A stretch of DNA of 64,000 nt from Schmidtea polychroa. Taxonomy: Eukaryota. Below are positions 1 through 64,000 of this stretch, piece by piece. Position 1 is the stretch's first letter; each line of letters opens with the position of its first letter. The notes under the pieces were generated by a model, which was given only the letters and a program-made list of their open reading frames with translations, did not search any database and had not been told where the DNA came from. Made by a program: the position numbers and the translations under genes. The stretch covers positions 85,250,001-85,314,000 of the forward strand of contig CM097885.1 in NCBI GenBank assembly GCA_044892525.1, written 5' to 3'.

Positions 1-3000
1 TTTAATATTTCTCTTTTCATTAAATTCTTTGGAATATTGATAAAATTACAGATTAATATGATTTCCAAATAGACAAATCGATTTTAGACAGATATTTCCC
101 TATTAATATTTTGAGAAAATCGATATAAAATATTTTATTATATTTAATTATTATTCTTTAAAATTTTATAAAATAATAAATTTATAAAATAATTAATTAA
201 TTGGCTATTTATCCATTTCACTTTGAGCTTCGCACAAAATATTAAAAATGAAATAAAAATAAAAATGTCATATTACAAAACTTTCATGTAATTAATTTAA
301 TAAAAATTTTAAAATTTAATAATTAACTTAATAAAATTTAATAAATATATTAAAAATTATTAAAATTATAAACATTCAAGAGATATTGAACTAGTCATCG
401 AACGAGAAATATGAAGTTACAGATTTCGAGGTCTCTTATTTCAAAAATATAATTCCTTACACCATGGTTTTTAATAATAAGACAAACTTCACTGGACTCT
501 CTCAAGCCGCATGATGTTGTCTTCATTCTTTTTGAAAATTAAAGATAAGAATTTAATTATAGTTTCGATTTAATTAGATATCAGTTTTATTTTCTTGGAC
601 ATTTTCTCCCTGCACCGATATCATGTCAAATTTCACTAAAATCTAAAATGTTAAATCTATTATAAGTTTTCAGAGGAATTTATATTAATATTTTAATCCA
701 TTTAATAATTATTTTTAAATTTTATATATTTTCTATTTAATTATGTAAAAATAATAAAAATAATAATAATAAAAATAATAATAATCATAAAAATAATAAT
801 AATAATCGAATTTATTAGTTATATGGTTTTATGAGAAAAAACTCATAAAATTTTAAAAGGAAAAAGTAATTAAAAATTAATTGAAAATATAAGTTAAGAA
901 ATCCAACGATATTGATATCATTAATGACACCATAGAATCCAAATATAGCCGAGGGCTCTTGCAGGAAAAGACAATTAGTGAAAAAGCTAAAGTCTCGTAA
1001 TTATTAAAATGATCAAGTATATTTTGTTAACAAATGAAATGTGAAAAATTAAAATGATTCTATAGAATTTATTAGTTAGTTACTTTTTTGTAAATCCTTA
1101 ATATTTTGCGTGTCATTAAAAATCTAGTCTCAAGTGTGTGAAAATGACAAAGTTTCTATTTCAACGAATCCAGATTTTTACAATTTACTAGTGATTTCGT
1201 AAATTCTATGTCATAATTTGTCTGATAATCCTACACCAAAGAATGAGGATTATTTTTGAATTTATTTTTTACTTATTGATATTGTAAACAGGTCCAACAA
1301 CCTGATGTTACCACAACTAGGCTACAATGAATAGACCATTACCATATTCAATCTCCTATAAGCTGGCAAATGTGTATACTGACGGATACTATATAGTATA
1401 TGCATACATTCTTTTTAGTGACATGGAGTCAGAACTAAAGGTTAAATGGAAAATAGATCCAGTTCTTTCCACAATACATCAAATGACAAATTAGCACACA
1501 ATTTTGATCTAATTGTGGTTTGGTGTATTTTCTTTTTAACCACAAAAAAGCGTCACGTGAATAAGGCGTACAATTTGTATCACAACTATACTGCTTTCAT
1601 CAAATATGTAAATATATTTTATTTATAAATATATATTATTAACTAGGCTTTATAAAATAAAGTTTTCAATGTTATTTATTAAGAATATTTTCATAAAATT
1701 TAAATTTAAACAAGATATGGCAACAAGCAGAATGCAGTCGAGTATCTATGCAATTATATAATCAGTCAGCTGCTATAGAAAACTCTTTGATAAATATGTC
1801 ATCACATATTTTTATTATACAATTGTCTCCCATGACCGCAAGAACTTTTTTATATTTTCAATTAATCTTGAATAAGAGGAACTTTACTACATTAACAAAT
1901 TTCCTTGACTTTCATCTTATTTTGTTGTATATATATATACGTGAAAATATTTATATTTAGAAATTCGAAATCAATGAGTATTTGATTAGGAATAATCCAC
2001 AAATTTTGTAATTGCTCTATTGGTTATGCCAAATTATTATTTGAAATTCAATATTTCATGTATTATCTATCTTGGGCACACAATCTGCCGATATAGACAA
2101 ATGTTCTAATTAAATTTCCCCTTAAACCTGAAAAAAGATTAGTAAATTTGAACAATAATAAACAAATCACGAAGAAATTCTAAGAAAAAACAAATTTAAT
2201 GTTAAAATAAATTTACTGAAAATTCTTTTGTTTGAAGTTACGGAGCACTTTTGATTATAAAAAAATTTGTGGAGCAACAAAATCATATAATATCTGATTT
2301 AACAATAAAACTTGTATGGTCATTGCTTTTATTTATACAGGTTACGGAAAAAAGATAAAATAAGTAAAAATTATTATAAAATATCCATTATTATAAGAAC
2401 TTTTTTCAATTTTCACCTCTGATTTCTTTTCAATTGGCATTGTATGTAATAGAAAATGTTGACTGTGAAATACCCAATAATCCATATTTGAGGGAGAACT
2501 TCTAATATTCTCTTAAAGCACTGAGGGAAAACATCTGATCTAGATTAAATTAAATGGAAAAAGGTAAATTATTATGTAAGGGATCAAAGGTTAATATTTA
2601 TGCAAGAGGTCATAGGTCAATTATTGCGTAAAAGTGGGTCAATTATTATGTAAAATTAAAAAATCAATTATTATGTAATAAAATATAATTACATCACCTT
2701 ATATATGAGTACGTAATTTTACAGAATTACGTAACACCATACCATCCATGATCCCATACAAATATTCCGTAATACTGTATATCCTGGGATATTTGGCTTG
2801 GTTTATACTCCTCACTTGGAAAATTGTTGTGTTTCATATCAAATCTCTGACGCATTTAAATATTTAGGTAAAATCTTGGTAAAATGCCAAATTCAAAAAA
2901 AAGATTGCTTAGCCGAGCTACATTTAGGGGGTCAAAAATTTTATTTACACTTTAAGTTCTAATATAAAATAAATCATGTAGTGTAAATAGTGAAAGGCTG

Positions 3001-4887
3001 ATTTTAGAAATGATCTTTTTTCTGGAAATTAAATTTAAAATAAAAAAACGTAATATATGTTCAGCTTGTAAACTAAATGTTGCTCATTATTGCAGTAGAT
3101 AGTTTGTAATGAAACAATAGATTTCAATCAGAATTCTTCACTGTTATATGTTAATAAATCGGAATTCACAATATTAATACTAACACCTAAACGAGGTTAT
3201 TTTGCCAGCATTTAACTGAAATTATAATTAGTGAAAAAGGTTACTCTTACTTTATCACAGTAGTGGCCAATTTGGTGTCCATGGGCAAAACATCCCTGGT
3301 AAACATTTAGAAATTTTTGAGAATGGTGTTATTACATTAAATGCAAATGCAGATAAACTTCAGTTTGCTTTTCCGTCCCTAAAGCCAACCCAGTCATTGA
3401 CAACCTAATCTCTATCAGTCAAATTCCAAAGCTCTATTAATTATTTTTTTAATAAATATAATTGAAAACAATATTTTATTTTGACATTATATCTTAAATA
3501 AATAAAAAATATTTTTCTCACCCCTTAAAACTTTTAGCCTCGCCTTTATTATTCCATAATATCAATATATAACAGTTTAAATTTATTGATTTATTGATTT
3601 TTACTAATCATTATCGATTGTGCGGTGAAGTGATAATGAAATATGAAATAAATTAGTGCACTTATAATGTCAGCAGAAATAATTTATATAAGATGGAGCC
3701 ACTGATAATTATGTATCTCTATCTTTACATAGCCATCCTTTATTTATTCCTATGTCATATCAAGATGTAAAGTAAAAGAATCAAAGATCAATTAACAAGA
3801 TTAAAACTTATTTCAAAGTCTTTGTTGAAAGAACAATAGAAAACTTATAGTCAACGAATATTTATGTTCTGTACATTGTTTGTTAGGTTTTCTAATTATC
3901 AAATTTTAAGTTGTCAATTAAAATTAATTTATGGTTCTACATGATATTTTATACATTTCCCCCCACCTGTCCAATGTTAACAATATTTGGTAAGAGAAAG
4001 TATCCTGAGTATGTATCTTATGAATATTTGCAGGTGATTTTGAATTTAAATGACTATATTATAGAAAATAATAATAAAACATTTGTATATAACATTTAAA
4101 AGTAAAGAAAATAAGTCGTAAAAAATATATTTCAGGAAAATATATTTTATAATAAGCGAAAAGGACTTTATATTCCATTATACCTTTACCTTTAATGACC
4201 TAGTTTCCACAAATGGCTTGGCATTATCATTCAGTCTTCAATTTTAATTTGCAATGAAACCAACAAAAACATTTTTGTATATTGATCAATTTATATAACC
4301 TTTCTACAATCATTTCGTGATGGGATAAACATTTCCTGATTTCTGGAATCCCTTTGCCTTAACAGATTTCATCTTAACCGGGAGAATAAATTTAAATTAT
4401 TATCGAGATTTTTGAAACTTATTTCATCAATGAAACGATTCATTTGCCTATTGTAGAAAATACAAAAGTATTGTTTAAGATACGATGTAAATTTAAAGAA
4501 TAAGTAATTAGCAATCGTATGGACAATTATAGAACTTGACGAAATATTTGCAAATTGATATTTTACATAGGAAATGTTCTATTTCAATTATTCCATGTAC
4601 CATAAAAAATTTCCGGGCTCTTATTCTACATTGTTTTTCTACTAGTTTTACCTAAATTAGAGCCTATANNNNNNNNNNNNNNNNNNNNNNNNNNNNNNNN
4701 NNNNNNNNNNNNNNNNNNNNNNNNNNNNNNNNNNNNNNNNNNNNNNNNNNNNNNNNNNNNNNNNNNNNNNNNNNNNNNNNNNNNNNNNNNNNNNNNNNNN
4801 NNNNNNNNNNNNNNNNNNNNNNNNNNNNNNNNNNNNNNNNNNNNNNNNNNNNNNNNNNNNNNNNNNNNNNNNTGTTTCATAATATAG

Positions 4888-4968
4888 CTTGACAATGCCG
4901 ACGAACAAGCCGCGCAAGTTCGCCGTGAATTAGATGGCCAATTGCAGAAAGTTGAAGAAATTGAAAAT
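4888..4968 (+). CDS. CADPS: CAPS exon: [27 protein letters not shown]
   Basis: tag|CTT acceptor, AAT|gtagga donor, 81 nt; matches CAPS LDNPDEQAAQIRRELDG. Confidence 0.93.
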
Positions 4969-7900
4969 GTAGGAGTTATATTATATATAAATAGTAGTAT
5001 ATTTCAAGCTTGAAATTACAGATACGAAACTTTCCAAGACTTGTTGCTAAAGAAATGGAAACACTTTATATTGAAGAATTGAAACGTATGATTAATGAAT
5101 TAATGGTCAGATTAGAAGCTGTGCCAATAACAAAAGGAACTAGTAGTTTTCAAAAGTTTAAGAAGTACAGTCGCTATCAACCAAATGCTCTAAAAGATCT
5201 GGATGACACCTCTCAGGAGATTAATATTAGCAAATTGGATATATCCTTAAATTTTAACATGGAGGTATTTTTATGTTTAATATACTAAATTTTACTATTT
5301 CAAATTTTTTCGTAATTGGTCATTTTTAACTCATCTAACCATCTAGAAGATAAACAAATATCTACACCAAACAAATCCAATTATGCTCTTTACCGACATG
5401 AAATGAAGAAATTTTTTCATCAAATCCACTAAACTTTATAACTCCTTATAAATAGATGAATTTCATTCATCATATACTTTTCTTATCCTTGCATTAGTGA
5501 AGATTACTATGATGGATACACCATTTGCATAAATGGATCTTTTCTTGATATCATATGCCCGGAGGACAGACTATTTTCATCTGTAAATCTTTACTGCATA
5601 TTTTTCAAATGAAAATTGTTGGAAATATCAGATTTATGAAAAAGAATAAGCAAAAAGATTGATTAAATAAATATTTTTAAATTTCTACAAATACAACTTT
5701 AAAAATAAATNNNNNNNNNNNNNNNNNNNNNNNNNNNNNNNNNNNNNNNNNNNNNNNNNNNNNNNNNNNNNNNNNNNNNNNNNNNNNNNNNNNNNNNNNN
5801 NNNNNNNNNNNNNNNNNNNNNNNNNNNNNNNNNNNNNNNNNNNNNNNNNNNNNNNNNNNNNNNNNNNNNNNNNNNNNNNNNNNNNNNNNNNNNNNNNNNN
5901 NNNNNNNNNNNNNNNNNNNNNNNNNNNNNTTGAATGTAGGAGTTTTAATGATTATTGGAAAAGTGAATTATGTGAGGCATTGGTGATTAGATTAGAATCC
6001 CACTTTATAAATGCTGAATAAGCAATTAATTTATTGTTTGTTTAAATTTTTCTGATATTTTGTTTTACATATATAAAATTTGATATGAATATTCCTATAT
6101 TCCTAAAATATTCCTATTATATTTGTAATTATTGTGAGACATAATTGAGAGGTTCATTGATAGTCTGATCACAATTTCATTCTATAAATACTCAATCAGT
6201 TATTAGATTAGTGCTTTTAACTAAGGTGGCCAAATGCATTAAGGAATGATGAGATACTTCGAATATAAATTAGATTTAAAAGAGATTTGGAAGGCAGTTC
6301 ATGGTATGGTAAAAGTCACGAACTTTTTATTGCTGGCAATGAACTTTTTGGTGAAATATATAAATATATAAAATATATAAAAAGAAACAACTTTTTTAAA
6401 GATGAGCATATTCTTATAAAAAATCTCAAATTAATTATTGAATTAGCAATGTGCTTATCGGGTACTAATGCAACAGTTGCAAGAGTAGTGACAAATAGAG
6501 ATTAAAAATAAAAAGCTTAATACCAGTGACAAGTGAAGGTGAATCTCCATAATACGTGTAATGACTTTTGCAATGTTTTAAAAGAAAATGATAAATTATT
6601 GCAAAAAATCTCACGATAACAATAAAATTACTGATCAATTTTTTCTTGAAATATTTTGGTAGAGTGCATAAAAAACCCAGACTTTCCCATCATTTCCCAT
6701 CCTTTCCCATTCTTTCCGGTTAAAAAAAACGACATCTTAATTTATTGCATATGGTATTTGGGAAATATTGTAATACAAATTCACGATGTGAACCCTGTCC
6801 ATGAAATTTGTTATTTCATTTGTTAGAAATTTTTCTTATTTCAATGTTAATGTTATTTGAATATAAAAACTGTAAAAACGAATGCCACATTGAATAAAAA
6901 AAATATTGGATTCAAAATAATGTGCGTATTGAAAAGAAAGAGTTCATCAGTGATCTAAGAAACATTTCTTTTTGATAAATGATGCTATTTGTTGTTGATA
7001 TTAATCTAAAATCCCAAATAGGAAGCTGCAATGAAAACCGTTTGTGGTTGGAAAAATGCCTTTTATATAAAACAATATAACAGAAAATAATAAAAAGCTG
7101 GTTAGATGTTTGTCGTTTGAAATAGGGAAATTATTTTTTTGTTTCTATGTTGAAAATAAAGTCCATATTAAAAATTCTATGGTAAATTTATGGCAAATAT
7201 ATGGTTTTGCTTTGATGAAACTAGTTTGTTACCGACTTGGATTGATTGTGTCACAAAATGCTCACGTTCCAGTACTACAAGTTAAGTAAATATTTCAGAA
7301 GTCCTAATTTATTCGTTAATAAACTGCTATTACGCAAAGAGTCTTTACTGGCTCCATTTATCGCGATTCCAGACTCAGAGTTTGTGTTTGTTTTGTTTGA
7401 TTGATGGGTAAATAAGGAGAACTAGGAATAGACATATTTGTATATTGGTGCTTTATGTTTATTGTAAACGAAAATAAACAATTCAAATTTATGATTTCTT
7501 GTTGTCGTTTATTTGTTATCAAAACGAGTTTCCTCTGTAATTCATATATCTTCAAATATTTTCACATATCGTGTTCCTTTTATCAATTAAAAAAACAATT
7601 ACACAGAATTTATCAATGTCGAATTCCTATCATTTTGGCTGTGTTAATACTACGCTTTAACATGGTTCATCAGATGCCGTCATTTATGTACTGGTTTATC
7701 TTATAATGGATATCTTTTTTGTAAATTTATAGATAATACTTTGTTAAACATATAAGATGAGATCCAAATATACAATGAGTTATATATTTGTCTCAAATGA
7801 CATGAATATACGACAGCTTATCAGCATTTCATGGTAGATATGTGAAGTTAGGATCAATTTTCTTAGGTTTACTTCTTAGGTAGTATTCGACTTGAATCGA

Positions 7901-10448
7901 TGAATATTTATTTCTGGAGAATCAAGAATTTTCGGCATAGCCCTTGTTAAGTGGTAGCCACTATTCATTGACACTTTATTAAGAAATGACTGTTAAATTA
8001 TTTGCATAAGTGTTTATAAACTAAAAATATTTTCGATAGTAACTGCGATATTTCAGGCACTAGGACCGATCTTTGCCCATATGAGATCTGAAAGTTGATG
8101 ACTTATTTTAGGAGGGAAAAGATTTCGGATACTAGTTATTTTAAGGAGTATTTAAACATTTTTTTTTCGTGAATAAATGAGATCATCTAATGAACTTATC
8201 CCATTTTTCGTGGCAATGGCTTGTTTAGCTTTTGATAAGTTCATCAAGTCTAGTGCGTAAGTTTCAATGCGTTTCACATACGTTAGTCGTGTCGGATTTT
8301 AGACAAATGAGTTTGTAAAAGATAATTTTTATTAAATAAAAGCACTTACCAGAAGGACAACCTTTGATTTATCTAAACGTCTTTATATTTCAAATATTAT
8401 TATGAGCATGAATTAATCAGTATTCAGACTAATTAATGAAAAGTCTAGAATTTTTCCTAAACTTGAATTTATAACACTTTGAAGACGCTTTGCGGCTGAA
8501 CTATTGGGTTAATCACGTTACCAAATTATTAGATATCACCGATTGGTATCACTCACTAAAACAATAGAAATGAAATCAAGGATTATTGAAAAGTTAATTA
8601 AGTCCCTCAAAGTTTTATATCTTTCCATTTATTTAGCCTTAATTAAAGGCCAGATGACTGGAGGTGAATTATTTGAAATTATTAATTGATATTCATGAGA
8701 TCCTTTGACTGGAAAAAAACCTGCAAAAAAATTTCATTTAAATAACAAGAGAAATATTTACAATTGAGTTTTCCAGAGAATTTATTTTCAGTATTTTATG
8801 GGAAACTTTAGCTAGAATTTCTAAATTAAATTGACAATTTTACTGCTCCGTCGAAATTTTCGTTAAACTTTGAACAATTATTTTTCTGTGGAATTTAATT
8901 GATTTTTAAATGTTTCTGGGAGATTCCATAAAAATAAAAATATTTATATTTTATCGATTTTCTGTTGTATGAATCGTTATAAAATTGAATTTCATAAAAT
9001 CTGACATTTTAATTGATCTATTAAGATTGGAAAAACCGGAAGAGTTTTTTTTTGTTCAATTTGGAATCATTATTTATGAATTTTGTCGTATTTTATTATT
9101 ATAAATTAATTATTTTACAGTCACATCAAGCGATTATGAAATTTTTGTTGCTTATATTTACGATGTGGGTTATTTTAACATTTAACTGATTAATTCCCAC
9201 CTTTCTTTCATTATTTTTTAAACTTTATTCTTTAAACTTCAAAGAAGATTCAAATTTGTCATCTGGTATATAATAAACATATAGTTGCATTAAAATAAAT
9301 TACTTAAATATAAATATTGTGTATCTACAACAATAACTTTCAACTATTCTTGACCTGCAATGATTTTAAATTTTATTTAAAAATTACAAGCATTGCGCGT
9401 CCTAAAATGCATTTTTAATACCACATAAAAACAAATGTAATGTAACAATGGCGAAATAAGATTTTTGCGTATAAGACGACCCTTAAAGTCAAAAAATCAC
9501 CCTTGAAAATTGTGGGTCGTCTTATAAAACCGATATAAAAGAAAGTATTACAGTACAGGTAGTTGTATTTATACTAGTTGTATTTATACTACTACAACCG
9601 ATATATGATAAATCATAAAAAATTGCTCTAATTTTGTATCTCGTCTTATCTCACGGTCGCCTTATACGCCGAAATATACGGTATCTTTTGAAGAGTATTG
9701 TGACAACACTTCAATTAATACTCCCAATAATTATCAAAACTATACACAAAATTTTAAAATAGTTTAAATTTATTGTTTCACTGCAATTTTTGTATGATTA
9801 ATACTATTGCTCGAATATTTTAATCGGTTACTCTCAGGGCCGTGCCTGGGTATATGGCTGCCTGCGTGCTAGTATGCATGGCCTTATGCATAACTTACGC
9901 TCCTAAACTCGTATGCAGAGATAACGGGAAGTCTATCCAATATGTGTGACATTACACCTTTTGAACATAAATTTGTAGAGTGAGTTAATAAATATTCAAC
10001 CAACAACCAATTGATTAAGTGTCTATTGTTATTGATATTTTTCACATGGATTTTGATGACCATCTGAGGGTTATGCCTTTGAAATATATTGCTATTTGGT
10101 AAAGCAGAATTAGAAACATAATGATTAACTGCGTGAGGTGGAAAATTAAGGAACAAAAATTTTAAATTTTAAAGTATTTTAAAATTGAAAAAGTAATTTC
10201 ATATATTTATTTAAAAAAAATGTTTAAATTTTAAAATATAAACTACAGTTTGAAGCTATGTATAAAAATATTGAAAGTATAAATTTTAAAAAGTTTCTTA
10301 AAATTGTCGACATCGAAATTATTATTTGTTTTGAAAATATTTATTTGAATAAAAATAATTATAATTAAATAAAAATTTTCTAACTGAAGACTTAAGTGCT
10401 ATAGTTTCTAATAAAGTATATGCACGATACTGACGAAAAGTTTCCGCG

Positions 10449-10521
<73 letters not shown>

Positions 10522-12108
10522 TTATAAAAATCATTTTCCGGTTTTCTTTAATAAGTTGATTGTCTTATAAGTTAATGAACATTATATTTATTATAGAATA
10601 GTATAAAAGCTATATGTCAATATTTTTTATAATAAATAAAAAAATGTATTTTTACTTCAGAAAATAAATTTTAAGAATAGTAGTGATATTGTATAGAAAT
10701 ATAAAGTCAATATTATAACATTATTATAAAGTTATTCTTCAGTTTGATACGTCAAATGCAAGTTTTTCCATTTCATACATTGTTTTCTAGATTCATATTC
10801 ACTACCTTTACCTTTGTATATATTCTCGTAATTTTTCATTTGGTTGGACGTGTTACTTTTTTATACGTCCGTTTAAAAATGGAATATATTGCAGTTTATT
10901 CAAACGTCAAAAGAGATCCATTGACAATATAATGAATTAGGAAAATAAGATCTGAATTATTTTGAACCAGGTGATCCCTTAAGGGCCAAAGATATGCGGG
11001 TTGCGAGCAGCTTTTGCGTGTTGGAGAATCAACATGAATATCAAGACAATAAGTAATATATAACTGATGAACATTAATTAATTATTATTTCCGTTTAATT
11101 AATTACATTTTCAAATAAATTTTTTCTCAGTTGACTTCTGAAGATAGACATTACAAGTTTTTCAGGCTTTAATATTATTATGAAAGAAACTATTGATATG
11201 AAATGGATCAGTGTAAAACAATATCAGGATAATTGTTAATTATGTAAATGTGATTTGAGGTTGAATGAAAGAATATTGGTTTGTTTCTATCAGTATTCTG
11301 CAGCTATGATTAGAATTAATTGCACGCCCGTATCAGGAGATTAATTCTGCTTTCAGATATAGGAAATTTAGTTAATGAATCTATATATTTGATGTATTTT
11401 CTTTTTGTCAATAGTTGAATTTTTAAATTTTTAAAATTTTGCGCATTTGTCAAAAAAAGTTTAAAATAGTTTGTTAAGTATAAGGCAAGTTCTATAATTT
11501 CAGCACCTTAAAGAATTTTCCATGTTTTTCGATGAGATTTTACTAATGGGATGTTCGTCGGTTATTTATTTATTTATTTCGAATTATTCGAATATATGAT
11601 AGAAACTGGATTCAAACAACATAGTAAATAAAAAGAATCAAACACCTAAGATTTCACATAGTGTGAATATTAAAAATTAATATTGTGATTTTAAATAATT
11701 TTTACTATATTAATATGACGAAATAAAAAACAAACTTATAAATTATTTGTGGCACTCTCGAAAATATTTGTTGGAACAAGGTTTGAAGACCTCTGATACA
11801 TTTCTGTGCAAGTTTGAATCTTTTCAATCATATTTGATGTGTTTTCGTTTTTTATTTAATTACTTAAATAAACACGGTAAAGATTTTATTAATAAAAATC
11901 GCTATTCGTACATCATTTTCACTATACATGTATAGTTAGTCATCCCTAGTGAATGTAGGTAACCTGATGATGATAGTGATGCTATCGAAATATATAGTGA
12001 AAAAGATGTACGAATGGCGATTTTTATTTAATGTTTTTTCAATTTGTTTTTGATTATAGATCAATATTTTCTATTGCTATTTAGAAAATGCTGTTTTCTT
12101 GAAAAAAT

Positions 12109-12177
<69 letters not shown>

Positions 12178-15100
12178 TGACAGCAGAATCATATCATTGT
12201 CAACTCAAAAATGATCCAAAATGTAATTGATATTATAGAAAATGGAAATAATTCTCAAAGTTATTGGTTTATTGGACACAACTTCCTTACAGTTCATTTA
12301 TTGGTAAAAAAAATAAAAAAAAATACAAAATCAAATATGTATATGCAGTATAGTGACATTCAAACCCTTTACCTCACACCACATAAAATATTGAAAAAAT
12401 ATCGCTGCTCAAATAAAATAAGGCTTCTTTTCTGTATAGAATTATTGTTTTTTATTAAATGATTTTTTAAGTTTTATATGGGCTTGTTTTTGTTGTCAAT
12501 TAATTCCAATCTAAACTCGTAGCTCATCACCCAATATCAACAATGGCTATCTTTCTTTAGATTTGTTGCAAAATTCGAAGAAATAAACTGTTACTTTGAT
12601 CAAATGTTACCTCAACAAATTTTGAAATAAATATTTTTATTATTCAAATAACAAAGTCGAATTTAAAAATTTCATAGGGGTATACTTTGAATTGTCTAAC
12701 GGCTCATGATTTACATACCACCGATGTATGGGAACTCTTACAGAAAGCAAATTTCATAAGCGAATTTGTAATACCAAATTTTCAATCTTAATTTCCGTAA
12801 TGATAAATAATTCGTGACTCTTTTTGATATTAAACCATTGACAATAGAAGTGAACATTGTAGCAAAATGCATAATTATGTTTTTATTTTTGCCCAGTTCG
12901 ACAAAATCAATAAAATTAATTTATTAAATTAATTTGTTACAAGGTCTATTTCTTTCATAAACAAAAATAAATATGTCCCCTTGAGTTTGGAATTATTTTT
13001 GCTTATATTTGTCAAGTTTTTGAATTTATCGAAGTTCTTATGTGTTGATTAAAAACGAATTAAACAATGGAAATTTTCAAAAAATTCTTAGTAAAATTAT
13101 TGAATAAAGTTTTCAATAATGCAATCAAATACATTTTGAAATTTAATATCATTGAGTTAAAATTACCTAACAATTAAAACAAATAATTTAAAATATATTT
13201 CAACTTTATTGAACTGAATATTTATTAATTCACAAATAAATGATTATTTAAATTTTAAAATAGAAATTATTAAAATAATTTTATAATATCAACAAAATAT
13301 TTCAGACCAAATCAGTTTAATACGGATCATAAATAATAATTGAAATGATAATTTATGGTCATCGTCCGATTGTTTTCATTGAAATTGCCAACTTGAACTT
13401 GTTTTCTCCTTTCTATAAAATTAAAAAATATTTTACAAAATATTTATTATATGATACATGTTAATCATCTGCGTTTGGTTCAAATGTGATAATTTGATTA
13501 GGACTATGTTTGGAGGAGAGTAAAGTGGTTATTTCAAAGTTTCCCAGCAAAATCTTTCAGGTTTTGAAACGTCAATACAGAAACCGAAATCTTAATTCTT
13601 GTGGAAATTATATAATAATGCGTTTCATTTGTTATTGTAAAGATATTTCTCTATTTAAAATTATTATTTGAATTATAAATATGTTTAATTAATTTCACAT
13701 GCCCCTCGCTCCAGGAGATGAATTTCAGCGAGTGTATAAATGGTTAAAGTTGCACAGAGAATAAGTGAATAAATAAATGTATTTATGTATATTTAAATGA
13801 ATTTCCCATTGATACACTGTTGTTATTAATTTATGAAATTTACATGTGAAAACTAATTAATTCCTCTTCAAATGAGTCAACTCTAATTTTTAGTTACATA
13901 AATAAATATTTTGTTATTTTTCTCATTTGTCAAATATTGCTGTGTTGAAAATTCATTTTCCACTCACTCAATATATTTTAATTTCTCAACTTATTTTCAC
14001 GGAAATATCATTTCTGACAATCGAGTCGTGTTATCAACAGTCGGCTTTCTATTTCGTTTTGTTCGCTCGCTCTCTCTTACTCATTCTCCTACTCTCCATC
14101 TCTCTATCTCTCTAGTTCTCGTCCTCTCACCCACTCTCCATCTCTCTATCTCTCTAGTTCTCGTCCTCTCACTCGCTCAAATCGATAGAAATTCCTAATT
14201 AGCATTTATCTAAATCTTGTAATAGGAAAACTAATTTGTTTGAAATTTGAAGATAAGTCGATGATCAATGAAGGATTATCAATGAAGATGATGGATGATT
14301 ATTTGAAATGATATACTTTCCATAGATTTCTAATCGCTGAATATTTTTACTTTGTTTTCCTTCAATTATAATTCCGCCATTTCATATTTTATTGTTCAAT
14401 CATTTTATCATTCCGCTGATCAAATATTTCAATATTTGACAAATTGCTAAACAATTGTTTTTTTTTATTAAAATCTTTCTCGCATTATTTAGTTATTGTT
14501 TTTAAATTTTTACTTTTATTTATTTTTACAATGAATAAATGATTAACATTTTCGTATTGTAATTGTTGCTTAGGTTATTTGCTTTTATTCCTCAGAGGAT
14601 CTTTATTTCTATTTTAAATATTACGCTTCCGACAAACTGTTTGTTTCCGGTTAGATTCATAATCAGTTATTATGACAAAATGACAAAAATAGAAAAAACA
14701 AAGAGTTAACAACATATACATAATGAAAATGATATTGGAAAGAAATTTTTCTCTCATTGGGAAGTCATTGGAAATTTTTAGTTTTACAATACAATAGCAC
14801 GCAACATGAGGAAATTTGAAAAATGCATTTTTTAAAAAACATTCACTATATTTTATAATATTTTATATTTCTTATACAGACGGAAAGAAAAGGCATTGTA
14901 AAAATAATAATGAGCCGTATATAGATGAAAATGTAACATTGATATTATTTACAATGAATTAGGCATCATCAAAGATTTTGTAATAAAGGCTTTCAGTGTT
15001 GTGTAGAATAAAAGATAAATTGCAGGAGTTATGTTATCAAATGTTTGTGAATAATAACTCAATGAAGACCTGATGAATGCTTAGAAGTTGCAACTTTTAT

Positions 15101-18100
15101 TTATTTAGTCGTATTAAGCTAATAAGTGAAATTTAACAAATAAAAATTGCATTGTCATTGTTTTATTTAACCCTGACTTGGTTTCCATAGACTTTTATCG
15201 TTTAGTTACTTGAAGTAACATATCAAGAATTGTAAAATTTAAAGTTTCTTTCAAAATTTGTTAGAATCAGAAATAATCAATTCATTTGTTGATAAAATGC
15301 GAATTACATATATCTTTCTTCAAATTAATGTATAAATTATATATAAATTATTAATATTTCTATGTTTCAGGTGATAGTCGTGCAAGTCAAGAATTTGAAG
15401 CAACTTTCTGGAAATAAAATAGTTTATTGTACAATGGAAATTGATGGGGGTGAAAAATTGCAAACTGATCAAGCAGAAGCTTCAAAACNNNNNNNNNNNN
15501 NNNNNNNNNNNNNNNNNNNNNNNNNNNNNNNNNNNNNNNNNNNNNNNNNNNNNNNNNNNNNNNNNNNNNNNNNNNNNNNNNNNNNNNNNNNNNNNNNNNN
15601 NNNNNNNNNNNNNNNNNNNNNNNNNNNNNNNNNNNNNNNNNNNNNNNNNNNNNNNNNNNNNNNNNNNNNNNNNNNNNNACTCAAGGAGATTTCCAGACAA
15701 ATCAACCGTTACCCACAGTGAAAGTAAAACTATTTACAGAAAGCACTTCAATATTATCTCTGGATCATAAAGAATTGGGACGAGTAAGATAAAATATTAT
15801 TGAATTTATTCTGATAAAATTTGTTTTCTGAATGTTATTTTTTAATTATTGCCGAAAAAATTGTCCAAGAAAAATAATTGTTATTTGTTTGATAAATATT
15901 AATTTGTGAATGCCTTGATGTAACAATTCGATAATAATCTGATGAATAGAATTACAAATAATAAATTTTGTTTCACTTGAAAATAATCACTTTAAAAATT
16001 TATATTAAATTTGAAATTTTTTTCTTCGAACTAGAATTTCATCATTTTATTGAAATTTAATTCCTCTGTGGTTAAAGTTCATAGAAAACTGATATTTANN
16101 NNNNNNNNNNNNNNNNNNNNNNNNNNNNNNNNNNNNNNNNNNNNNNNNNNNNNNNNNNNNNNNNNNNNNNNNNNNNNNNNNNNNNNNNNNNNNNNNNNNN
16201 NNNNNNNNNNNNNNNNNNNNNNNNNNNNNNNNNNNNNNNNNNNNNNNNNNNNNNNNNNNNNNNNNNNNNNTGATACCCAGTGCAAATCCAAATAGTAGAC
16301 TAGTTTCGGGCTTTTGGCTCTCATCAGTACTATGCAGGAGACGCGAAGATTTCTCTTCGCGTCAGGTAAGTATACAATATTGCTGATTCAACTCTTGAAT
16401 ATTTTACCTAATATTACCTAATATATTTTTAATAATAATAACAAGAAAAAGAAGAAGAAGAAAAGATAAAGCTCTGTATTAGAAATAAATGTCAAACACG
16501 AATTATCTTTAAAAACAGCTTTTTAATGTAGTCAAAATTGCACAAGTAACCCTTTATGTGCAGCTGGTTACTTTTGAATTTCTTTTGGATTTCTGGTAAT
16601 AACTGTAGTAAGATTAAATAACAATACGTCAAAAAGATCTATTGGGATAAATACAAAACGCAAAAACTGTTCAAACAAAACAACCTTTGAAATCACAACC
16701 TTTTCCTTTTCACATGTAATATTTTTCTTAAAACGCAACCAAATTTCTAGTTTAATAATAAAAAAAAATTTAACTGTACTAAAATATAATAATTAATAAA
16801 TAATTAAACTCTCTTCAATTTTAATGTTGAATTCATTATAAATTGTATTCAGAAATTATGTATTTTTGTTGTTTCTTCTTTTTGTTCAATTAATTATATT
16901 TTTGTATTAAAAACTAAATATTAAAAATTTAAATTTCAAAATACAATGAATGCAACACAATTCACTTAGAACATTTTTGTTAAACTTGATTCAGAAAAGT
17001 TGCATTCTTTGAACATTTACTGTATTAACCAATGATATAATCTGACGACCAAGAACATCAAGATAATCAATTAAACATGTAACATTCACACATATTAATT
17101 AAAAATGTTATTATTATTATAGAAGTTGAAATATTATATAATTAATATACAATATTTTAATTAATTAATTAATTAAGCTAAGTAACATTCCTCATTTAAT
17201 TTATTCCTTACAGTGGGTATACATTTATATCCGCGCGCCCACAACCGCGCCGTTAATAACCGCGCTGTTAATAACCGCGCTGTTAAAAAACGCGCGCAAA
17301 CAATACCGCGACCTTGAAAATCGCGACCTTGAGCAGAAAGATTACATAACAACAAAATACATACAACTAAAATACTTACAATCTCAATCATAGTGATTTA
17401 ACTATTTTAATATATTATTATTATTAATAGTTTTGCTTAAATAATGTTAGGTTTTATTTTGTTTCATTTTATAATAATTCTTTTTGATGATGTTTTTATA
17501 CAGTTTGGGGAGAAAAATAATTAGTCGATCGGAAAGGTTAAGAAAGACAAGTAAAAACTAAAAAGTTAGGAATTGAAAAGGTAAAAAAATAGAAAAAATG
17601 AAAATGAAAGAATAAAAAATAATTCATTTAATACATCACTATGACGCGCGGTTATGATCGACGCTATTATTAATAGCTCGCGGTTTTGAGTGCGCGTTTT
17701 TTAACGGTGCGGTATAGAGCGCGCGGCTATTAAAGTAAACCATTACAGTGAATTTTAGTTTAAAGACTTTCGAATAAATTAACTGAAAAGTATGAAATAT
17801 TATTTTGTATTTTAATGTAAAAAATTGCGGAGCTTTGGCATAAGACGATTGCGCGGGGGACTTTATATATAGGTAAAGCAGTATGGTTGTCTAAATATCG
17901 CTGATCGACAATGCAAATATAATTGTAAACTTACACAAAATGATAATTATGAATTATTAAATTAATATTATTATACATATTGAAATAGTAATTAATTATT
18001 CTATCTTGACGTATTTTCATTATTTTCTTCTGGCACAAATGTGAAGTTTCTGATATGTAATAAATTAAAACTTTATATTAGGTATTCCAAAAGACTCAGT

Positions 18101-21100
18101 AATTACACCCTTCGGACTATTTGAGTGCGTAAAAACACTTTTTGTAATATGGAACGGCAGACAATCATTTCAACGACTTATAGACCAAGTATTCACAGTC
18201 TTAGACTTCACTAGACCATACTAGACCATACTGATATTTTACGAAAACGAAAAACACATTTCATTCACTTTCAATAAATTCTCTTCGTTCAGACTACAAC
18301 CTCATCATAAATCTAGAAAATGCGAATTCTTCGCAAAAAAAGTCAAATTTCTAGAACACCATTACCATCACAAAGAGTTGCATGTTCACCCAAAGAATTC
18401 TTAACTATAAAACATAAAATTACCAAAAACTATTACTAATTTTCACAACTTATTAGGTGCTGTACACTTTTACCACCAATTTCTCCAGGGCCTGCATTAC
18501 TTTTAGCACCATTCATCGATTTGGTCAAAGGCCCAAAAATATCCGAAGAAAAGTAGATCAAAGAAACGATATTTACTCATTCGAAAGATTATGATCTCAT
18601 TAAAATTTACAAATTCAAAATTGGAATTTCAATTAATGACTGATGCACCAACCTACGCAATTTTAGTAGTTCTCCGTCAAATCTCAGACAATAAGCTAGA
18701 ACCACGAAGCCATAAAACATTTTCAATATATTTTAGAGTGGAAAAGTTTCAATATTTTCACCGACCGCAAACCACTTATTCATCGCACTACTCTTAAAAA
18801 TCTAAAATATATTTCTGATATTCATCTGATTCACGTTGCTAAAAATGTATTTTTCCAAGAATTATAATATTTTACAACTAAATTTTTAAAAGAAACTAGG
18901 GGCTCTGCCCCTGTTCGCTTCGCTTCACCAACCCCGTTACAACGTGGGGTTAGTGTTAAAGTTAATATCCAGGGTAAAAAAAAAATTAATTAAATTAAAT
19001 TAAATTAAAAATAAAAAGAAGAAATAAATAAAAAAAGAAAGAAAAAGTAAAGTTCGGATGGAGGGGACCCTTAGCTTTTTTATATATAGAGAGATATTTC
19101 CAGCTAACTCTCATACAACTGAAAGAGCCGTATCAATAATTTAATTGCAAAAGATAACAAAATATCGAATATGAATATTATTTCATTAATTTTTTTCGAT
19201 GTTCTCCGAGTATTCGATAAGAATTCCTAGAAAAAATATAGGAAGGAAATAAAATAAGAAATGGCTACTTAGATATTTATTAGTAGTTTTCTTTGCGAGA
19301 AAATATTAAAAATTCGTCCCGGATTTCTATTGCACAGTTGTCGTGGGCAAAAATCAATAGGGAAATAAATAATGGAAGCAGTATATTTTGATTGAAATTT
19401 CTGAGAAATAAAATGATAAATTTCCCATCGAAGATTCGATATCTTAGAGCTACGAAATCGATTTACAATAAGATTAAGATAATAATAAAAAATATAATCA
19501 AATGTCTGATATAAACAAGTTTTATTAAAATTACAAATAATCCATAATTCGTTTTGATTAACTATGAAGATAAAAGTTAATCCGTAAACTTCCAACCACG
19601 AATTTCGACATACTTTTTTGTACAGGACTTTTTGGGCAAAGTTTTACTGGGTACAAACAACTGTCTATAATAATATGAATTTTGCAGAGTAAAGAAAATA
19701 ATCACATTTCGATATTTATCAATGCATTGTGTGAAGATAAAAACATTTATTATCATTTTATCTGTAATATATTTTTATAAAAATATATTCCCTACATTAT
19801 TAATGCTGTAGATGTAACTATGTATTCCTAATAAAAGAGATAGTAAATCTTTGCCTTGAATTTCGACATAGAAAATGATACGATTCTTCATTATTTGATT
19901 TCAATTAACACTATTAGAACTCCGTTGCCGTTGTTTTAACGCTGATTAGTAAATATTTCAAAAATCTATCATGATAAAACAATATTTCAATACGGAATGA
20001 TTGAATAAAACCGATTCTGCGTTGCATTAATTAAAACAAATGCGTTGCGTTACAATGCCGATAATAATATGGAGAACAATTCACTGATGTATATTTGCTC
20101 TCGAAACAACAAAAGGCAAATAAAAAATAAAACCAATTCAGAATAATATTAATTATTTATTCTGTCAATCATGTAAAATTTTTCTAATAAAAATAACCCT
20201 CATCATAATTTTCCTATAAAACAATAATTATTTTAAATTTTATTTTGTTGAAATTGACTGTTAATGCTATATAGATGAATTATGAGCTTGGAATTTATTG
20301 TTTTATTGAATTATATTTTCCTCCATTAAATTTATCAATTTGTTTTAATATTTCTTTTTGATTTCTTGTGGTAAATTGATGTTTTTTTCATATTTTTTGA
20401 TTGATTTTCTTTTCTGTATATCTTTAATATCGTAATAGTAAAATTTACAAGTTTTTCTTTAGTTTAAAATTTTTAATATTTGTTCGATTACTTTTCTAGA
20501 TTTTGATCAGAATGCAAATTGCAGAGCTGTTTTTTTTACCATAGAAACAAATTTTCAATATTCTCCCGACGTATTTTTTCAATATCAAGTTTCCACTGAA
20601 TTACTTTAATAAAATATCGGTTTTCATTAAGTCATGCTTTAATACATAATCTGTAAATTTCTAAATGGTAAACCTAAAATAATGTACAAACTTTAACATG
20701 GCAGTGTAATTTATATAAATGCCTAATTTTATTAATTTCCAATCAAATTATCTATTAATGCACCATTAAAAAATCAGAGAGCTTTCGTTTTTCCGGCAAT
20801 TTTATTATTTTTAATTTGATTACTACGAAAAAGAACATTAACAAAAATGACTTGTTTCAACTAACTAACGGCAAGTTTTCTTTGCTGAAATGTAATAGGT
20901 TCTAAACTGTCTAATGCAGGGGTAGCCAAGCTCCTCGATAGCTAGAACCATTTTTCGAAATTCAAAATGTTTTGCAAGCCGGAAAAAATACGTATTCAAA
21001 AGATATGCAAAAAATAATAAAAAATATTACGTACAGTTAAATAAATTTAATTAAACATATTAAAATTATATTCGTAGCAAATTTGATACAAATTGTTTTG

Positions 21101-24100
21101 ATGAGTCATATCTTTTTTAGCTTGGACGAAAATAAAATATGTTACAACGTTGCATTTATTCTTTATATTTGAGATGAGTAATTTAAAAGACATTTTGAGA
21201 CACATACTCAACGACAATAATTCTTAAATATAATGAAAATATAAAAAGTGAATCAAGTACATTTATCAGGAGCCGGAAATAAACCTTCAAAGAGCCGCAT
21301 GCGGCTCGCGAGCTACAGGTTGGCCTCCCCTTGACTAATGGTTGTAATTATATGTGAAATCAACGTCCAAGTTTGAACATATTAACTCGGGTGAGTGGAA
21401 AAAATCCAGTTTCTTGTGCCTGAGTTAACTCATTTGAGTGCTTTAACATAATCATTATCATTTAGGAATTTTTAGAAATATTTTAGATTCTTACAGTTTT
21501 TACGAAAAATATAATTTGTTAAAGTTAACATTTTTTTTCGGATACAGATTTAAATTATCATTTTATCATTTTTTATGAAAACATCAAAACGCACGTTGTT
21601 CTTGAATCATTATTAATTGTTTGTAAGTTCAAATAAGTGCCAAACTTTTATCAATCTTAGGATTATTAAAATTATACAATAGAGAATATTAGTGTTAAAT
21701 ATGAAACAAAATATTGATTGTCTGCCTAAAAAAGAAATAAAGATTAAAGAAATGGTTAAAAATGTAAATGGTAAAGAAGTTAAAAGATTTAACAAATTAT
21801 TTATATGATATTCTACCGGATATCTAAACAATATCCTCATTACAAAATCCTACAAACAATGTTATTTTTTAAAACAAAAAATTAAATTAAATTTATAATA
21901 TATTGGAGTAATAGCGATACTTCCGTGTTATCTTACCCCCAAAAATTAAATTAAAAAAGAACACATATAATTATTATATTTTTTTTCTAAATCACAGTTA
22001 CAAACTCAGCAAATGTTTGTAAAGAGTTTGTAAATGGTCATCCAGGTGGCCAGAAAACCACAATGTCGTTGAGAATAGTGTCGAACACATCGGCACTGTT
22101 GCTTAGAACACATTTTCGACACATAAACTCACATAATCACATAATCACATAAATCACAGATAGCCTTAATAAATTCATGTTCAATAATGTTCAATAACGT
22201 CATCAATAATGTATTCTCTCATTTTTTATATTGTTATTTTAATTGTATTTTATAATTTAATTTTTGGGGGTAAGATAGCACGGAAGTACCGTAATAGCGA
22301 TAATGTCTTTCGTCTTTGGAGTTTGTAATTACAGAATTCGTAATAATCTAGATTATTTACATCCCATTACCCATATTCCTACATTCTAATTGATTATTCT
22401 AATTTTTACTATTATCTTGTTTTCATTTAATGGTGTCTAATTCATCAACGTACAGTTTCCTTTCCCAGATATTGCCAGCACAGTATTATCATTCGCAAAC
22501 CTAATGGAAAAGATAAATTGTCGCCAATATATTAAAACTAACCAACGATTAAAACAAGTGATAGACATCTTTGTCAGATATTCATAGATGAGTTTTAAAA
22601 AAAAATAATTGAAAATTCAAATCGATCAAAGAAAATTTTCCTTGAGCGCGTCATTAGAATTTGAAGAGAAATTAAAAAAAAATTGTTTTACTGAAATAAT
22701 TGTCGAGTGCCAGAATTGTCACTTCTAGCAAATTTCAAATGAAATTCCGAATTGTTATTGAATTTTAATTTATTTTTATCGTCCTAATTGTCAAATTAGC
22801 TGTTTTCATCTATCGTCCAGTTTTGTCTCAAACAAATTCAATTAAATTTGAAAGATATTCTAATTGATTTAAACAAAATATTTGTAATTCTAACCCAAAA
22901 CGGAATAAAATAAATTGAAAATGAATAATTTTATTACCAAATTTTCGGTATTTTTTGATTTTTAATTGGAATTTTCCAGTTATCGCTAATTCACAGTGAT
23001 TATGTAGATTAATGGATCATTGGTACACTGGTTTTCTGTTTAGCAGCTTCTATAACATTATCAATCACCAAGCAAATACAGTAATATTCGCTTGTTAAAG
23101 TTTTCAAAGACTTATTTATGTCTTGAATGTTTCCAGTAATTTCTGTAATAAATTTATTAGAAAAATCTAAAAAAACAACCAAAAACGGGAAATGTTTCTC
23201 GTCAATATTTGTTAGTTGTAGTTGTACAACGTGCTGCACATTTTCAATACTGTTTTCAAGCTATGAATTTGTTTATTTACATAGAATTTTTAAATTTCTC
23301 AATGTAGTTTTTGTAACCTTAGAAGGAAACACAAATTTGATGATTGTAGTGGCTATAAAAAAATATCAGCCACATCCTCCTATTCATCGCTTGATCAATT
23401 TATTATTCAAAAACCTCCCAACAACTCATACGATATCTAAAAATCACTGACTGACTTCCTTAAGGCAAACAGACTTAATAAGAGCATTTAAAAATTTAAT
23501 GAAAAGTGTGGAAACTGCTGTAGAAAATTAGGGGAATTATTGACTAATAGTTGTTAATAAAATGTTTAATTTAGTCTGTCAAATATCTTAGACAAATTTT
23601 CATTAGTTTTAGAATGATTTGATATGATCAGCAGAAAAATATGAATGGCAAGAATCCAAAGGTTTATTGATAATATTGTATTATTACAGTTTCGTTCACA
23701 TTATCTAATCTGATATTAAAATAACTGCATTTTCCTTATTCCTTCAGCAATTCATTTTATTCACAGTTAGCCCGAAGTATTCTCTACAAACTTTATAAAT
23801 TATNNNNNNNNNNNNNNNNNNNNNNNNNNNNNNNNNNNNNNNNNNNNNNNNNNNNNNNNNNNNNNNNNNNNNNNNNNNNNNNNNNNNNNNNNNNNNNNNN
23901 NNNNNNNNNNNNNNNNNNNNNNNNNNNNNNNNNNNNNNNNNNNNNNNNNNNNNNNNNNNNNNNATTATATAGCGAATGTATGTATGTCTTTCTCTTTGTC
24001 CTTTAGGTATTACTACACCATTCATTCGATCGCCATGAAACTTTTGCGAAGGTTTCTGGCATAAAATATTTTTGATAATATCGGCTTCCAGGGCCTTCCG

Positions 24101-26594
24101 GTGATAAAAATCACCAATAACTGCCATTTAAAATTCACATTTTATGATTAGTGCTGGTATTGAATCAACGTTGATCAAATTAGTTTTCATTAATCCTTTT
24201 CTGGAAATTTAGCTTTTTCAATTTTCCAATGCTTTTTAATCTTCCTTTTTACTTTCTTTTTCTCTCTTCTTATTGGATTAAATTAATAATATAAATCAAA
24301 ATAAAACTTNNNNNNNNNNNNNNNNNNNNNNNNNNNNNNNNNNNNNNNNNNNNNNNNNNNNNNNNNNNNNNNNNNNNNNNNNNNNNNNNNNNNNNNNNNN
24401 NNNNNNNNNNNNNNNNNNNNNNNNNNNNNNNNNNNNNNNNNNNNNNNNNNNNNNNNNNNNNNNNNNNNNNNNNNNNNNNNNNNNNNNNNNNNNNNNNNNN
24501 NNNNNNNNNNNNNNNNNNNNNNNNNNNNNNNNNNNNNNNNNNNNNNNNNNNNNNNNNNNNNNNNNNNNNNNNCGATAAATATCCAAAATTGACTAATTTA
24601 TTATTTAAACAAGACAGTTTCAATAATTTTCCTGAATGATTTCAGTCAAATCAACTCGTAAATTAAACTTGTAAATATTTTATGATATCGTTTATTTGTA
24701 ACCATAATTCCTTATTCAATGCGGGCGTTCATGTTGTCTCAGAATAATTAATACGGGGAAATAATATTTATTACTACTATTTTCTAGTCAGACTAAAAGC
24801 TTTAGAAAAATCATNNNNNNNNNNNNNNNNNNNNNNNNNNNNNNNNNNNNNNNNNNNNNNNNNNNNNNNNNNNNNNNNNNNNNNNNNNNNNNNNNNNNNN
24901 NNNNNNNNNNNNNNNNNNNNNNNNNNNNNNNNNNNNNNNNNNNNNNNNNNNNNNNNNNNNNNNNNNNNNNNNNNNNNNNNNNNNNNNNNNATTCTGATAA
25001 TAAAATCTGATAAATATAATCAGATTGCCCGATGAATTTATGTGGAACTGATGAATAAAATTTCAATCAACACTCATCCAGAGTCGCATAATATAAAACC
25101 TATTATTACGAAATAGAAATTTCAATTGAAAATAAAATATTATTGTTGAACTATATTTTGTTTCAATCCAATCAAGTTTCAGTATTTCAGAGACAGAAAG
25201 AAATGTAGAAAAGTGATTGAGAAACACATTTATAAAATGAATTATTAACGGGATATTTTTTCGTAATTTTATTAATTGTTCAATTATTACGCAATCATCG
25301 AAAACGTTGACCAGATCATTGTAACACAAAAACATTTAATTTTATAATATTAACTTTCTTCAATTTAAAACTTCCAATTTTCGTCAATCAAGAAATTAAT
25401 TTTATCCTCTATTAGCGTAACTATTGGGATTCAGAGTCTGCCAATTATCGAGATTTTTTCTTGTTATTCTGTATAAAATACTATTTCATAGACAATATTT
25501 TCTCCGACAAAGTTATTGATAATTTCGGAAAATATCTTTGTGAAATTTTGAAATTAAGAAAAGAGTTCCTGGACAACCATTAAGATAAAATAGAAATTTG
25601 CTAGGATATAAAATTTCAGGTAAAAGTAGATATGATATCGTCATTTTATTTTCACTTTATAAAACAGTAACAACTTTTCAACTAATTTGAAGGGTTGCAC
25701 CAATAAGTTTGGTATAAAATGTATCATGACGTAACACATCCATTATGTCAAAGTCTATGTTATGTGTAAGGAGAACAACTTTAACTACTTCACTGTATCC
25801 ACCTGAAGATCTTAATGTAGTCCGCAGAGAAAACTAAAGAGTGCACAATTTAGAATATCCTATGGTGTCAGAAGAATTTATATGAATTTGCAGATAACCT
25901 ATTCCTATTGGAAAAATTATTCTCTTTTCATTTTTTTTATTGATATTTGAAGATTCCATTCGATTTCAATATTCAAATTATTGGTATTTCCGGAAAAAAC
26001 ATTAACTTTGTGAAGAAAGATTATCCTTCTAACTCTTTTCAAAAGTAGAATATGTGATGAAGACAGCAAAAAAAACTACACTAGGCTCGTCCGATTTCAC
26101 TTCATAGAAAATTGAAAAATATAGACCGGAGGCTTCGAGTATTGTTTTTCTTTACTCGTTTATTTCATGCAAAAGTTCCATTTTTCACAGTAATTTTAAG
26201 CAAACAATAAAATCAACGAAAAAGTTATAATTCGAATTGGCATGTTTCCCTAAATAATGACAAATTACAACTAATAATAAAAATCATTAATTTTACGTTT
26301 TGAAGATAATATTTGAAATCAGAAACCAATTACTTATATATTTTTATTTTTTTAGACTTTTGACTAATGCTTTGTTTTATATTTAACATCAACTTTTGGC
26401 AATGCCTTTATTAATAATAGAGTAGTAATAAAACATATTAAAACGTATTTATTTAATTAATTAAATTTATGTGCTAAAATTTATATATAAAAGATACATA
26501 AGAATAAATAAAACGTTACACTGAAACTGCGTAGATATGTCCCAGTTAGAATATGAAAATATTCGTGACATTTGAAGCCATTTGAAGAAAAAAG

Positions 26595-26669
<75 letters not shown>

Positions 26670-29600
26670 GACAAAATTAAAGTAAGAAAAAATAAAAAAA
26701 GGCTATGTTAGGAGGTTACATTAAATATCTAAAATTAGGTTTTCAATTTCTTATATAAATGATGACCAAGGCATTATAGGTCTACTATTATTTTCCCACT
26801 TAAACCTTATTATTTAAGGGCAATTGAATTAAGGTAGCAGTTCTGNNNNNNNNNNNNNNNNNNNNNNNNNNNNNNNNNNNNNNNNNNNNNNNNNNNNNNN
26901 NNNNNNNNNNNNNNNNNNNNNNNNNNNNNNNNNNNNNNNNNNNNNNNNNNNNNNNNNNNNNNNNNNNNNNNNNNNNNNNNNNNNNNNNNNNNNNNTAATC
27001 TTCGTCATAATTATAGTTATAATGATAATAAAAATAATTATTATTGATTATTGCCCATGATTATATTGAAAATACATACAATTGCACAATTGAATCCATA
27101 TCCATCAGAAAGAGTGTTGTCTGAAATATTTATCCCCGATTGACAAATAAAATATCAACAAACTAGATATCTCAAAGGAACAATGGAAAATATTTTATTG
27201 TCAATATTAGAACGATGGAAATTATTTCATATGATGTTGATTGGATTCAGACAATAATTGAATAATATATATTTTTCATTTTTGTAAAAAATATATTGCG
27301 ATATTAGCAACAAATTATAGCAATGGGTTCATGTGGGATTGTCAAATAAATCAAAACACCCATAGGAATGACGTATGTTCTCGAACTTTGGCCACCTGCG
27401 TATATTAAAAAAAGACAAATATGATTTTAATGCACCAATTCCGTGACAGGAATTTTGCTTGAATTAATTATGAATAAAATCACCTCCAATACACCTCCAA
27501 TTTAACTACTTCTCATGCCATATTTTTTTATCTGGAATTTAGTTTGATAAATTTTTTAATTATTACAACTGACTATTATTTATAAATATTCTCTCCTAAC
27601 AATAGTAACCATTTGTCTTCAAGAATGTTTTCATTGAAGAATCCGTCAAGTTTTTTGTAAATATTATAGTTTGTTTGTTTAACGTGTTATGTATTTGTTC
27701 CATTTTATCAAGATTATTCTGTAATGAAAAGAATCCGATTGACAAATTCGTATTTAAGTACTTCAGATTTAAAAAGAATAGTTTCAAAGTAATTTAACTT
27801 TTGCATAGTTTTCGGTAGAGCTTTGTGAAAATTTCCCGTTTCATCGGTTTATGTAATCGTCCAAAGTGTCTTTTCCTGGTTCTCAAACTGTTATGAACAA
27901 TCGTTTGTACTGTTTCTGTTGCATACCAAACTTGGAATAAATTTTTTTATTATCATATAATTATTTCAAAATTATGATGTGATTGAGAAAAGCAGTAAAT
28001 AGGCAGGTGTAGAATGGCTATTCTTAACTTTAGAGTAAAAGGGGAAACCTTCATGTATTGGGTTGATTAGCAACAAGCATTTGGTAACTAATTTGCGTTT
28101 CACTGTACACAGACGTCGGTAAAGACCTATAATTTCTTCTGAATCCAATTTATTATTATAACCTTTGAAGTTCTGGTCAGATTTTATTTATTCAGAGAAT
28201 ACTAATAAAATATATTAATATTTTAAAATTTAAAATTCAGTTGTTTTATATTTATTTACTGTTTCTCTTCATGCTCGTCACTGTTGATCTTCATAAACAA
28301 AATTATATACATACAGAATGGCATACCCTATAAACACAATTTTATAATTTTATGTTTTAAAATTTTAATTAATTGAAATAATACGAAAAAGTCATTTTTA
28401 TTGAGAATTTTCAATGAAAGTTTGTATAAGTAATGAAATCGCATATCTAAAGTTTTTTGTATACAGTTAAATCTTTTTTTACACGGTCTTTTTTTACATG
28501 ATTTTGCACAAAATCATGTAAATAATTAAAAAAAATTTTTTGGAATTCGTGTTAAATCAAAAATAACGTGTAAAAAAATTTTAAATTTCTTTTGTGTTAT
28601 TTCAAAATCGTGTAAAAAAAGATTTTACTGTAATTATATCAGAAAATTATAGAAGTTTTATAGACCTTTATATAGGTAATTTTAATATATTGGAATCTTT
28701 TTGGAATTATATTGAATTTTTTGTGTATTGCTTAGTTTTTAGAGCATTGTGCCAGAGCGCAATTATGTCACCTAGGAATTTTGGAAAGTTAAAATTAAAT
28801 TAAAAATTGGAATACATTGCATTGAAAAATGAAAACCCACATGAAATGTATTATCATGATTGCATATACAGGATATATTTATTAATAATGAGTCTTTCTC
28901 TGTTATATAGATAAAATAATGCTTTTTCCCAAACAATTTGATGTGCTGAGCGGATGGTTTTTTGAAATTATTGCAGAAGCCGATTTGTCAAGATTTTGTT
29001 TGATTTTTCCACTGTTTTCATATTGAAATGTAATATTTGATACATAAATTGCCGGGAGGAAAAATATAATTTCTACCAATTCAATGTCTAATCCATTGAA
29101 TGTATTTATCCAATATGCAATAGCAATAACACAAATTTAATGATAAATAAACTCAATAGTAGCAACAGGAAATCTTATTAGAAAAAGAGTCTGAATTGTT
29201 TTTAAATTATATTTTCATTTTCTTTCCTGTATTTCTTTCATTTCACTGTGAATTATCAATCGATTTTTATGTGTTTCAGATTTTACATCATTCCCAATGA
29301 AATCGATATTTAATTTATTATTATTGAGTTTTATTTCTATTTTTAATGATTATTCCTCGACTGCTAGGCGCATTCAATAAACGCGATTCAAAATTAAATA
29401 ATTATATTTGAAACTGAACCTGATTATCAAACTTTTTCTTCGCAAATTTTATTCGTATTAATTATTAAATAATAATTACTTTTTAATAAAAATCCATTGG
29501 AAAATCATCAATTGTTGAATATATTTGAAATTTCTTTCGACTAAAAATCGACTTCAAGATTCTATTTATACACAATTTTTAAGCATAAGATGAGACCATC

Positions 29601-32600
29601 TTGAGATGAAGTGGTTGTAGATCNNNNNNNNNNNNNNNNNNNNNNNNNNNNNNNNNNNNNNNNNNNNNNNNNNNNNNNNNNNNNNNNNNNNNNNNNNNNN
29701 NNNNNNNNNNNNNNNNNNNNNNNNNNNNNNNNNNNNNNNNNNNNNNNNNNNNNNNNNNNNNNNNNNNNNNNNNNNNNNNNNNNNNNNNNNNNNNNNNNNN
29801 NNNNNNNNNNNNNNNNTTGGTAGCAGCATTTATTATTTAAAACAATAAAATGATAATTTAAGCCTTTTGCTGCAAATAATGTATTTAATGAAAGAATATT
29901 TAATGAAAGAAGGACTATCGTATAGTCGAAAATTCTTTCATTAAATACATTATTTGCAGCAAAAGGNNNNNNNNNNNNNNNNNNNNNNNNNNNNNNNNNN
30001 NNNNNNNNNNNNNNNNNNNNNNNNNNNNNNNNNNNNNNNNNNNNNNNNNNNNNNNNNNNNNNNNNNNNNNNNNNNNNNNNNNNNNNNNNNNNNNNNNNNN
30101 NNNNNNTATTATTATCGTTATTATAAAATGTTGATTTAATAATTATAATTAATTAAATGTTAAACAATTAAACATTAATATAAGCCCTTTGCTGCAAAAT
30201 ATATATTGAATGAAATGAAAAAATTTTCGATTAGGAAATAATTCATGCCAATTTAATAATTATCTTTATTATTATTTAAATGATGTTTTTTCTTAAAAGT
30301 TACCAATTTAATTTTAAAATTAGATTTCGTACAAATTTTAATCGACTTTCTATTTCTTATTTATAAAAGTTTTTATAAAATAAATCAACACTTATTCATC
30401 TGCCAAGTAATTAGTTGTATTTGTCGTCAAAAGTGTCAAAATTGGAAAAGGTCTGAAAAATGGGAAATTTCTAATTTTTATTAAGCCTCATAGCAAGTAT
30501 AGTGAAAGTAACAGAAATCTGCATAATTACCATTAATTAATTAATTAATTAATTAGTTTTGAAAAATAATTTTAAAATATATATATGAAATAAATTTTCT
30601 ATTAATGTAAAAAATACTGTTCGCTATTTGAAAAGAGACAAATAGAAAAATTAAATTAAAGTGTTAACATCCATAATTAACTAATAAATATAAATATATT
30701 AAATATTTTCTTGTCTACTGATAACTTGAAATCATGCCCAATTTTAATGCCAAAACTATCAATCATAAATAAAAAAGTTAAACTATTGTGTTCTAAATAT
30801 GATGAAAATATTTGAAAATTTCCCCCAAAATGTCACGAACCTATTTTAGATATTCTTTTAACGTTAATCTTGATCTTTTTTAAATTTAAAAATATCACGG
30901 TTAATTCGGTTTTTAAAAATTAATACACAAATTAAAAGTGTTTTTTTATTTTTAAATTCGAAATTTTTTTTAAAAAATTGAACTATTAAAATTAATTAAA
31001 GTAAATAATTAAAAATATAACATAATTTTATTATAAATTTCAAAGACTCGATATTAACAGAAATTTGTGTTGTGACCGATTGTACATCTTTGTGATTTAA
31101 CATATCATCATAAATAACTTCATTTTACTTCTTCGTTGTTTCATTTTTCTAATATTCACTATTTTACATTCATATTTCAGGTAGTGATCAATCCGACTTG
31201 TACAGACAACAAGCAACTCGAATGGTATAAAATGCAAATATCCAAGGGTGTTACGGATGACTTACGAATACAAATGGCTGTGAAAATGGAAAAACCAAAT
31301 AATTTGAAGTATTGTGGACATCTTTTTCTGAAAGGCAAAACGGCCTTTAAGAAATGGCGAAGCCGATATGTCTGTTTGATTCAGGTTAATCAATNNNNNN
31401 NNNNNNNNNNNNNNNNNNNNNNNNNNNNNNNNNNNNNNNNNNNNNNNNNNNNNNNNNNNNNNNNNNNNNNNNNNNNNNNNNNNNNNNNNNNNNNNNNNNN
31501 NNNNNNNNNNNNNNNNNNNNNNNNNNNNNNNNNNNNNNNNNNNNNNNNNNNNNNNNNNNNNNNNNNNNNNNNNNNNNNNNNNNNNNNNNNNNNNNNNNNN
31601 NNNNNNNNNNNNNNNNNNATTTAATTATAAGAAATCGCCACTCGTACAATAGTTTTACGATAAATTTCAACAGTTTTGACACACAAAAGTATTTTTAAAA
31701 TTTAATATAAATAATCAGTTATTTGTCAATGTAGTCAAATTTTACACTAAATATATTTAAAAATTTTGTCTAAAGTTTGATTTTAAAATTTTATTAAAAG
31801 TTTTCAATGATTATTGGGAACGTGTAATATTTGAAGCTTTGTTGAAAAGATTTGAATTTGTAAGTTTATTCTACGTCCCCTTGTGTTTTGAAATTAAATT
31901 GTGGGCATGTTGTTTGTAGTTGTTTTCAAATATATTCAATTATAAATATAAATAAATTTGGATTTTTATTTAGAAAATTTATTTTAATTTATTTAAATAT
32001 ATTTTATTTTATTTTATTATACTAAATATTAAATGGCATCCTCGTCCTGTTATTAATAATTATTACAAATAGATTTATTTGGAGTATCTATAAATCAGTA
32101 TTTATAATTTAATTTGAAATAATAAATATAATAATATTCTTTCTATATTTAAATTACTTACTAAGAGTTTACGTATTTTCTACATGTTGCCCATTGAAAG
32201 AACTGAGTTTGATCTCACTAATAAAGAATCAATTGTATGTTATGTTATATGTCTTAATATTTGTGTTTCATTTACATTTGTAAAAGATAAGCAGATAAAT
32301 GTAATTAATAATTTCGTTTGTCGAATTTAACAGATATTGGGGCTATTTCTAGTGCAAATTTATCATTCTTTTTTTTTATTCCCTTGAGCAATAGTTGCGC
32401 AGATATTGTAATTTAGAACTACGAATTATTGTTTTTAACGATTATAATCAACAAGATACTTTTATGTTTTTCTGGTCACTATATTTTGTCTTTCACGATT
32501 TTCTAACACTTTCGAACACTTTTCACAGAATTTCCAGAGGAATTATTATGCAATTGCGAAGAAACTAGGAAATAATTAGCGAGTAGATTTATGTCATGAG

Positions 32601-35600
32601 TTTTTCACCGTTAAAATTTCAAATTTCTTATTCTCGTCTTTTTCCCTGAGAGAAATATTTTGCTCCCTTACTTTGACTTTTGAGTCGCTCATTTGGCAAA
32701 TTGATAAACTCCACAAAACAAAAAGTAATGGAGAAATAATATTATTTTCAAAATTTTAATTTAAATAAACATTTGGTGATATTATTTTACATTTATTTTA
32801 CATTTAATAGGTTAAACATTTATCAAGAGCTTAAATATTTTAAAAAAATCCATAAAGCTCATCTAATCGTTTGAGCTGGCAAAAGGTTATAAAATAGAAA
32901 CCGAATAAGTTATGGTTACCTTCACAGATAGATGATCACATGTATGAGTTATTTGATAAGAATATAAATAATCTAAAACTACTAAAATATTAGTATAAAT
33001 ATCGGTAACTAAAATGTGCACATAATTGATCAATTGAAACTAACATGTATTTTTATTTATATTTACAGAAAAAATGCATTATTAAATGTCGAACCCATAT
33101 ACGGCTCTACCCATATACGGTGCTACCCATATACAGTGCTACCCATATACAGTGCTACCCATATACGGTGCTACCCATATACGGTCCTACCCATATACGG
33201 TCCTACCCATATACGGTCCTACCAATATACGGTGCTACCCATATACGGTGCTACCCATATACGGTCCTACCCATATACGGTCCTACCCATATACGGTGCT
33301 ACCCATATACGGTGCTACCCATATACGGCTCTACCCATATACGGCTCTACCCATATACAGTGCTACCCATATTCGGCTCTACCCATATACAGTGCTACCC
33401 ATATTCGGCTCTACCCATCTACGGCTCTACCCATTTACGACGCTACCCATATACGGAACTAAAATAAAATACATAAAAAACCTATATATATATATATATA
33501 TATATATTGTTGGTTTGAAATTTTAGGATTTTAAAACAATTTTTACTGAATTAAAAGAATTCAATTTAAAGTTTTATTTTTTTAAGTTTGTTTTTACAAA
33601 CAGTTTTTTTAATTGATTGATTACTACTTTTTTCAATTTTAAAGTTATCAGATCCAACTCTTTCAACTATAATCTATTGCAATAGGGCCGATGTCTATAG
33701 CAACATAGCTTTAACCCTATATATAAAGTCTGATTTTTCATACATAGCCTTCATGCCGGTATGATCTGAAAGATGTAACTGGGTAAAAATATCAATTTGT
33801 GATGCAATATCATTATGAGCTACAATTAATTAATGGATGCTTTTTTCATCGATATAGTATAATTTTTCTTCAATTAAAATATATTTCTTAATTTTTTAAG
33901 AAAATCTTTCGAGATTGATTCGTCATACCGAACAATGAATCTGTTCCATATCTCAGAAATTCAATTATATTTTCTTTTGTTCGATGGTAAGTATGACTTT
34001 CATTGGGGAATTCTTTTTAAACTAATTTTATATCTTAAAACTTTAAATAAATAAAAAATTTATTTATAGTTTTTAATTACATTTTTATTTTTACAGTTCC
34101 ATTTATGGGTAGAGTCGTATATGGGTTCGATATTAAATAAAATGGCATCATTGTTTGCAGAAAACACAAATACCCAGAAAAGGAATTTCTTTATTAACGA
34201 CTTTGAAAACATAATCCAACACAACTGTTATCATTTCAAGAATATCACTAGTTACATTTATCACCGGAGACAAATCAGGTTTCATATACTCGTGCTTTTC
34301 TTTATTTCGTGATCCTTCTTTCATTAGATCCAAACCGTAGCTTTCAGATTCATGAGCGATTCCTTGCACTTCGATAGGGACAAACATAGCTCCATTATTT
34401 TTAGTTTTGTCCAATAGTTCATATTTCATATCACATAAATAATCTTCATTTTGTTTTCCAATCGAAATATTACTTTGATCTTTACTTTGTAAATTTGTAG
34501 ACTTATCTTTCATTGTGATATTAGGCAGTGGGATGCTCATTGAATACTTGCATAACGCCTCTGATTCTTTAAGATTTTCGAAATCTTGGATAATACTAGA
34601 AAATGTACAAGAGTTTTTCATTTTGAAATTGTCAGATTTGGGAAAATCAAATGAACGAAACTTGTTATTGAACATATTTTGAATTTCTACTTTATATTTG
34701 TAAGAATATACATCATCATCATGTATCAATTCATTTCCAATGACACGAGAATTTGCGTCAGACCTTCTTTCAATTGCATCAGTTATTTAGAATAGAGCCT
34801 ATGGATGAATATTAATTCCAACGCCAGGTTCCATTTTTTTCTCCATTTTAAACAACATCACAAAATCTCCTTTTAAAACAAACTCAAGCTTCCAGAATAC
34901 AATTTTCTACCAAACCTCTAAATCAAAATCAATCTTTTATAATAAAATATAAAATATACCAATTCTTCGCGTCTGTGTGCGCACATCAATATCACGATAA
35001 TTCGGCACACAGACGCGAGAAAACTCAACAAACAAAAACTGCCAGTCAGAGGTAGACGTCATTCCCCCCTCTGACTGGTCGAAATTCTTTTTAAACTAAT
35101 TTTATATCTTAAAATTTTTAAATAAATAAAAAATTAATTCATAGTTTTTAATTACATTTTTATTTTTACAGTTCCATTTATTGGTAGAGTCGTATATGGG
35201 TTCGATATTAAATAAAATGGCATCATAGACATCATTTTTTAACAGTTTCCCAATGTTCTTGATATTAAAAAAGTCAAAGCTAAATAGCAGTCATTTAATA
35301 CTTGGATTTAAATTTTGTGAGAATTTCAATTACAACTTTAATGATACGCGTTGTTATACATGGTTAACAGGTGAGTGAAGGAATTGGTAAAGAGTAAAAC
35401 TGTTCTATATCCATTATTTTCCTAGGGCAGTTTTATTGGAAGAATCATAGCTTACATCAGTGGTTCTCAATTAATATAAAAGCGCGGAATACTGTCGTAA
35501 ATCTGTCGTAAACGTAAACAATGCCTTCTTATAAGCAAAGAAAATACCACGCGCAACAATAACAAGCAATAAAAACACTTTTATATTTGTATGTTTATAT

Positions 35601-38600
35601 ATCTGTGTAACGGCTTTCTTATTGAATCATCTTATAAAAAAATTAATTGAGGTTTTTGATGATATGTATCTTAAATGCAAATTTAAAGATAAAATATCAT
35701 TTTTTTCGCAGAACAGGGGTTGAGAACTACTGGCTTACATATATACAATTCTGGAATGTATTAGATAACTTGATAAGAAATTTTATATTTATTACAAAAG
35801 AATTAATAATAAATTAAAACATATTTGATAAATACATACGTAATGCAAACATTTTGATTTCATCAACACAAAATCATCCCAAGTGCCAAATTGACCATAT
35901 TGTTATGACAATTTTGAAGATAAATCGTTTTGATTTCGTAAAAAAAAATTAAATACTTATTATTTTTATTATTAAATTTTTAAAATATATTTCAAACTAT
36001 TATCAATAAATAAGATGATGTTTAAATCAAGAATTATGGTTGATGGAAGGGAAAATTTCACCAGTGAATTAGTGATTCCCATATGAAATAATCAATTAAA
36101 TATGTAAAATATCAATATTTAATGAATAAATAATTATTTATTTTGGATTTTCATTTGAAATCCTAATCAGAACGCTGTCGACCACTTAATGAGATTACCA
36201 AGTTAATTGTGAAAGAAATTGATCAAATAATANNNNNNNNNNNNNNNNNNNNNNNNNNNNNNNNNNNNNNNNNNNNNNNNNNNNNNNNNNNNNNNNNNNN
36301 NNNNNNNNNNNNNNNNNNNNNNNNNNNNNNNNNNNNNNNNNNNNNNNNNNNNNNNNNNNNNNNNNNNNNNNNNNNNNNNNNNNNNNNNNNNNNNNNNNNN
36401 NNNNNNNNNNNNNNNNNNNNNNNNNNNNNNNNNNNNNNNNNNNNNNNNNNNNNNNNNNNNNNNNNNNNNNNNNNNNNNNNNNNNNNNNNNNNNNNNNNNN
36501 NNNNNNNNNNNNNNNNNNNNNNNNNNNNNNNNNNNNNNCAATATACGTTTGTTATGGCTTCATATAAACCGAAAAAGTCAGATGCAACAGAAATTATGCA
36601 AATAGATGGATACACCGTTGATTATTGTGATGCACAATCAGGTAAAGGAGCCATTTCATTAGCAACATAACATGTTATTAAAACCTTTAATTTCCTAATA
36701 GAATACTATTCAATGATGAAATCCAAAAGAAATTTTTCTTGTAAAAGACAATTTTTAAAATTTAGTAAATAAATATCACTTTTCGAAACAGATTTCCGTA
36801 AACAAAAATTAGAATTACAATTCTAGAATATATCCAAAATAAGGGATACATATAATATATATATGAATCGCCCATTTCCCTGCACTTATTGGGTATTAAT
36901 AACTTACTTGTTCAGAAAATTCATCAAATTTCAATTCGCATTTTTCATTTGATAGTAATTGATAAAAATTAAATGGTTTTAGGATTGTACAAGTTTAAAG
37001 GATCTTTATATCTGATTGATAAAATAATTAATTTAATCATGTTCTGCATGAATGATAAGTTATGTATGAATGGTATGTGATCGACACTATTTATGCTTGA
37101 ATTTCTCTGGATAAATGTTTAGATATAATTCAGGTTCTTCATTACTAATTTATTTACCAAGATTGGTATTTATATGAAAATAATTATGTAGTTGAAAAAA
37201 AGAATTTTTAGAAAATTTAGTATAAATTTAACAAATGACAATAAGCATATAAGCTGTGAGGGTAAAAATGTTCAATTGGAAAAAAAGTAATCTAGTGAAA
37301 CAAAAGTGACACTTAATACAATAATTCCCTAACCCCCTTTGCTGCAACAAACAGAGAAATCGAAAATCAGACTTTTTTTCTATCGAAAATTTATACTGGA
37401 AGCATGAAGTAAACCTATTTCAATTAAATTTTATTACTGAATTTGAACTTAATTATAATCCCGATCCCTGTATTGAAGGTTGTACTCAGTTAGCCATGGC
37501 CAACCGGTGGCCCACGAAGCGTTTTGATGTGGCCCGGACACAATTTTAAACATCAAATCAATAATTGTCTTTTTTAGAATTCATATTCGAATTAAGCATG
37601 TTTTTAATTTAAAAAATTGATTCTAAGTTTACTTGAATCGTAAAAACGAGTTATATTTATTTAAATGAATTTATTGTGGCCCGTGATAGTATTTTTCCGA
37701 AAATTTTGGCCCTTAGATTGATTTGGGTTGGCCACCACTGTACTAAGTAGATCTATGAATCTAAATTTAATATTGTGGTTCGAGCAGGTTAATACAAATA
37801 GCTAATAAAGATGTAGTACCTAGAGTTAAGAAATAGTTCTGTGGTCACTTGGTATAATTTGGTTATAATCACTTTTCAAATTTATATTGAGTAACCGGAG
37901 TTAGGGGGAAAATGATGCAAAAGCATTTTTTCATCATGCTATTCTCAATATTTTATGATTAATAATAATAATGATAATTATTCAAAAACATGTATCCTTG
38001 ATATATTTAAAATGTTTGTATTAGTATGACAAATGAAACCGGAAATATAAAAGATAACAATATAGTATTATGATAATATAATGAAATGTATTTTCTTGCA
38101 GTTTCTCAAATTTTTGCTAAATTTCGACAGACTTTAGATAATCTCCCAATGTGGGTCATTGTTGAGAATTCTAGTTCAGTTACCCTTAAGTCCCTTAGAT
38201 AATCCATGCTTATGTATTACCCGCGCCAGGAGATTTCGAGTAAAATTTACTTTTTTCATTTTGTATACACCAACACTTTTAATTTATTTTTTATATCACT
38301 TCTTCTTAAGATAACCCATGGGTTACCTATAAGACTTTTGGGTAGATAAATGGTTCTAAGTAAGAAGTAAAATATATAATGCTCTATTCAATATTTGAAG
38401 ATAATTTATCTGGAAAAAATTCGAAAAGTATTAAGATCAGAAAAGTTATTAGCGAAAGCCATTTTTGTCAAAATCTCATAATCATAATCTCATTACTAAT
38501 GCCTATGAATTTGTTCGGGTTTCTTTATAAATAGGCTCTTTATCTTATTATAGCTTATTTCGTTAATGATTAATTTCTTAATCATCATATTCTCCTTAAT

Positions 38601-41600
38601 ATTTTTGATATTCCACTTCAGATAATGATGTTCATTTTTTATTCTTCAAAATCATTTATGATGTATATTCTTTAGATTTGGTAACAAATACCTCCAAATA
38701 CTTTTTCAATCTTGTCAAGGAAGGAGACAATGTATTAGCGGCTACAGCTGACGAAAATGAACGGCAGCTTTGGGTGCAAGCTATTTACAGAGCAACTGGA
38801 CAAACCCACAAACCGGTGTTAATTGTCAATCAAAATAGTAAAGCAAAACCAGGCACACCGCGCTCATTTAGCGGTGGTGGTAAAATTAATTTTTTTAAGG
38901 CTGGTCAGTTCATGTATTAATTTCATAGATTCCGATAGAGCCAAAAAACACGGATTGGAAAAATTTGTGTCAATTGAGCCATGGAAATTTCCGCATGCTG
39001 ATTTATTTAGAAATCTTCAATCTTTATCTTTGGATTTTCGTCTTAAAGATCAATATGTCTCCTTGGGTTGGTTCAATCCTGGTCAGATGTTCGTGTTAGA
39101 TGAGTACTGTGCACGATATGGAGTGAGAGGATGCTATAGACACCTATGTTACTTGTCGGATCTTCTTGATAAGGCTGAACACGGTACAATGATTGACCCT
39201 GCTCTAGTTCATTACAGTTATGCATTTTGCTCAAGCCATGTCTGNNNNNNNNNNNNNNNNNNNNNNNNNNNNNNNNNNNNNNNNNNNNNNNNNNNNNNNN
39301 NNNNNNNNNNNNNNNNNNNNNNNNNNNNNNNNNNNNNNNNNNNNNNNNNNNNNNNNNNNNNNNNNNNNNNNNNNNNNNNNNNNNNNNNNNNNNNNNNNNN
39401 NNNNNNNNNNNNNNNNNNNNNNNNNNNNNNNNNNNNNNNNNNNNNNNNNNNNNNNNNNNNNNNNNNNNNNNNNNNNNNNNNNNNNNNNNNNNNNNNNNNN
39501 NNNNNNNNNNNNNNNNNNNNNNNNNNNNNNNNNNNNNNNNNNNNNNNNNNNNNNNNNNNNNNNNNNNNNNNNNNNNNNNNNNNNNNNNNNNNNNNNNCCT
39601 AAGTATTATCATGAAATGAAATTGGAATGAATCATTATTTGTGGGAAAATATTGTTTTAGTATGAATAACTGATTAGCTAATCATGTTGCATCATCAATT
39701 ATGTATAATATATAGGAAAAGTACATTTAATAGTAGTAGTGATGACTCTGAAAATATTAAAATAATATCTGATAAAAAAACAACATATTTTTTTAAATTT
39801 TCTCCCAGGTTGCAATGTGAAACATCGGATGAGTAAAATTTTAAATCAATTAGAACAGAATTTTTTATTAAATGTGTAAATTTTGTTTTTCATAAAATGG
39901 CTTCTGTTTGCTTCACATAGAAATGTTAATATTATTTTAATAATCTGAATAATATTCTGGTTATTTGTTCTAATCATTTTTATGATTTTTATTATTACCT
40001 ATTTGATTTGGTCACACATTTTATCTTTTAAATCAAAATTATATTATCAAAATCTTTAAAATAGTAAATTGTTTATATATTATATTTATAAATTATAAAT
40101 TAATGGCTTTGAAAATGTTTATTCAGTCAAATTGACTTTTTTCTCCCCCAAATTTATTATTTATAATTTCTCATGTAATAGATTTTTTATATTATATTAC
40201 ATTTTTGTTCATTTTATTATAAAAATTTTTATGGTACTTACGACAATATTCCTTTGATTGCAGTCCTATATTATTCTGATATACATATTGTTTTCATGTA
40301 TTTCTCCATAGGAAGAGGAGCTTAGACTCAAATTGTCCGTACAAATATTTGGTGCACCTGCGTAGATATAGTAACAATCAGTGCATTTTCTCTGACGGCG
40401 TTCCGGCACCTTTTTTCGCTGAATGATTTTAAAAAATTGACATATGTTTTGGTTTTTTGTCATATTTCTATTTCTGATATTTCAAATAGTCAATTACAAT
40501 CAAATTAAAAGTATTAGTCGTACGCCAAAGCGAGTGAATCATAACTCCGTGCTTTCTATGTGTTTTTACTATTATATAAAACACGCTTACAGTAAATATA
40601 CGCCATTAATATACTACGTCATTAAAACCGTTTCATGTCGTCGGCGTTGTAAATTCACATTGTAAAATAATCAATATATTTAAAATTTCAAAAAATTCAG
40701 CGTCATTTTTTTTCATATAAAGGATAGTACAGATACGTTCCGGGACCTTTTTTCCAGAAAAAAAGCACTGGTAACAATATTTATTATTATTATTATTATT
40801 AGTTTTTTCCTAATTTCTAATTTAACAGATCGGTTCGTGTCTGTTGCGTTCAAGATGCTAAGCTTTCCCATAAATATACGACTAAATCTAAGGAAATTTT
40901 ATTGGCTTGATCAATTAAGACAATTTATCAGCAGACCTTGAATGAAATAATTGAATATAGAGAGGATCATATGATAAATGACAATTGAGATAGTTCATTC
41001 TATATATTAGCAATGAAATATTGGAACTGGTGGATTAGGAGCAATTAATAAATCACTCAATTCTTAGGGATATTGGATTTGCATATTTTCCTTGATCTAT
41101 TTCTCTGTAAATTTATTACTTCGTTCACTCTTATATTTGATCATCATTTTTTCCGTATATTTTTCTCCATGTGTTCATTAACGTTTCTTTCATTGTAGAT
41201 TATTTATTCAAATTGACGAGGAAAGATTTTGAAAGGATTTCTTTCATTTTCTACGATTGATAATCTCAATAGAATTGTCATATTTGCAATTTGAATAATT
41301 GCAAATGAACCGTTGATTAATATTCTTTTATATAGTTTGAAGAATTCAAAACAACAAAATGTTTCAAACGTCTTCTTCAGAATTATCATTCTTTAAATCT
41401 AACACTTTGATCTCGTTAATAGCTATGACTTTCTTTTTATTCTTTTTTTAATCATTATGTTCATATTTCTCCATATGAATTAATTATTAATAAACTATAA
41501 GTTTTATTAAAGGTTTTTGACTCTTCAGTATATTGAAAAGCAAGAATTTCTGAATTAAAAATTACTATTATGCATATGGCGTCTATATTTATGCTGCGGA

Positions 41601-44600
41601 CAAAATCGACGAAACAACAGCAAAGGCACTTTTTGCCAAGATGGCAAGGCATTCAGCAGAATTTTAGAATTTTAAAAATTCCAATTCGATATTATTCTTT
41701 TTAAAAATGACGAAAAATAGTCGACCAATAGCGATTTCTTGCATACCATGTGGAGTTGGGACTGTGCTGGTTTACTCGTTTTCAGATTCATTTAACTTAT
41801 CGTGACATATAGTATATTTTTCCAGGTTTATTTTTAAATATAATTTTTGCGTTTTCCTTGCATTGAATAATATCATTAATGAACTTTTTGCATTCTTAAC
41901 TATCTTTAATGAACTCTAAGCTTTTAAACCCATGATTAATTATATTTTAAAATTTTTAATAAATACCATTTTTCATTTAGAATATTTTACTTAAACAGAT
42001 TTTTAAGTAAGTAATTTGATTGATTAAAACAGGGTTCCCCAAACTAAGGCCCACGCAGTAGTTTTTATGGCCCACTCAAATACAAATAACTAAAATTAAA
42101 AATATTTTTAGAAAAATTTAAAATAAACTAAGAATTTTTTTTTACATTTTTTTAAAAAATATTTTTAAAAACACTACATGCTTAAATATATTATATTACT
42201 ACTCTATTTAAAATTTTAAATCTAGGCGTCTGTTAACTTCCTTACGTTGCATAAGATTTCTTTTTTGCTAAACTCGCAAAAAATATTTCTCAGAACTTTG
42301 AAATTTTTTTTTGACAATTAAACGTTATTTTCCTATGATAACAACCAAGTAAGCTATATTTAGCACGAACTTCTATATTTATCGAAAATTCATCAAATAT
42401 ATTACCATGAAAGTTAAATGATTACTGATAGATCAATTAGTGTTCAATTTTTTAAGAATATAGTAATTGTTTCATGGTTTGTTAATTTATTGTGAAAATA
42501 ATAAAAATTTAAATAATTAAAATAGTAATAACGGCTATATAATGATGTCGAAAAAAAGAAAAGTAGATGATGAACGCCGCGTATTTAATGAACAATGGTC
42601 AATTGATTATTTTTTTACATTGGTTAATAATAATTGTATATGTCTGATTTGTATATATATATATATATATACAGCGCCGGCTCTAGCATTAGTAGCGCCC
42701 CGATGCGAAACTCATTTTAGACGCCCATTTATTTTATTGGTTTTTTGGAATTAACGTAATTTAATTGGCAATATTAAATTTGTAATAAAAACATTAAAAA
42801 ATTAATAATAATTCTTTTCCAAGTGAAATACAGGTTTTATTTTGTTTATATATTTTTTTATTTTATTGAAACAATATTATAATATACAAAAATTACATAA
42901 CATACATATATTTTGTATAAAAATTGACAAAACTATTATTCTAGATATTTACTTTTCTAGCTTTTAAACTGGCAAATTCATCAATTAAATTATGTATATC
43001 TAATTTGTCGCATATATCACTTTCAATCGATATCATTGCTAAACCAACTAATCTTTCTTGTGAAATTGTTGATCTTAAATAATTTTTAATTAGTTTAAGC
43101 TTCGAAAAAGATCGTTCTCCGCTAGCAACTGAAACTGGTAAAGTTAAAAATATTTTAATAGCAATTACAAAATTGGGAAAAATGGAATCCAGTAGATTTT
43201 TATATATATATATTGCAAGATGTTTAGTGGGTTTTCAAAGTCTTTCAAAAATTCCTTTGCTATTTTTATTTCATTAAATAATTCTGTTGCAGATATATCT
43301 TTTTTCTCGCCATCGGTTAGCATTATTTCTAAATCAGAACAATGTTTTTTTAATGTATTATCATCCATTTTGTTAATTTCTTTTATATTATGTATAAATT
43401 CAAATTTTTCACTATATTTTGTGAAAAGATTAAACCTTTCTTTTAAAGAATTGATAGTAATATCTAAAATTGGCAGAAAAAATGATATTTTATATTTAAG
43501 TATCGGATCAACTGGCGTTTCGTCTACAGATTCATAACCAAAAATTTTTTTCTTTCTTCTTCGTAACGTATTATCTTTGAATTTCGCAGGTATTTCTAAA
43601 TCAGCTGCTATATTTTCTGCCGTTTGAAGAATAAGACTAAAATTTTCATCGGATCTATATTCTTCAATAAATTTAATAAGACTATTTAACGCAACTGAAG
43701 AAACATTTAAGTTTTGATTTGGATTTTGGAGCAGTTTACTAACAACGTTAACTTTACTTAAAACATCGTACCAAATAACCACTGAACATATAAATTCATA
43801 CTCTTTTATTTTGAAAGCCACAGCCTTAGCTTCATGCTTTGTATTATTATCTATTTCTAGGTTTTCATAAATGTCAACTAAAGCATCTAAAATTTCAGCT
43901 ATTTCAAACCTAAGTGGACGAAGGGCATCGACTCTTGATTCCCACCTGGTGGCTGACAAAGGTTTTACTGTAATTTTAGTATTTTTTTTTTAAGAACTCC
44001 CATCGTTTTGTTGAAGCGCTAAAGAAATTATAAATTGTTTGAATAGTGGAAAAGAAACTAAATGATTCTGTGTTAATTTTGGCTGCATCATTCACTACTA
44101 AATTAAGTGTATGTGCAGCACATGGGACGGAAAATGCACGAGAATTCAAATTTAAAATACGTTTTTGGACCCCATTATTTTTCCCATGCATATTTGCGCC
44201 ATTATCGTAACCTTGTCCACGTAGATCATTAATATTCAAACCTAAATCTTTAATGTTGTCAATAAGATAAGTTGCTAAACCTTTTCCTGTGGAGTCACAT
44301 ACTTTTAAAAATCCCAAAAAATGTTCGCTTATTGCAACTTCATTATTTTCATCTTTATTGACAAATCTGGCTATAAATGTCATTTGTTCGTTATGACTAA
44401 TATCAGGAGTGCAATCTAATATTAGAGAAAAATATTTGGCATTAATTATCATTTGAATAATATTTTGCAAAATTTTCGAAGAGATCAACGATATTATTTC
44501 ATTTTGTATAGTTTTGCCTAAATAATGAACTGTTTGTGTCTCCTTTTTTTGTATCTTTGCTAAATGATTTGCTATTACTATGTCAAATTTAGAAAAAAGT

Positions 44601-47600
44601 TCTACAAATTTTAAAAAGTTACCGTTATTTTTTTCATAGATAGTATCTGACGAGCCACGCAGAGACAGGCATTGTCTGGCAAGATATTTTATGATTTCGA
44701 CAATTCTCTCCAAAACAGCGTACCAATGTTTCTTTTCAACTGCGTATACTTTTACGAGTTCAGCATCTATTGTAGTTAAGTTGTTCATTTTCTTTTTTAA
44801 TTGAGTCCACTTTAAAAAACAATTAACATGTAATGTACTAACTTCATGAGCTGCAAGTGTTTTTGACAAATTTCTCCAGCAACTAAAACCATTTATAATC
44901 AAATGCTGGTTTCCTTCTATTTGATTTATAAACAATTTACAACAAAAACAGAAAACACGGTTTGCTGAACTTGAATAAACTAACCATGATCTTGGTATAA
45001 TTTCATTATTAGGTAATTTACGATTGTAATAATAATTAGTAAAACTTCGTCCATCATCATCACGGGGATAAACTTCTTTCCTTATTTGCATTGGTCCTTG
45101 CTCAATAATAATTTTTCTAATTTTATCATTAATAAATTTAGGCCAAGTTGCGGGATCAATTGAATGAAAATCAGCACTATTACTTATAGTTTCAGTTAAA
45201 TGTATGGTTTGAAGCTCTTTGTTAGATGAAGATGTTATTTCTGTTTGTAAATTTATAGATTGTGTCTCATTAGTGGCATTATTTCTAACTTCACCATTTG
45301 TGCTATCCTCTGGAATAATCTGATCATCCGTTAACGTTATTGTAGGTATTGTCAAATTTGCTTTTTTTAAATATTGGTTAAGGCTTCCCTGATTTTTTTG
45401 TTCCTCCAACTCTCTCTTCGCCTTTCGTTTTCGATTTTCACACCCGGATAATTTTGTCTTTGAATTCATATTTTATGATATAGGTAAGCTAATAAAAATT
45501 TTTTTAATTAAAAAAATATAAATTTTAGAAGTAAAGATAAAAATAATTAAATAATACCTACCACCGTACAATGATTCAATTCCGCAAAATAACTAATGTA
45601 CTGAAACAAAACACTTTTTTACTATTAAACTGTACTGAATTTTATTTTACTATTAAAATTTTAATATTAAATTTTTTTTTATTAGCGAAAAAAGTTTACC
45701 AAATAACAACTGAACTGATTGAAAACTGAATAGAACTGATAGACTTTTAAAATAATTTTTTTTAGCATTAATTTTTTTAATCGAAATAACTAAACCGAAT
45801 ATAGCAGGCCGTTTCAAAATAAATTTATGCATGTATAATTTATTTTGTTTTGCGAAATAATTAAACAATTCTTAAACACTTCGAAACCTAGTAGGCCAGT
45901 AGTTTTTCAAGGAAATTTTATTTAAAAAAAAAAAAAATTTCTTATTAAAAAAAAATTTGTTAATGGTTTTTTTGTTAAATATTAAAAAGAAACTAAAATT
46001 CTAAATTGTTTAGCGCCCTTTCCGAGAGGCGCCCCGATGCTTTGCATCCACCGCTTCCNNNNNNNNNNNNNNNNNNNNNNNNNNNNNNNNNNNNNNNNNN
46101 NNNNNNNNNNNNNNNNNNNNNNNNNNNNNNNNNNNNNNNNNNNNNNNNNNNNNNNNNNNNNNNNNNNNNNNNNNNNNNNNNNNNNNNNNNNNNNNNNNNN
46201 NNNNNNNNNNNNNNNNNNNNNNNNNNNNNNNNNNNNNNNNNNNNNNNNNNNNNNNNNNNNNNNNNNNNNNNNNNNNNNNNNNNNNNNNNNNNNNNNNNNN
46301 NNNNNNNNNNNNNNNNNNNNNNNNNNNNNNNNNNNNNNNNNTCTAATAATTATCTGTCAATTATTAGTAAACTGTAAAAAGTGTTATCAAAATGCCTGTA
46401 TTTCCGAATTCCGTTAACTCTCAGAACTCTACAATAAATAGTGAACTCATTATATCTCCTTAATATCAGCCTATTTACTTCCAAAAATATTATTTTAACT
46501 TTTACTTTTTGAAATTAACATTCCAAGTACATTTTTACTGTTATTTTAGGATTTTTGCCCGAGCCATACTATTATTGTATTATAGTATTATAGATAATAT
46601 TTAATAATTGATATTAACCAATCACCGTTTAGACAGGACATGAGTATCCGCACGGTACTAACTGAAGAAAGGGATAAATTTCTCGAAGTTAAGGCAAGAT
46701 TGTCTGCTTTATTAGAAAGACAAATTACCGAATTTCGATATTATTTTCCTTTTGGAAGACCCGAAGGTGCTCTCAAACAAACATTAGGCCTTTTAGAGCG
46801 AGTAAATTTCATCATTATTTTTAGCTTTTATACATTTTATTGAAATTTATCGACTATGGCAACGATCATAGCCATTATGATAATGGATGGCATAGATCAA
46901 ACCTGACAAACTCAGACGAACGCCTTTCAATTTAATTGATAAATAATTCAGAATTTCTTTCTTTAAAATTTCAATTAATTTATTAAATTTTCTTTTAAAA
47001 ATGTTCAATTAAATTGATTAATTTATCTATCGATTATTTGAAGGGAAATTTGAAATGAAAATTATCTGCATTGTGAAAAGATTTTCCGGTAAAATCAATT
47101 ATTTCCCGTGCTTTTTTAATTTGTTGAAAATAATTAATCAATTCCTTTAATCGATAGCATCAATGGTTTTTTAATTGAAAAATATAAACAAATTGAAATA
47201 TTTTTACTTCAATACAATGAGACAGTTGTTTGAATGTCGTGAGTTTGGAAAATTGTTCTCCTAGACGAGAATTTTTCATATCAAAATTCTGAATATTGTT
47301 TGAAAATGTATTTCGCAATTGCTCTGGAAACGAAATTTGCTTATCATTTATTTGTCTTATATATCAAGCACTGGAGATTNNNNNNNNNNNNNNNNNNNNN
47401 NNNNNNNNNNNNNNNNNNNNNNNNNNNNNNNNNNNNNNNNNNNNNNNNNNNNNNNNNNNNNNNNNNNNNNNNNNNNNNNNNNNNNNNNNNNNNNNNNNNN
47501 NNNNNNNNNNNNNNNNNNNNNNNNNNNNNNNNNNNNNNNNNNNNNNNNNNNNNNNNTTATAAGATTATTACACCTGTTTGCACGGAATATAAGCATCTAT

Positions 47601-50600
47601 AATAAGGGTTATAATTTATTTTTAATTACTTTTCAACTTTTTCTTAGGAATTTATACATGAAATTTATTTTATAATTATTTTGGAATTATTTCGATATAA
47701 TTTAAGTCAGATATATTTTTACTATGGTTTATTAAAGAAAGTAATCGCCAAACACATTAATTTTTTTAATAGATTAATTAAAGTTCTTCTGAAATGATTT
47801 GTTTGCTGTTACCTTTTTTGCCTTTAGAAATTTCTACACATTTTTTGTATTTGTAAATTGTTTCAATTGATTTTTTCGTGATTCCGTAATCTTCCAAAAT
47901 CATAACAATCTTGGCCATTTTCGAAGGCATCAATTAATCGAATTTTTTTTATGTTTTGAAATTCTAATAAAATATTATTTTTTTCAATTAAGTTATTAAA
48001 ATTTACGATTTTTTTTTATCGAAATCAAGAGGTGGAAGGATCTGGTTGAATATTTGAAATTTTACCTTAACAGAAATATCTAAAATTCTATAGAAATATT
48101 AAATTTATAATATAATTTTATAAATAAATCTTACGAAGTTTTTTGTAATAAAGTTTAAACAATTAAGTTTTTAATGCTTTTATTCCATGCAACATTTCTA
48201 TATATCAAAAGCTTATATGCATATTTTATTAAGTGTTGTGTTTGTGTGTTAAACTACTTTTTTCCGCCACCTTCTCACTTTCTATAGCAGTAGTTCTCAA
48301 CCTTTTGTGTTGGCGACCCCATTGATATTTTTTTACGACGTCGTGACCCAAATATTTTTAAGGAAAATATAAAATACCAGAAGGATTGGAAACAATTTTT
48401 CACAGATATATATATTTTTATATATATGGCGACCCCATCAGAGGTCGCAACCCCGAGGTTGAGTGTATACTTTTATTCCATGCAACATTAAAATTCTAGA
48501 CACAGGTAAGTTTGTGTATTTTAATAATATAAGAGTATAAATTATTCTATATATTATAGATACTTTTATTCAAGGCGCCCATCATCGAATCGATCACCTA
48601 TTTTGTAGTTCTAAAATAATTAAACTGAAATCACACTTATTTTTCCTAAAATAATATAAAAGGCGTAATATAATACCTAAAGGTATTTTAGTCACAATCA
48701 AACCCTAGTTCACTTTTGCATCCCAACAAACGCTCCAACTCAAAGAAAAATTGGAAAGAGAATGGCTAACATTGTACATCCATACATGTTATAAAAGGAT
48801 CAGCTATTGCGATCCTTTAACTCTAAGAGATACAATCTGTTGCCAAAATCTCTCAGCTTTCACAAAACACAAAAGAGTTCGTAGAGAATTACTTTTTAAA
48901 TTAATATAGCTCCAATAGACCCAATATACAAATAAGACACGTCAACAAACCAGTAATATACGTACTCTTCCCTTTCTTAAACAGACATGTAATATAATCA
49001 GATCTTACTTCTACCATACAGACTTACCAGTACATATTTGTCTAACCTTCACAACTGCTGCACCTTTGAAATCACAACTTCGGAAATTTCAAAAATCTCC
49101 AACATCAGACCTGTTTCACCGAGATTGTTTCTGCCGCTCCTCTGCCAGATGTTTTTGCTTTTCAAAAATCATTGTATATCAAGTCACTTGCACAAGATGT
49201 GATCCAACGTACATAGGGGAAACACATTAAACATTCCGAACAAGACTCAATGAACACACCAAAAACAAAACCAGTAATTTTCAAGAACACTGAAAAAAGT
49301 ACACAAATTAACACCACTCTTACAGGAAACAAAAACGCAAAATACAAAATGAGTTGATCTCTTCATCAAAAAACACGAATCCTCCATCAACGTTCAACTA
49401 ACTTAAATTTCAGGGACAATTGAAACTTAAAAATTAAAATTAAAATTGACCAATAATATTATTATAAATTACAAAATAAATTAATTTTATTATTATTAGT
49501 TAATTTTTGTCATAATCTGGTTTGCTTGTATAATTATTGTAATAATTCAGTTGGTTTAGCAGATAGTTGTAAATAATATTCCCTATAATTCACTATCTGA
49601 ATAAGTTTCACGATTCCTCTGAGCATAGGATTACTGCTTTATTAATTAGGAGTTATACAGTTCAAAGCTTACTGCTGCCAAAACAAGTAGAAACGCCCAA
49701 ATTTGTCATTATGTTAGAAATTTTCTAAATTTTATGTTTACTCATGTGCAAAAACGAATTTCGAAATTTGTCATATTATGTTTTGTGAAATAATCAACAT
49801 AATTATCTATCGTATCCTATCTATGTTTTAGTCAAGTTTTTATAATTGCAAGTTAACCATTTTCCAGCATAATATTCTCTAGAAACTAGATTTACGTTGC
49901 TGAATGTCGAGTAAATACTTAATATCTAATTCTAATATTTTAATTCTTATTAGAATAATTTGATATAATTGTACTAAATGTGTGAGGTATTCCCACCAAT
50001 CAGTTGAAGTCTCTGAAATATCCATTCGGTTATCTGTATCAATTTGACCAATATCAAAATAAATATTTGATTGCTCCTAACATAAGTTAAATCACTGAAG
50101 GAACACTTATACTTAGTTTTCCAATCCTTACCTTTAGAAATTGCGTCCAACTCTCGTATACATTCTCAGAATCTGAGAGTACCACCAACCGGTGGTCAAC
50201 ATAGAAAGCTCATAGAATGTTTTTTTAACCATAGACAATAGTTAAAACGCAGTTATTGTAAATTTGAATTTAGCAAGGTAAACTGGGTAAATAAAATTGT
50301 ATCCAAGCAGTTAAATCCCCAAATAACCGAAGTATACATAATAAATTAATTTAACTGTAGTCACATTCCATTTGATTGCAAGTTTCGAGTTTCGACCGTT
50401 CCTATTCCTTCATAAATATTATAAGTATAAAACATTATAAAAAATATCCAAAAGTCCATTAGTTAAGTTTGATAGTAGCAAATTGAATCACTATTTTATA
50501 AATTTTCAATATGACTTTTCTTCCATAAATTTTTGTCACTCATTCCGATGCAATTTTTTGGGAATTTTCCTGTCACCACTGTTTGTAAATATCAATAGAA

Positions 50601-51328
50601 TAATCAGTTATTTTCTCATTCTGGTCCCTGGATTTCTTATGATTATCCTCATTATTATAATTTCTATAGCATTGTCTGATTAAATGCCGGGTTTTCACTA
50701 TAGAATAAAGTAAAATGGAATATTTGTAATACATTGTCACAACATAATTTGCGCATTGCGTTATTCTCTTTCGCCTTTCTATTATTAGTACTATTAATAA
50801 TGGGAACACTTGAATGAGACAAATCATGAAAATATCTTTCCCATATAATTCATAATTTATTCCCGAAATTTTGTTGATTGATTTTCTGGACTGTGAAGTG
50901 AAAATATTGAGATCCTATTTATTAATTGAGCATCGTTGTCCAGAATACGAAACCTCTTGATGGCATTTCGTTAGGAAAAACCTAATAATCTAAATGTTGT
51001 TATTGAAAATGGAAAAATAAAAATATTTATTATATATGTTTATTCTCAATATTTAATTAATTTTCAAAAAACATTTTCTATGGTAATTCCTGTCTTGATA
51101 TTAGGTATTAATGAAAGACTCTGGTGCTCCAGCATCTGCTGAAGAAGTACGATTCGTCATCAAAGGTTGTTTAGAAAAAGCCGCCCTAGTAAATTATACT
51201 AGGGTGTCAGAATATGCAAATATCGAAGGTTTATCATTTTAAATATTTAATGCATATTATTGCTTTCATTTTACTAGCGCAAGATTCCAGTAACAAAAAT
51301 GGTATTTATATTTTGTTTAATTTGAATA

Positions 51329-51374
<46 letters not shown>

Positions 51375-51422
51375 AGAAAATGTATATTATTAAGAACAAT
51401 CGATAATATGGTGAGAGAAATG

Positions 51423-51503
<81 letters not shown>

Positions 51504-54104
51504 AAGCACAGTTATAACAGACACAAACAATCAAATGAATGATCCCAACCAATCTTAGTGATATATTTCTCCTTATCGTAATTCCCATTTAATTAGTCAA
51601 TCATATCAAATATTTGTTTCTTGATAAATGTTTGATCTGTTGGTAATTTGGGCTTGATGAATATTATTTAATAAATTATTTTTTAAATATATATAATAAC
51701 ATCACTAAAATAACAATTTGTGTATTTTAAATTTATCAAATGCAGTTTTTATTCAAAAGTCAACGGTATATAAAAAATAATGGAAACAACGGTACTTCCG
51801 TGTTATCTTACCCCCAAAAATTAAATTATAAAATACAATTAAAATAACAATATAAAAAATGAGAGAAGTACATAATGACGTTATTGAACATGAATTTATT
51901 AAGGCTATCTGTGATTTATGTGATTATGTGAGTTATGTGGCGCAAACGTGTTCTAAGCAACAGTGCCGATGTGTTCGACACTATTCTCAACGACATTGTG
52001 GTTTTCTGGCCACCTGGATGACCATTTACAAACTCTTTACAAACATTTGCTGAGTTTGTAACTGTGATTTAGAAAATAAATATAATAATTATATGTGTTC
52101 TTTTTTAACTTAATTTTTGGGGGTAAGATAACACGGAAGTACCGAAACAACTCATTAGTTAGAAATCAAACTGAAAAAACCTTTGATTCCTGGCCCGTGT
52201 ATGGTACTGAATATTAATTAATTATTTCAATAAAATACTATTGGATTAACTTATTGGTTAATTGATAAAGAACAAAACATTTTCCCCATTTTTATAAATA
52301 ATAATCTTTATTGTTATAAATTACCATTGTATACGGTAATAAGAATGCAGAAGGAATTTAAACTGTGTAAATAACTCTCAAGATGAATGGAAACGGGGAA
52401 ATAGAAATTATTAAAGCAAGATGTCGTGTCAGTATCGTATTCAGTTGCAATAAAACCCTATTGTGAATTGCCATTTTCCAGGTAGGTCGCCCATCAACAA
52501 CATTTTGGAATTTCATGACTACGAGACAGGACTAATATTTCTTTTTACTTTCATCATGATTAATCACAAATTTATAAAATTTTATTCAATGAATGCATCC
52601 TTAATATTTCAGAACGAACTGTGAATGACATTATCCATTTGGCAGAACTTTGTATAGAGGTTCTTAGGCAAAATGAGGAACACCACGCAGAGGTATAAAC
52701 GAAGGATTATAATTATTCTGTTGTCAGTTTTAATTGTTGTAAAGCCGCATTACTCTGGGCTTCCAGTTATAAAGGGAATTATTTGTTGTCCCTTAATGTT
52801 TCTCGGTTGATGTCGTATTTNNNNNNNNNNNNNNNNNNNNNNNNNNNNNNNNNNNNNNNNNNNNNNNNNNNNNNNNNNNNNNNNNNNNNNNNNNNNNNNN
52901 NNNNNNNNNNNNNNNNNNNNNNNNNNNNNNNNNNNNNNNNNNNNNNNNNNNNNNNNNNNNNNNNNNNNTGTAAGGATGTTAGCAAATTTGCCAATATTAA
53001 TCATTCTTAATGGAAATCGTGAAGTCGGATTGTTCAAATGAAAAAGAAGGCAAAAAATACTACTATCAGTAAAATCATTAACTTTTTGTTGACCTTTGAT
53101 CTTTTTCTTTTTTCTATGTTTCCTCTCTCCCTGTAACACAAATTTGATCTATATTCTTTTTAAAAATTAAAGAAAAAATAGTCCCTTCATTAAGTTCTTA
53201 CCTGTTTTTTTAAGAAGTAATTACTGTTGAAAAGGTAAACTATGATGTAAAAAGATATTGGATATGTAAAAGAAATTATTCTGAAAAAAGACTTCTACAT
53301 GTGACTTACATTTTTATTTATTTAGTAATGAAAATAATTTTCTAGAGTTCTTAATAGTTGTCGTATGAATAATTAATGTTGTGTTTTACAGATTTAGAAG
53401 CTGAAAACTGAAGACAGAAAAATTAGTTAATTTTCATGATATTAGCAGTTAAGATGTAATATGGGTTATAAGCCAATATGTGACAATTTGGGCCTCGATT
53501 TAAATTTTGATTGTGCATTCTCTAATTGTAAAACTTCCAAGGCTTAACTTCTCCATATATATATATAATCTATTTATGAAATGTTTTGTTACTTTTTTAA
53601 AAAAATAAGTTTTAATTACAATTAGCTTTAAGAAACCTTTTCATTGACTGACACTTGGTTAGCCTTACAACAATTATTAGTGTCTCAGAATCTTCGAAGT
53701 GACTATTTATTTGTCTGCTTATTTCAATTCCTTCTTCAAACGAATCGTGGTTGATTTAGTGATTTGGTCACTTCATGTTATTAAATATTCGAAATCCTTA
53801 TTATTATACAATTCATATCATATCTTTGCATTTTTTTGAATTAATTAATTATAAATAATAATAATAATAAATAATTACTTAATAATAAAAATAAAAATTT
53901 TTAATAATAAATTATATTTTACAGTCATTCGCTTGGTTCAGTGATTTACTCGTTGTACATACTGAGATATTTTGGTCACTTTTTGCTGTGGATATGATGG
54001 ATGTTTTGCAACAACAACCTCAAGATAATTGGGATAGTTTCCCATTGTTCCAGCTATTAAACGATCATTTATTAATGGATGGTATGATTTAATAATTATA
54101 GTAC

Positions 54105-54152
<48 letters not shown>

Positions 54153-57100
54153 AGATGGCCCCTGGTTTGGGGCATCATTTTTCACCCGGGGGTGCCCCAG
54201 AACTTTAAATGTAAAATAAATAAGTTTCATGATAAAAGCATTTATTTTTTAATCAAAAAATCGGTAATTTTGATTTCACAAGCTTTTCTAATATCATTCA
54301 AAAGTTTTTCTAAAGAATCTGAAATAAATATTCTAATATTTTCCTCTAATTTTTCTAATTGTTTTAAAACATCTGAAGTTTCAACATCATTTATAATCTC
54401 TTCGCCATTGTAAAATTTAATGTTTTCAATCCCATCAAGATTTTCAAATGTTTCTTCTATTACGTCATTGATATTTTCTTCAACTTCATCCTTTATAATG
54501 TCACCAAGGTCTGATTTACGATATTCATTAATTTTATTCCAACAATTTTTGATAGTTTCAACCCTTAACATTTCCCAAGCCTCTGAAATTATAACAATAG
54601 CTTGTTGTATATTTAATTTGGAAAGAAAATTCGATTATTCATAATTATTAAGAAAAAAATTCATGAGTATATAAGTTTTGAAAGTTTTTATGATGCCCAT
54701 ATCAAAGGTTGAATAAGTGAAGTTGTTTTTGAATAAAAATAATAACTTGACATTTAAACATTCCAATGATTTATGACAACTGGTATTATTAAGAAGGAGA
54801 ACTATTTTTCTATTTTGCTTGATCATTTCAGTATTTAACATTCTCAGCCATGTTTGAAATATTTCTGTTGTCATCCAAGCATTTTTTGAAGATAAATATA
54901 AAACTCTGAAATCTTTAAGATTAAAGTTTTTCATACATCGGGGATTTTTCTATTTTTCAATAGTAAGTGGTTCTAGTTTTTCGTCTTCTAAACTACAAAA
55001 CAAAAATAAAGTAATATTTCTTTGATTTTTTAGCTACATTATAACTGTCACTTTTCTCAACAAAAGATTTAGATGGAAGATTTTTTATAAATAACGCCGT
55101 TTCATCACAATTAAATGTTACGTTGTCCGTATTCTAAAATGTATTTATCATATGCAAAGTAAAATTCATCTAAACCCGATTTGTCTGCAGATTTGGTTTC
55201 ACCACAGATCTTTTTGAACAACAACAATTTACATCTATCTAACTAACCTTTAGACGCACAAAAATCTTTAATAGACATTTTAATAATTTAATAGACACTT
55301 TTTTTCCAATCATTTTAAGTACTGGTCCATTTATTCAAATATCATCTTCTCTTAATTTTAAAAAACTTTCGTATACCATAATTGTTTCGGCTGATTTTGA
55401 GCTCGCGTCAATGTGCACGTTGTTGTGGTGGTTTTTTTTGTATGTGTGTACATACAGACACGGACAGGGTTATTTTTTACTCTTTTTGTTTGTATTTGAA
55501 TTTCGGAATTTTCTCCCTTCCTCGCGTTTGTGTGTGCATAATTTTGGAATTATTATTTGGTTTATCGAAATTGATTGACATTTTGGAATTTTTCGATATT
55601 ATGTTTTTGTTTGTATACTTGGAAAATATGTCAACATGTGTTTACATTTTAAATTTGAAGATTAACAGATTTCTATGAAATTATTAAATTAATTGTTTAA
55701 TGTCAAAATAATGCCAATGCTGCTGTTCGAAACGAACGTTATGGAATTGCGTTCAATGAATATAAACGATATTAAATATATTAAATTCTATGCCGTTAGA
55801 GACTGATGACGAGGAGAAAATTCGATCGAGTCATGTTGTGAAATTATATTTGAATATGGCTCATGGTGATTTGAAATTAAACCGGGAACCATCTGCAATC
55901 AAATGTTGCAATACGGTGTTTGCTAAGCAGTCTGTGAATGCAAGAGCCCTTTATCGAAAAGGAAAGGGTCTGATGATTATTAGAGAATTTGAAGCTAGTA
56001 TTTCAAAAAATTGTCAAACTCGAGATCATGTTTTGTTGCCTCATACAGTTGGAGTCAAGCAAATGATAATTTATGTAAATAAGACCTTGATTCAGACTTC
56101 ATTTGAATTTTATTTGTTCATTAATAATAATAATAATACACAAACATCTTTTGTGATTAATTATGGATGAGAAACTTAATTTTTGTCAATAAAATTTAGA
56201 AAATTTGAAAAATGGTAAATTCCATCTACAACTAGTAGAAATTTTTACTCCTCAAGTTGTCAGATATGTGGATCTAATGGAGGCATCAATAGGGCAATCA
56301 ATTCAGAAATCATTCGAGCATGAAGCCTGCAATCAGTCAGTAAATATAACATCTGCTGCCGGTTTAACGAATATGACATCGATGAGTGTAGGCTCGTTAG
56401 TAACTGCAGCAGCCAGCTCAGTTGTTGGTAACAGCAACTTTAGTAATGATAATTTTCCAGATGGGGGTAATGCGTTCGGTATTTCATCTGGCGGTAGCAA
56501 TCCACAGCCATTTGATGTTAAAACTGACGATTTACTATGGAAACTTGAAGCACTTCAGAATTTCATTAAAGAACTTCATTGGCCGGAAGAAATATTTGCC
56601 GAACATTTAGATAACAGATTAAAGATGATGGCAGCCGACATGATTGAAGCTGCAGCCCAAGGGTGATTGAATTATCGTAGGAGAGATTTGATTAGCTTTA
56701 ATATTTTACAGAACATTGAATTGCTTCGATTCCATGTTAAAAATGTCCACAAAAACTACAGATTTTATTTTGCATTCTGAATGCTGTGCTATGCTAAATG
56801 CCATCATTAACATGAAAGCCAGTGTATTCAAGCTCTGCACTATGAATATGGGAACCAATATTGTAAGACTACAAAATAATTGTAANNNNNNNNNNNNNNN
56901 NNNNNNNNNNNNNNNNNNNNNNNNNNNNNNNNNNNNNNNNNNNNNNNNNNNNNNNNNNNNNNNNNNNNNNNNNNNNNNNNNNNNNNNNNNNNNNNNNNNN
57001 NNNNNNNNNNNNNNNNNNNNNNNNNNNNNNNNNNNNNNNNNNNNNNNNNNNNNNNNNNNNNNNNNNNNNNNNNNNNNNNNNNNNNNNNNNNNNNNNNNNN

Positions 57101-60100
57101 NNNNNNNNNAAATGTGATTATAGCACCAATATCACAATCAAACGGAAGGCCATTTGGACAAAATTCAAAGACAAGTGGCATTATTGCTGATAGAAAAATT
57201 TAACAATGTCCTTGAGAACAGTTTAACGAAATTAGCTCGTTATGATGAAAATACTCTTTTATCCTCATTCTTATCATTAGCGGTTTGTTTTCAATTAATA
57301 TTAAATTTAATAATAATAATAATAATAAATTTAAATATCTTATCGAAAAACTTTTTAACGTCAGTTCAATTTTTATGTTTTAACATGGAATATATTATAA
57401 AATGGCTTTGTTTGAAAGCGCTGGGTGACAAATTAGTGACAATGACTTTTTCCAGGCATTGTAATACTTTAATTTAACTTGAAAGTTGACCACTAAAACT
57501 TAAATGAACTATCTATTTTTGCCAACATCCATTACTTACAAAGTTCTAAGACTAGAATGCTAATATTGTTACGTTTCGAAGTGAAGATTATGTTTACTTC
57601 CTCTATCTTTAAAATTCATTTTGGTTAAAATATCGATGTAATCCAATTTTTCATGCAAAATAATTGTTTCGAGTAGCAATGCTCTGTATTTGGATTTAAA
57701 CGAGCAAATTATTCCTTGATATAATGGCTGAGTTTTGCCAGTAGTATTTTCTGGGTTAGGGTTAGGGTTAGGGTTAGGGTTAGGGTTAAGGTTAGGGTTA
57801 GGGTTATAAGAGGATGTTCATATAAAAGATGTTCATATAAGAGATGTTCATATAAGAGGATGTCCATACAGGAGGATGTTAATATAAGAGGATGTCCATA
57901 TAAGAGGATGTTCATATAAGAGATGTTCATATAAGAAAGGGTTGACTGAATTTCATTTGATTTTCATACACAGTTTATAATTTATTATTGGTTAACAATA
58001 AAATCTTTTATGTATTTCACCAATTAACGTTTTCTCAATTTGTTTAATCTATTTTCATGAACTCGCGTTAAGGCAATGGTGAGTGTTAAATTTTCCCTTT
58101 TATTAATAGCCCTTATATATTTTACAATTTTCAACTACTTTACAATAATAGTGCAAAAACATAGATGTATCTGCTTAGGATGGAAAGGAAATTGATGAAA
58201 CGAGTAATCTATTGTTGCTCAAGGAACTAAAATACTTCTGCTTGTTTATTGTTATTAAAAATCGATTAAACAACAATTTTGGGGAGAAATTTGATATTGT
58301 TTGTTCAACAGGATATTGTAAATGTGGTCAGCCGACTGATGTGTCTTGGGATAAAATCTTAAAACAAAGCTTTCTGAAAAAGACGACGAATTAATTGTTA
58401 AAATACTTCAACACTGACGCTAATATTCCAAAGCCAATTCGAATTTCCTTTTTCGGTAATTCTGAATGACTTACATTTTTGATCATGAATTCCCACCTAA
58501 ATGTTACTGATAGGTTTTAGCAGTTGATTATGGGTCGAGGGATAGTAAATTTATTAATTTGATCAAAACATTTTACTTGCCAGATTGTATAATTTTTTCC
58601 GCGTGATTTTGCTAAAGCCAAACGAGTTATCGTTGATTCAAAGTCAATATCATTAGCAAGATCATGTTTAATGGAAATTAATGTCAATTCAGATAGACGT
58701 TCGTTTGTCATTGTTGATCGCAAATAACCTTTGATAGTCTTCAATCTACTTGTCAGCAGTGGCAGAAAGAGTTTTGTATTTTGATGGTGGTTAGAAGTTC
58801 GTGTTTAATAATTATTATCGTATCTTTTTTCCAATTAAATACTCTTAGATCATTCCTTGCTATAATTATCTGATTTACAATCAACGAATAACCAACAAGC
58901 TTGATAATACATCTGTTGATTTGTTGGTAAATGCCTTTCCACAACTATTTGTGTACCAAAAAATTTGAAATTTGCGTCCTATTTATCTGTTGAAATTTGA
59001 AATGGTTCATGGATGCCTGGTTAGCATTGTTCGATTTCGCACAATTTGTGAGTCATTCTTGTATCAGTGCTTAAATTCTTATTAGTGTACAGTCCTGGAG
59101 TCCTGTCGAAAAGTTTGATTGAGGAAGAAGTAGTTCTTGGATAGTATGTGCAGCAAATTGGTATTCCGAAACCGTCACAACTTACTATATTGCATGGGAA
59201 GAGCTAATGGTGTTTCAGTGTTCATACACTTTGTACTGAAACATTTAGATAAATAAAAATGTAAATCATATGTAGAAGTCTTTTTTCAGATTAATTTCTT
59301 TTACATATCCAATATCTTTTTACATCATAGTTTACCTTTCCAGTTACTCCATCTGATTGAACCACTGATAGTTTAGTCATAAATCGCATTAGTTTAAGGC
59401 ATATTTGCTTGCATCTACCTTGAGACTGGCTTCCTTAGATAAATTTCTCTTTGATGATTCACTTTATTTTATAACTGACTTTCGTTTCCTACCGCTACTC
59501 GAGTGACAGGCTGATTCTTGTATGACTGTAATTTAATTTCAATATTATTTTTATACAGTACATAATTAATTAATCGTTTCTTACCAATGTAACAATGATA
59601 ATAAGTCAATCATATGGTAGAATTGCTTCTTACACTGCAATGATACACGTTCTAAATACTTAATGCGGTGATTTAATATGCATGCGGTTTATCTAACGTA
59701 TTTGTTATCATCTGTTCTGGAGCTTCGGACGATGCATCTGTCAAGCAGAACTGTAATTTGTCATTATCTTGGAGTGGGTTAACGAGACGAAAATTGGGTT
59801 TTCTGAGTATACGAACAAGTAGGAACAAGTTTTATTTCATTCTACACTGGCAGGATTGTTATAGCTAACGTGTTGATAAGTTCATTGAGACACAGCCCTG
59901 TTATTATTATCTGACTGTTTATAAGGGATATGGAGAAAAATAAAAAGTGATTTACAATTGCCCTTTAGACATTTAGACCTTAACCGTTTCCTTTCTTGTG
60001 TCTATAAAAATATGACAAAAAGAAATTAACCATTCTATCCTCTGTCTGTAAAAAAATGATATTACCGATGGTGATAATGACCATGAAAAATGATATACAA

Positions 60101-63100
60101 GATGCACAGTTGAGCACTGACGATGATGACGATAATTCTTTTTAATTTTTTAAAATTTTTAAAATTATATTAGTATTGGAACGGGCGGAACAAATAAAAT
60201 AAAAAAGATAGGAAAGGATTAATAACGATACATGAGGGCACTCCACACCCGGATCTATATATTTAATTCCATAAATGGTTGGGATCCATTCTTTAGACCT
60301 TAAAATTACAAATAAAGTATTTTGACAACTCTTATGAAAAATAAAGTGTAATTTAAATAGAAAAGTGATAGTATTGCTCGTTGAATAAACATGAGAATCT
60401 CTTTCAGCAGAATGAAATCAGCAATGCTTTTTACGATTTCTACTCTTTATAGTATAGCATTTATATTATTTAAGTACATATTTTTGTTTGAAATGTGACT
60501 TTTCAATTAAAAGCTCTCAGCAATAACAATTTTTTAATAAAATAAGAGTATAAATATTCCCCATGGACTTATGGTCAAAGTGGATGGGTGCGTATATTTG
60601 TATGTGTCAGTATGCTTATTAGAAATTATTTCCCTGAAATTGTATTATTGCTAGCAAATTTCCTAATATCCTGATATACGGATTATTGTTACTGTAAAAA
60701 TTATTAAATAGTTTTGAGATTATTCGATTAAAAAATGAAATTTTAGTTTCTATTAATATCTTGTATAGAGTAATTGGATTATCTTGAAAATGTGGTTAAC
60801 TTCAAGCCTTTCTAATAAATATGAACATTCTATAGATGTCCATAGATCACAATTAGCGAGTTAGAAATGATCAAGATCATGTATGCAATAATCAGGTATT
60901 AATTGTTAAACAGCAATTTTACCACAGACCTTGACAAAATACAGCGAATATCAACAATTATAACAATCGCTAAATAATGGCATCGATTTAAATCTAACGA
61001 AAAGCACCAAATCAAATATATATATATATATATATATATATTTTACTACAATATATTTCGACAGAATCACTGTCATCTTCGGGTAGAATTGAAATCAAAC
61101 TAAATCAATATAAATTGCTCTTTTTTTAACAAACTAATTAACTAATTCATTAATTTTTTTAAAATTAATTTCGCTAAAAATTTTCAAAATTCTGTTTTTT
61201 ATATTCAAACTTTAAAATTTTTAAAACTTTTAAAACTCACAAAAGTTGAAATCAAACAAGATTCTAATAAATTTTCCACAAAATTGTGTTTACAAATATT
61301 AATTAATTGCTTCAATCGATAGTGATCAGGAACTTGAAAACGGAGATGACGGACAGTCATTCCAATGTATGTGGCATTGCACCTATGACATAAATATTCA
61401 TAACCAAGATCCGAAAACCATCTAAGTAATAATTGAAATCCACTAATAAACACCACAATATATCGCCACAATAAGTTCGCTTAAGAAGAAATAAATAATG
61501 TTTTCTAAAACATATTCCTTATACTAATTTTGATAAAAATGTATCAAAACTTCATGGTTACATTGAAGAAATAACCAATTATCATCTAACAAAGTAATAG
61601 TTTGGACAATTTATTATTATACAATATCTTTATAATTAATATTTTCACAGGCATAAGAAAATTAATTTGAAATTTCTTATATTTATAAGTAACTAATTCT
61701 TGTTTTTTCATTTTGCACAGTTAATATAAAAGAATTGATTATATAATGAAAATTATCATTCGGAGAGACTTATTCTCTTTCAATCAGTTAGGAGCTTAAG
61801 TTATTACTGAATTCGAAGACACTATTGAAATTGATACTGAAGTCAAAGTAGTTGTTAGTAGGACTAACCAAAAAAAAACAAAAATTACAAAACATTTATA
61901 AAATGTTTTTACTGTCTAATTAACCCTTAATTGCATGAATTTTTTATTTATTTTGAATAAAATAAAATAACGTTCCTTTGACTGAATATATTATTATAAA
62001 AATTATGAACTAAATCCGTTCAACCGCTTTGTAGCTCACAGGCAACACTATGAAATGGTTAGTTCTTATTTATTTTAGGCGATCTAAACATGAAATTCTG
62101 GTATGTTGCAAATTTGCTACACAATGCGTTTAAGGGTTAAAGGTTTTGCGGATAAATTGGTTATATAAAACGATACGATTGATCATAAGAAAGAGTAATC
62201 TCAAAGAAGAAACTTCCGTAATATATCTTCATTTAAAGGCAATTCCTAATTATACAGCCAATTACCAACTAAAATGTTTATTTATATTTCGCCTTAATAA
62301 TGAAAAATAATATATACCATTTAAAAATCTATTCCACTGACAATTCTGATTATTAAAACAAATTTTCATTTAATTTAATTTATCACATATTATTAAACAA
62401 ATCTTGTATTAAATATAAATAATAATTTTAATGCATAGTTTTAATATCTTTCATAAAATATTGAAAATTTTAAAGGTTAAATTGGAATGAGAACAAAATT
62501 TATTTATGATATTTAATTTTTTTCATTCTCACAAAATATAAAAAATTTAATTTTACAGCTTTGTCTTTATCTCATGTTATATAAAAATGAAAATAGAACA
62601 GATGTGATCAAAAAACTAAAACTGAATTCCGATTTGGTTTTTGATATAAATTCTGTGATCAATGGTTGTTTTTTCTTATACTCTTTATACAACTGGTCTT
62701 ATTTTTGCTGTCCTAATTGTACATTAATACCATACATTTATACCATACATTTATACCATACATTTATACCATACATTTATACCATACAATTTGACAACTA
62801 CTGTTAATTTTATTCACAACTATAAGGATTTGAAACTTTTATTCTTGTTTCCAAAAATATAATTTTACCTTTGATTTTCTTTCGACATTATAAGGCTCAG
62901 AAATAGTAGCGCGTAATAAGAAAACCATTAGAAATTTATGAATTATTACTTATTATTACTATTAATTCTCGTGCACCCATTTAATAAAATAATAACAAAT
63001 TATTTATGTATTGCTAAAGATACAAATAAATCGAAGTATTTTTAACTATCAAATATTTTTGAATGATAAACGAGTTTTATTGAATTTCAAGATTGATCTC

Positions 63101-63225
63101 AGTATACTATATTCCAGAAACCGGTTGATGAAGTTGGAAAAGCCTACGTCGAATTCATGCGAGGTAATCTGGAACAGTTGAGACTAAAAGTGACGGACGA
63201 GATCTATACTTTGACAATATTTGAG
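4888..63225 (+). CDS. CADPS: CAPS/UNC-31 calcium-dependent secretion activator, multi-exon gene (internal part; 5' and 3' ends outside window or in gaps)
   Basis: 17 coding segments join in frame and are collinear with CAPS motifs: [130 protein letters not shown]. Confidence 0.97.
5022..5264 (+). CDS. CADPS: CAPS exon: [20 protein letters not shown]...[13 protein letters not shown]
   Basis: cag|ATA acceptor after a 53-nt intron, GAG|gtattt donor, 243 nt; matches FPKFVSKEMENMYIEELK. Confidence 0.93.
6222..6760 (+). mobile_element. Decayed, internally deleted hAT remnant (C-terminal dimerisation region)
   Basis: taaggtggccaaat TIR-like start; peptide [18 protein letters not shown]...[17 protein letters not shown] resembles hAT LPGTNAAVERVFS; boundaries approximate. 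Confidence 0.5.
9449..9681. mobile_element. pogo/Tc2-type MITE remnant
   Basis: Right end gccttatacgccgaaatatacgg|TA matches the CCGTATTTTTCGGCGTATAAG terminus; degenerate left end gcgtataagacgacc. Confidence 0.55.
10452..10516. repeat. (TA)n microsatellite
   Basis: Direct reading; further (TA)n at ~12114-12174, 26598-26648 (followed by (TG)n), 33481-33506, 42652-42671, 51426-51498 and 61017-61040. Confidence 0.95.
11894..12025 (+). mobile_element. Penelope-like pseudo-LTR remnant: 33-bp inverted repeat enclosing a hammerhead motif
   Basis: Arms 11894-11926 and 11993-12025 are reverse complements with 2 mismatches; same motif family as the hammerhead beside the GIY-YIG fragment at 61046. 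Confidence 0.65.
11959..12001 (+). ncRNA. Minimal type I hammerhead ribozyme motif
   Basis: CTGATGA-T-GATAG(TGATG)CTATC-GAAA-T(AT)ATA; core intact, stem I imperfect. Confidence 0.65.
14091..14172. repeat. CT-rich 40-bp tandem duplication (period 42)
   Basis: actctccatctctctatctctctagttctcgtcctctcac occurs twice. Confidence 0.9.
15371..15488 (+). CDS. CADPS: CAPS exon, C2 domain N-part (3' end lost in gap)
   Basis: ttcag|GTG; [39 protein letters not shown], then N-run. Confidence 0.93.
15679..15783 (+). CDS. CADPS: CAPS exon, C2 domain (5' end lost in gap)
   Basis: [35 protein letters not shown]|gtaaga. Confidence 0.93.
16292..16333 (-). ncRNA. Minimal type I hammerhead ribozyme
   Basis: Minus strand ATAGTA-CTGATGA-GAGC(CAAAA)GCCC-GAAAC(TA)GTC-TACTAT: perfect 6-bp stem I, GUC cleavage triplet, palindromic CTAG at stem III. 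Confidence 0.8.
17216..17741. mobile_element. MULE-type MITE with subterminal CGCG-rich tandem repeats
   Basis: Imperfect TIRs GGTATACATTTATATCCGCGCG / CGCGCGGCTATTAAAGTAAACC; 9-bp TSD cttacagtg / attacagtg (8/9). Confidence 0.7.
18081..18780 (+). mobile_element. Ty3/Gypsy LTR retrotransposon RT-RNase H remnant (frameshifted)
   Basis: [52 protein letters not shown] (RNase H), IFTDRKPL. Confidence 0.85.
18895..19089 (+). mobile_element. Helentron/HINE-like non-autonomous element
   Basis: ACTAGGGGCTCTGCCCCTGTTCGCTTCGCTTCACCAACCCC start and CTTAGCTTTTTTATATATAG end are typical of this class; no coding capacity. Confidence 0.55.
20917..21332. mobile_element. hAT (Charlie/Buster-type) MITE
   Basis: TIRs CAGGGGTAGCCAA / TTGGCCTCCCCT(T); 8-bp TSD gtctaatg / gactaatg; subterminal gagccgcatgcggctc. 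Confidence 0.8.
21916..22290. mobile_element. Merlin-like MITE, copy 1
   Basis: ~30-bp TIRs GGTACTTCCGTGTTATCTTACCCCCAAAAATTA; perfect 8-bp TSD gtaatagc; superfamily assignment tentative. Confidence 0.85.
29863..29966. repeat. Perfect ~35-bp inverted repeat (foldback / piggyBac-like MITE end)
   Basis: ccttttgctgcaaataatgtatttaatgaaagaat and its exact reverse complement ending at the gap; related end aagccctttgctgcaaa at ~30182. Confidence 0.7.
31181..31384 (+). CDS. CADPS: CAPS exon, end of C2 and start of PH domain
   Basis: ttcag|GTA ... CAG|gttaat, 204 nt; VVINP...[33 protein letters not shown]. Confidence 0.94.
33093..33456. repeat. 16-bp minisatellite (ACCCATATACGGTGCT, ~23 units) forming one end of a TIR element
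   Basis: Direct reading; inverted two-unit versions at ~34097-34145 and ~35171-35220. Confidence 0.92.
34009..34151 (+). repeat. ~143-bp direct repeat, copy 1
   Basis: Near-identical to 35083-35226 (about 4 substitutions plus a possible 1-nt indel). Confidence 0.92.
34148..34846 (-). pseudogene. Chimeric eIF3 subunit F fragment with an unrelated in-frame middle segment
   Basis: One frame: [35 protein letters not shown] (eIF3f V.VHPVVLFQ..DAFERR....RVIG), ~111 foreign codons, then [17 protein letters not shown]...DL..V...[12 protein letters not shown] (eIF3f C-terminal part); two premature stops. Confidence 0.8.
35083..35226 (+). repeat. ~143-bp direct repeat, copy 2
   Basis: See copy 1. 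Confidence 0.92.
35458..35732. mobile_element. hAT MITE
   Basis: TIRs CAGTGGTTCTCAA / TTGAGAACTACTG; perfect 8-bp TSD gcttacat. Confidence 0.88.
36539..36641 (+). CDS. CADPS: CAPS exon, PH domain (5' end lost in gap)
   Basis: [34 protein letters not shown]+G|gtaaag; matches QYTFAMCSY..E..QLDGYTVDY. Confidence 0.93.
37487..37740. mobile_element. hAT MITE remnant
   Basis: Right TIR ggttggccaccactg and repeated tggccc subterminal motifs; left end degenerate, no clean TSD. Confidence 0.6.
38676..38879 (+). CDS. CADPS: CAPS exon, end of PH domain
   Basis: tttag|AT phase 1, 204 nt; [38 protein letters not shown]; G|gtaaaa donor. Confidence 0.92.
38929..39244 (+). CDS. CADPS: CAPS exon (3' end lost in gap)
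   Basis: catag|AT after a 49-nt intron; DRAKKHG...[30 protein letters not shown]...[11 protein letters not shown]. Confidence 0.94.
42030..42651 (+). mobile_element. 5' fragment of a SPIN/Buster-type hAT (GTF2IRD2-like transposase N-terminus)
   Basis: TIR CAGGGTTCCCCAAACT; [24 protein letters not shown].....CICLIC truncated at (TA)n. Confidence 0.8.
42672..46058 (-). mobile_element. Near full-length hAT DNA transposon (ZMYM1-like transposase)
   Basis: End CAGCGCCGGCTCTAG; gcgccccgatgc subterminal motif at both ends; the other TIR runs into the gap at 46059. Confidence 0.88.
42941..45469 (-). pseudogene. hAT transposase (TTF-type Zn finger, DUF4371, catalytic core, dimerisation domain) with two frameshifts
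   Basis: [52 protein letters not shown], then [31 protein letters not shown] in a third frame; shifts at an A-run (~43985) and (TA)n (~43205). Confidence 0.92.
46633..46801 (+). CDS. CADPS: CAPS exon: [16 protein letters not shown]...[19 protein letters not shown]
   Basis: tttag|A phase 2 (an alternative cag acceptor lies 4 nt downstream); CGA|gtaaat donor. Confidence 0.92.
48288..48463. mobile_element. hAT MITE, right TIR truncated
   Basis: CAGTAGTTCTCAACCTT...ggcgacccc...ggtcgcaaccccgaggttgag. Confidence 0.65.
48930..49330 (+). mobile_element. Penelope-like element GIY-YIG endonuclease remnant
   Basis: [28 protein letters not shown] at 49171-49257, preceded by a C-x-C-rich linker; boundaries approximate. 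Confidence 0.75.
51105..51228 (+). CDS. CADPS: CAPS exon: [41 protein letters not shown]
   Basis: attag|GTA ... G|gtttat, 124 nt; matches VLMKD...[20 protein letters not shown]; not in the ORF track. Confidence 0.93.
51278..51301 (+). CDS. CADPS: Putative 24-nt CAPS microexon (AQDSSNKN)
   Basis: actag|CG after a 49-nt intron, G|gtattt donor; phase 1-1, frame-preserving, no stop codon. Confidence 0.65.
51791..52143. mobile_element. Merlin-like MITE, copy 2 (inverted relative to copy 1)
   Basis: Same TIRs and interior as 21916-22290; perfect 8-bp TSD gaaacaac. Confidence 0.87.
52613..52692 (+). CDS. CADPS: CAPS exon: (E)[26 protein letters not shown]
   Basis: ttcag|AA ... GAG|gtataa, 80 nt; matches [20 protein letters not shown]. 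Confidence 0.93.
53230..53322. repeat. ~90-bp segment with an inverted near-identical copy at 59250-59340
   Basis: aaaggtaaactatgatgtaaaaagatattggatatg...; about 3 mismatches. Confidence 0.88.
53925..54081 (+). CDS. CADPS: CAPS exon: [24 protein letters not shown]...[17 protein letters not shown]
   Basis: tacag|TCA ... G|gtatga, 157 nt. Confidence 0.94.
54242..55379 (-). mobile_element. Decayed pogo/Tigger (CENP-B-like HTH, DDE_1) transposase
   Basis: [62 protein letters not shown]; many stops and frameshifts. Confidence 0.85.
55666..56083 (+). pseudogene. Chimeric fragment: FKBP6/Shutdown-like TPR region fused in frame to an EF-1alpha fragment
   Basis: [18 protein letters not shown]/(fs)[16 protein letters not shown]...[12 protein letters not shown]...[11 protein letters not shown], then [33 protein letters not shown] (EF1A [34 protein letters not shown]). 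Confidence 0.8.
56200..56662 (+). CDS. CADPS: CAPS exon, MHD1/MUN region with Ser/Gly/Asn-rich insert
   Basis: tttag|AA ... GG|gtgatt, 463 nt; [21 protein letters not shown]...[19 protein letters not shown]. Confidence 0.93.
56712..56862 (+). CDS. CADPS: CAPS exon: [10 protein letters not shown]...[14 protein letters not shown]...[11 protein letters not shown]
   Basis: tacag|A after a 49-nt intron; ATT|gtaaga donor. Confidence 0.9.
57124..57282 (+). CDS. CADPS: CAPS exon: [12 protein letters not shown]...[20 protein letters not shown]
   Basis: atag|CAC ... GCG|gtttgt, 159 nt; matches HQYH...LAKLSRYDEGTLFSSFLSF. Confidence 0.92.
57753..57806. repeat. Interstitial telomeric repeat (TTAGGG) x9
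   Basis: Direct reading; one variant unit. Confidence 0.93.
57805..57946. repeat. 15/16-bp minisatellite (TATAAGAGGATGTTCA, 8 units) ending aaagggttgactg
   Basis: Direct reading; abuts the TTAGGG array. Confidence 0.9.
58590..58760 (-). mobile_element. hAT transposase C-terminal fragment
   Basis: [47 protein letters not shown]. Confidence 0.75.
61017..61410 (-). mobile_element. Penelope-like element 3' end: GIY-YIG fragment, pseudo-LTR hammerhead, (TA)n
   Basis: [22 protein letters not shown]...LLESCLIS, followed downstream by a hammerhead at 61046-61086. Confidence 0.78.
61046..61086 (-). ncRNA. Minimal hammerhead ribozyme variant (core CCGAAGA)
   Basis: CTAC-CCGAAGA-T-GACAG(TGATT)CTGTC-GAAA-T(AT)ATT-GTAG; U4-to-C core change. 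Confidence 0.6.
61924..62136. mobile_element. piggyBac-type MITE
   Basis: TTAA|CCCTTAATTGCAT ... ATGCGTTTAAGGG|TTAA. Confidence 0.8.
62728..62790. repeat. 13-bp tandem repeat (TACCATACATTTA, ~5 units)
   Basis: Direct reading. Confidence 0.85.
63118..63225 (+). CDS. CADPS: CAPS exon: [36 protein letters not shown]
   Basis: tccag|AAA ... GAG|gtgaga, 108 nt; matches KPGMDVADAYVTFVR..LRDKVNEE. Confidence 0.92.
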
Positions 63226-64000
63226 GTGAGAAATATTATGCAATCATTGATGTTATTGGATTTAATTGTAATAATAATTTATTGAACTATTATATTTGAG
63301 GCATAAAAATCGATATTACTAACATTTATGTTCCCACCATTTCCAAATTCAATCTGCTATAAGCAGTAAATGTGCACACTGCCCGATATATGCATACATA
63401 CTTATTATGTGCATTCATTGCAAATTGCGTGAGAAAGAGGATTTAACTAACCGAATATGGGTAAATCTAACTTACAAATGAGCGCATACGTGACTACCCA
63501 GTTTGTGACTTGACAATTGGCCTGCTATTAAATTACATTTAATAAATTAACTGTCAAAAATCTGGCGAATATGACACAAATCACGAGCTTATTGGGGATT
63601 AAAATTGGAAATAGTTTTTAAAATTGATAGCCTAATTTTCAATTACCGCAATCAAGCAGTAATTTTCCTTACATTTTAATGCAATACTTATTATATTTTG
63701 AATAACTTTTTTCATCTTGTTTTCCATTTATGACCTGTTATACTATATCTAAAATAGCTTACCAGCATTTTATGGTAGCTGTATATGGACATTTCATGAT
63801 ATTTTTACAATTCTAAAACAAAAATCCAATGACACTCATGGAGGCGCTGTAGCGGGTTATTTGTGGCTTTCGTGAGACCTTCAATAAATTTTGAAAATTT
63901 GCGAAGCTGTTGATAAATATTCACATATAAACATCAAGAATACAGCACTATTGCTCAATCTTTTGTGACATTTTCGAAATATCCCACTGATAACCAATTA

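What the first reader, a model, noticed from the sequence alone, without database searches (positions are those of the whole stretch)
34960..55680. Two unrelated chimeric host-gene fragments share a hairpin leader: candidate gene-capturing mobile family
Seen: upstream of the eIF3f chimera (minus strand) is TTTTTGTTTGTTGAGTTTTCTCGCGTCTGTGTGC..GCACACAGACGCGA, a perfect 14-bp hairpin (34967-35018), preceded by a second 11-bp hairpin (35042-35078). Upstream of the FKBP6-like/EF1A chimera (plus strand) is CTCGCGTCAATGTGCAC..GTGTACATACAGACACG (55402-55462, imperfect hairpin, 13/15 identical in the 5' arm). A second copy there reads TTTTTGTTTGT..TTTTCTC..CTCGCGTTTGTGTG (~55484-55537). In both loci a possible short GT-AG intron (about 42 and 56 nt) lies between leader and coding fragment. 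CGCG-containing matches are unlikely by chance in DNA this AT-rich. Inference: a non-autonomous element whose structured 5' leader acquires and fuses pieces of housekeeping mRNAs, analogous to Pack-MULEs, Helitron capture or Penelope terminons, but without the diagnostic ends of those classes. The 13/14-nt match AGACGCGAAGA(A/T)TT to the hairpin beside the hammerhead at 16338 hints, weakly, at a Penelope link.
Basis: partly seen in the sequence, partly recalled or inferred. Interest (0 to 1): 0.8.

Follow-up and report, generated by a model that had tools for sequence, protein, structure and literature searches.

The report
Mosaic host-gene pseudogenes sharing an upstream module
Two decaying pseudogenes in or beside the introns of a CAPS (calcium-dependent secretion activator) gene are each stitched in frame from pieces of unrelated host genes and share a short upstream sequence; this looks like reverse-transcriptase template jumping, but one window cannot show that they belong to a mobile family.

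Summary

**Locus 1 (34009-35226, minus strand)**
- It has two perfect hairpins (fold z = -6.6).
- It is a three-part mosaic. The eIF3f 5'UTR and N-terminus come first. A fragment of an unrelated serine-rich protein follows (59% identical to P0001). The middle part of eIF3f comes last (64% identical to P0002).

**Locus 2 (55383-56167, plus strand)**
- It fuses an FKBP5-type TPR fragment in frame to EF1A residues 120-155.

**Junctions and the shared module**
- All three junctions are in frame, in the same orientation, and overlap both partners by a few residues.
- A module of about 90-140 nt upstream of both mosaics is each locus's best match in the window. The window-wide P is only about 0.02-0.05.
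- Only locus 1 folds. The "hairpin" claimed at locus 2 is no better than shuffled sequence.

**New here**
- Locus 1 lies between two direct copies of a 143-nt repeat (96.5% identical), with a third, inverted copy nearby.
- This is the partial-tandem layout described for Penelope-like elements that carry foreign sequence.
- The repeat has no hammerhead, and I found no convincing target-site duplication.

**What could not be settled**
- No poly(A) tail and no common termini were found.
- Copy number could not be tested, because no search reached this genome.

**Verdict:** real mosaics, most likely made by template jumping. Whether they form a family is open.

The parts
35083..35226 (-). E1: upstream direct copy of a 143-nt repeat (pseudo-LTR-like). 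Its outer edge may extend about 8-15 nt further.
   Evidence: 96.5% identical to 34009-34151 over 144 columns. Sequence read.
35042..35078 (-). Outer perfect hairpin (11-bp arms, 15-nt loop). It lies 4 nt after the end of E1, at the 5' end of the unit.
   Evidence: The arm 11-mer is unique in the window at 0 mismatches.
34955..35041 (-). Leader module L1: T-rich 11-mer, TTTTCTC, then a hairpin with 14-bp perfect arms (34967-35018) that extends to about 20 bp.
34152..34890 (-). Mosaic pseudogene of locus 1, given as one part. It is a broken gene with two in-frame stops near its start, followed by a 212-codon open stretch (34151-34786). Segments: eIF3f 5'UTR and N-terminus, about 34890-34735; P0001-like fragment, about 34735-34395; eIF3f middle part, about 34403-34190; about 40 nt of unknown origin.
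34009..34151 (-). E2: downstream direct copy of the 143-nt repeat. The stop codon of the mosaic open stretch lies at its first bases.
33066..33600 (+). E3: inverted, more diverged copy of the repeat. Its two 16-nt subrepeats have expanded into a satellite of about 25-30 units (33088-33480).
   Evidence: (D1; inverted pairs I1 at 88%, I2 at 86%, I19 at 77%).
55383..55475 (+). L2a: the copy of the leader module with both diverged hairpin arms. No stable fold.
55483..55616 (+). L2b and the start of L2c: tandem partial copies of the module with a period of about 120 nt. L2b keeps the T-rich 11-mer, TTTTCTC and the 5' arm but lacks the loop and the 3' arm.
   Evidence: (D5).
55766..56167 (+). Mosaic open stretch of locus 2 (134 codons). 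FKBP5-type TPR fragment at about 55805-55999, then an EF1A fragment at about 55979-56086. The two overlap in a shared EFE(A/S) motif. A (TAA)5 run lies about 35 nt after the EF1A part.
54245..55330 (-). Context: a 5'-truncated pogo/Tigger transposase remnant that abuts locus 2.
   Evidence: DDE_1 at 1.4e-16 for 54638-54949. The extension to about 55330 is by eye only. Pfam finds nothing in the leader region.
53895..56663 (+). Context: the CAPS intron that holds locus 2, bounded by consecutive MUN-domain exons at 53895-54089 and 56205-56663.
16292..16366 (-). Candidate minimal type I hammerhead (16292-16333) next to a 10-bp CGCG hairpin that shares an 11-mer with L1.

Best explanation
These are two separately inserted, decaying mosaic pseudogenes. 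Each was assembled when a reverse transcriptase jumped between RNA templates. It copied part of one abundant host mRNA, switched at a few bases of microhomology to another, and at locus 1 switched back. The last thing it copied was an RNA that supplies the shared 5' module.

At locus 1 the product was fixed as a partial tandem: repeat E, then leader plus mosaic, then repeat E, with an inverted E nearby. This is the insertion layout of Penelope-like elements that carry foreign sequence between pseudo-LTRs. The perfect palindromes at the 5' junction would be self-priming or snap-back products.

**Shown**
- The mosaic composition.
- All pieces are in the same orientation and frame.
- Each junction shows a few residues of overlapping homology to both partners.
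- The direct and inverted repeats exist.
- The upstream module is shared.

**Inferred**
- An RNA intermediate.
- Which enzyme class made the mosaics.
- That the module is a template rather than a target site.
For: **Mosaics**
- ORF1 residues 15-131 match P0001 (4e-28, 59% identity), an unrelated 442-aa protein.
- ORF1 residues 129-201 match the eIF3f protein P0002 (1.7e-19, 64% identity).
- The ORF1 N-terminus and about 45 nt of 5'UTR align to eIF3f contigs L001 and L002.
- In ORF2, FKBP51 residues 306-370 match at 5.5e-7 and EF1A residues 120-155 at 2e-7. The two matches overlap at ORF2 residues 72-78.

**Junctions**
- The two homologies at junction 1 meet at window position 34735, within 2-4 nt of each other.
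- All five gene pieces are sense-oriented and in one frame per locus. By chance this would be about 1/8 for orientation and 1/27 for frame.

**The eIF3f piece**
- Its homology starts about 45 nt upstream of the ATG and does not continue upstream in L001. This is what a copy that begins at a transcript's 5' end would look like.

**Repeat layout**
- E1 and E2 are 96.5% identical with the same boundaries. E3 is inverted.
- Two direct plus one inverted pseudo-LTR, palindromes at junctions, unrelated sequence carried between the repeats, and microhomology junctions are all described for Penelope elements (PMC3846280, PMC8557442).
- Recurrent non-coding 5' partners in template-switch chimeras are described for LINEs (PMC2104539).

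**Shared module**

**Reverse-transcriptase sources in the window**
- A candidate hammerhead.
- A sub-threshold RNase H match at 18507-18794.
- GIY-YIG-like ORFs at 48919-49227 and 61208-61480, identified by eye only.
Against: - There is no poly(A) or recognisable LINE tail at either 3' end.
- No convincing target-site duplication was found. Locus 1 has only a possible 4-nt one if E3 is included. Locus 2 has none.
- E contains no hammerhead and is not similar to the Penelope-like remnants in the window.
- The inverted copy lies on the 3' side behind a 400-bp spacer, not at the 5' end as is typical.
- Locus 2 has no terminal repeats at all.
- Whether the fragments lack parental introns cannot be tested. 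The relative's eIF3f has a single intron, and it falls in the replaced part.
- The module similarity is modest (window-wide P about 0.02-0.05) and partly TG/CA-rich.
- The module matches no known RNA family.
Confidence: 0.4

Rival explanations
1. A dedicated non-autonomous mobile family has a structured 5' leader as its cis-acting end. It repeatedly acquires and fuses host mRNA pieces and then spreads as a multi-copy family.
For: - Two loci with different cargo share the module in the same orientation relative to the cargo.
- At locus 1 the module lies inside the repeat-bounded unit.
- All fusions are in frame, and there is a mild deficit of stop codons. About 4.0 and 1.95 stops are expected at 10% neutral divergence in the two open stretches. 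None is seen there, and two are seen in the 20 codons upstream. This would fit selection on a translatable master transcript.
- The EF1A piece is only about 64% identical to an almost invariant protein, yet it is still open.
Against: - Only two copies occur in 64 kb, and the profile search finds no third.
- The loci share no 3' end or termini.
- The locus 2 copies are degenerate, tandem and unstructured.
- No related chimera turned up in 1.8 billion representative proteins beyond single parental-type hits.
- The stop-codon argument depends on a divergence that is not known.
Confidence: 0.2
2. DNA-level repair mosaics. The palindromic TG/CA-rich module is a fragile site in the CAPS introns. Breaks there were patched by microhomology-mediated, template-switching repair that copied short stretches from elsewhere.
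For: - Every junction that could be inspected shows microhomology.
- Perfect palindromes lie exactly at the edge of the locus 1 insert.
- Local direct and inverted duplications and a satellite expansion surround locus 1.
- Locus 2 abuts a truncated transposon.
- There is no poly(A) and no target-site duplication.
Against: - All pieces have the same orientation and frame.
- The eIF3f piece begins near a plausible transcript start and includes the 5'UTR.
- Leaving one template and returning to it collinearly is more typical of copy-choice on RNA.
- At locus 1 the module lies inside the duplicated unit, not outside it.
Confidence: 0.15
3. Two unrelated mosaic pseudogenes whose upstream resemblance is a coincidence of short CGCG-plus-(TG)n words in low-complexity DNA.
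For: - Stringent local alignment does not separate locus 2 from the background.
- BLASTN finds only short words.
- The two matches at locus 2 are one event, because they are tandem copies with a period of about 120 nt.
- Another CTCGCGT at 58062 has no further similarity.
Against: - Locus 2 is the single best hit among about 1,000 tiles under three scoring schemes, on the correct strand and directly upstream of the only other chimera.
- The 13-mer with up to 2 mismatches, and the exact T-rich 11-mer, occur nowhere else in the window.
- The order of the words is the same in both loci.
Confidence: 0.2
4. The leaders are simply the native promoters or 5'UTRs of functional eIF3f and FKBP genes, and the open reading frames are real exons.
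For: About 45 nt upstream of the locus 1 ATG is homologous to the eIF3f 5'UTR of relatives.
Against: - The eIF3f reading is broken by two in-frame stops, and its core is replaced by foreign sequence.
- The FKBP piece is an internal C-terminal fragment, so its upstream cannot be that gene's promoter.
- Normal eIF3f exists in relatives with a different structure.
- The upstream of L001 is not homologous to the module.
- dN against the relative is 0.27 for the window copy and 0.09 for the L001 copy.
Confidence: 0.03

Closest known systems
Penelope-like elements that carry foreign or host sequence between pseudo-LTRs (Adineta vaga Pen3a-NRPS case, PMC3846280; general PLE insertion structure, PMC8557442)
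   Same: - The unit is preceded by a copy of its own 3' end, forming a partial tandem.
- An extra inverted copy is present.
- Palindromes lie at the junction.
- The internal sequence is unrelated to the element.
- Joins are microhomology-mediated.
- Chimeric open reading frames are attributed to template jumps.
   Different: - The repeat here is shorter (143 nt against 180-220).
- It has no hammerhead.
- It shows no similarity to any reverse-transcriptase-bearing element I could see.
- The inverted copy is on the other side, behind a spacer.
- The target-site duplication is at best 4 nt.
- The cargo is a mosaic of several mRNA pieces, not one intron-bearing gene.
- Locus 2 lacks the repeats.
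LINE template-switch chimeric retrogenes (U6-L1 type in mammals; WEIRD-MGL and tripartite chimeras in Magnaporthe, PMC2104539)
   Same: - Copies of different transcripts are fused head to tail in one orientation.
- Double switches occur.
- A recurrent non-coding RNA of unknown function acts as the 5' partner.
   Different: - There is no LINE, SINE or poly(A) 3' part here.
- There is no 10-20-bp target-site duplication.
- Here one template is left and re-entered collinearly, and all fusions are in frame.
Pack-MULEs, other Pack-TIR elements and Helitron gene capture
   Same: Fragments of several unrelated host genes are joined inside a repeat-bounded unit.
   Different: - These capture DNA and have diagnostic ends. 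Pack-type elements have TIRs with fixed-length target-site duplications. Helitrons have 5'-TC...CTRR-3' ends with a 3' hairpin and insert between A and T.
- None of these ends is present at either locus.
Templated insertions and microhomology-mediated repair at double-strand breaks (my own knowledge of the field; reviews turned up)
   Same: Short pieces from distant loci or transcripts are joined at microhomologies, and palindromes lie at the edges.
   Different: Such patches are usually shorter. They are not expected to be uniformly oriented and in frame, or to share an upstream module.

Membership tests
Penelope-like element-mediated capture (pseudo-LTR-bounded unit) | Partial tandem: the unit is preceded by a copy of its own 3'-terminal segment (pseudo-LTR). 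| tested here: met
   E1 (35083-35226) and E2 (34009-34151) are 96.5% identical with the same boundaries.
Penelope-like element-mediated capture (pseudo-LTR-bounded unit) | An inverted truncated copy adjacent to the unit. | tested here: inconclusive
   An inverted E3 exists at 33066-33600. It lies 400 bp beyond the 3' repeat rather than abutting the 5' one.
Penelope-like element-mediated capture (pseudo-LTR-bounded unit) | A hammerhead ribozyme motif inside the pseudo-LTR (canonical PLEs; absent in Naiad). | tested here: not met
   No hammerhead match at E-value up to 10 in 34850-35250. The only candidate in the window is at 16292-16333.
Penelope-like element-mediated capture (pseudo-LTR-bounded unit) | The terminal repeat is shared with an autonomous RT plus GIY-YIG element of the same genome. 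| tested here: not met
   This was tested within the window only. E scores at background level against the flanks of the GIY-YIG-like remnants. A genome-wide test is not possible with these tools.
Penelope-like element-mediated capture (pseudo-LTR-bounded unit) | A target-site duplication around the whole structure. | tested here: inconclusive
   Only a 4-nt match flanks 33066-35238. There is none around E1-E2 alone.
LINE template-switch chimeric retrogenes | Parts are copies of different cellular transcripts, directly fused in the same orientation. | tested here: met
LINE template-switch chimeric retrogenes | The 3' part is a LINE, SINE or mRNA 3' end with poly(A) or a LINE tail. | tested here: not met
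   There is no A-tail at 34152 or after 56086. The only candidate is a (TAA)5 run near 56121-56137.
LINE template-switch chimeric retrogenes | A short (about 10-20 bp) target-site duplication. | tested here: not met
   Locus 1 is flanked by a 143-nt repeat with element-like boundaries, not a short duplication. Locus 2 has none.
LINE template-switch chimeric retrogenes | A recurrent 5' partner RNA present in many chimeras. | tested here: inconclusive
   Two of two chimeras share the module. Genome-wide recurrence is not testable.
Pack-MULE / Pack-TIR DNA transposons | Terminal inverted repeats at both ends, plus a target-site duplication of fixed length. | tested here: not met
   No inverted repeats bound either mosaic. 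The E3/E1 inverted pair has only 4 matching flank bases.
Helitron gene capture | 5'-TC ... CTRR-3' ends, a hairpin 10-12 nt before the 3' end, and insertion between A and T. | tested here: not met
   In either orientation the unit's ends at 34152 and 35082 lack these motifs and flanks.
LTR retrotransposon / TRIM transduction | TG...CA repeats, a primer-binding site after the 5' repeat, a polypurine tract before the 3' repeat, and a 4-6-bp target-site duplication. | tested here: not met
   Read directly. E ends in AATT, there is no tRNA-complementary site, no purine run before E2, and no flank duplication.
Functional eIF3f / FKBP / EF1A genes | An intact, collinear domain structure of the family. 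| tested here: not met
   Only fragments match. The MPN core of eIF3f is replaced, and there are two in-frame stops.

The most novel reading that the evidence does not exclude
A lineage of retro-mobile, non-autonomous units in which a conserved structured 5' module and short pseudo-LTR-like ends frame in-frame mosaics of abundant host mRNAs. The open reading frame stays open along the master-copy lineage because only translatable, decay-resistant transcripts get copied. This would be a gene-fragment shuffling element of Penelope type, without the known diagnostic ends.
Probability: 0.12. Interest if true: 0.75.

Novelty: new variant of a known kind. Interest (0 to 1): 0.45.

Why it matters
If the shared module and the 143-nt repeat recur genome-wide in front of different gene mosaics, this would be an animal retroelement system that shuffles pieces of housekeeping mRNAs in frame. 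That would be a route to new chimeric genes. It would also give a handle on how Penelope-type reverse transcriptases jump templates.

If they do not recur, the loci are still clean natural examples of double template switching with microhomology. In that case they are ordinary intronic pseudogenes. They would matter mainly as an annotation caveat, because they could be mis-called as eIF3f, FKBP or EF1A genes.

Tried and rejected
- **A "third copy" of the repeat at 254-339.** This BLAST hit at 78% is only AT-rich low complexity. It does not share the repeat's informative part.
- **L001 upstream region against either leader.** The score equals the shuffled median. The leader is therefore not a conserved eIF3f flank.
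- **L001 3' tail against the repeat E.** The alignment looks collinear, but its score (209) is below the random window tiles, which reach 235.
- **Leader 19-mer in JGI metagenomes.** It gave two hits in GC-rich, unrelated contigs with no further similarity, so these are chance. The degenerate hairpin pattern in IMG/VR gave none.
- **ORF1, ORF2 and P0003 in other collections.** They have no relatives in GTDB genomes or IMG/VR.
- **Word-based protein searches with ORF1 and ORF2.** These found nothing. Exact look-ups of window ORFs are not on record.
- **The leader of locus 2 as the missing N-terminus or 5' end of the adjacent pogo remnant.** No Pfam support and no terminal inverted repeat.
- **The leaders as known RNAs.** No Rfam family and no tRNA.
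- **An upstream extension of the FKBP piece in another frame.** I saw this by eye, but it is not supported, so I make no frameshift claim.
- **The second-best module hit at 49.1-49.4 kb.** It is T/G-rich chance similarity.
- **CTCGCGT at 58062.** It has no further similarity and sits before an ATG followed by a splice-donor-like GTGAGT.
- **Leader ORFs as gene fragments.** No family matched.
- **Synonymous divergence for dating.** It is saturated against the only relatives available.

Full report
**Setting and gaps**

The window is AT-rich eukaryotic DNA (about 25% G+C) with 17 runs of N. Neither locus, nor the repeats that flank locus 1, contains an N. The five gaps named in the finding lie in the 20 kb between the loci. 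Only the spacing and relative orientation of the loci therefore depend on scaffolding.

That scaffolding is supported by a large plus-strand CAPS gene (calcium-dependent secretion activator), whose exons appear in the right order across the gaps:
- the PH exon at 38609-38917 (PDB 1wi1, 1.5e-13);
- MUN profile positions 74-135 at 53895-54089;
- positions 145-240 at 56205-56663 (4.7e-23; PDB 6a68, 1.6e-24);
- positions 300-377, weakly, at 57154.

Locus 2 lies in the intron between two consecutive MUN exons, in the sense orientation, about 100 nt before the next exon. Locus 1 lies 3.4 kb upstream of the first verified CAPS exon, on the opposite strand. I read 4998-5285 as an N-terminal CAPS exon, which would make locus 1 intronic too. 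That rests on my memory of CAPS and found no support from a tool.

**The hairpins and the shared motifs**

The two perfect hairpins at locus 1 are exactly as described. Together they fold far better than shuffled sequence (-55 kcal/mol, z = -6.6). The inner stem extends to about 20 bp.

The word matches at locus 2 are also real:
- The 15-mer of the 5' arm, with up to 3 mismatches, occurs only at the two arms, at 55402 and at 55521. The expected count is 0.1.
- The 13-mer with up to 2 mismatches has the same four sites.
- The T-rich 11-mer occurs exactly three times, all within the two loci.

The two matches at locus 2 are one event, not two. They are diverged tandem copies with a period of about 120 nt.

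As whole sequences the leaders are weakly alike. BLASTN finds only short words, and a stringent local alignment does not separate locus 2 from the background. With three more permissive scoring schemes, the tile upstream of the second chimera is the single best hit in the window, on the correct strand. Its scores sit at or just above the 95th percentile of the window-wide maxima for shuffled queries.

The alignment covers the T-rich start, the 5' arm, a loop of similar length and the 3' arm. About 74% of L1 positions match. L2b looks like L1 with the loop and 3' arm deleted.

I accept the module as probably homologous. However, the "hairpin" at locus 2 is not real in a thermodynamic sense (z = +0.34 and +0.91). 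A profile of the three copies finds no fourth copy in the window. No Rfam family or tRNA matches either leader.

**The cargo of locus 1**

The 212-codon open stretch at 34151-34786 (minus strand) found nothing in a word-based search. It gave only marginal eIF3f hits in the PDB. An exhaustive HMMER search returned three proteins:
- P0001, a 442-aa serine-rich protein with no family assignment. It matches ORF1 residues 15-131 at 59% identity.
- P0002, an eIF3f C-terminal half (MitMem_reg domain, 7.8e-22). It matches residues 129-201 at 64%.
- P0003, another rearranged eIF3f copy.

DNA alignments to the source contigs place eIF3f homology at 34881-34735. This includes about 45 nt of 5'UTR and the start codon. 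P0001-gene homology begins at 34735. The two homologies meet within 2-4 nt of each other. The second junction falls within ORF1 residues 128-131.

The locus is therefore eIF3f, then a foreign gene, then eIF3f again. All three pieces are in the sense orientation and in one frame.

The eIF3f-derived start is in frame with the long open stretch but is interrupted by two in-frame stops. The region needs no intron to be read.

The copy is under relaxed constraint. Its dN against the relative's eIF3f is 0.27, compared with 0.09 for the L001 copy. Synonymous sites are saturated.

**The cargo of locus 2**

The 134-codon open stretch at 55766-56167 matches two families:
- FKBP51 residues 306-370 (the TPR region) over its residues 14-78, at 5.5e-7;
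- EF1A residues 120-155 over its residues 72-107, at 2e-7.

The overlap is a motif, EFE(A/S), that both parents share. The fusion is again in frame and joined at microhomology.

The EF1A piece is only about 64% identical to a nearly invariant protein, so the copy is old. An upstream extension of the FKBP part that I saw by eye is unsupported. No poly(A) follows the mosaic. A (TAA)5 run lies about 35 nt after the EF1A homology.

Upstream, the module abuts a 5'-truncated pogo/Tigger remnant on the other strand (DDE_1, 1.4e-16). Nothing suggests that the module is part of that element.

**What frames locus 1**

A 143-nt repeat, which I call E, flanks the leader-plus-mosaic on both sides. The two copies are in direct orientation and 96.5% identical (34009-34151 and 35083-35226).
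- The stop codon of the mosaic open stretch lies at the first bases of the downstream copy.
- The outer hairpin starts 4 nt after the upstream copy ends.
- A third, more diverged copy lies inverted at 33066-33600. Its two 16-nt subrepeats have expanded into a satellite.
- All three copies begin at the same point. E is therefore a discrete unit, not an arbitrary duplication.
- E has none of the marks of an LTR: no TG...CA ends, no primer-binding site, no polypurine tract and no 4-6-bp duplication.
- The unit has no Helitron or TIR ends.
- Only a 4-nt match flanks the whole 33066-35238 structure.

**Mechanism**

Three features point to copy-choice by a reverse transcriptase moving between RNA templates. 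The pieces are uniformly oriented. One template is left and then re-entered collinearly. The eIF3f piece begins near a transcript start. This mechanism is established for LINE-derived chimeras, including tripartite ones with a recurrent non-coding 5' partner (PMC2104539).

The layout of locus 1 matches what is described for Penelope-like elements (PMC8557442, PMC3846280):
- a full unit is preceded by a copy of its own 3' end, forming a pseudo-LTR;
- an extra inverted copy is often present;
- palindromes at junctions are attributed to self-priming;
- 5' joins are microhomology-mediated;
- unrelated or host sequence is carried between two direct and one inverted pseudo-LTR.

The window also holds a candidate minimal hammerhead at 16292-16333. 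Beside it is a CGCG hairpin that shares an 11-mer with L1.

Several results count against filing the loci as Penelope-borne:
- E has no hammerhead.
- E is not similar to the Penelope-like remnants in the window.
- The inverted copy is on the unusual side.
- Locus 2 has no repeats.

I therefore say that the loci work like template-jump mosaics with a Penelope-like insertion layout. I do not claim that they are members of that family.

**Are the open frames maintained?**

I simulated neutral change on the present sequences in memory, for counts only, and kept nothing. At 10% divergence, about 4.0 new stops are expected in the 212-codon stretch (P of none = 0.019). About 1.95 are expected in the 94 gene-derived codons of locus 2 (P of none = 0.135). 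None is seen in those stretches, and two are seen in the 20 codons upstream.

With three of three in-frame junctions, this hints at past selection for an open frame. The true post-capture divergence is unknown, so I treat this only as support for the novel case.

**Family status**

I could not test it. No search reached this genome or close copies:
- protein searches;
- exact look-ups;
- metagenome, viral and prokaryote-genome scans.

The only related material is four items from other organisms: three contigs (L001-L003) and one protein without DNA (P0004).
- L001 is a second, independently rearranged and truncated eIF3f copy in an AT-rich relative. Its internal deletion ends at the exon 1/2 boundary seen in L002.
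- This shows that eIF3f-derived rearranged copies recur in this group.
- However, the upstream and downstream of L001 are not significantly similar to the module or to E.

**Verdict**

The chimeras and the locus 1 hairpins are real. The shared module is probable. The introns and the locus 2 hairpin are unsupported. The mobile-family reading remains open and would be quickly settled by a whole-genome search.

Noticed in passing
window 35042-35078 and L002:1121-1158: The outer hairpin of locus 1 shares a 9-mer and an 11-mer, in the same order, with the last bases of contig L002. That site is about 200 nt downstream of the eIF3f stop codon in a GC-richer relative. In the window the words lie antisense to the eIF3f-like ORF and upstream of it. 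The 11-mer is unique in the window. My rough chance estimate is about 0.01. It may be the edge of a repeat shared by both genomes.
   Followed up: partly
L001:441-863 (ENA metagenome contig, 26% G+C): A second rearranged eIF3f copy in a related AT-rich organism. It has the N-terminus, then an internal deletion that ends at the exon 1/2 boundary seen in L002, then a truncated C-part. A short tandem repeat lies upstream.
   Followed up: partly
window 42944-45472 (-): A hAT-type transposase (DUF4371, 1.9e-21) is split into at least three long open pieces of 498, 274 and 97 aa. It lies in a CAPS intron and looks like a young, nearly intact element. A weaker hAT dimerisation-like ORF lies at 58520-58804 (-).
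   Followed up: partly
window 16292-16366 (-): A candidate minimal type I hammerhead (19.4 bits, below Rfam's threshold of 34) with a perfect 6-bp helix I. It sits directly beside a 10-bp CGCG hairpin and abuts an assembly gap.
   Followed up: partly
window 17232-17322 and 17645-17852: Clusters of CGCG in short tandem repeats with a period of about 15 nt. They hold about half of all CGCG sites in this CpG-poor window, about 1 kb from the hammerhead candidate.
   Followed up: no
window 48919-49227 (+) and 61208-61480 (-): ORFs that by eye carry a GIY-YIG-like motif, as in the endonuclease of Penelope-like elements. Pfam gave no hit, so this is unverified.
   Followed up: partly
window 33088-33480 (+): A 16-nt satellite of about 25-30 units. 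It grew out of two subrepeats of the 143-nt repeat E, which has only two units in its other two copies.
   Followed up: yes
window 58030-58090 (+): TTTTCTC ... CTCGCGT is followed by ATG and a consensus splice-donor-like GTGAGT. This may be the first exon of a real gene nested in or after CAPS. It is unrelated to the leaders beyond the 7-mer.
   Followed up: no
L002:1-1172: In the relative's eIF3f gene, exon 1 is AT-rich and exon 2 is strongly GC-rich, with a 55-nt intron between them. An ATATCGATTT motif is repeated three times in the 3' flank.
   Followed up: no

What the first reader, a model, noticed from the sequence alone, without database searches (positions are those of the whole stretch)
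34009..35226. eIF3f with its MPN core swapped for ~111 foreign in-frame codons, bracketed by ~143-bp direct repeats
Seen: a 931-bp insert (34152-35082) between two near-identical 143-bp repeats that are themselves the end of the neighbouring minisatellite TIR element. The insert reads in one frame as eIF3f N-terminus ([23 protein letters not shown]), ~111 Ser/Asn/Lys/Asp-rich stop-free codons, then the eIF3f C-terminal region; the stop codon is supplied by the repeat. Knowledge: eIF3f has about 110 residues (the MPN core with GWYATG) between RVIG and GxMFxP, so the replacement is nearly length-neutral and in frame at both junctions. Inference: double template switching or DNA-level capture produced a domain-swapped chimera, and the unusually long duplication points to one-ended transposition or templated break repair. 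It is antisense to the CAPS pre-mRNA, so it could yield antisense or small RNAs against eIF3f.
Basis: partly seen in the sequence, partly recalled or inferred. Interest (0 to 1): 0.72.

Follow-up and report, generated by a model that had tools for sequence, protein, structure and literature searches.

The report
Solo LTR carrying a chimeric eIF3f ORF
The 931-bp insert is one dead copy of a retrotransposon long terminal repeat, present in hundreds of copies, that long ago captured pieces of two host genes (eIF3f and an unknown gene) into one reading frame; it landed here by a faulty integration that duplicated 143 bp of target DNA.

Summary
A 931-bp insert (34152-35082) lies between two 143/144-bp direct repeats. 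On the minus strand it reads eIF3f N-terminus, then foreign codons, then eIF3f C-terminal region. The interpretation needs re-framing.

- **Not a local event.** The insert is one copy of a repeat with hundreds to about 1,000 copies.
- **It is a solo LTR.** The family has TG...CA ends and 5-bp target duplications. Three loci show a polypurine tract and a shared internal region with a protease remnant just before the TG.
- **eIF3f capture.** Older LTR versions carry an intron-less eIF3f fragment, codons 1 to about 215. The parent gene at C1:49.05 Mb has a 42-bp intron there.
- **Second capture.** The MPN core was replaced by 405 bp of a conserved single-copy host ORF at C3:133.64 Mb, which is 96.5-97% identical. 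The junctions carry 8- and 9-bp microhomologies and are in frame.
- **The 143-bp duplication.** It spans the host transposon's end plus 11 bp of flank. The LTR has lost its terminal TG on that side. This matches uncoordinated integration, as in a published retrovirus case with a 273-bp duplication.

This is a known kind of event (LTR-mediated gene capture) and the copy here is inert. The scan has already noted two other copies.

The parts
33079..34140 (.). Host transposon into which the LTR inserted. It has 42-bp terminal inverted repeats and a 16-bp minisatellite at 33008-33509.
   Evidence: Inverted arms 33079-33120 / 34099-34140 are 88% complementary. The genome holds about 40 candidate copies, and their matches end at window 34139-34142.
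34009..34151 (.). Target duplication, copy A: the last ~132 bp of the host transposon plus 11 bp of its flank.
   Evidence: 143/144 nt, 96.5% identical to 35083-35226. A copy-A-specific unitig covering 34066-34151 is present in two runs of one study, P1 (X1, X3).
34152..35082 (-). Solo LTR (sense strand = minus) of the short chimeric subfamily. The U5-side end ...AAACA is intact at 34152. The U3-side end lacks the terminal TG (up to TGTT) at 35082-35084.
   Evidence: Other copies align exactly to 34147/52-35084 with unrelated flanks. The family has TG...CA ends and 5-bp TSDs. A PPT and internal region lie upstream of the TG at L008, L038 and L046.
34838..35082 (-). LTR 5' module with two hairpin-forming inverted repeats. 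It is not homologous to the eIF3f locus.
   Evidence: No match within +/-10 kb of the parent gene. Over 1,000 candidates genome-wide, always upstream of eIF3f-derived sequence in the loci read. No Rfam match.
34737..34837 (-). eIF3f N-terminal codons (M...RVIG), with in-frame stops at 34799-34801 (TAG) and 34787-34789 (TAA).
   Evidence: 87% identical to parent gene L045 over 101 nt. Translation.
34395..34738 (-). Segment captured from the single-copy donor ORF (NELIHDD...ELLDKTK).
   Evidence: 96.5% identical over 344 nt to L040/L060:8443-9654. The donor's C-terminal half is single copy. The donor ortholog P0001 in a related species keeps the donor architecture.
34185..34403 (-). eIF3f C-terminal-region codons ([10 protein letters not shown]...VVNKE), the first half of MitMem_reg.
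   Evidence: 87% identical to the parent over 219 nt, with a 9-bp overlap with the donor segment. Pfam PF13012 E=0.003.
34152..34184 (-). LTR 3' terminal segment ending ...GCAGAAAACA.
   Evidence: Shared by family members and unrelated to the parent eIF3f 3' end.
35083..35226 (.). Target duplication, copy B, followed by unique flank from 35227.
   Evidence: A unitig covering 35088-35226 (X5) and unitigs covering 35197-35450 (X1, X3, X5) link it to the right flank. The flank 35227-35450 has no other genomic match.

Best explanation
Window 34152-35082 is a solo long terminal repeat of an LTR retrotransposon family with hundreds to about 1,000 copies. The genome is 781 Mb with four chromosome-scale contigs; I guess it is a planarian, but did not verify this. 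The history I infer has six steps. (1) During reverse transcription the element's LTR acquired a spliced eIF3f mRNA fragment, from the start codon to about codon 215. (2) A second double template switch, at 8-bp and 9-bp microhomologies, replaced the MPN core (about 91 codons) with 405 bp of a conserved single-copy host ORF, in that ORF's own frame. (3) A 108-bp segment with GT...AG ends was later lost in frame, probably by splicing of the element's RNA. This produced the short subfamily found here. (4) Because the captured sequence lies inside the LTR, every replication cycle copied it to both LTRs, and it survives in solo LTRs. (5) Integration is normally integrase-type, giving TG...CA ends, a 5-bp duplication, and a preference for ATTAT/(ATT)n targets. 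At this locus the U3-side end had lost its terminal TG and the two ends joined 143 bp apart. Gap repair then duplicated 143 bp of target. (6) LTR-LTR recombination left a solo LTR. The copy now carries two in-frame stops and is most likely inert. It probably lies in an intron of the CAPS gene, in antisense orientation. Shown by data: family membership, the donor and parent genes, the junctions, the family's 5-bp TSDs, and the PPT plus internal region. Inferred: the RNA-level mechanism of capture and deletion, uncoordinated integration, and solo-LTR formation.
For: Copy number and discrete ends: 61 scored matches out of 1,252 candidates, aligning to 34147/52-35084 with unrelated flanks. LTR features: TG...CA ends. 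The 5 nt before TG equal the 5 nt after CA in 11 of 19 independent chimeric-family copies, and match 4 of 5 in 5 more. Among five non-chimeric copies checked, two match exactly and one 4 of 5. Loci L008, L038 and L046 share 0.45-0.87 kb of upstream sequence abutting the LTR (L008 and L038 about 1 kb in all). It ends in a polypurine tract directly before TG. That region has a retro-protease-like remnant and at least 463 genomic candidates, including 4,448-bp tandem periods. Parent gene: JAB plus MitMem_reg at C1:49.045 Mb, with a 42-bp GT-AG intron that is absent from every LTR copy read. Only the CDS part is homologous to the LTR. Donor: 96.5-97.3% identity, with a single-copy C-terminal half. 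An ortholog with donor architecture exists in another species. An 830-nt contig from a run guessed to be RNA continues into donor-specific sequence. Junction microhomologies are TTCATTTG and TAAAAGTAA, and the deletion has GT...AG ends. Order of captures: dS to the parent is about 0.24, dS to the donor about 0.11. Target duplication: it spans the host transposon's end at 34140 plus 11 bp of flank. Precedents: an XMRV provirus with a 273-bp duplication and a 5-bp deletion removing the CA at the U3 end (PMC2857682), and LTR-mediated chimeric retrocopies formed at microsimilarities (PMC5131818).
Against: I saw no 5' LTR followed by a primer-binding site, and no complete LTR-internal-LTR element at sequence level. 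Paired structure rests only on coordinates (C4:63.672 Mb LTR with an internal hit 3 kb downstream; 4,448-bp arrays). The internal region gives only weak protease signals, and no RT or integrase was seen. Among about 30 sequenced copies I found three 3' LTRs and no 5' LTR. The read evidence consists of short unitigs, none of which bridges the repeat-LTR-repeat structure. A rearrangement after a normal integration could also produce the 143-bp duplication.
Confidence: 0.78

Rival explanations
1. A unique eIF3f retrocopy or gene copy at this locus had its MPN core swapped by local double template switching or DNA capture. The 143-bp repeats would come from one-ended transposition of that chimera or from break repair.
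For: The tripartite in-frame structure and the long flanking duplication are real.
Against: The same chimera, with the same junctions, occurs at dozens of sequenced loci and hundreds of candidate loci with unrelated flanks. The local RVIG|NELI junction is a subfamily-wide deletion.
Confidence: 0.03
2. The 931-bp unit is a LINE-dependent retroposon (a SINE-like or processed-pseudogene family) inserted by target-primed reverse transcription. The 143 bp would be an unusually long TPRT duplication.
For: The eIF3f part lacks the intron. Several copies are followed by (AAT)n, which could pass for a microsatellite tail.
Against: The (AAT)n runs flank both sides, so they are target microsatellites. 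Many copies have no tail. The ends are TG...CA with a fixed 5-bp duplication. A polypurine tract and a shared internal region precede the unit at three loci. There is no systematic 5' truncation.
Confidence: 0.05
3. The LTR integrated normally, and the 143-bp duplication with loss of the terminal TG arose later. Possible causes are break repair at the LTR edge or replication slippage / template switching copying upstream target DNA.
For: The right-hand copy ends with ...ATCAT, which would be the expected 5-bp duplicate of the ATCAT before the LTR. The structure therefore equals a normal insertion plus a 138-bp filler copied from upstream. A 2-nt AA microhomology sits at the truncated junction.
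Against: This needs two events where uncoordinated integration needs one. The published retroviral case shows the same pair of features arising at integration. The sequence alone does not discriminate between the two.
Confidence: 0.15
4. The 143-bp direct repeat is an assembly artefact or a pre-existing tandem feature of the host transposon.
For: No single read or contig bridging the whole structure was available.
Against: The two copies differ at 5 positions and 1 indel. Copy-specific unitigs occur in runs from two studies. Other copies of the host transposon show no such duplication, and the duplicated block extends 11 bp beyond the transposon's end.
Confidence: 0.04

Closest known systems
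LTR-mediated retroposition / chimeric retrocopies (Tan et al. 2016, Genome Res, PMC5131818)
   Same: A partial, intron-less host mRNA fragment embedded in LTR-retrotransposon sequence. Short microsimilarities at the fusion points. Fragments of two unlinked host genes joined. The chimera re-mobilised as part of the element.
   Different: The captures here sit inside the LTR itself rather than in the internal region. They are therefore duplicated at each cycle and persist in solo LTRs. The copy number is hundreds to about 1,000, not one to a few. Three successive remodellings all kept the frame.
Maize Bs1 and other plant LTR retrotransposons with captured gene fragments (cited in PMC2774510 and PMC5131818)
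   Same: An LTR element that carries and amplifies host gene fragments and can fuse them into a hybrid ORF.
   Different: This is an animal genome. The captured ORF lies in the LTR. The maize survey found no element with fragments of more than one gene under its conditions.
Uncoordinated retroviral integration (XMRV clone C-3, Kim et al. 2010, PMC2857682)
   Same: A long target duplication (273 bp there, 143 bp here) where a short fixed one is normal, together with loss of the conserved terminal dinucleotide at the U3 end of the left LTR.
   Different: That case was an experimental infection of human cells. This is an old germ-line insertion of a retrotransposon, now reduced to a solo LTR, so the event is inferred rather than observed.
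eIF3f (MPN/JAB + MitMem_reg protein)
   Same: About 33 N-terminal and about 72 C-terminal-region residues are derived from the species' own eIF3f, at 87% nucleotide identity.
   Different: No MPN core and no C-terminal tail. Two stops in this copy. It is not a gene copy but part of a repeat.
LTR-encoded ORFs such as MMTV sag (from my own knowledge, not tested here)
   Same: A long open reading frame lying within an LTR.
   Different: No evidence here that the ORF is translated or functional. It originated from host gene fragments.

Membership tests
LTR of an LTR retrotransposon (solo LTR) | 5'-TG...CA-3' termini with a short terminal inverted repeat | tested here: met
   The family ends are TGTTTC(GA/AG)CC... 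and ...AAA(A/T)CA, i.e. TGTTT/AAACA. In the window copy the CA end is intact and the TG end is missing.
LTR of an LTR retrotransposon (solo LTR) | Short target-site duplication of fixed length (4-6 bp) | tested here: met
   A 5-bp TSD is exact in 11 of 19 chimeric-family copies and matches 4 of 5 in 5 more. Two of five non-chimeric copies checked (L044, L052) are exact and L048 matches 4 of 5. The window copy is the exception, with 143 bp.
LTR of an LTR retrotransposon (solo LTR) | Polypurine tract and shared internal region directly upstream of a 3' LTR | tested here: met
   L008 has AAGGAGGGGGAAA|TG, L038 has GGGAGGAAGGGGGAA|TG and L046 has AAGAAGGAGGGAAT|TG. The shared upstream sequence is 79-92% identical.
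LTR of an LTR retrotransposon (solo LTR) | Primer-binding site downstream of a 5' LTR; two LTRs in direct orientation around one internal region | tested here: inconclusive
   Coordinates only: an LTR at C4:63672157 with an internal hit at C4:63675185 on the same strand, and internal hits spaced 4,448 bp at C1:233.50 Mb. No sequence could be fetched.
LTR of an LTR retrotransposon (solo LTR) | Internal gag/pol (protease, RT, RNase H, integrase) | tested here: inconclusive
   Only a protease-like remnant: Asp_protease_2 at E=0.015, and Atlas feature hits to clusters with Asp_protease_2/DUF1758 at 0.91. The 4.4-kb unit suggests a non-autonomous element.
eIF3f (functional gene or gene copy) | MPN/JAB domain | tested here: not met
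   Pfam finds no JAB domain in the window ORF. The true gene and the older LTR versions have it.
eIF3f (functional gene or gene copy) | Complete MitMem_reg region and C-terminal tail, with an open frame | tested here: not met
   PF13012 positions 1-57 of 113 only, at 17.9 bits against a cut-off of 26.6. Two in-frame stops. The tail KPDPEVGRKL...LLNSA is absent.
LTR-mediated chimeric retrocopy (Tan et al. 2016) | Intron loss relative to the parent | tested here: met
   The 42-bp GT-AG intron of the parent is precisely absent.
LTR-mediated chimeric retrocopy (Tan et al. 2016) | Microsimilarity at fusion points; partial mRNA; flanked by LTR-element sequence | tested here: met
   8-bp and 9-bp shared stretches at the two eIF3f/donor junctions. 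Only codons 1 to about 215 of eIF3f and codons 42-176 of the donor are present. The backbone/eIF3f junctions could not be tested because no LTR without eIF3f was found.
LINE-mediated processed pseudogene / SINE-like retroposon | 3' poly(A) or microsatellite tail, variable-length TSD, 5' truncation | tested here: not met
   Many copies, including this one, have no tail. The (AAT)n runs lie on both flanks. The TSD is fixed at 5 bp.

The most novel reading that the evidence does not exclude
The LTR-borne chimeric ORF may not be mere cargo. It may have been kept open by selection in the replicating lineages, meaning the element used an LTR-encoded accessory protein made from host parts: the eIF3f ends plus a disordered host segment. 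Four observations hint at this. All three remodelling steps preserved the frame (about 1 in 27 by chance). About a third of copies, at 84-90% amino-acid identity to the query ORF, still have the 190-codon frame open. dN/dS among intact copies is 0.57. Substitutions shared by several copies are enriched for synonymous changes compared with singletons: 27 synonymous to 52 non-synonymous or stop, against 44 to 179, Fisher p=0.013. A related possibility is that small RNAs raised against about 1,000 LTR copies cross-target the donor gene and eIF3f, since exact matches reach about 100 nt family-wide.
Probability: 0.2. Interest if true: 0.7.

Novelty: new member of a known kind. Interest (0 to 1): 0.42.

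Why it matters
For annotation, this eIF3f-like ORF and its many siblings should be masked as LTR sequence. The scan has already flagged two siblings as separate curiosities. None should be called an eIF3f paralog or a domain-swapped gene.

For biology, the family records stepwise host-gene capture by an animal LTR retrotransposon: an mRNA capture, a second in-frame capture from another gene, and an intron-like deletion. All of this happened inside the LTR, which then amplified to hundreds of copies. Parent gene, donor gene and intermediates are all still in the genome. This locus is also a natural germ-line example of uncoordinated integration, with a long target duplication and a lost terminal dinucleotide. 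That event is otherwise documented mainly in experimental retroviral infections.

If the ORF was under selection, it would be a rare case of a retrotransposon building an accessory protein from host parts.

Tried and rejected
- **Rfam** on 33000-35400 at E<=1 gave no match, so the hairpins in the 5' module match no known RNA family.
- **LINE/SINE reading.** This was my first working idea, from apparent (AAT)n tails and an 18-bp flank match at L003. I dropped it once the ends were placed exactly. L003's duplication is 5 bp (GTTAT), and the microsatellites lie on both flanks.
- **Helitron reading** (hairpin near one end). Dropped because of the TSDs and the PPT plus internal region.
- **Sequence downstream of L015/L004 as a possible 5' internal region with a PBS.** It is an unrelated satellite-like repeat with a 378-bp period and 2,627 candidates.
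- **Flank all-against-all BLAST.** It found no common sequence directly after the CA end, so there is no 5' LTR in my sample.
- **Empty-site test with the right flank.** The search was swamped by a young high-copy repeat starting at 35498, and the flank itself is unique.
- **Read laying.** Only short Logan unitigs were available, so neither the full structure nor expression of the LTR could be settled.
- **Donor protein identity.** Pfam gave only a spurious weak hit, and Atlas gave no family at 0.86 or below.
- **Public protein search with the long chimeric ORF.** It returned only 4 hits and no chimera in other organisms.
- **No consensus, ancestral or repaired sequence was built.** This is retroelement sequence in an animal genome. 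All comparisons use natural copies.
Full report
**1. Observation.**
The sequence is as described. Positions 34009-34151 and 35083-35226 are direct repeats of 143/144 nt with 5 substitutions and one indel, 96.5% identity. Between them lie 931 bp (34152-35082). The minus strand of this insert reads [31 protein letters not shown], then 113 stop-free Ser/Asn/Lys/Asp-rich codons, then GAMFVPIEV...[17 protein letters not shown]. The final codon and the TGA stop are completed by the flank. Pfam sees only a sub-threshold MitMem_reg match, E=0.003.

**2. The insert is a repeat family, not a local event.**
A search of the window's own genome returned 61 scored matches out of 1,252 first-look candidates. 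That genome is 781 Mb with four chromosome-scale contigs, and the window is C1:85,250,001-85,314,000. Matches are 84-94% identical. A protein search gave 188 matches, and the 5' 233 nt alone gave more than 1,000 candidates. In ten fetched loci the homology starts and stops at window 34147/34152 and 35084, with unrelated flanks. The unit is therefore discrete and mobile. Two earlier first-stage notes of this scan are other copies of it: s1-220232, which is my L002/L016 at C1:61.25 Mb, and s1-208169 at C1:23.67 Mb.

**3. What the unit is.**
With the ORF strand as sense, the unit begins TGTTTC(GA/AG)CC and ends ...AAA(A/T)CA, so its ends are TG...CA with TGTTT/AAACA inverted termini.

- **Target duplications.** I compared the 5 nt before TG with the 5 nt after CA. 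They are identical in 11 of 19 independent full-length copies: GTTAT, ATGGT, CTATA, GTCAT, and seven ATTAT/ATAAT sites in (ATT)n microsatellites. They match at 4 of 5 positions in five more copies. Two older copies with an intact MPN core also have exact 5-bp duplications, TATAT and AATGC.
- **Copies without a duplication.** Two of the copies lacking one, L008 and L046, are instead preceded by a polypurine tract directly abutting the TG; so is L038. The tracts are AAGGAGGGGGAAA (L008), GGGAGGAAGGGGGAA (L038) and AAGAAGGAGGGAAT (L046). The three share upstream sequence that runs up to the LTR boundary, 0.45-0.87 kb between pairs and about 1 kb in all for L008 and L038, at 79-92% identity.
- **Internal region.** It contains a retroviral-type aspartic-protease remnant. 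Evidence is the motif ALLDDAS, Asp_protease_2 at E=0.015, and Atlas feature hits to clusters with Asp_protease_2/DUF1758. It has at least 463 genomic candidates, some spaced 4,448 bp apart in tandem. In at least three further loci it lies next to an LTR copy by coordinates.

These are the hallmarks of an LTR and its 3' internal junction. The window copy has host-transposon sequence on both sides, so it is a solo LTR.

Three things are missing. I saw no 5' LTR with a primer-binding site at sequence level. I saw no RT or integrase. My earlier LINE/SINE reading was abandoned. The apparent (AAT)n tails lie on both flanks, many copies have no tail, and the duplication length is fixed.

**4. Origin of the eIF3f parts.**
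Pfam JAB and MitMem_reg searches of the genome identify a gene at C1:~49,045,630-49,046,600. It has a full MPN core (...IVGWYSTG...), the complete C-terminal tail, and one 42-bp GT-AG intron after GLNGK. Its ortholog fragment P0002 exists in another species. Older versions of the LTR (L044, L046-L049, L052) carry this CDS from the start codon to about codon 215 with the intron precisely removed. They share neither the sequence upstream nor the sequence downstream with the gene locus. The LTR therefore captured a spliced mRNA fragment.

**5. Origin of the middle.**
Sense positions 345-688 of the window copy are 96.5% identical to an ORF at G000:C3:133,638,443-133,639,654. That ORF (L060:8443-9654) is 403 codons long and is followed by a GT splice donor. 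The long LTR variant matches it at 97.3% over 405 nt.

- The C-terminal half of this ORF is single copy in the genome.
- A 442-aa ortholog from another species (P0001) has the same donor-type architecture on both sides of the shared segment.
- An 830-nt contig from a run guessed to be RNA runs from the shared segment into donor-specific sequence.

Transfer therefore ran from host gene to LTR. The protein has no recognisable family.

**6. Junctions and later remodelling.**
- **eIF3f to donor.** In long chimeric copies (L015, L019, L028) the ORF reads ...RVIGTLLGYTDSRYIHVTNSF|VDFHCDDLTKSLFINSIEGNELIH.... At the DNA level, the parent and the donor share TTCATTTG at this junction.
- **Donor to eIF3f.** The two sequences share TAAAAGTAA at the return junction.
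- **Frame.** About 91 eIF3f codons were replaced by about 129 donor codons, read in the donor's own frame and back in frame.
- **Later deletion.** The window copy belongs to a subfamily lacking 108 bp (36 codons). That segment can be written GTACTC...TTGAAG, so it has GT...AG ends.
- **Order of events.** Synonymous divergence is about 0.24 to the eIF3f parent and about 0.11 to the donor, so the eIF3f capture came first.

The pattern matches LTR-mediated retroposition by microsimilarity-dependent template switching. That mechanism is known to produce multi-gene chimeras and re-mobilisation (PMC5131818). Gene-fragment capture by LTR elements is common in maize (PMC2774510).

**7. The 143-bp duplication.**
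The host sequence is a TIR/minisatellite transposon, with arms at 33079-33120 and 34099-34140. It has about 40 genomic relatives, and their matches end at window 34139-34142. The duplicated block 34009-34151 is therefore about 132 bp of that transposon plus 11 bp of unique flank. It is target DNA, not a property of the transposon end. Other copies of the transposon show no such duplication.

At 34151|34152 the LTR end is intact (...AAACA in sense). At 35082-35084 the LTR stops at ...TCGA(AA), so it lacks the terminal TG (up to TGTT). A 2-nt AA microhomology with the target sits there.

A long duplication together with loss of the conserved terminal dinucleotide at the U3 end has been described before. 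One of 15 XMRV proviruses had a 273-bp duplication and a 5-bp U3-end deletion, which the authors attributed to uncoordinated joining of the two ends (PMC2857682). I take this as the most likely mechanism, followed by LTR-LTR recombination to a solo LTR.

A normal integration followed by a 138-bp templated fill-in at the LTR edge cannot be excluded. The right-hand copy ends in ATCAT, which is the 5-mer a normal event would have duplicated.

An assembly artefact is unlikely. The two copies differ at six positions. Copy-specific unitigs occur in runs of two studies. However, no read bridging the whole structure was available.

**8. Function.**
This copy has two in-frame stops (34799-34801 and 34787-34789). 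Exons of a CAPS/MUN-domain gene lie on the + strand downstream: a MUN exon at 56208-56663 at E=5e-23, and a PH-like exon near 38.6 kb seen by eye. The LTR is thus probably intronic and antisense to that gene. It is most likely inert.

Its longest exact match to the eIF3f mRNA is 18 nt, against 75 nt to the donor mRNA. Family-wide, exact matches reach about 100 nt to both.

In the run guessed to be RNA, depth sits on the donor-derived part and continues into donor-specific sequence. The LTR-specific parts are near zero.

**9. A possible extra layer.**
- All three remodelling steps kept the frame.
- 10 of the 29 other best-matching loci listed (L012-L040; a few are duplicate fetches of one place) keep the 190-codon frame open, at 84-90% amino-acid identity to the query ORF.
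- dN/dS among intact copies is 0.57. This figure is ascertainment-biased.
- In a McDonald-Kreitman-like count against the natural donor and parent sequences, singleton changes are 44 synonymous to 179 non-synonymous or stop. Changes shared by 2 or more copies, up to 80% of copies, are 27 to 52. Fisher p=0.013.

This suggests, but does not show, that the ORF was under constraint in replicating lineages. The loci were picked by protein similarity, and shared sites may include recurrent changes.

**10. Verdict.**
The chimera is real and its donor has been identified. It is a family-wide feature of an LTR, produced by a known mechanism. The long duplication is best explained by a known kind of faulty integration. 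I rate it a new member of a known kind, of moderate interest.

Noticed in passing
window 35498-35700 and beyond: A very young high-copy repeat starts here. At least 40 genomic copies are 99-100% identical over 203 nt, out of 1,397 first-look candidates. It looks like a recently active element.
   Followed up: no
window 33008-33509 (within 33079-34140): The host transposon has 42-bp terminal inverted repeats and an internal 16-bp minisatellite of about 30 units. The family has about 40 candidates and a sharply defined right end at 34140.
   Followed up: partly
L002, L004, L006, L007, L021, L024, L025, L030 (flanks): The LTR family shows a strong insertion preference for (ATT)n/(AAT)n microsatellites. 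The duplicated 5-mer is ATTAT or ATAAT in 7 of 19 copies.
   Followed up: partly
L015:2088-2640; e.g. G000:C2:10176043-10180274: A satellite-like repeat with a 378-bp tandem period and 2,627 first-look candidates lies next to two LTR copies, L015 and L004, at almost the same offset.
   Followed up: no
G000:C1:233503578-233513064: The element's internal region recurs three times with a 4,448-bp period. This suggests tandem LTR-internal-LTR arrays of a short, probably non-autonomous element.
   Followed up: no
L060:8443-9654 (G000:C3:133638443-133639654): The donor gene is a single-copy, Ser/Asn/Lys-rich ORF of unknown family. It is conserved in a related species (P0001), and a run guessed to be RNA appears to hold it as an 830-nt contig at high depth.
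   Followed up: partly
G000:C1:9807769-9809661: Two LTR 5' modules lie in inverted orientation 1.7 kb apart. This could be head-to-head insertions or a rearrangement.
   Followed up: no
window 38609-38917, 46598-46840, 51105-51239, 56208-56663 (+ strand): Exon-like ORFs of a CAPS/MUN-domain gene lie on the + strand. The LTR therefore probably sits in one of its introns, in antisense orientation.
   Followed up: partly
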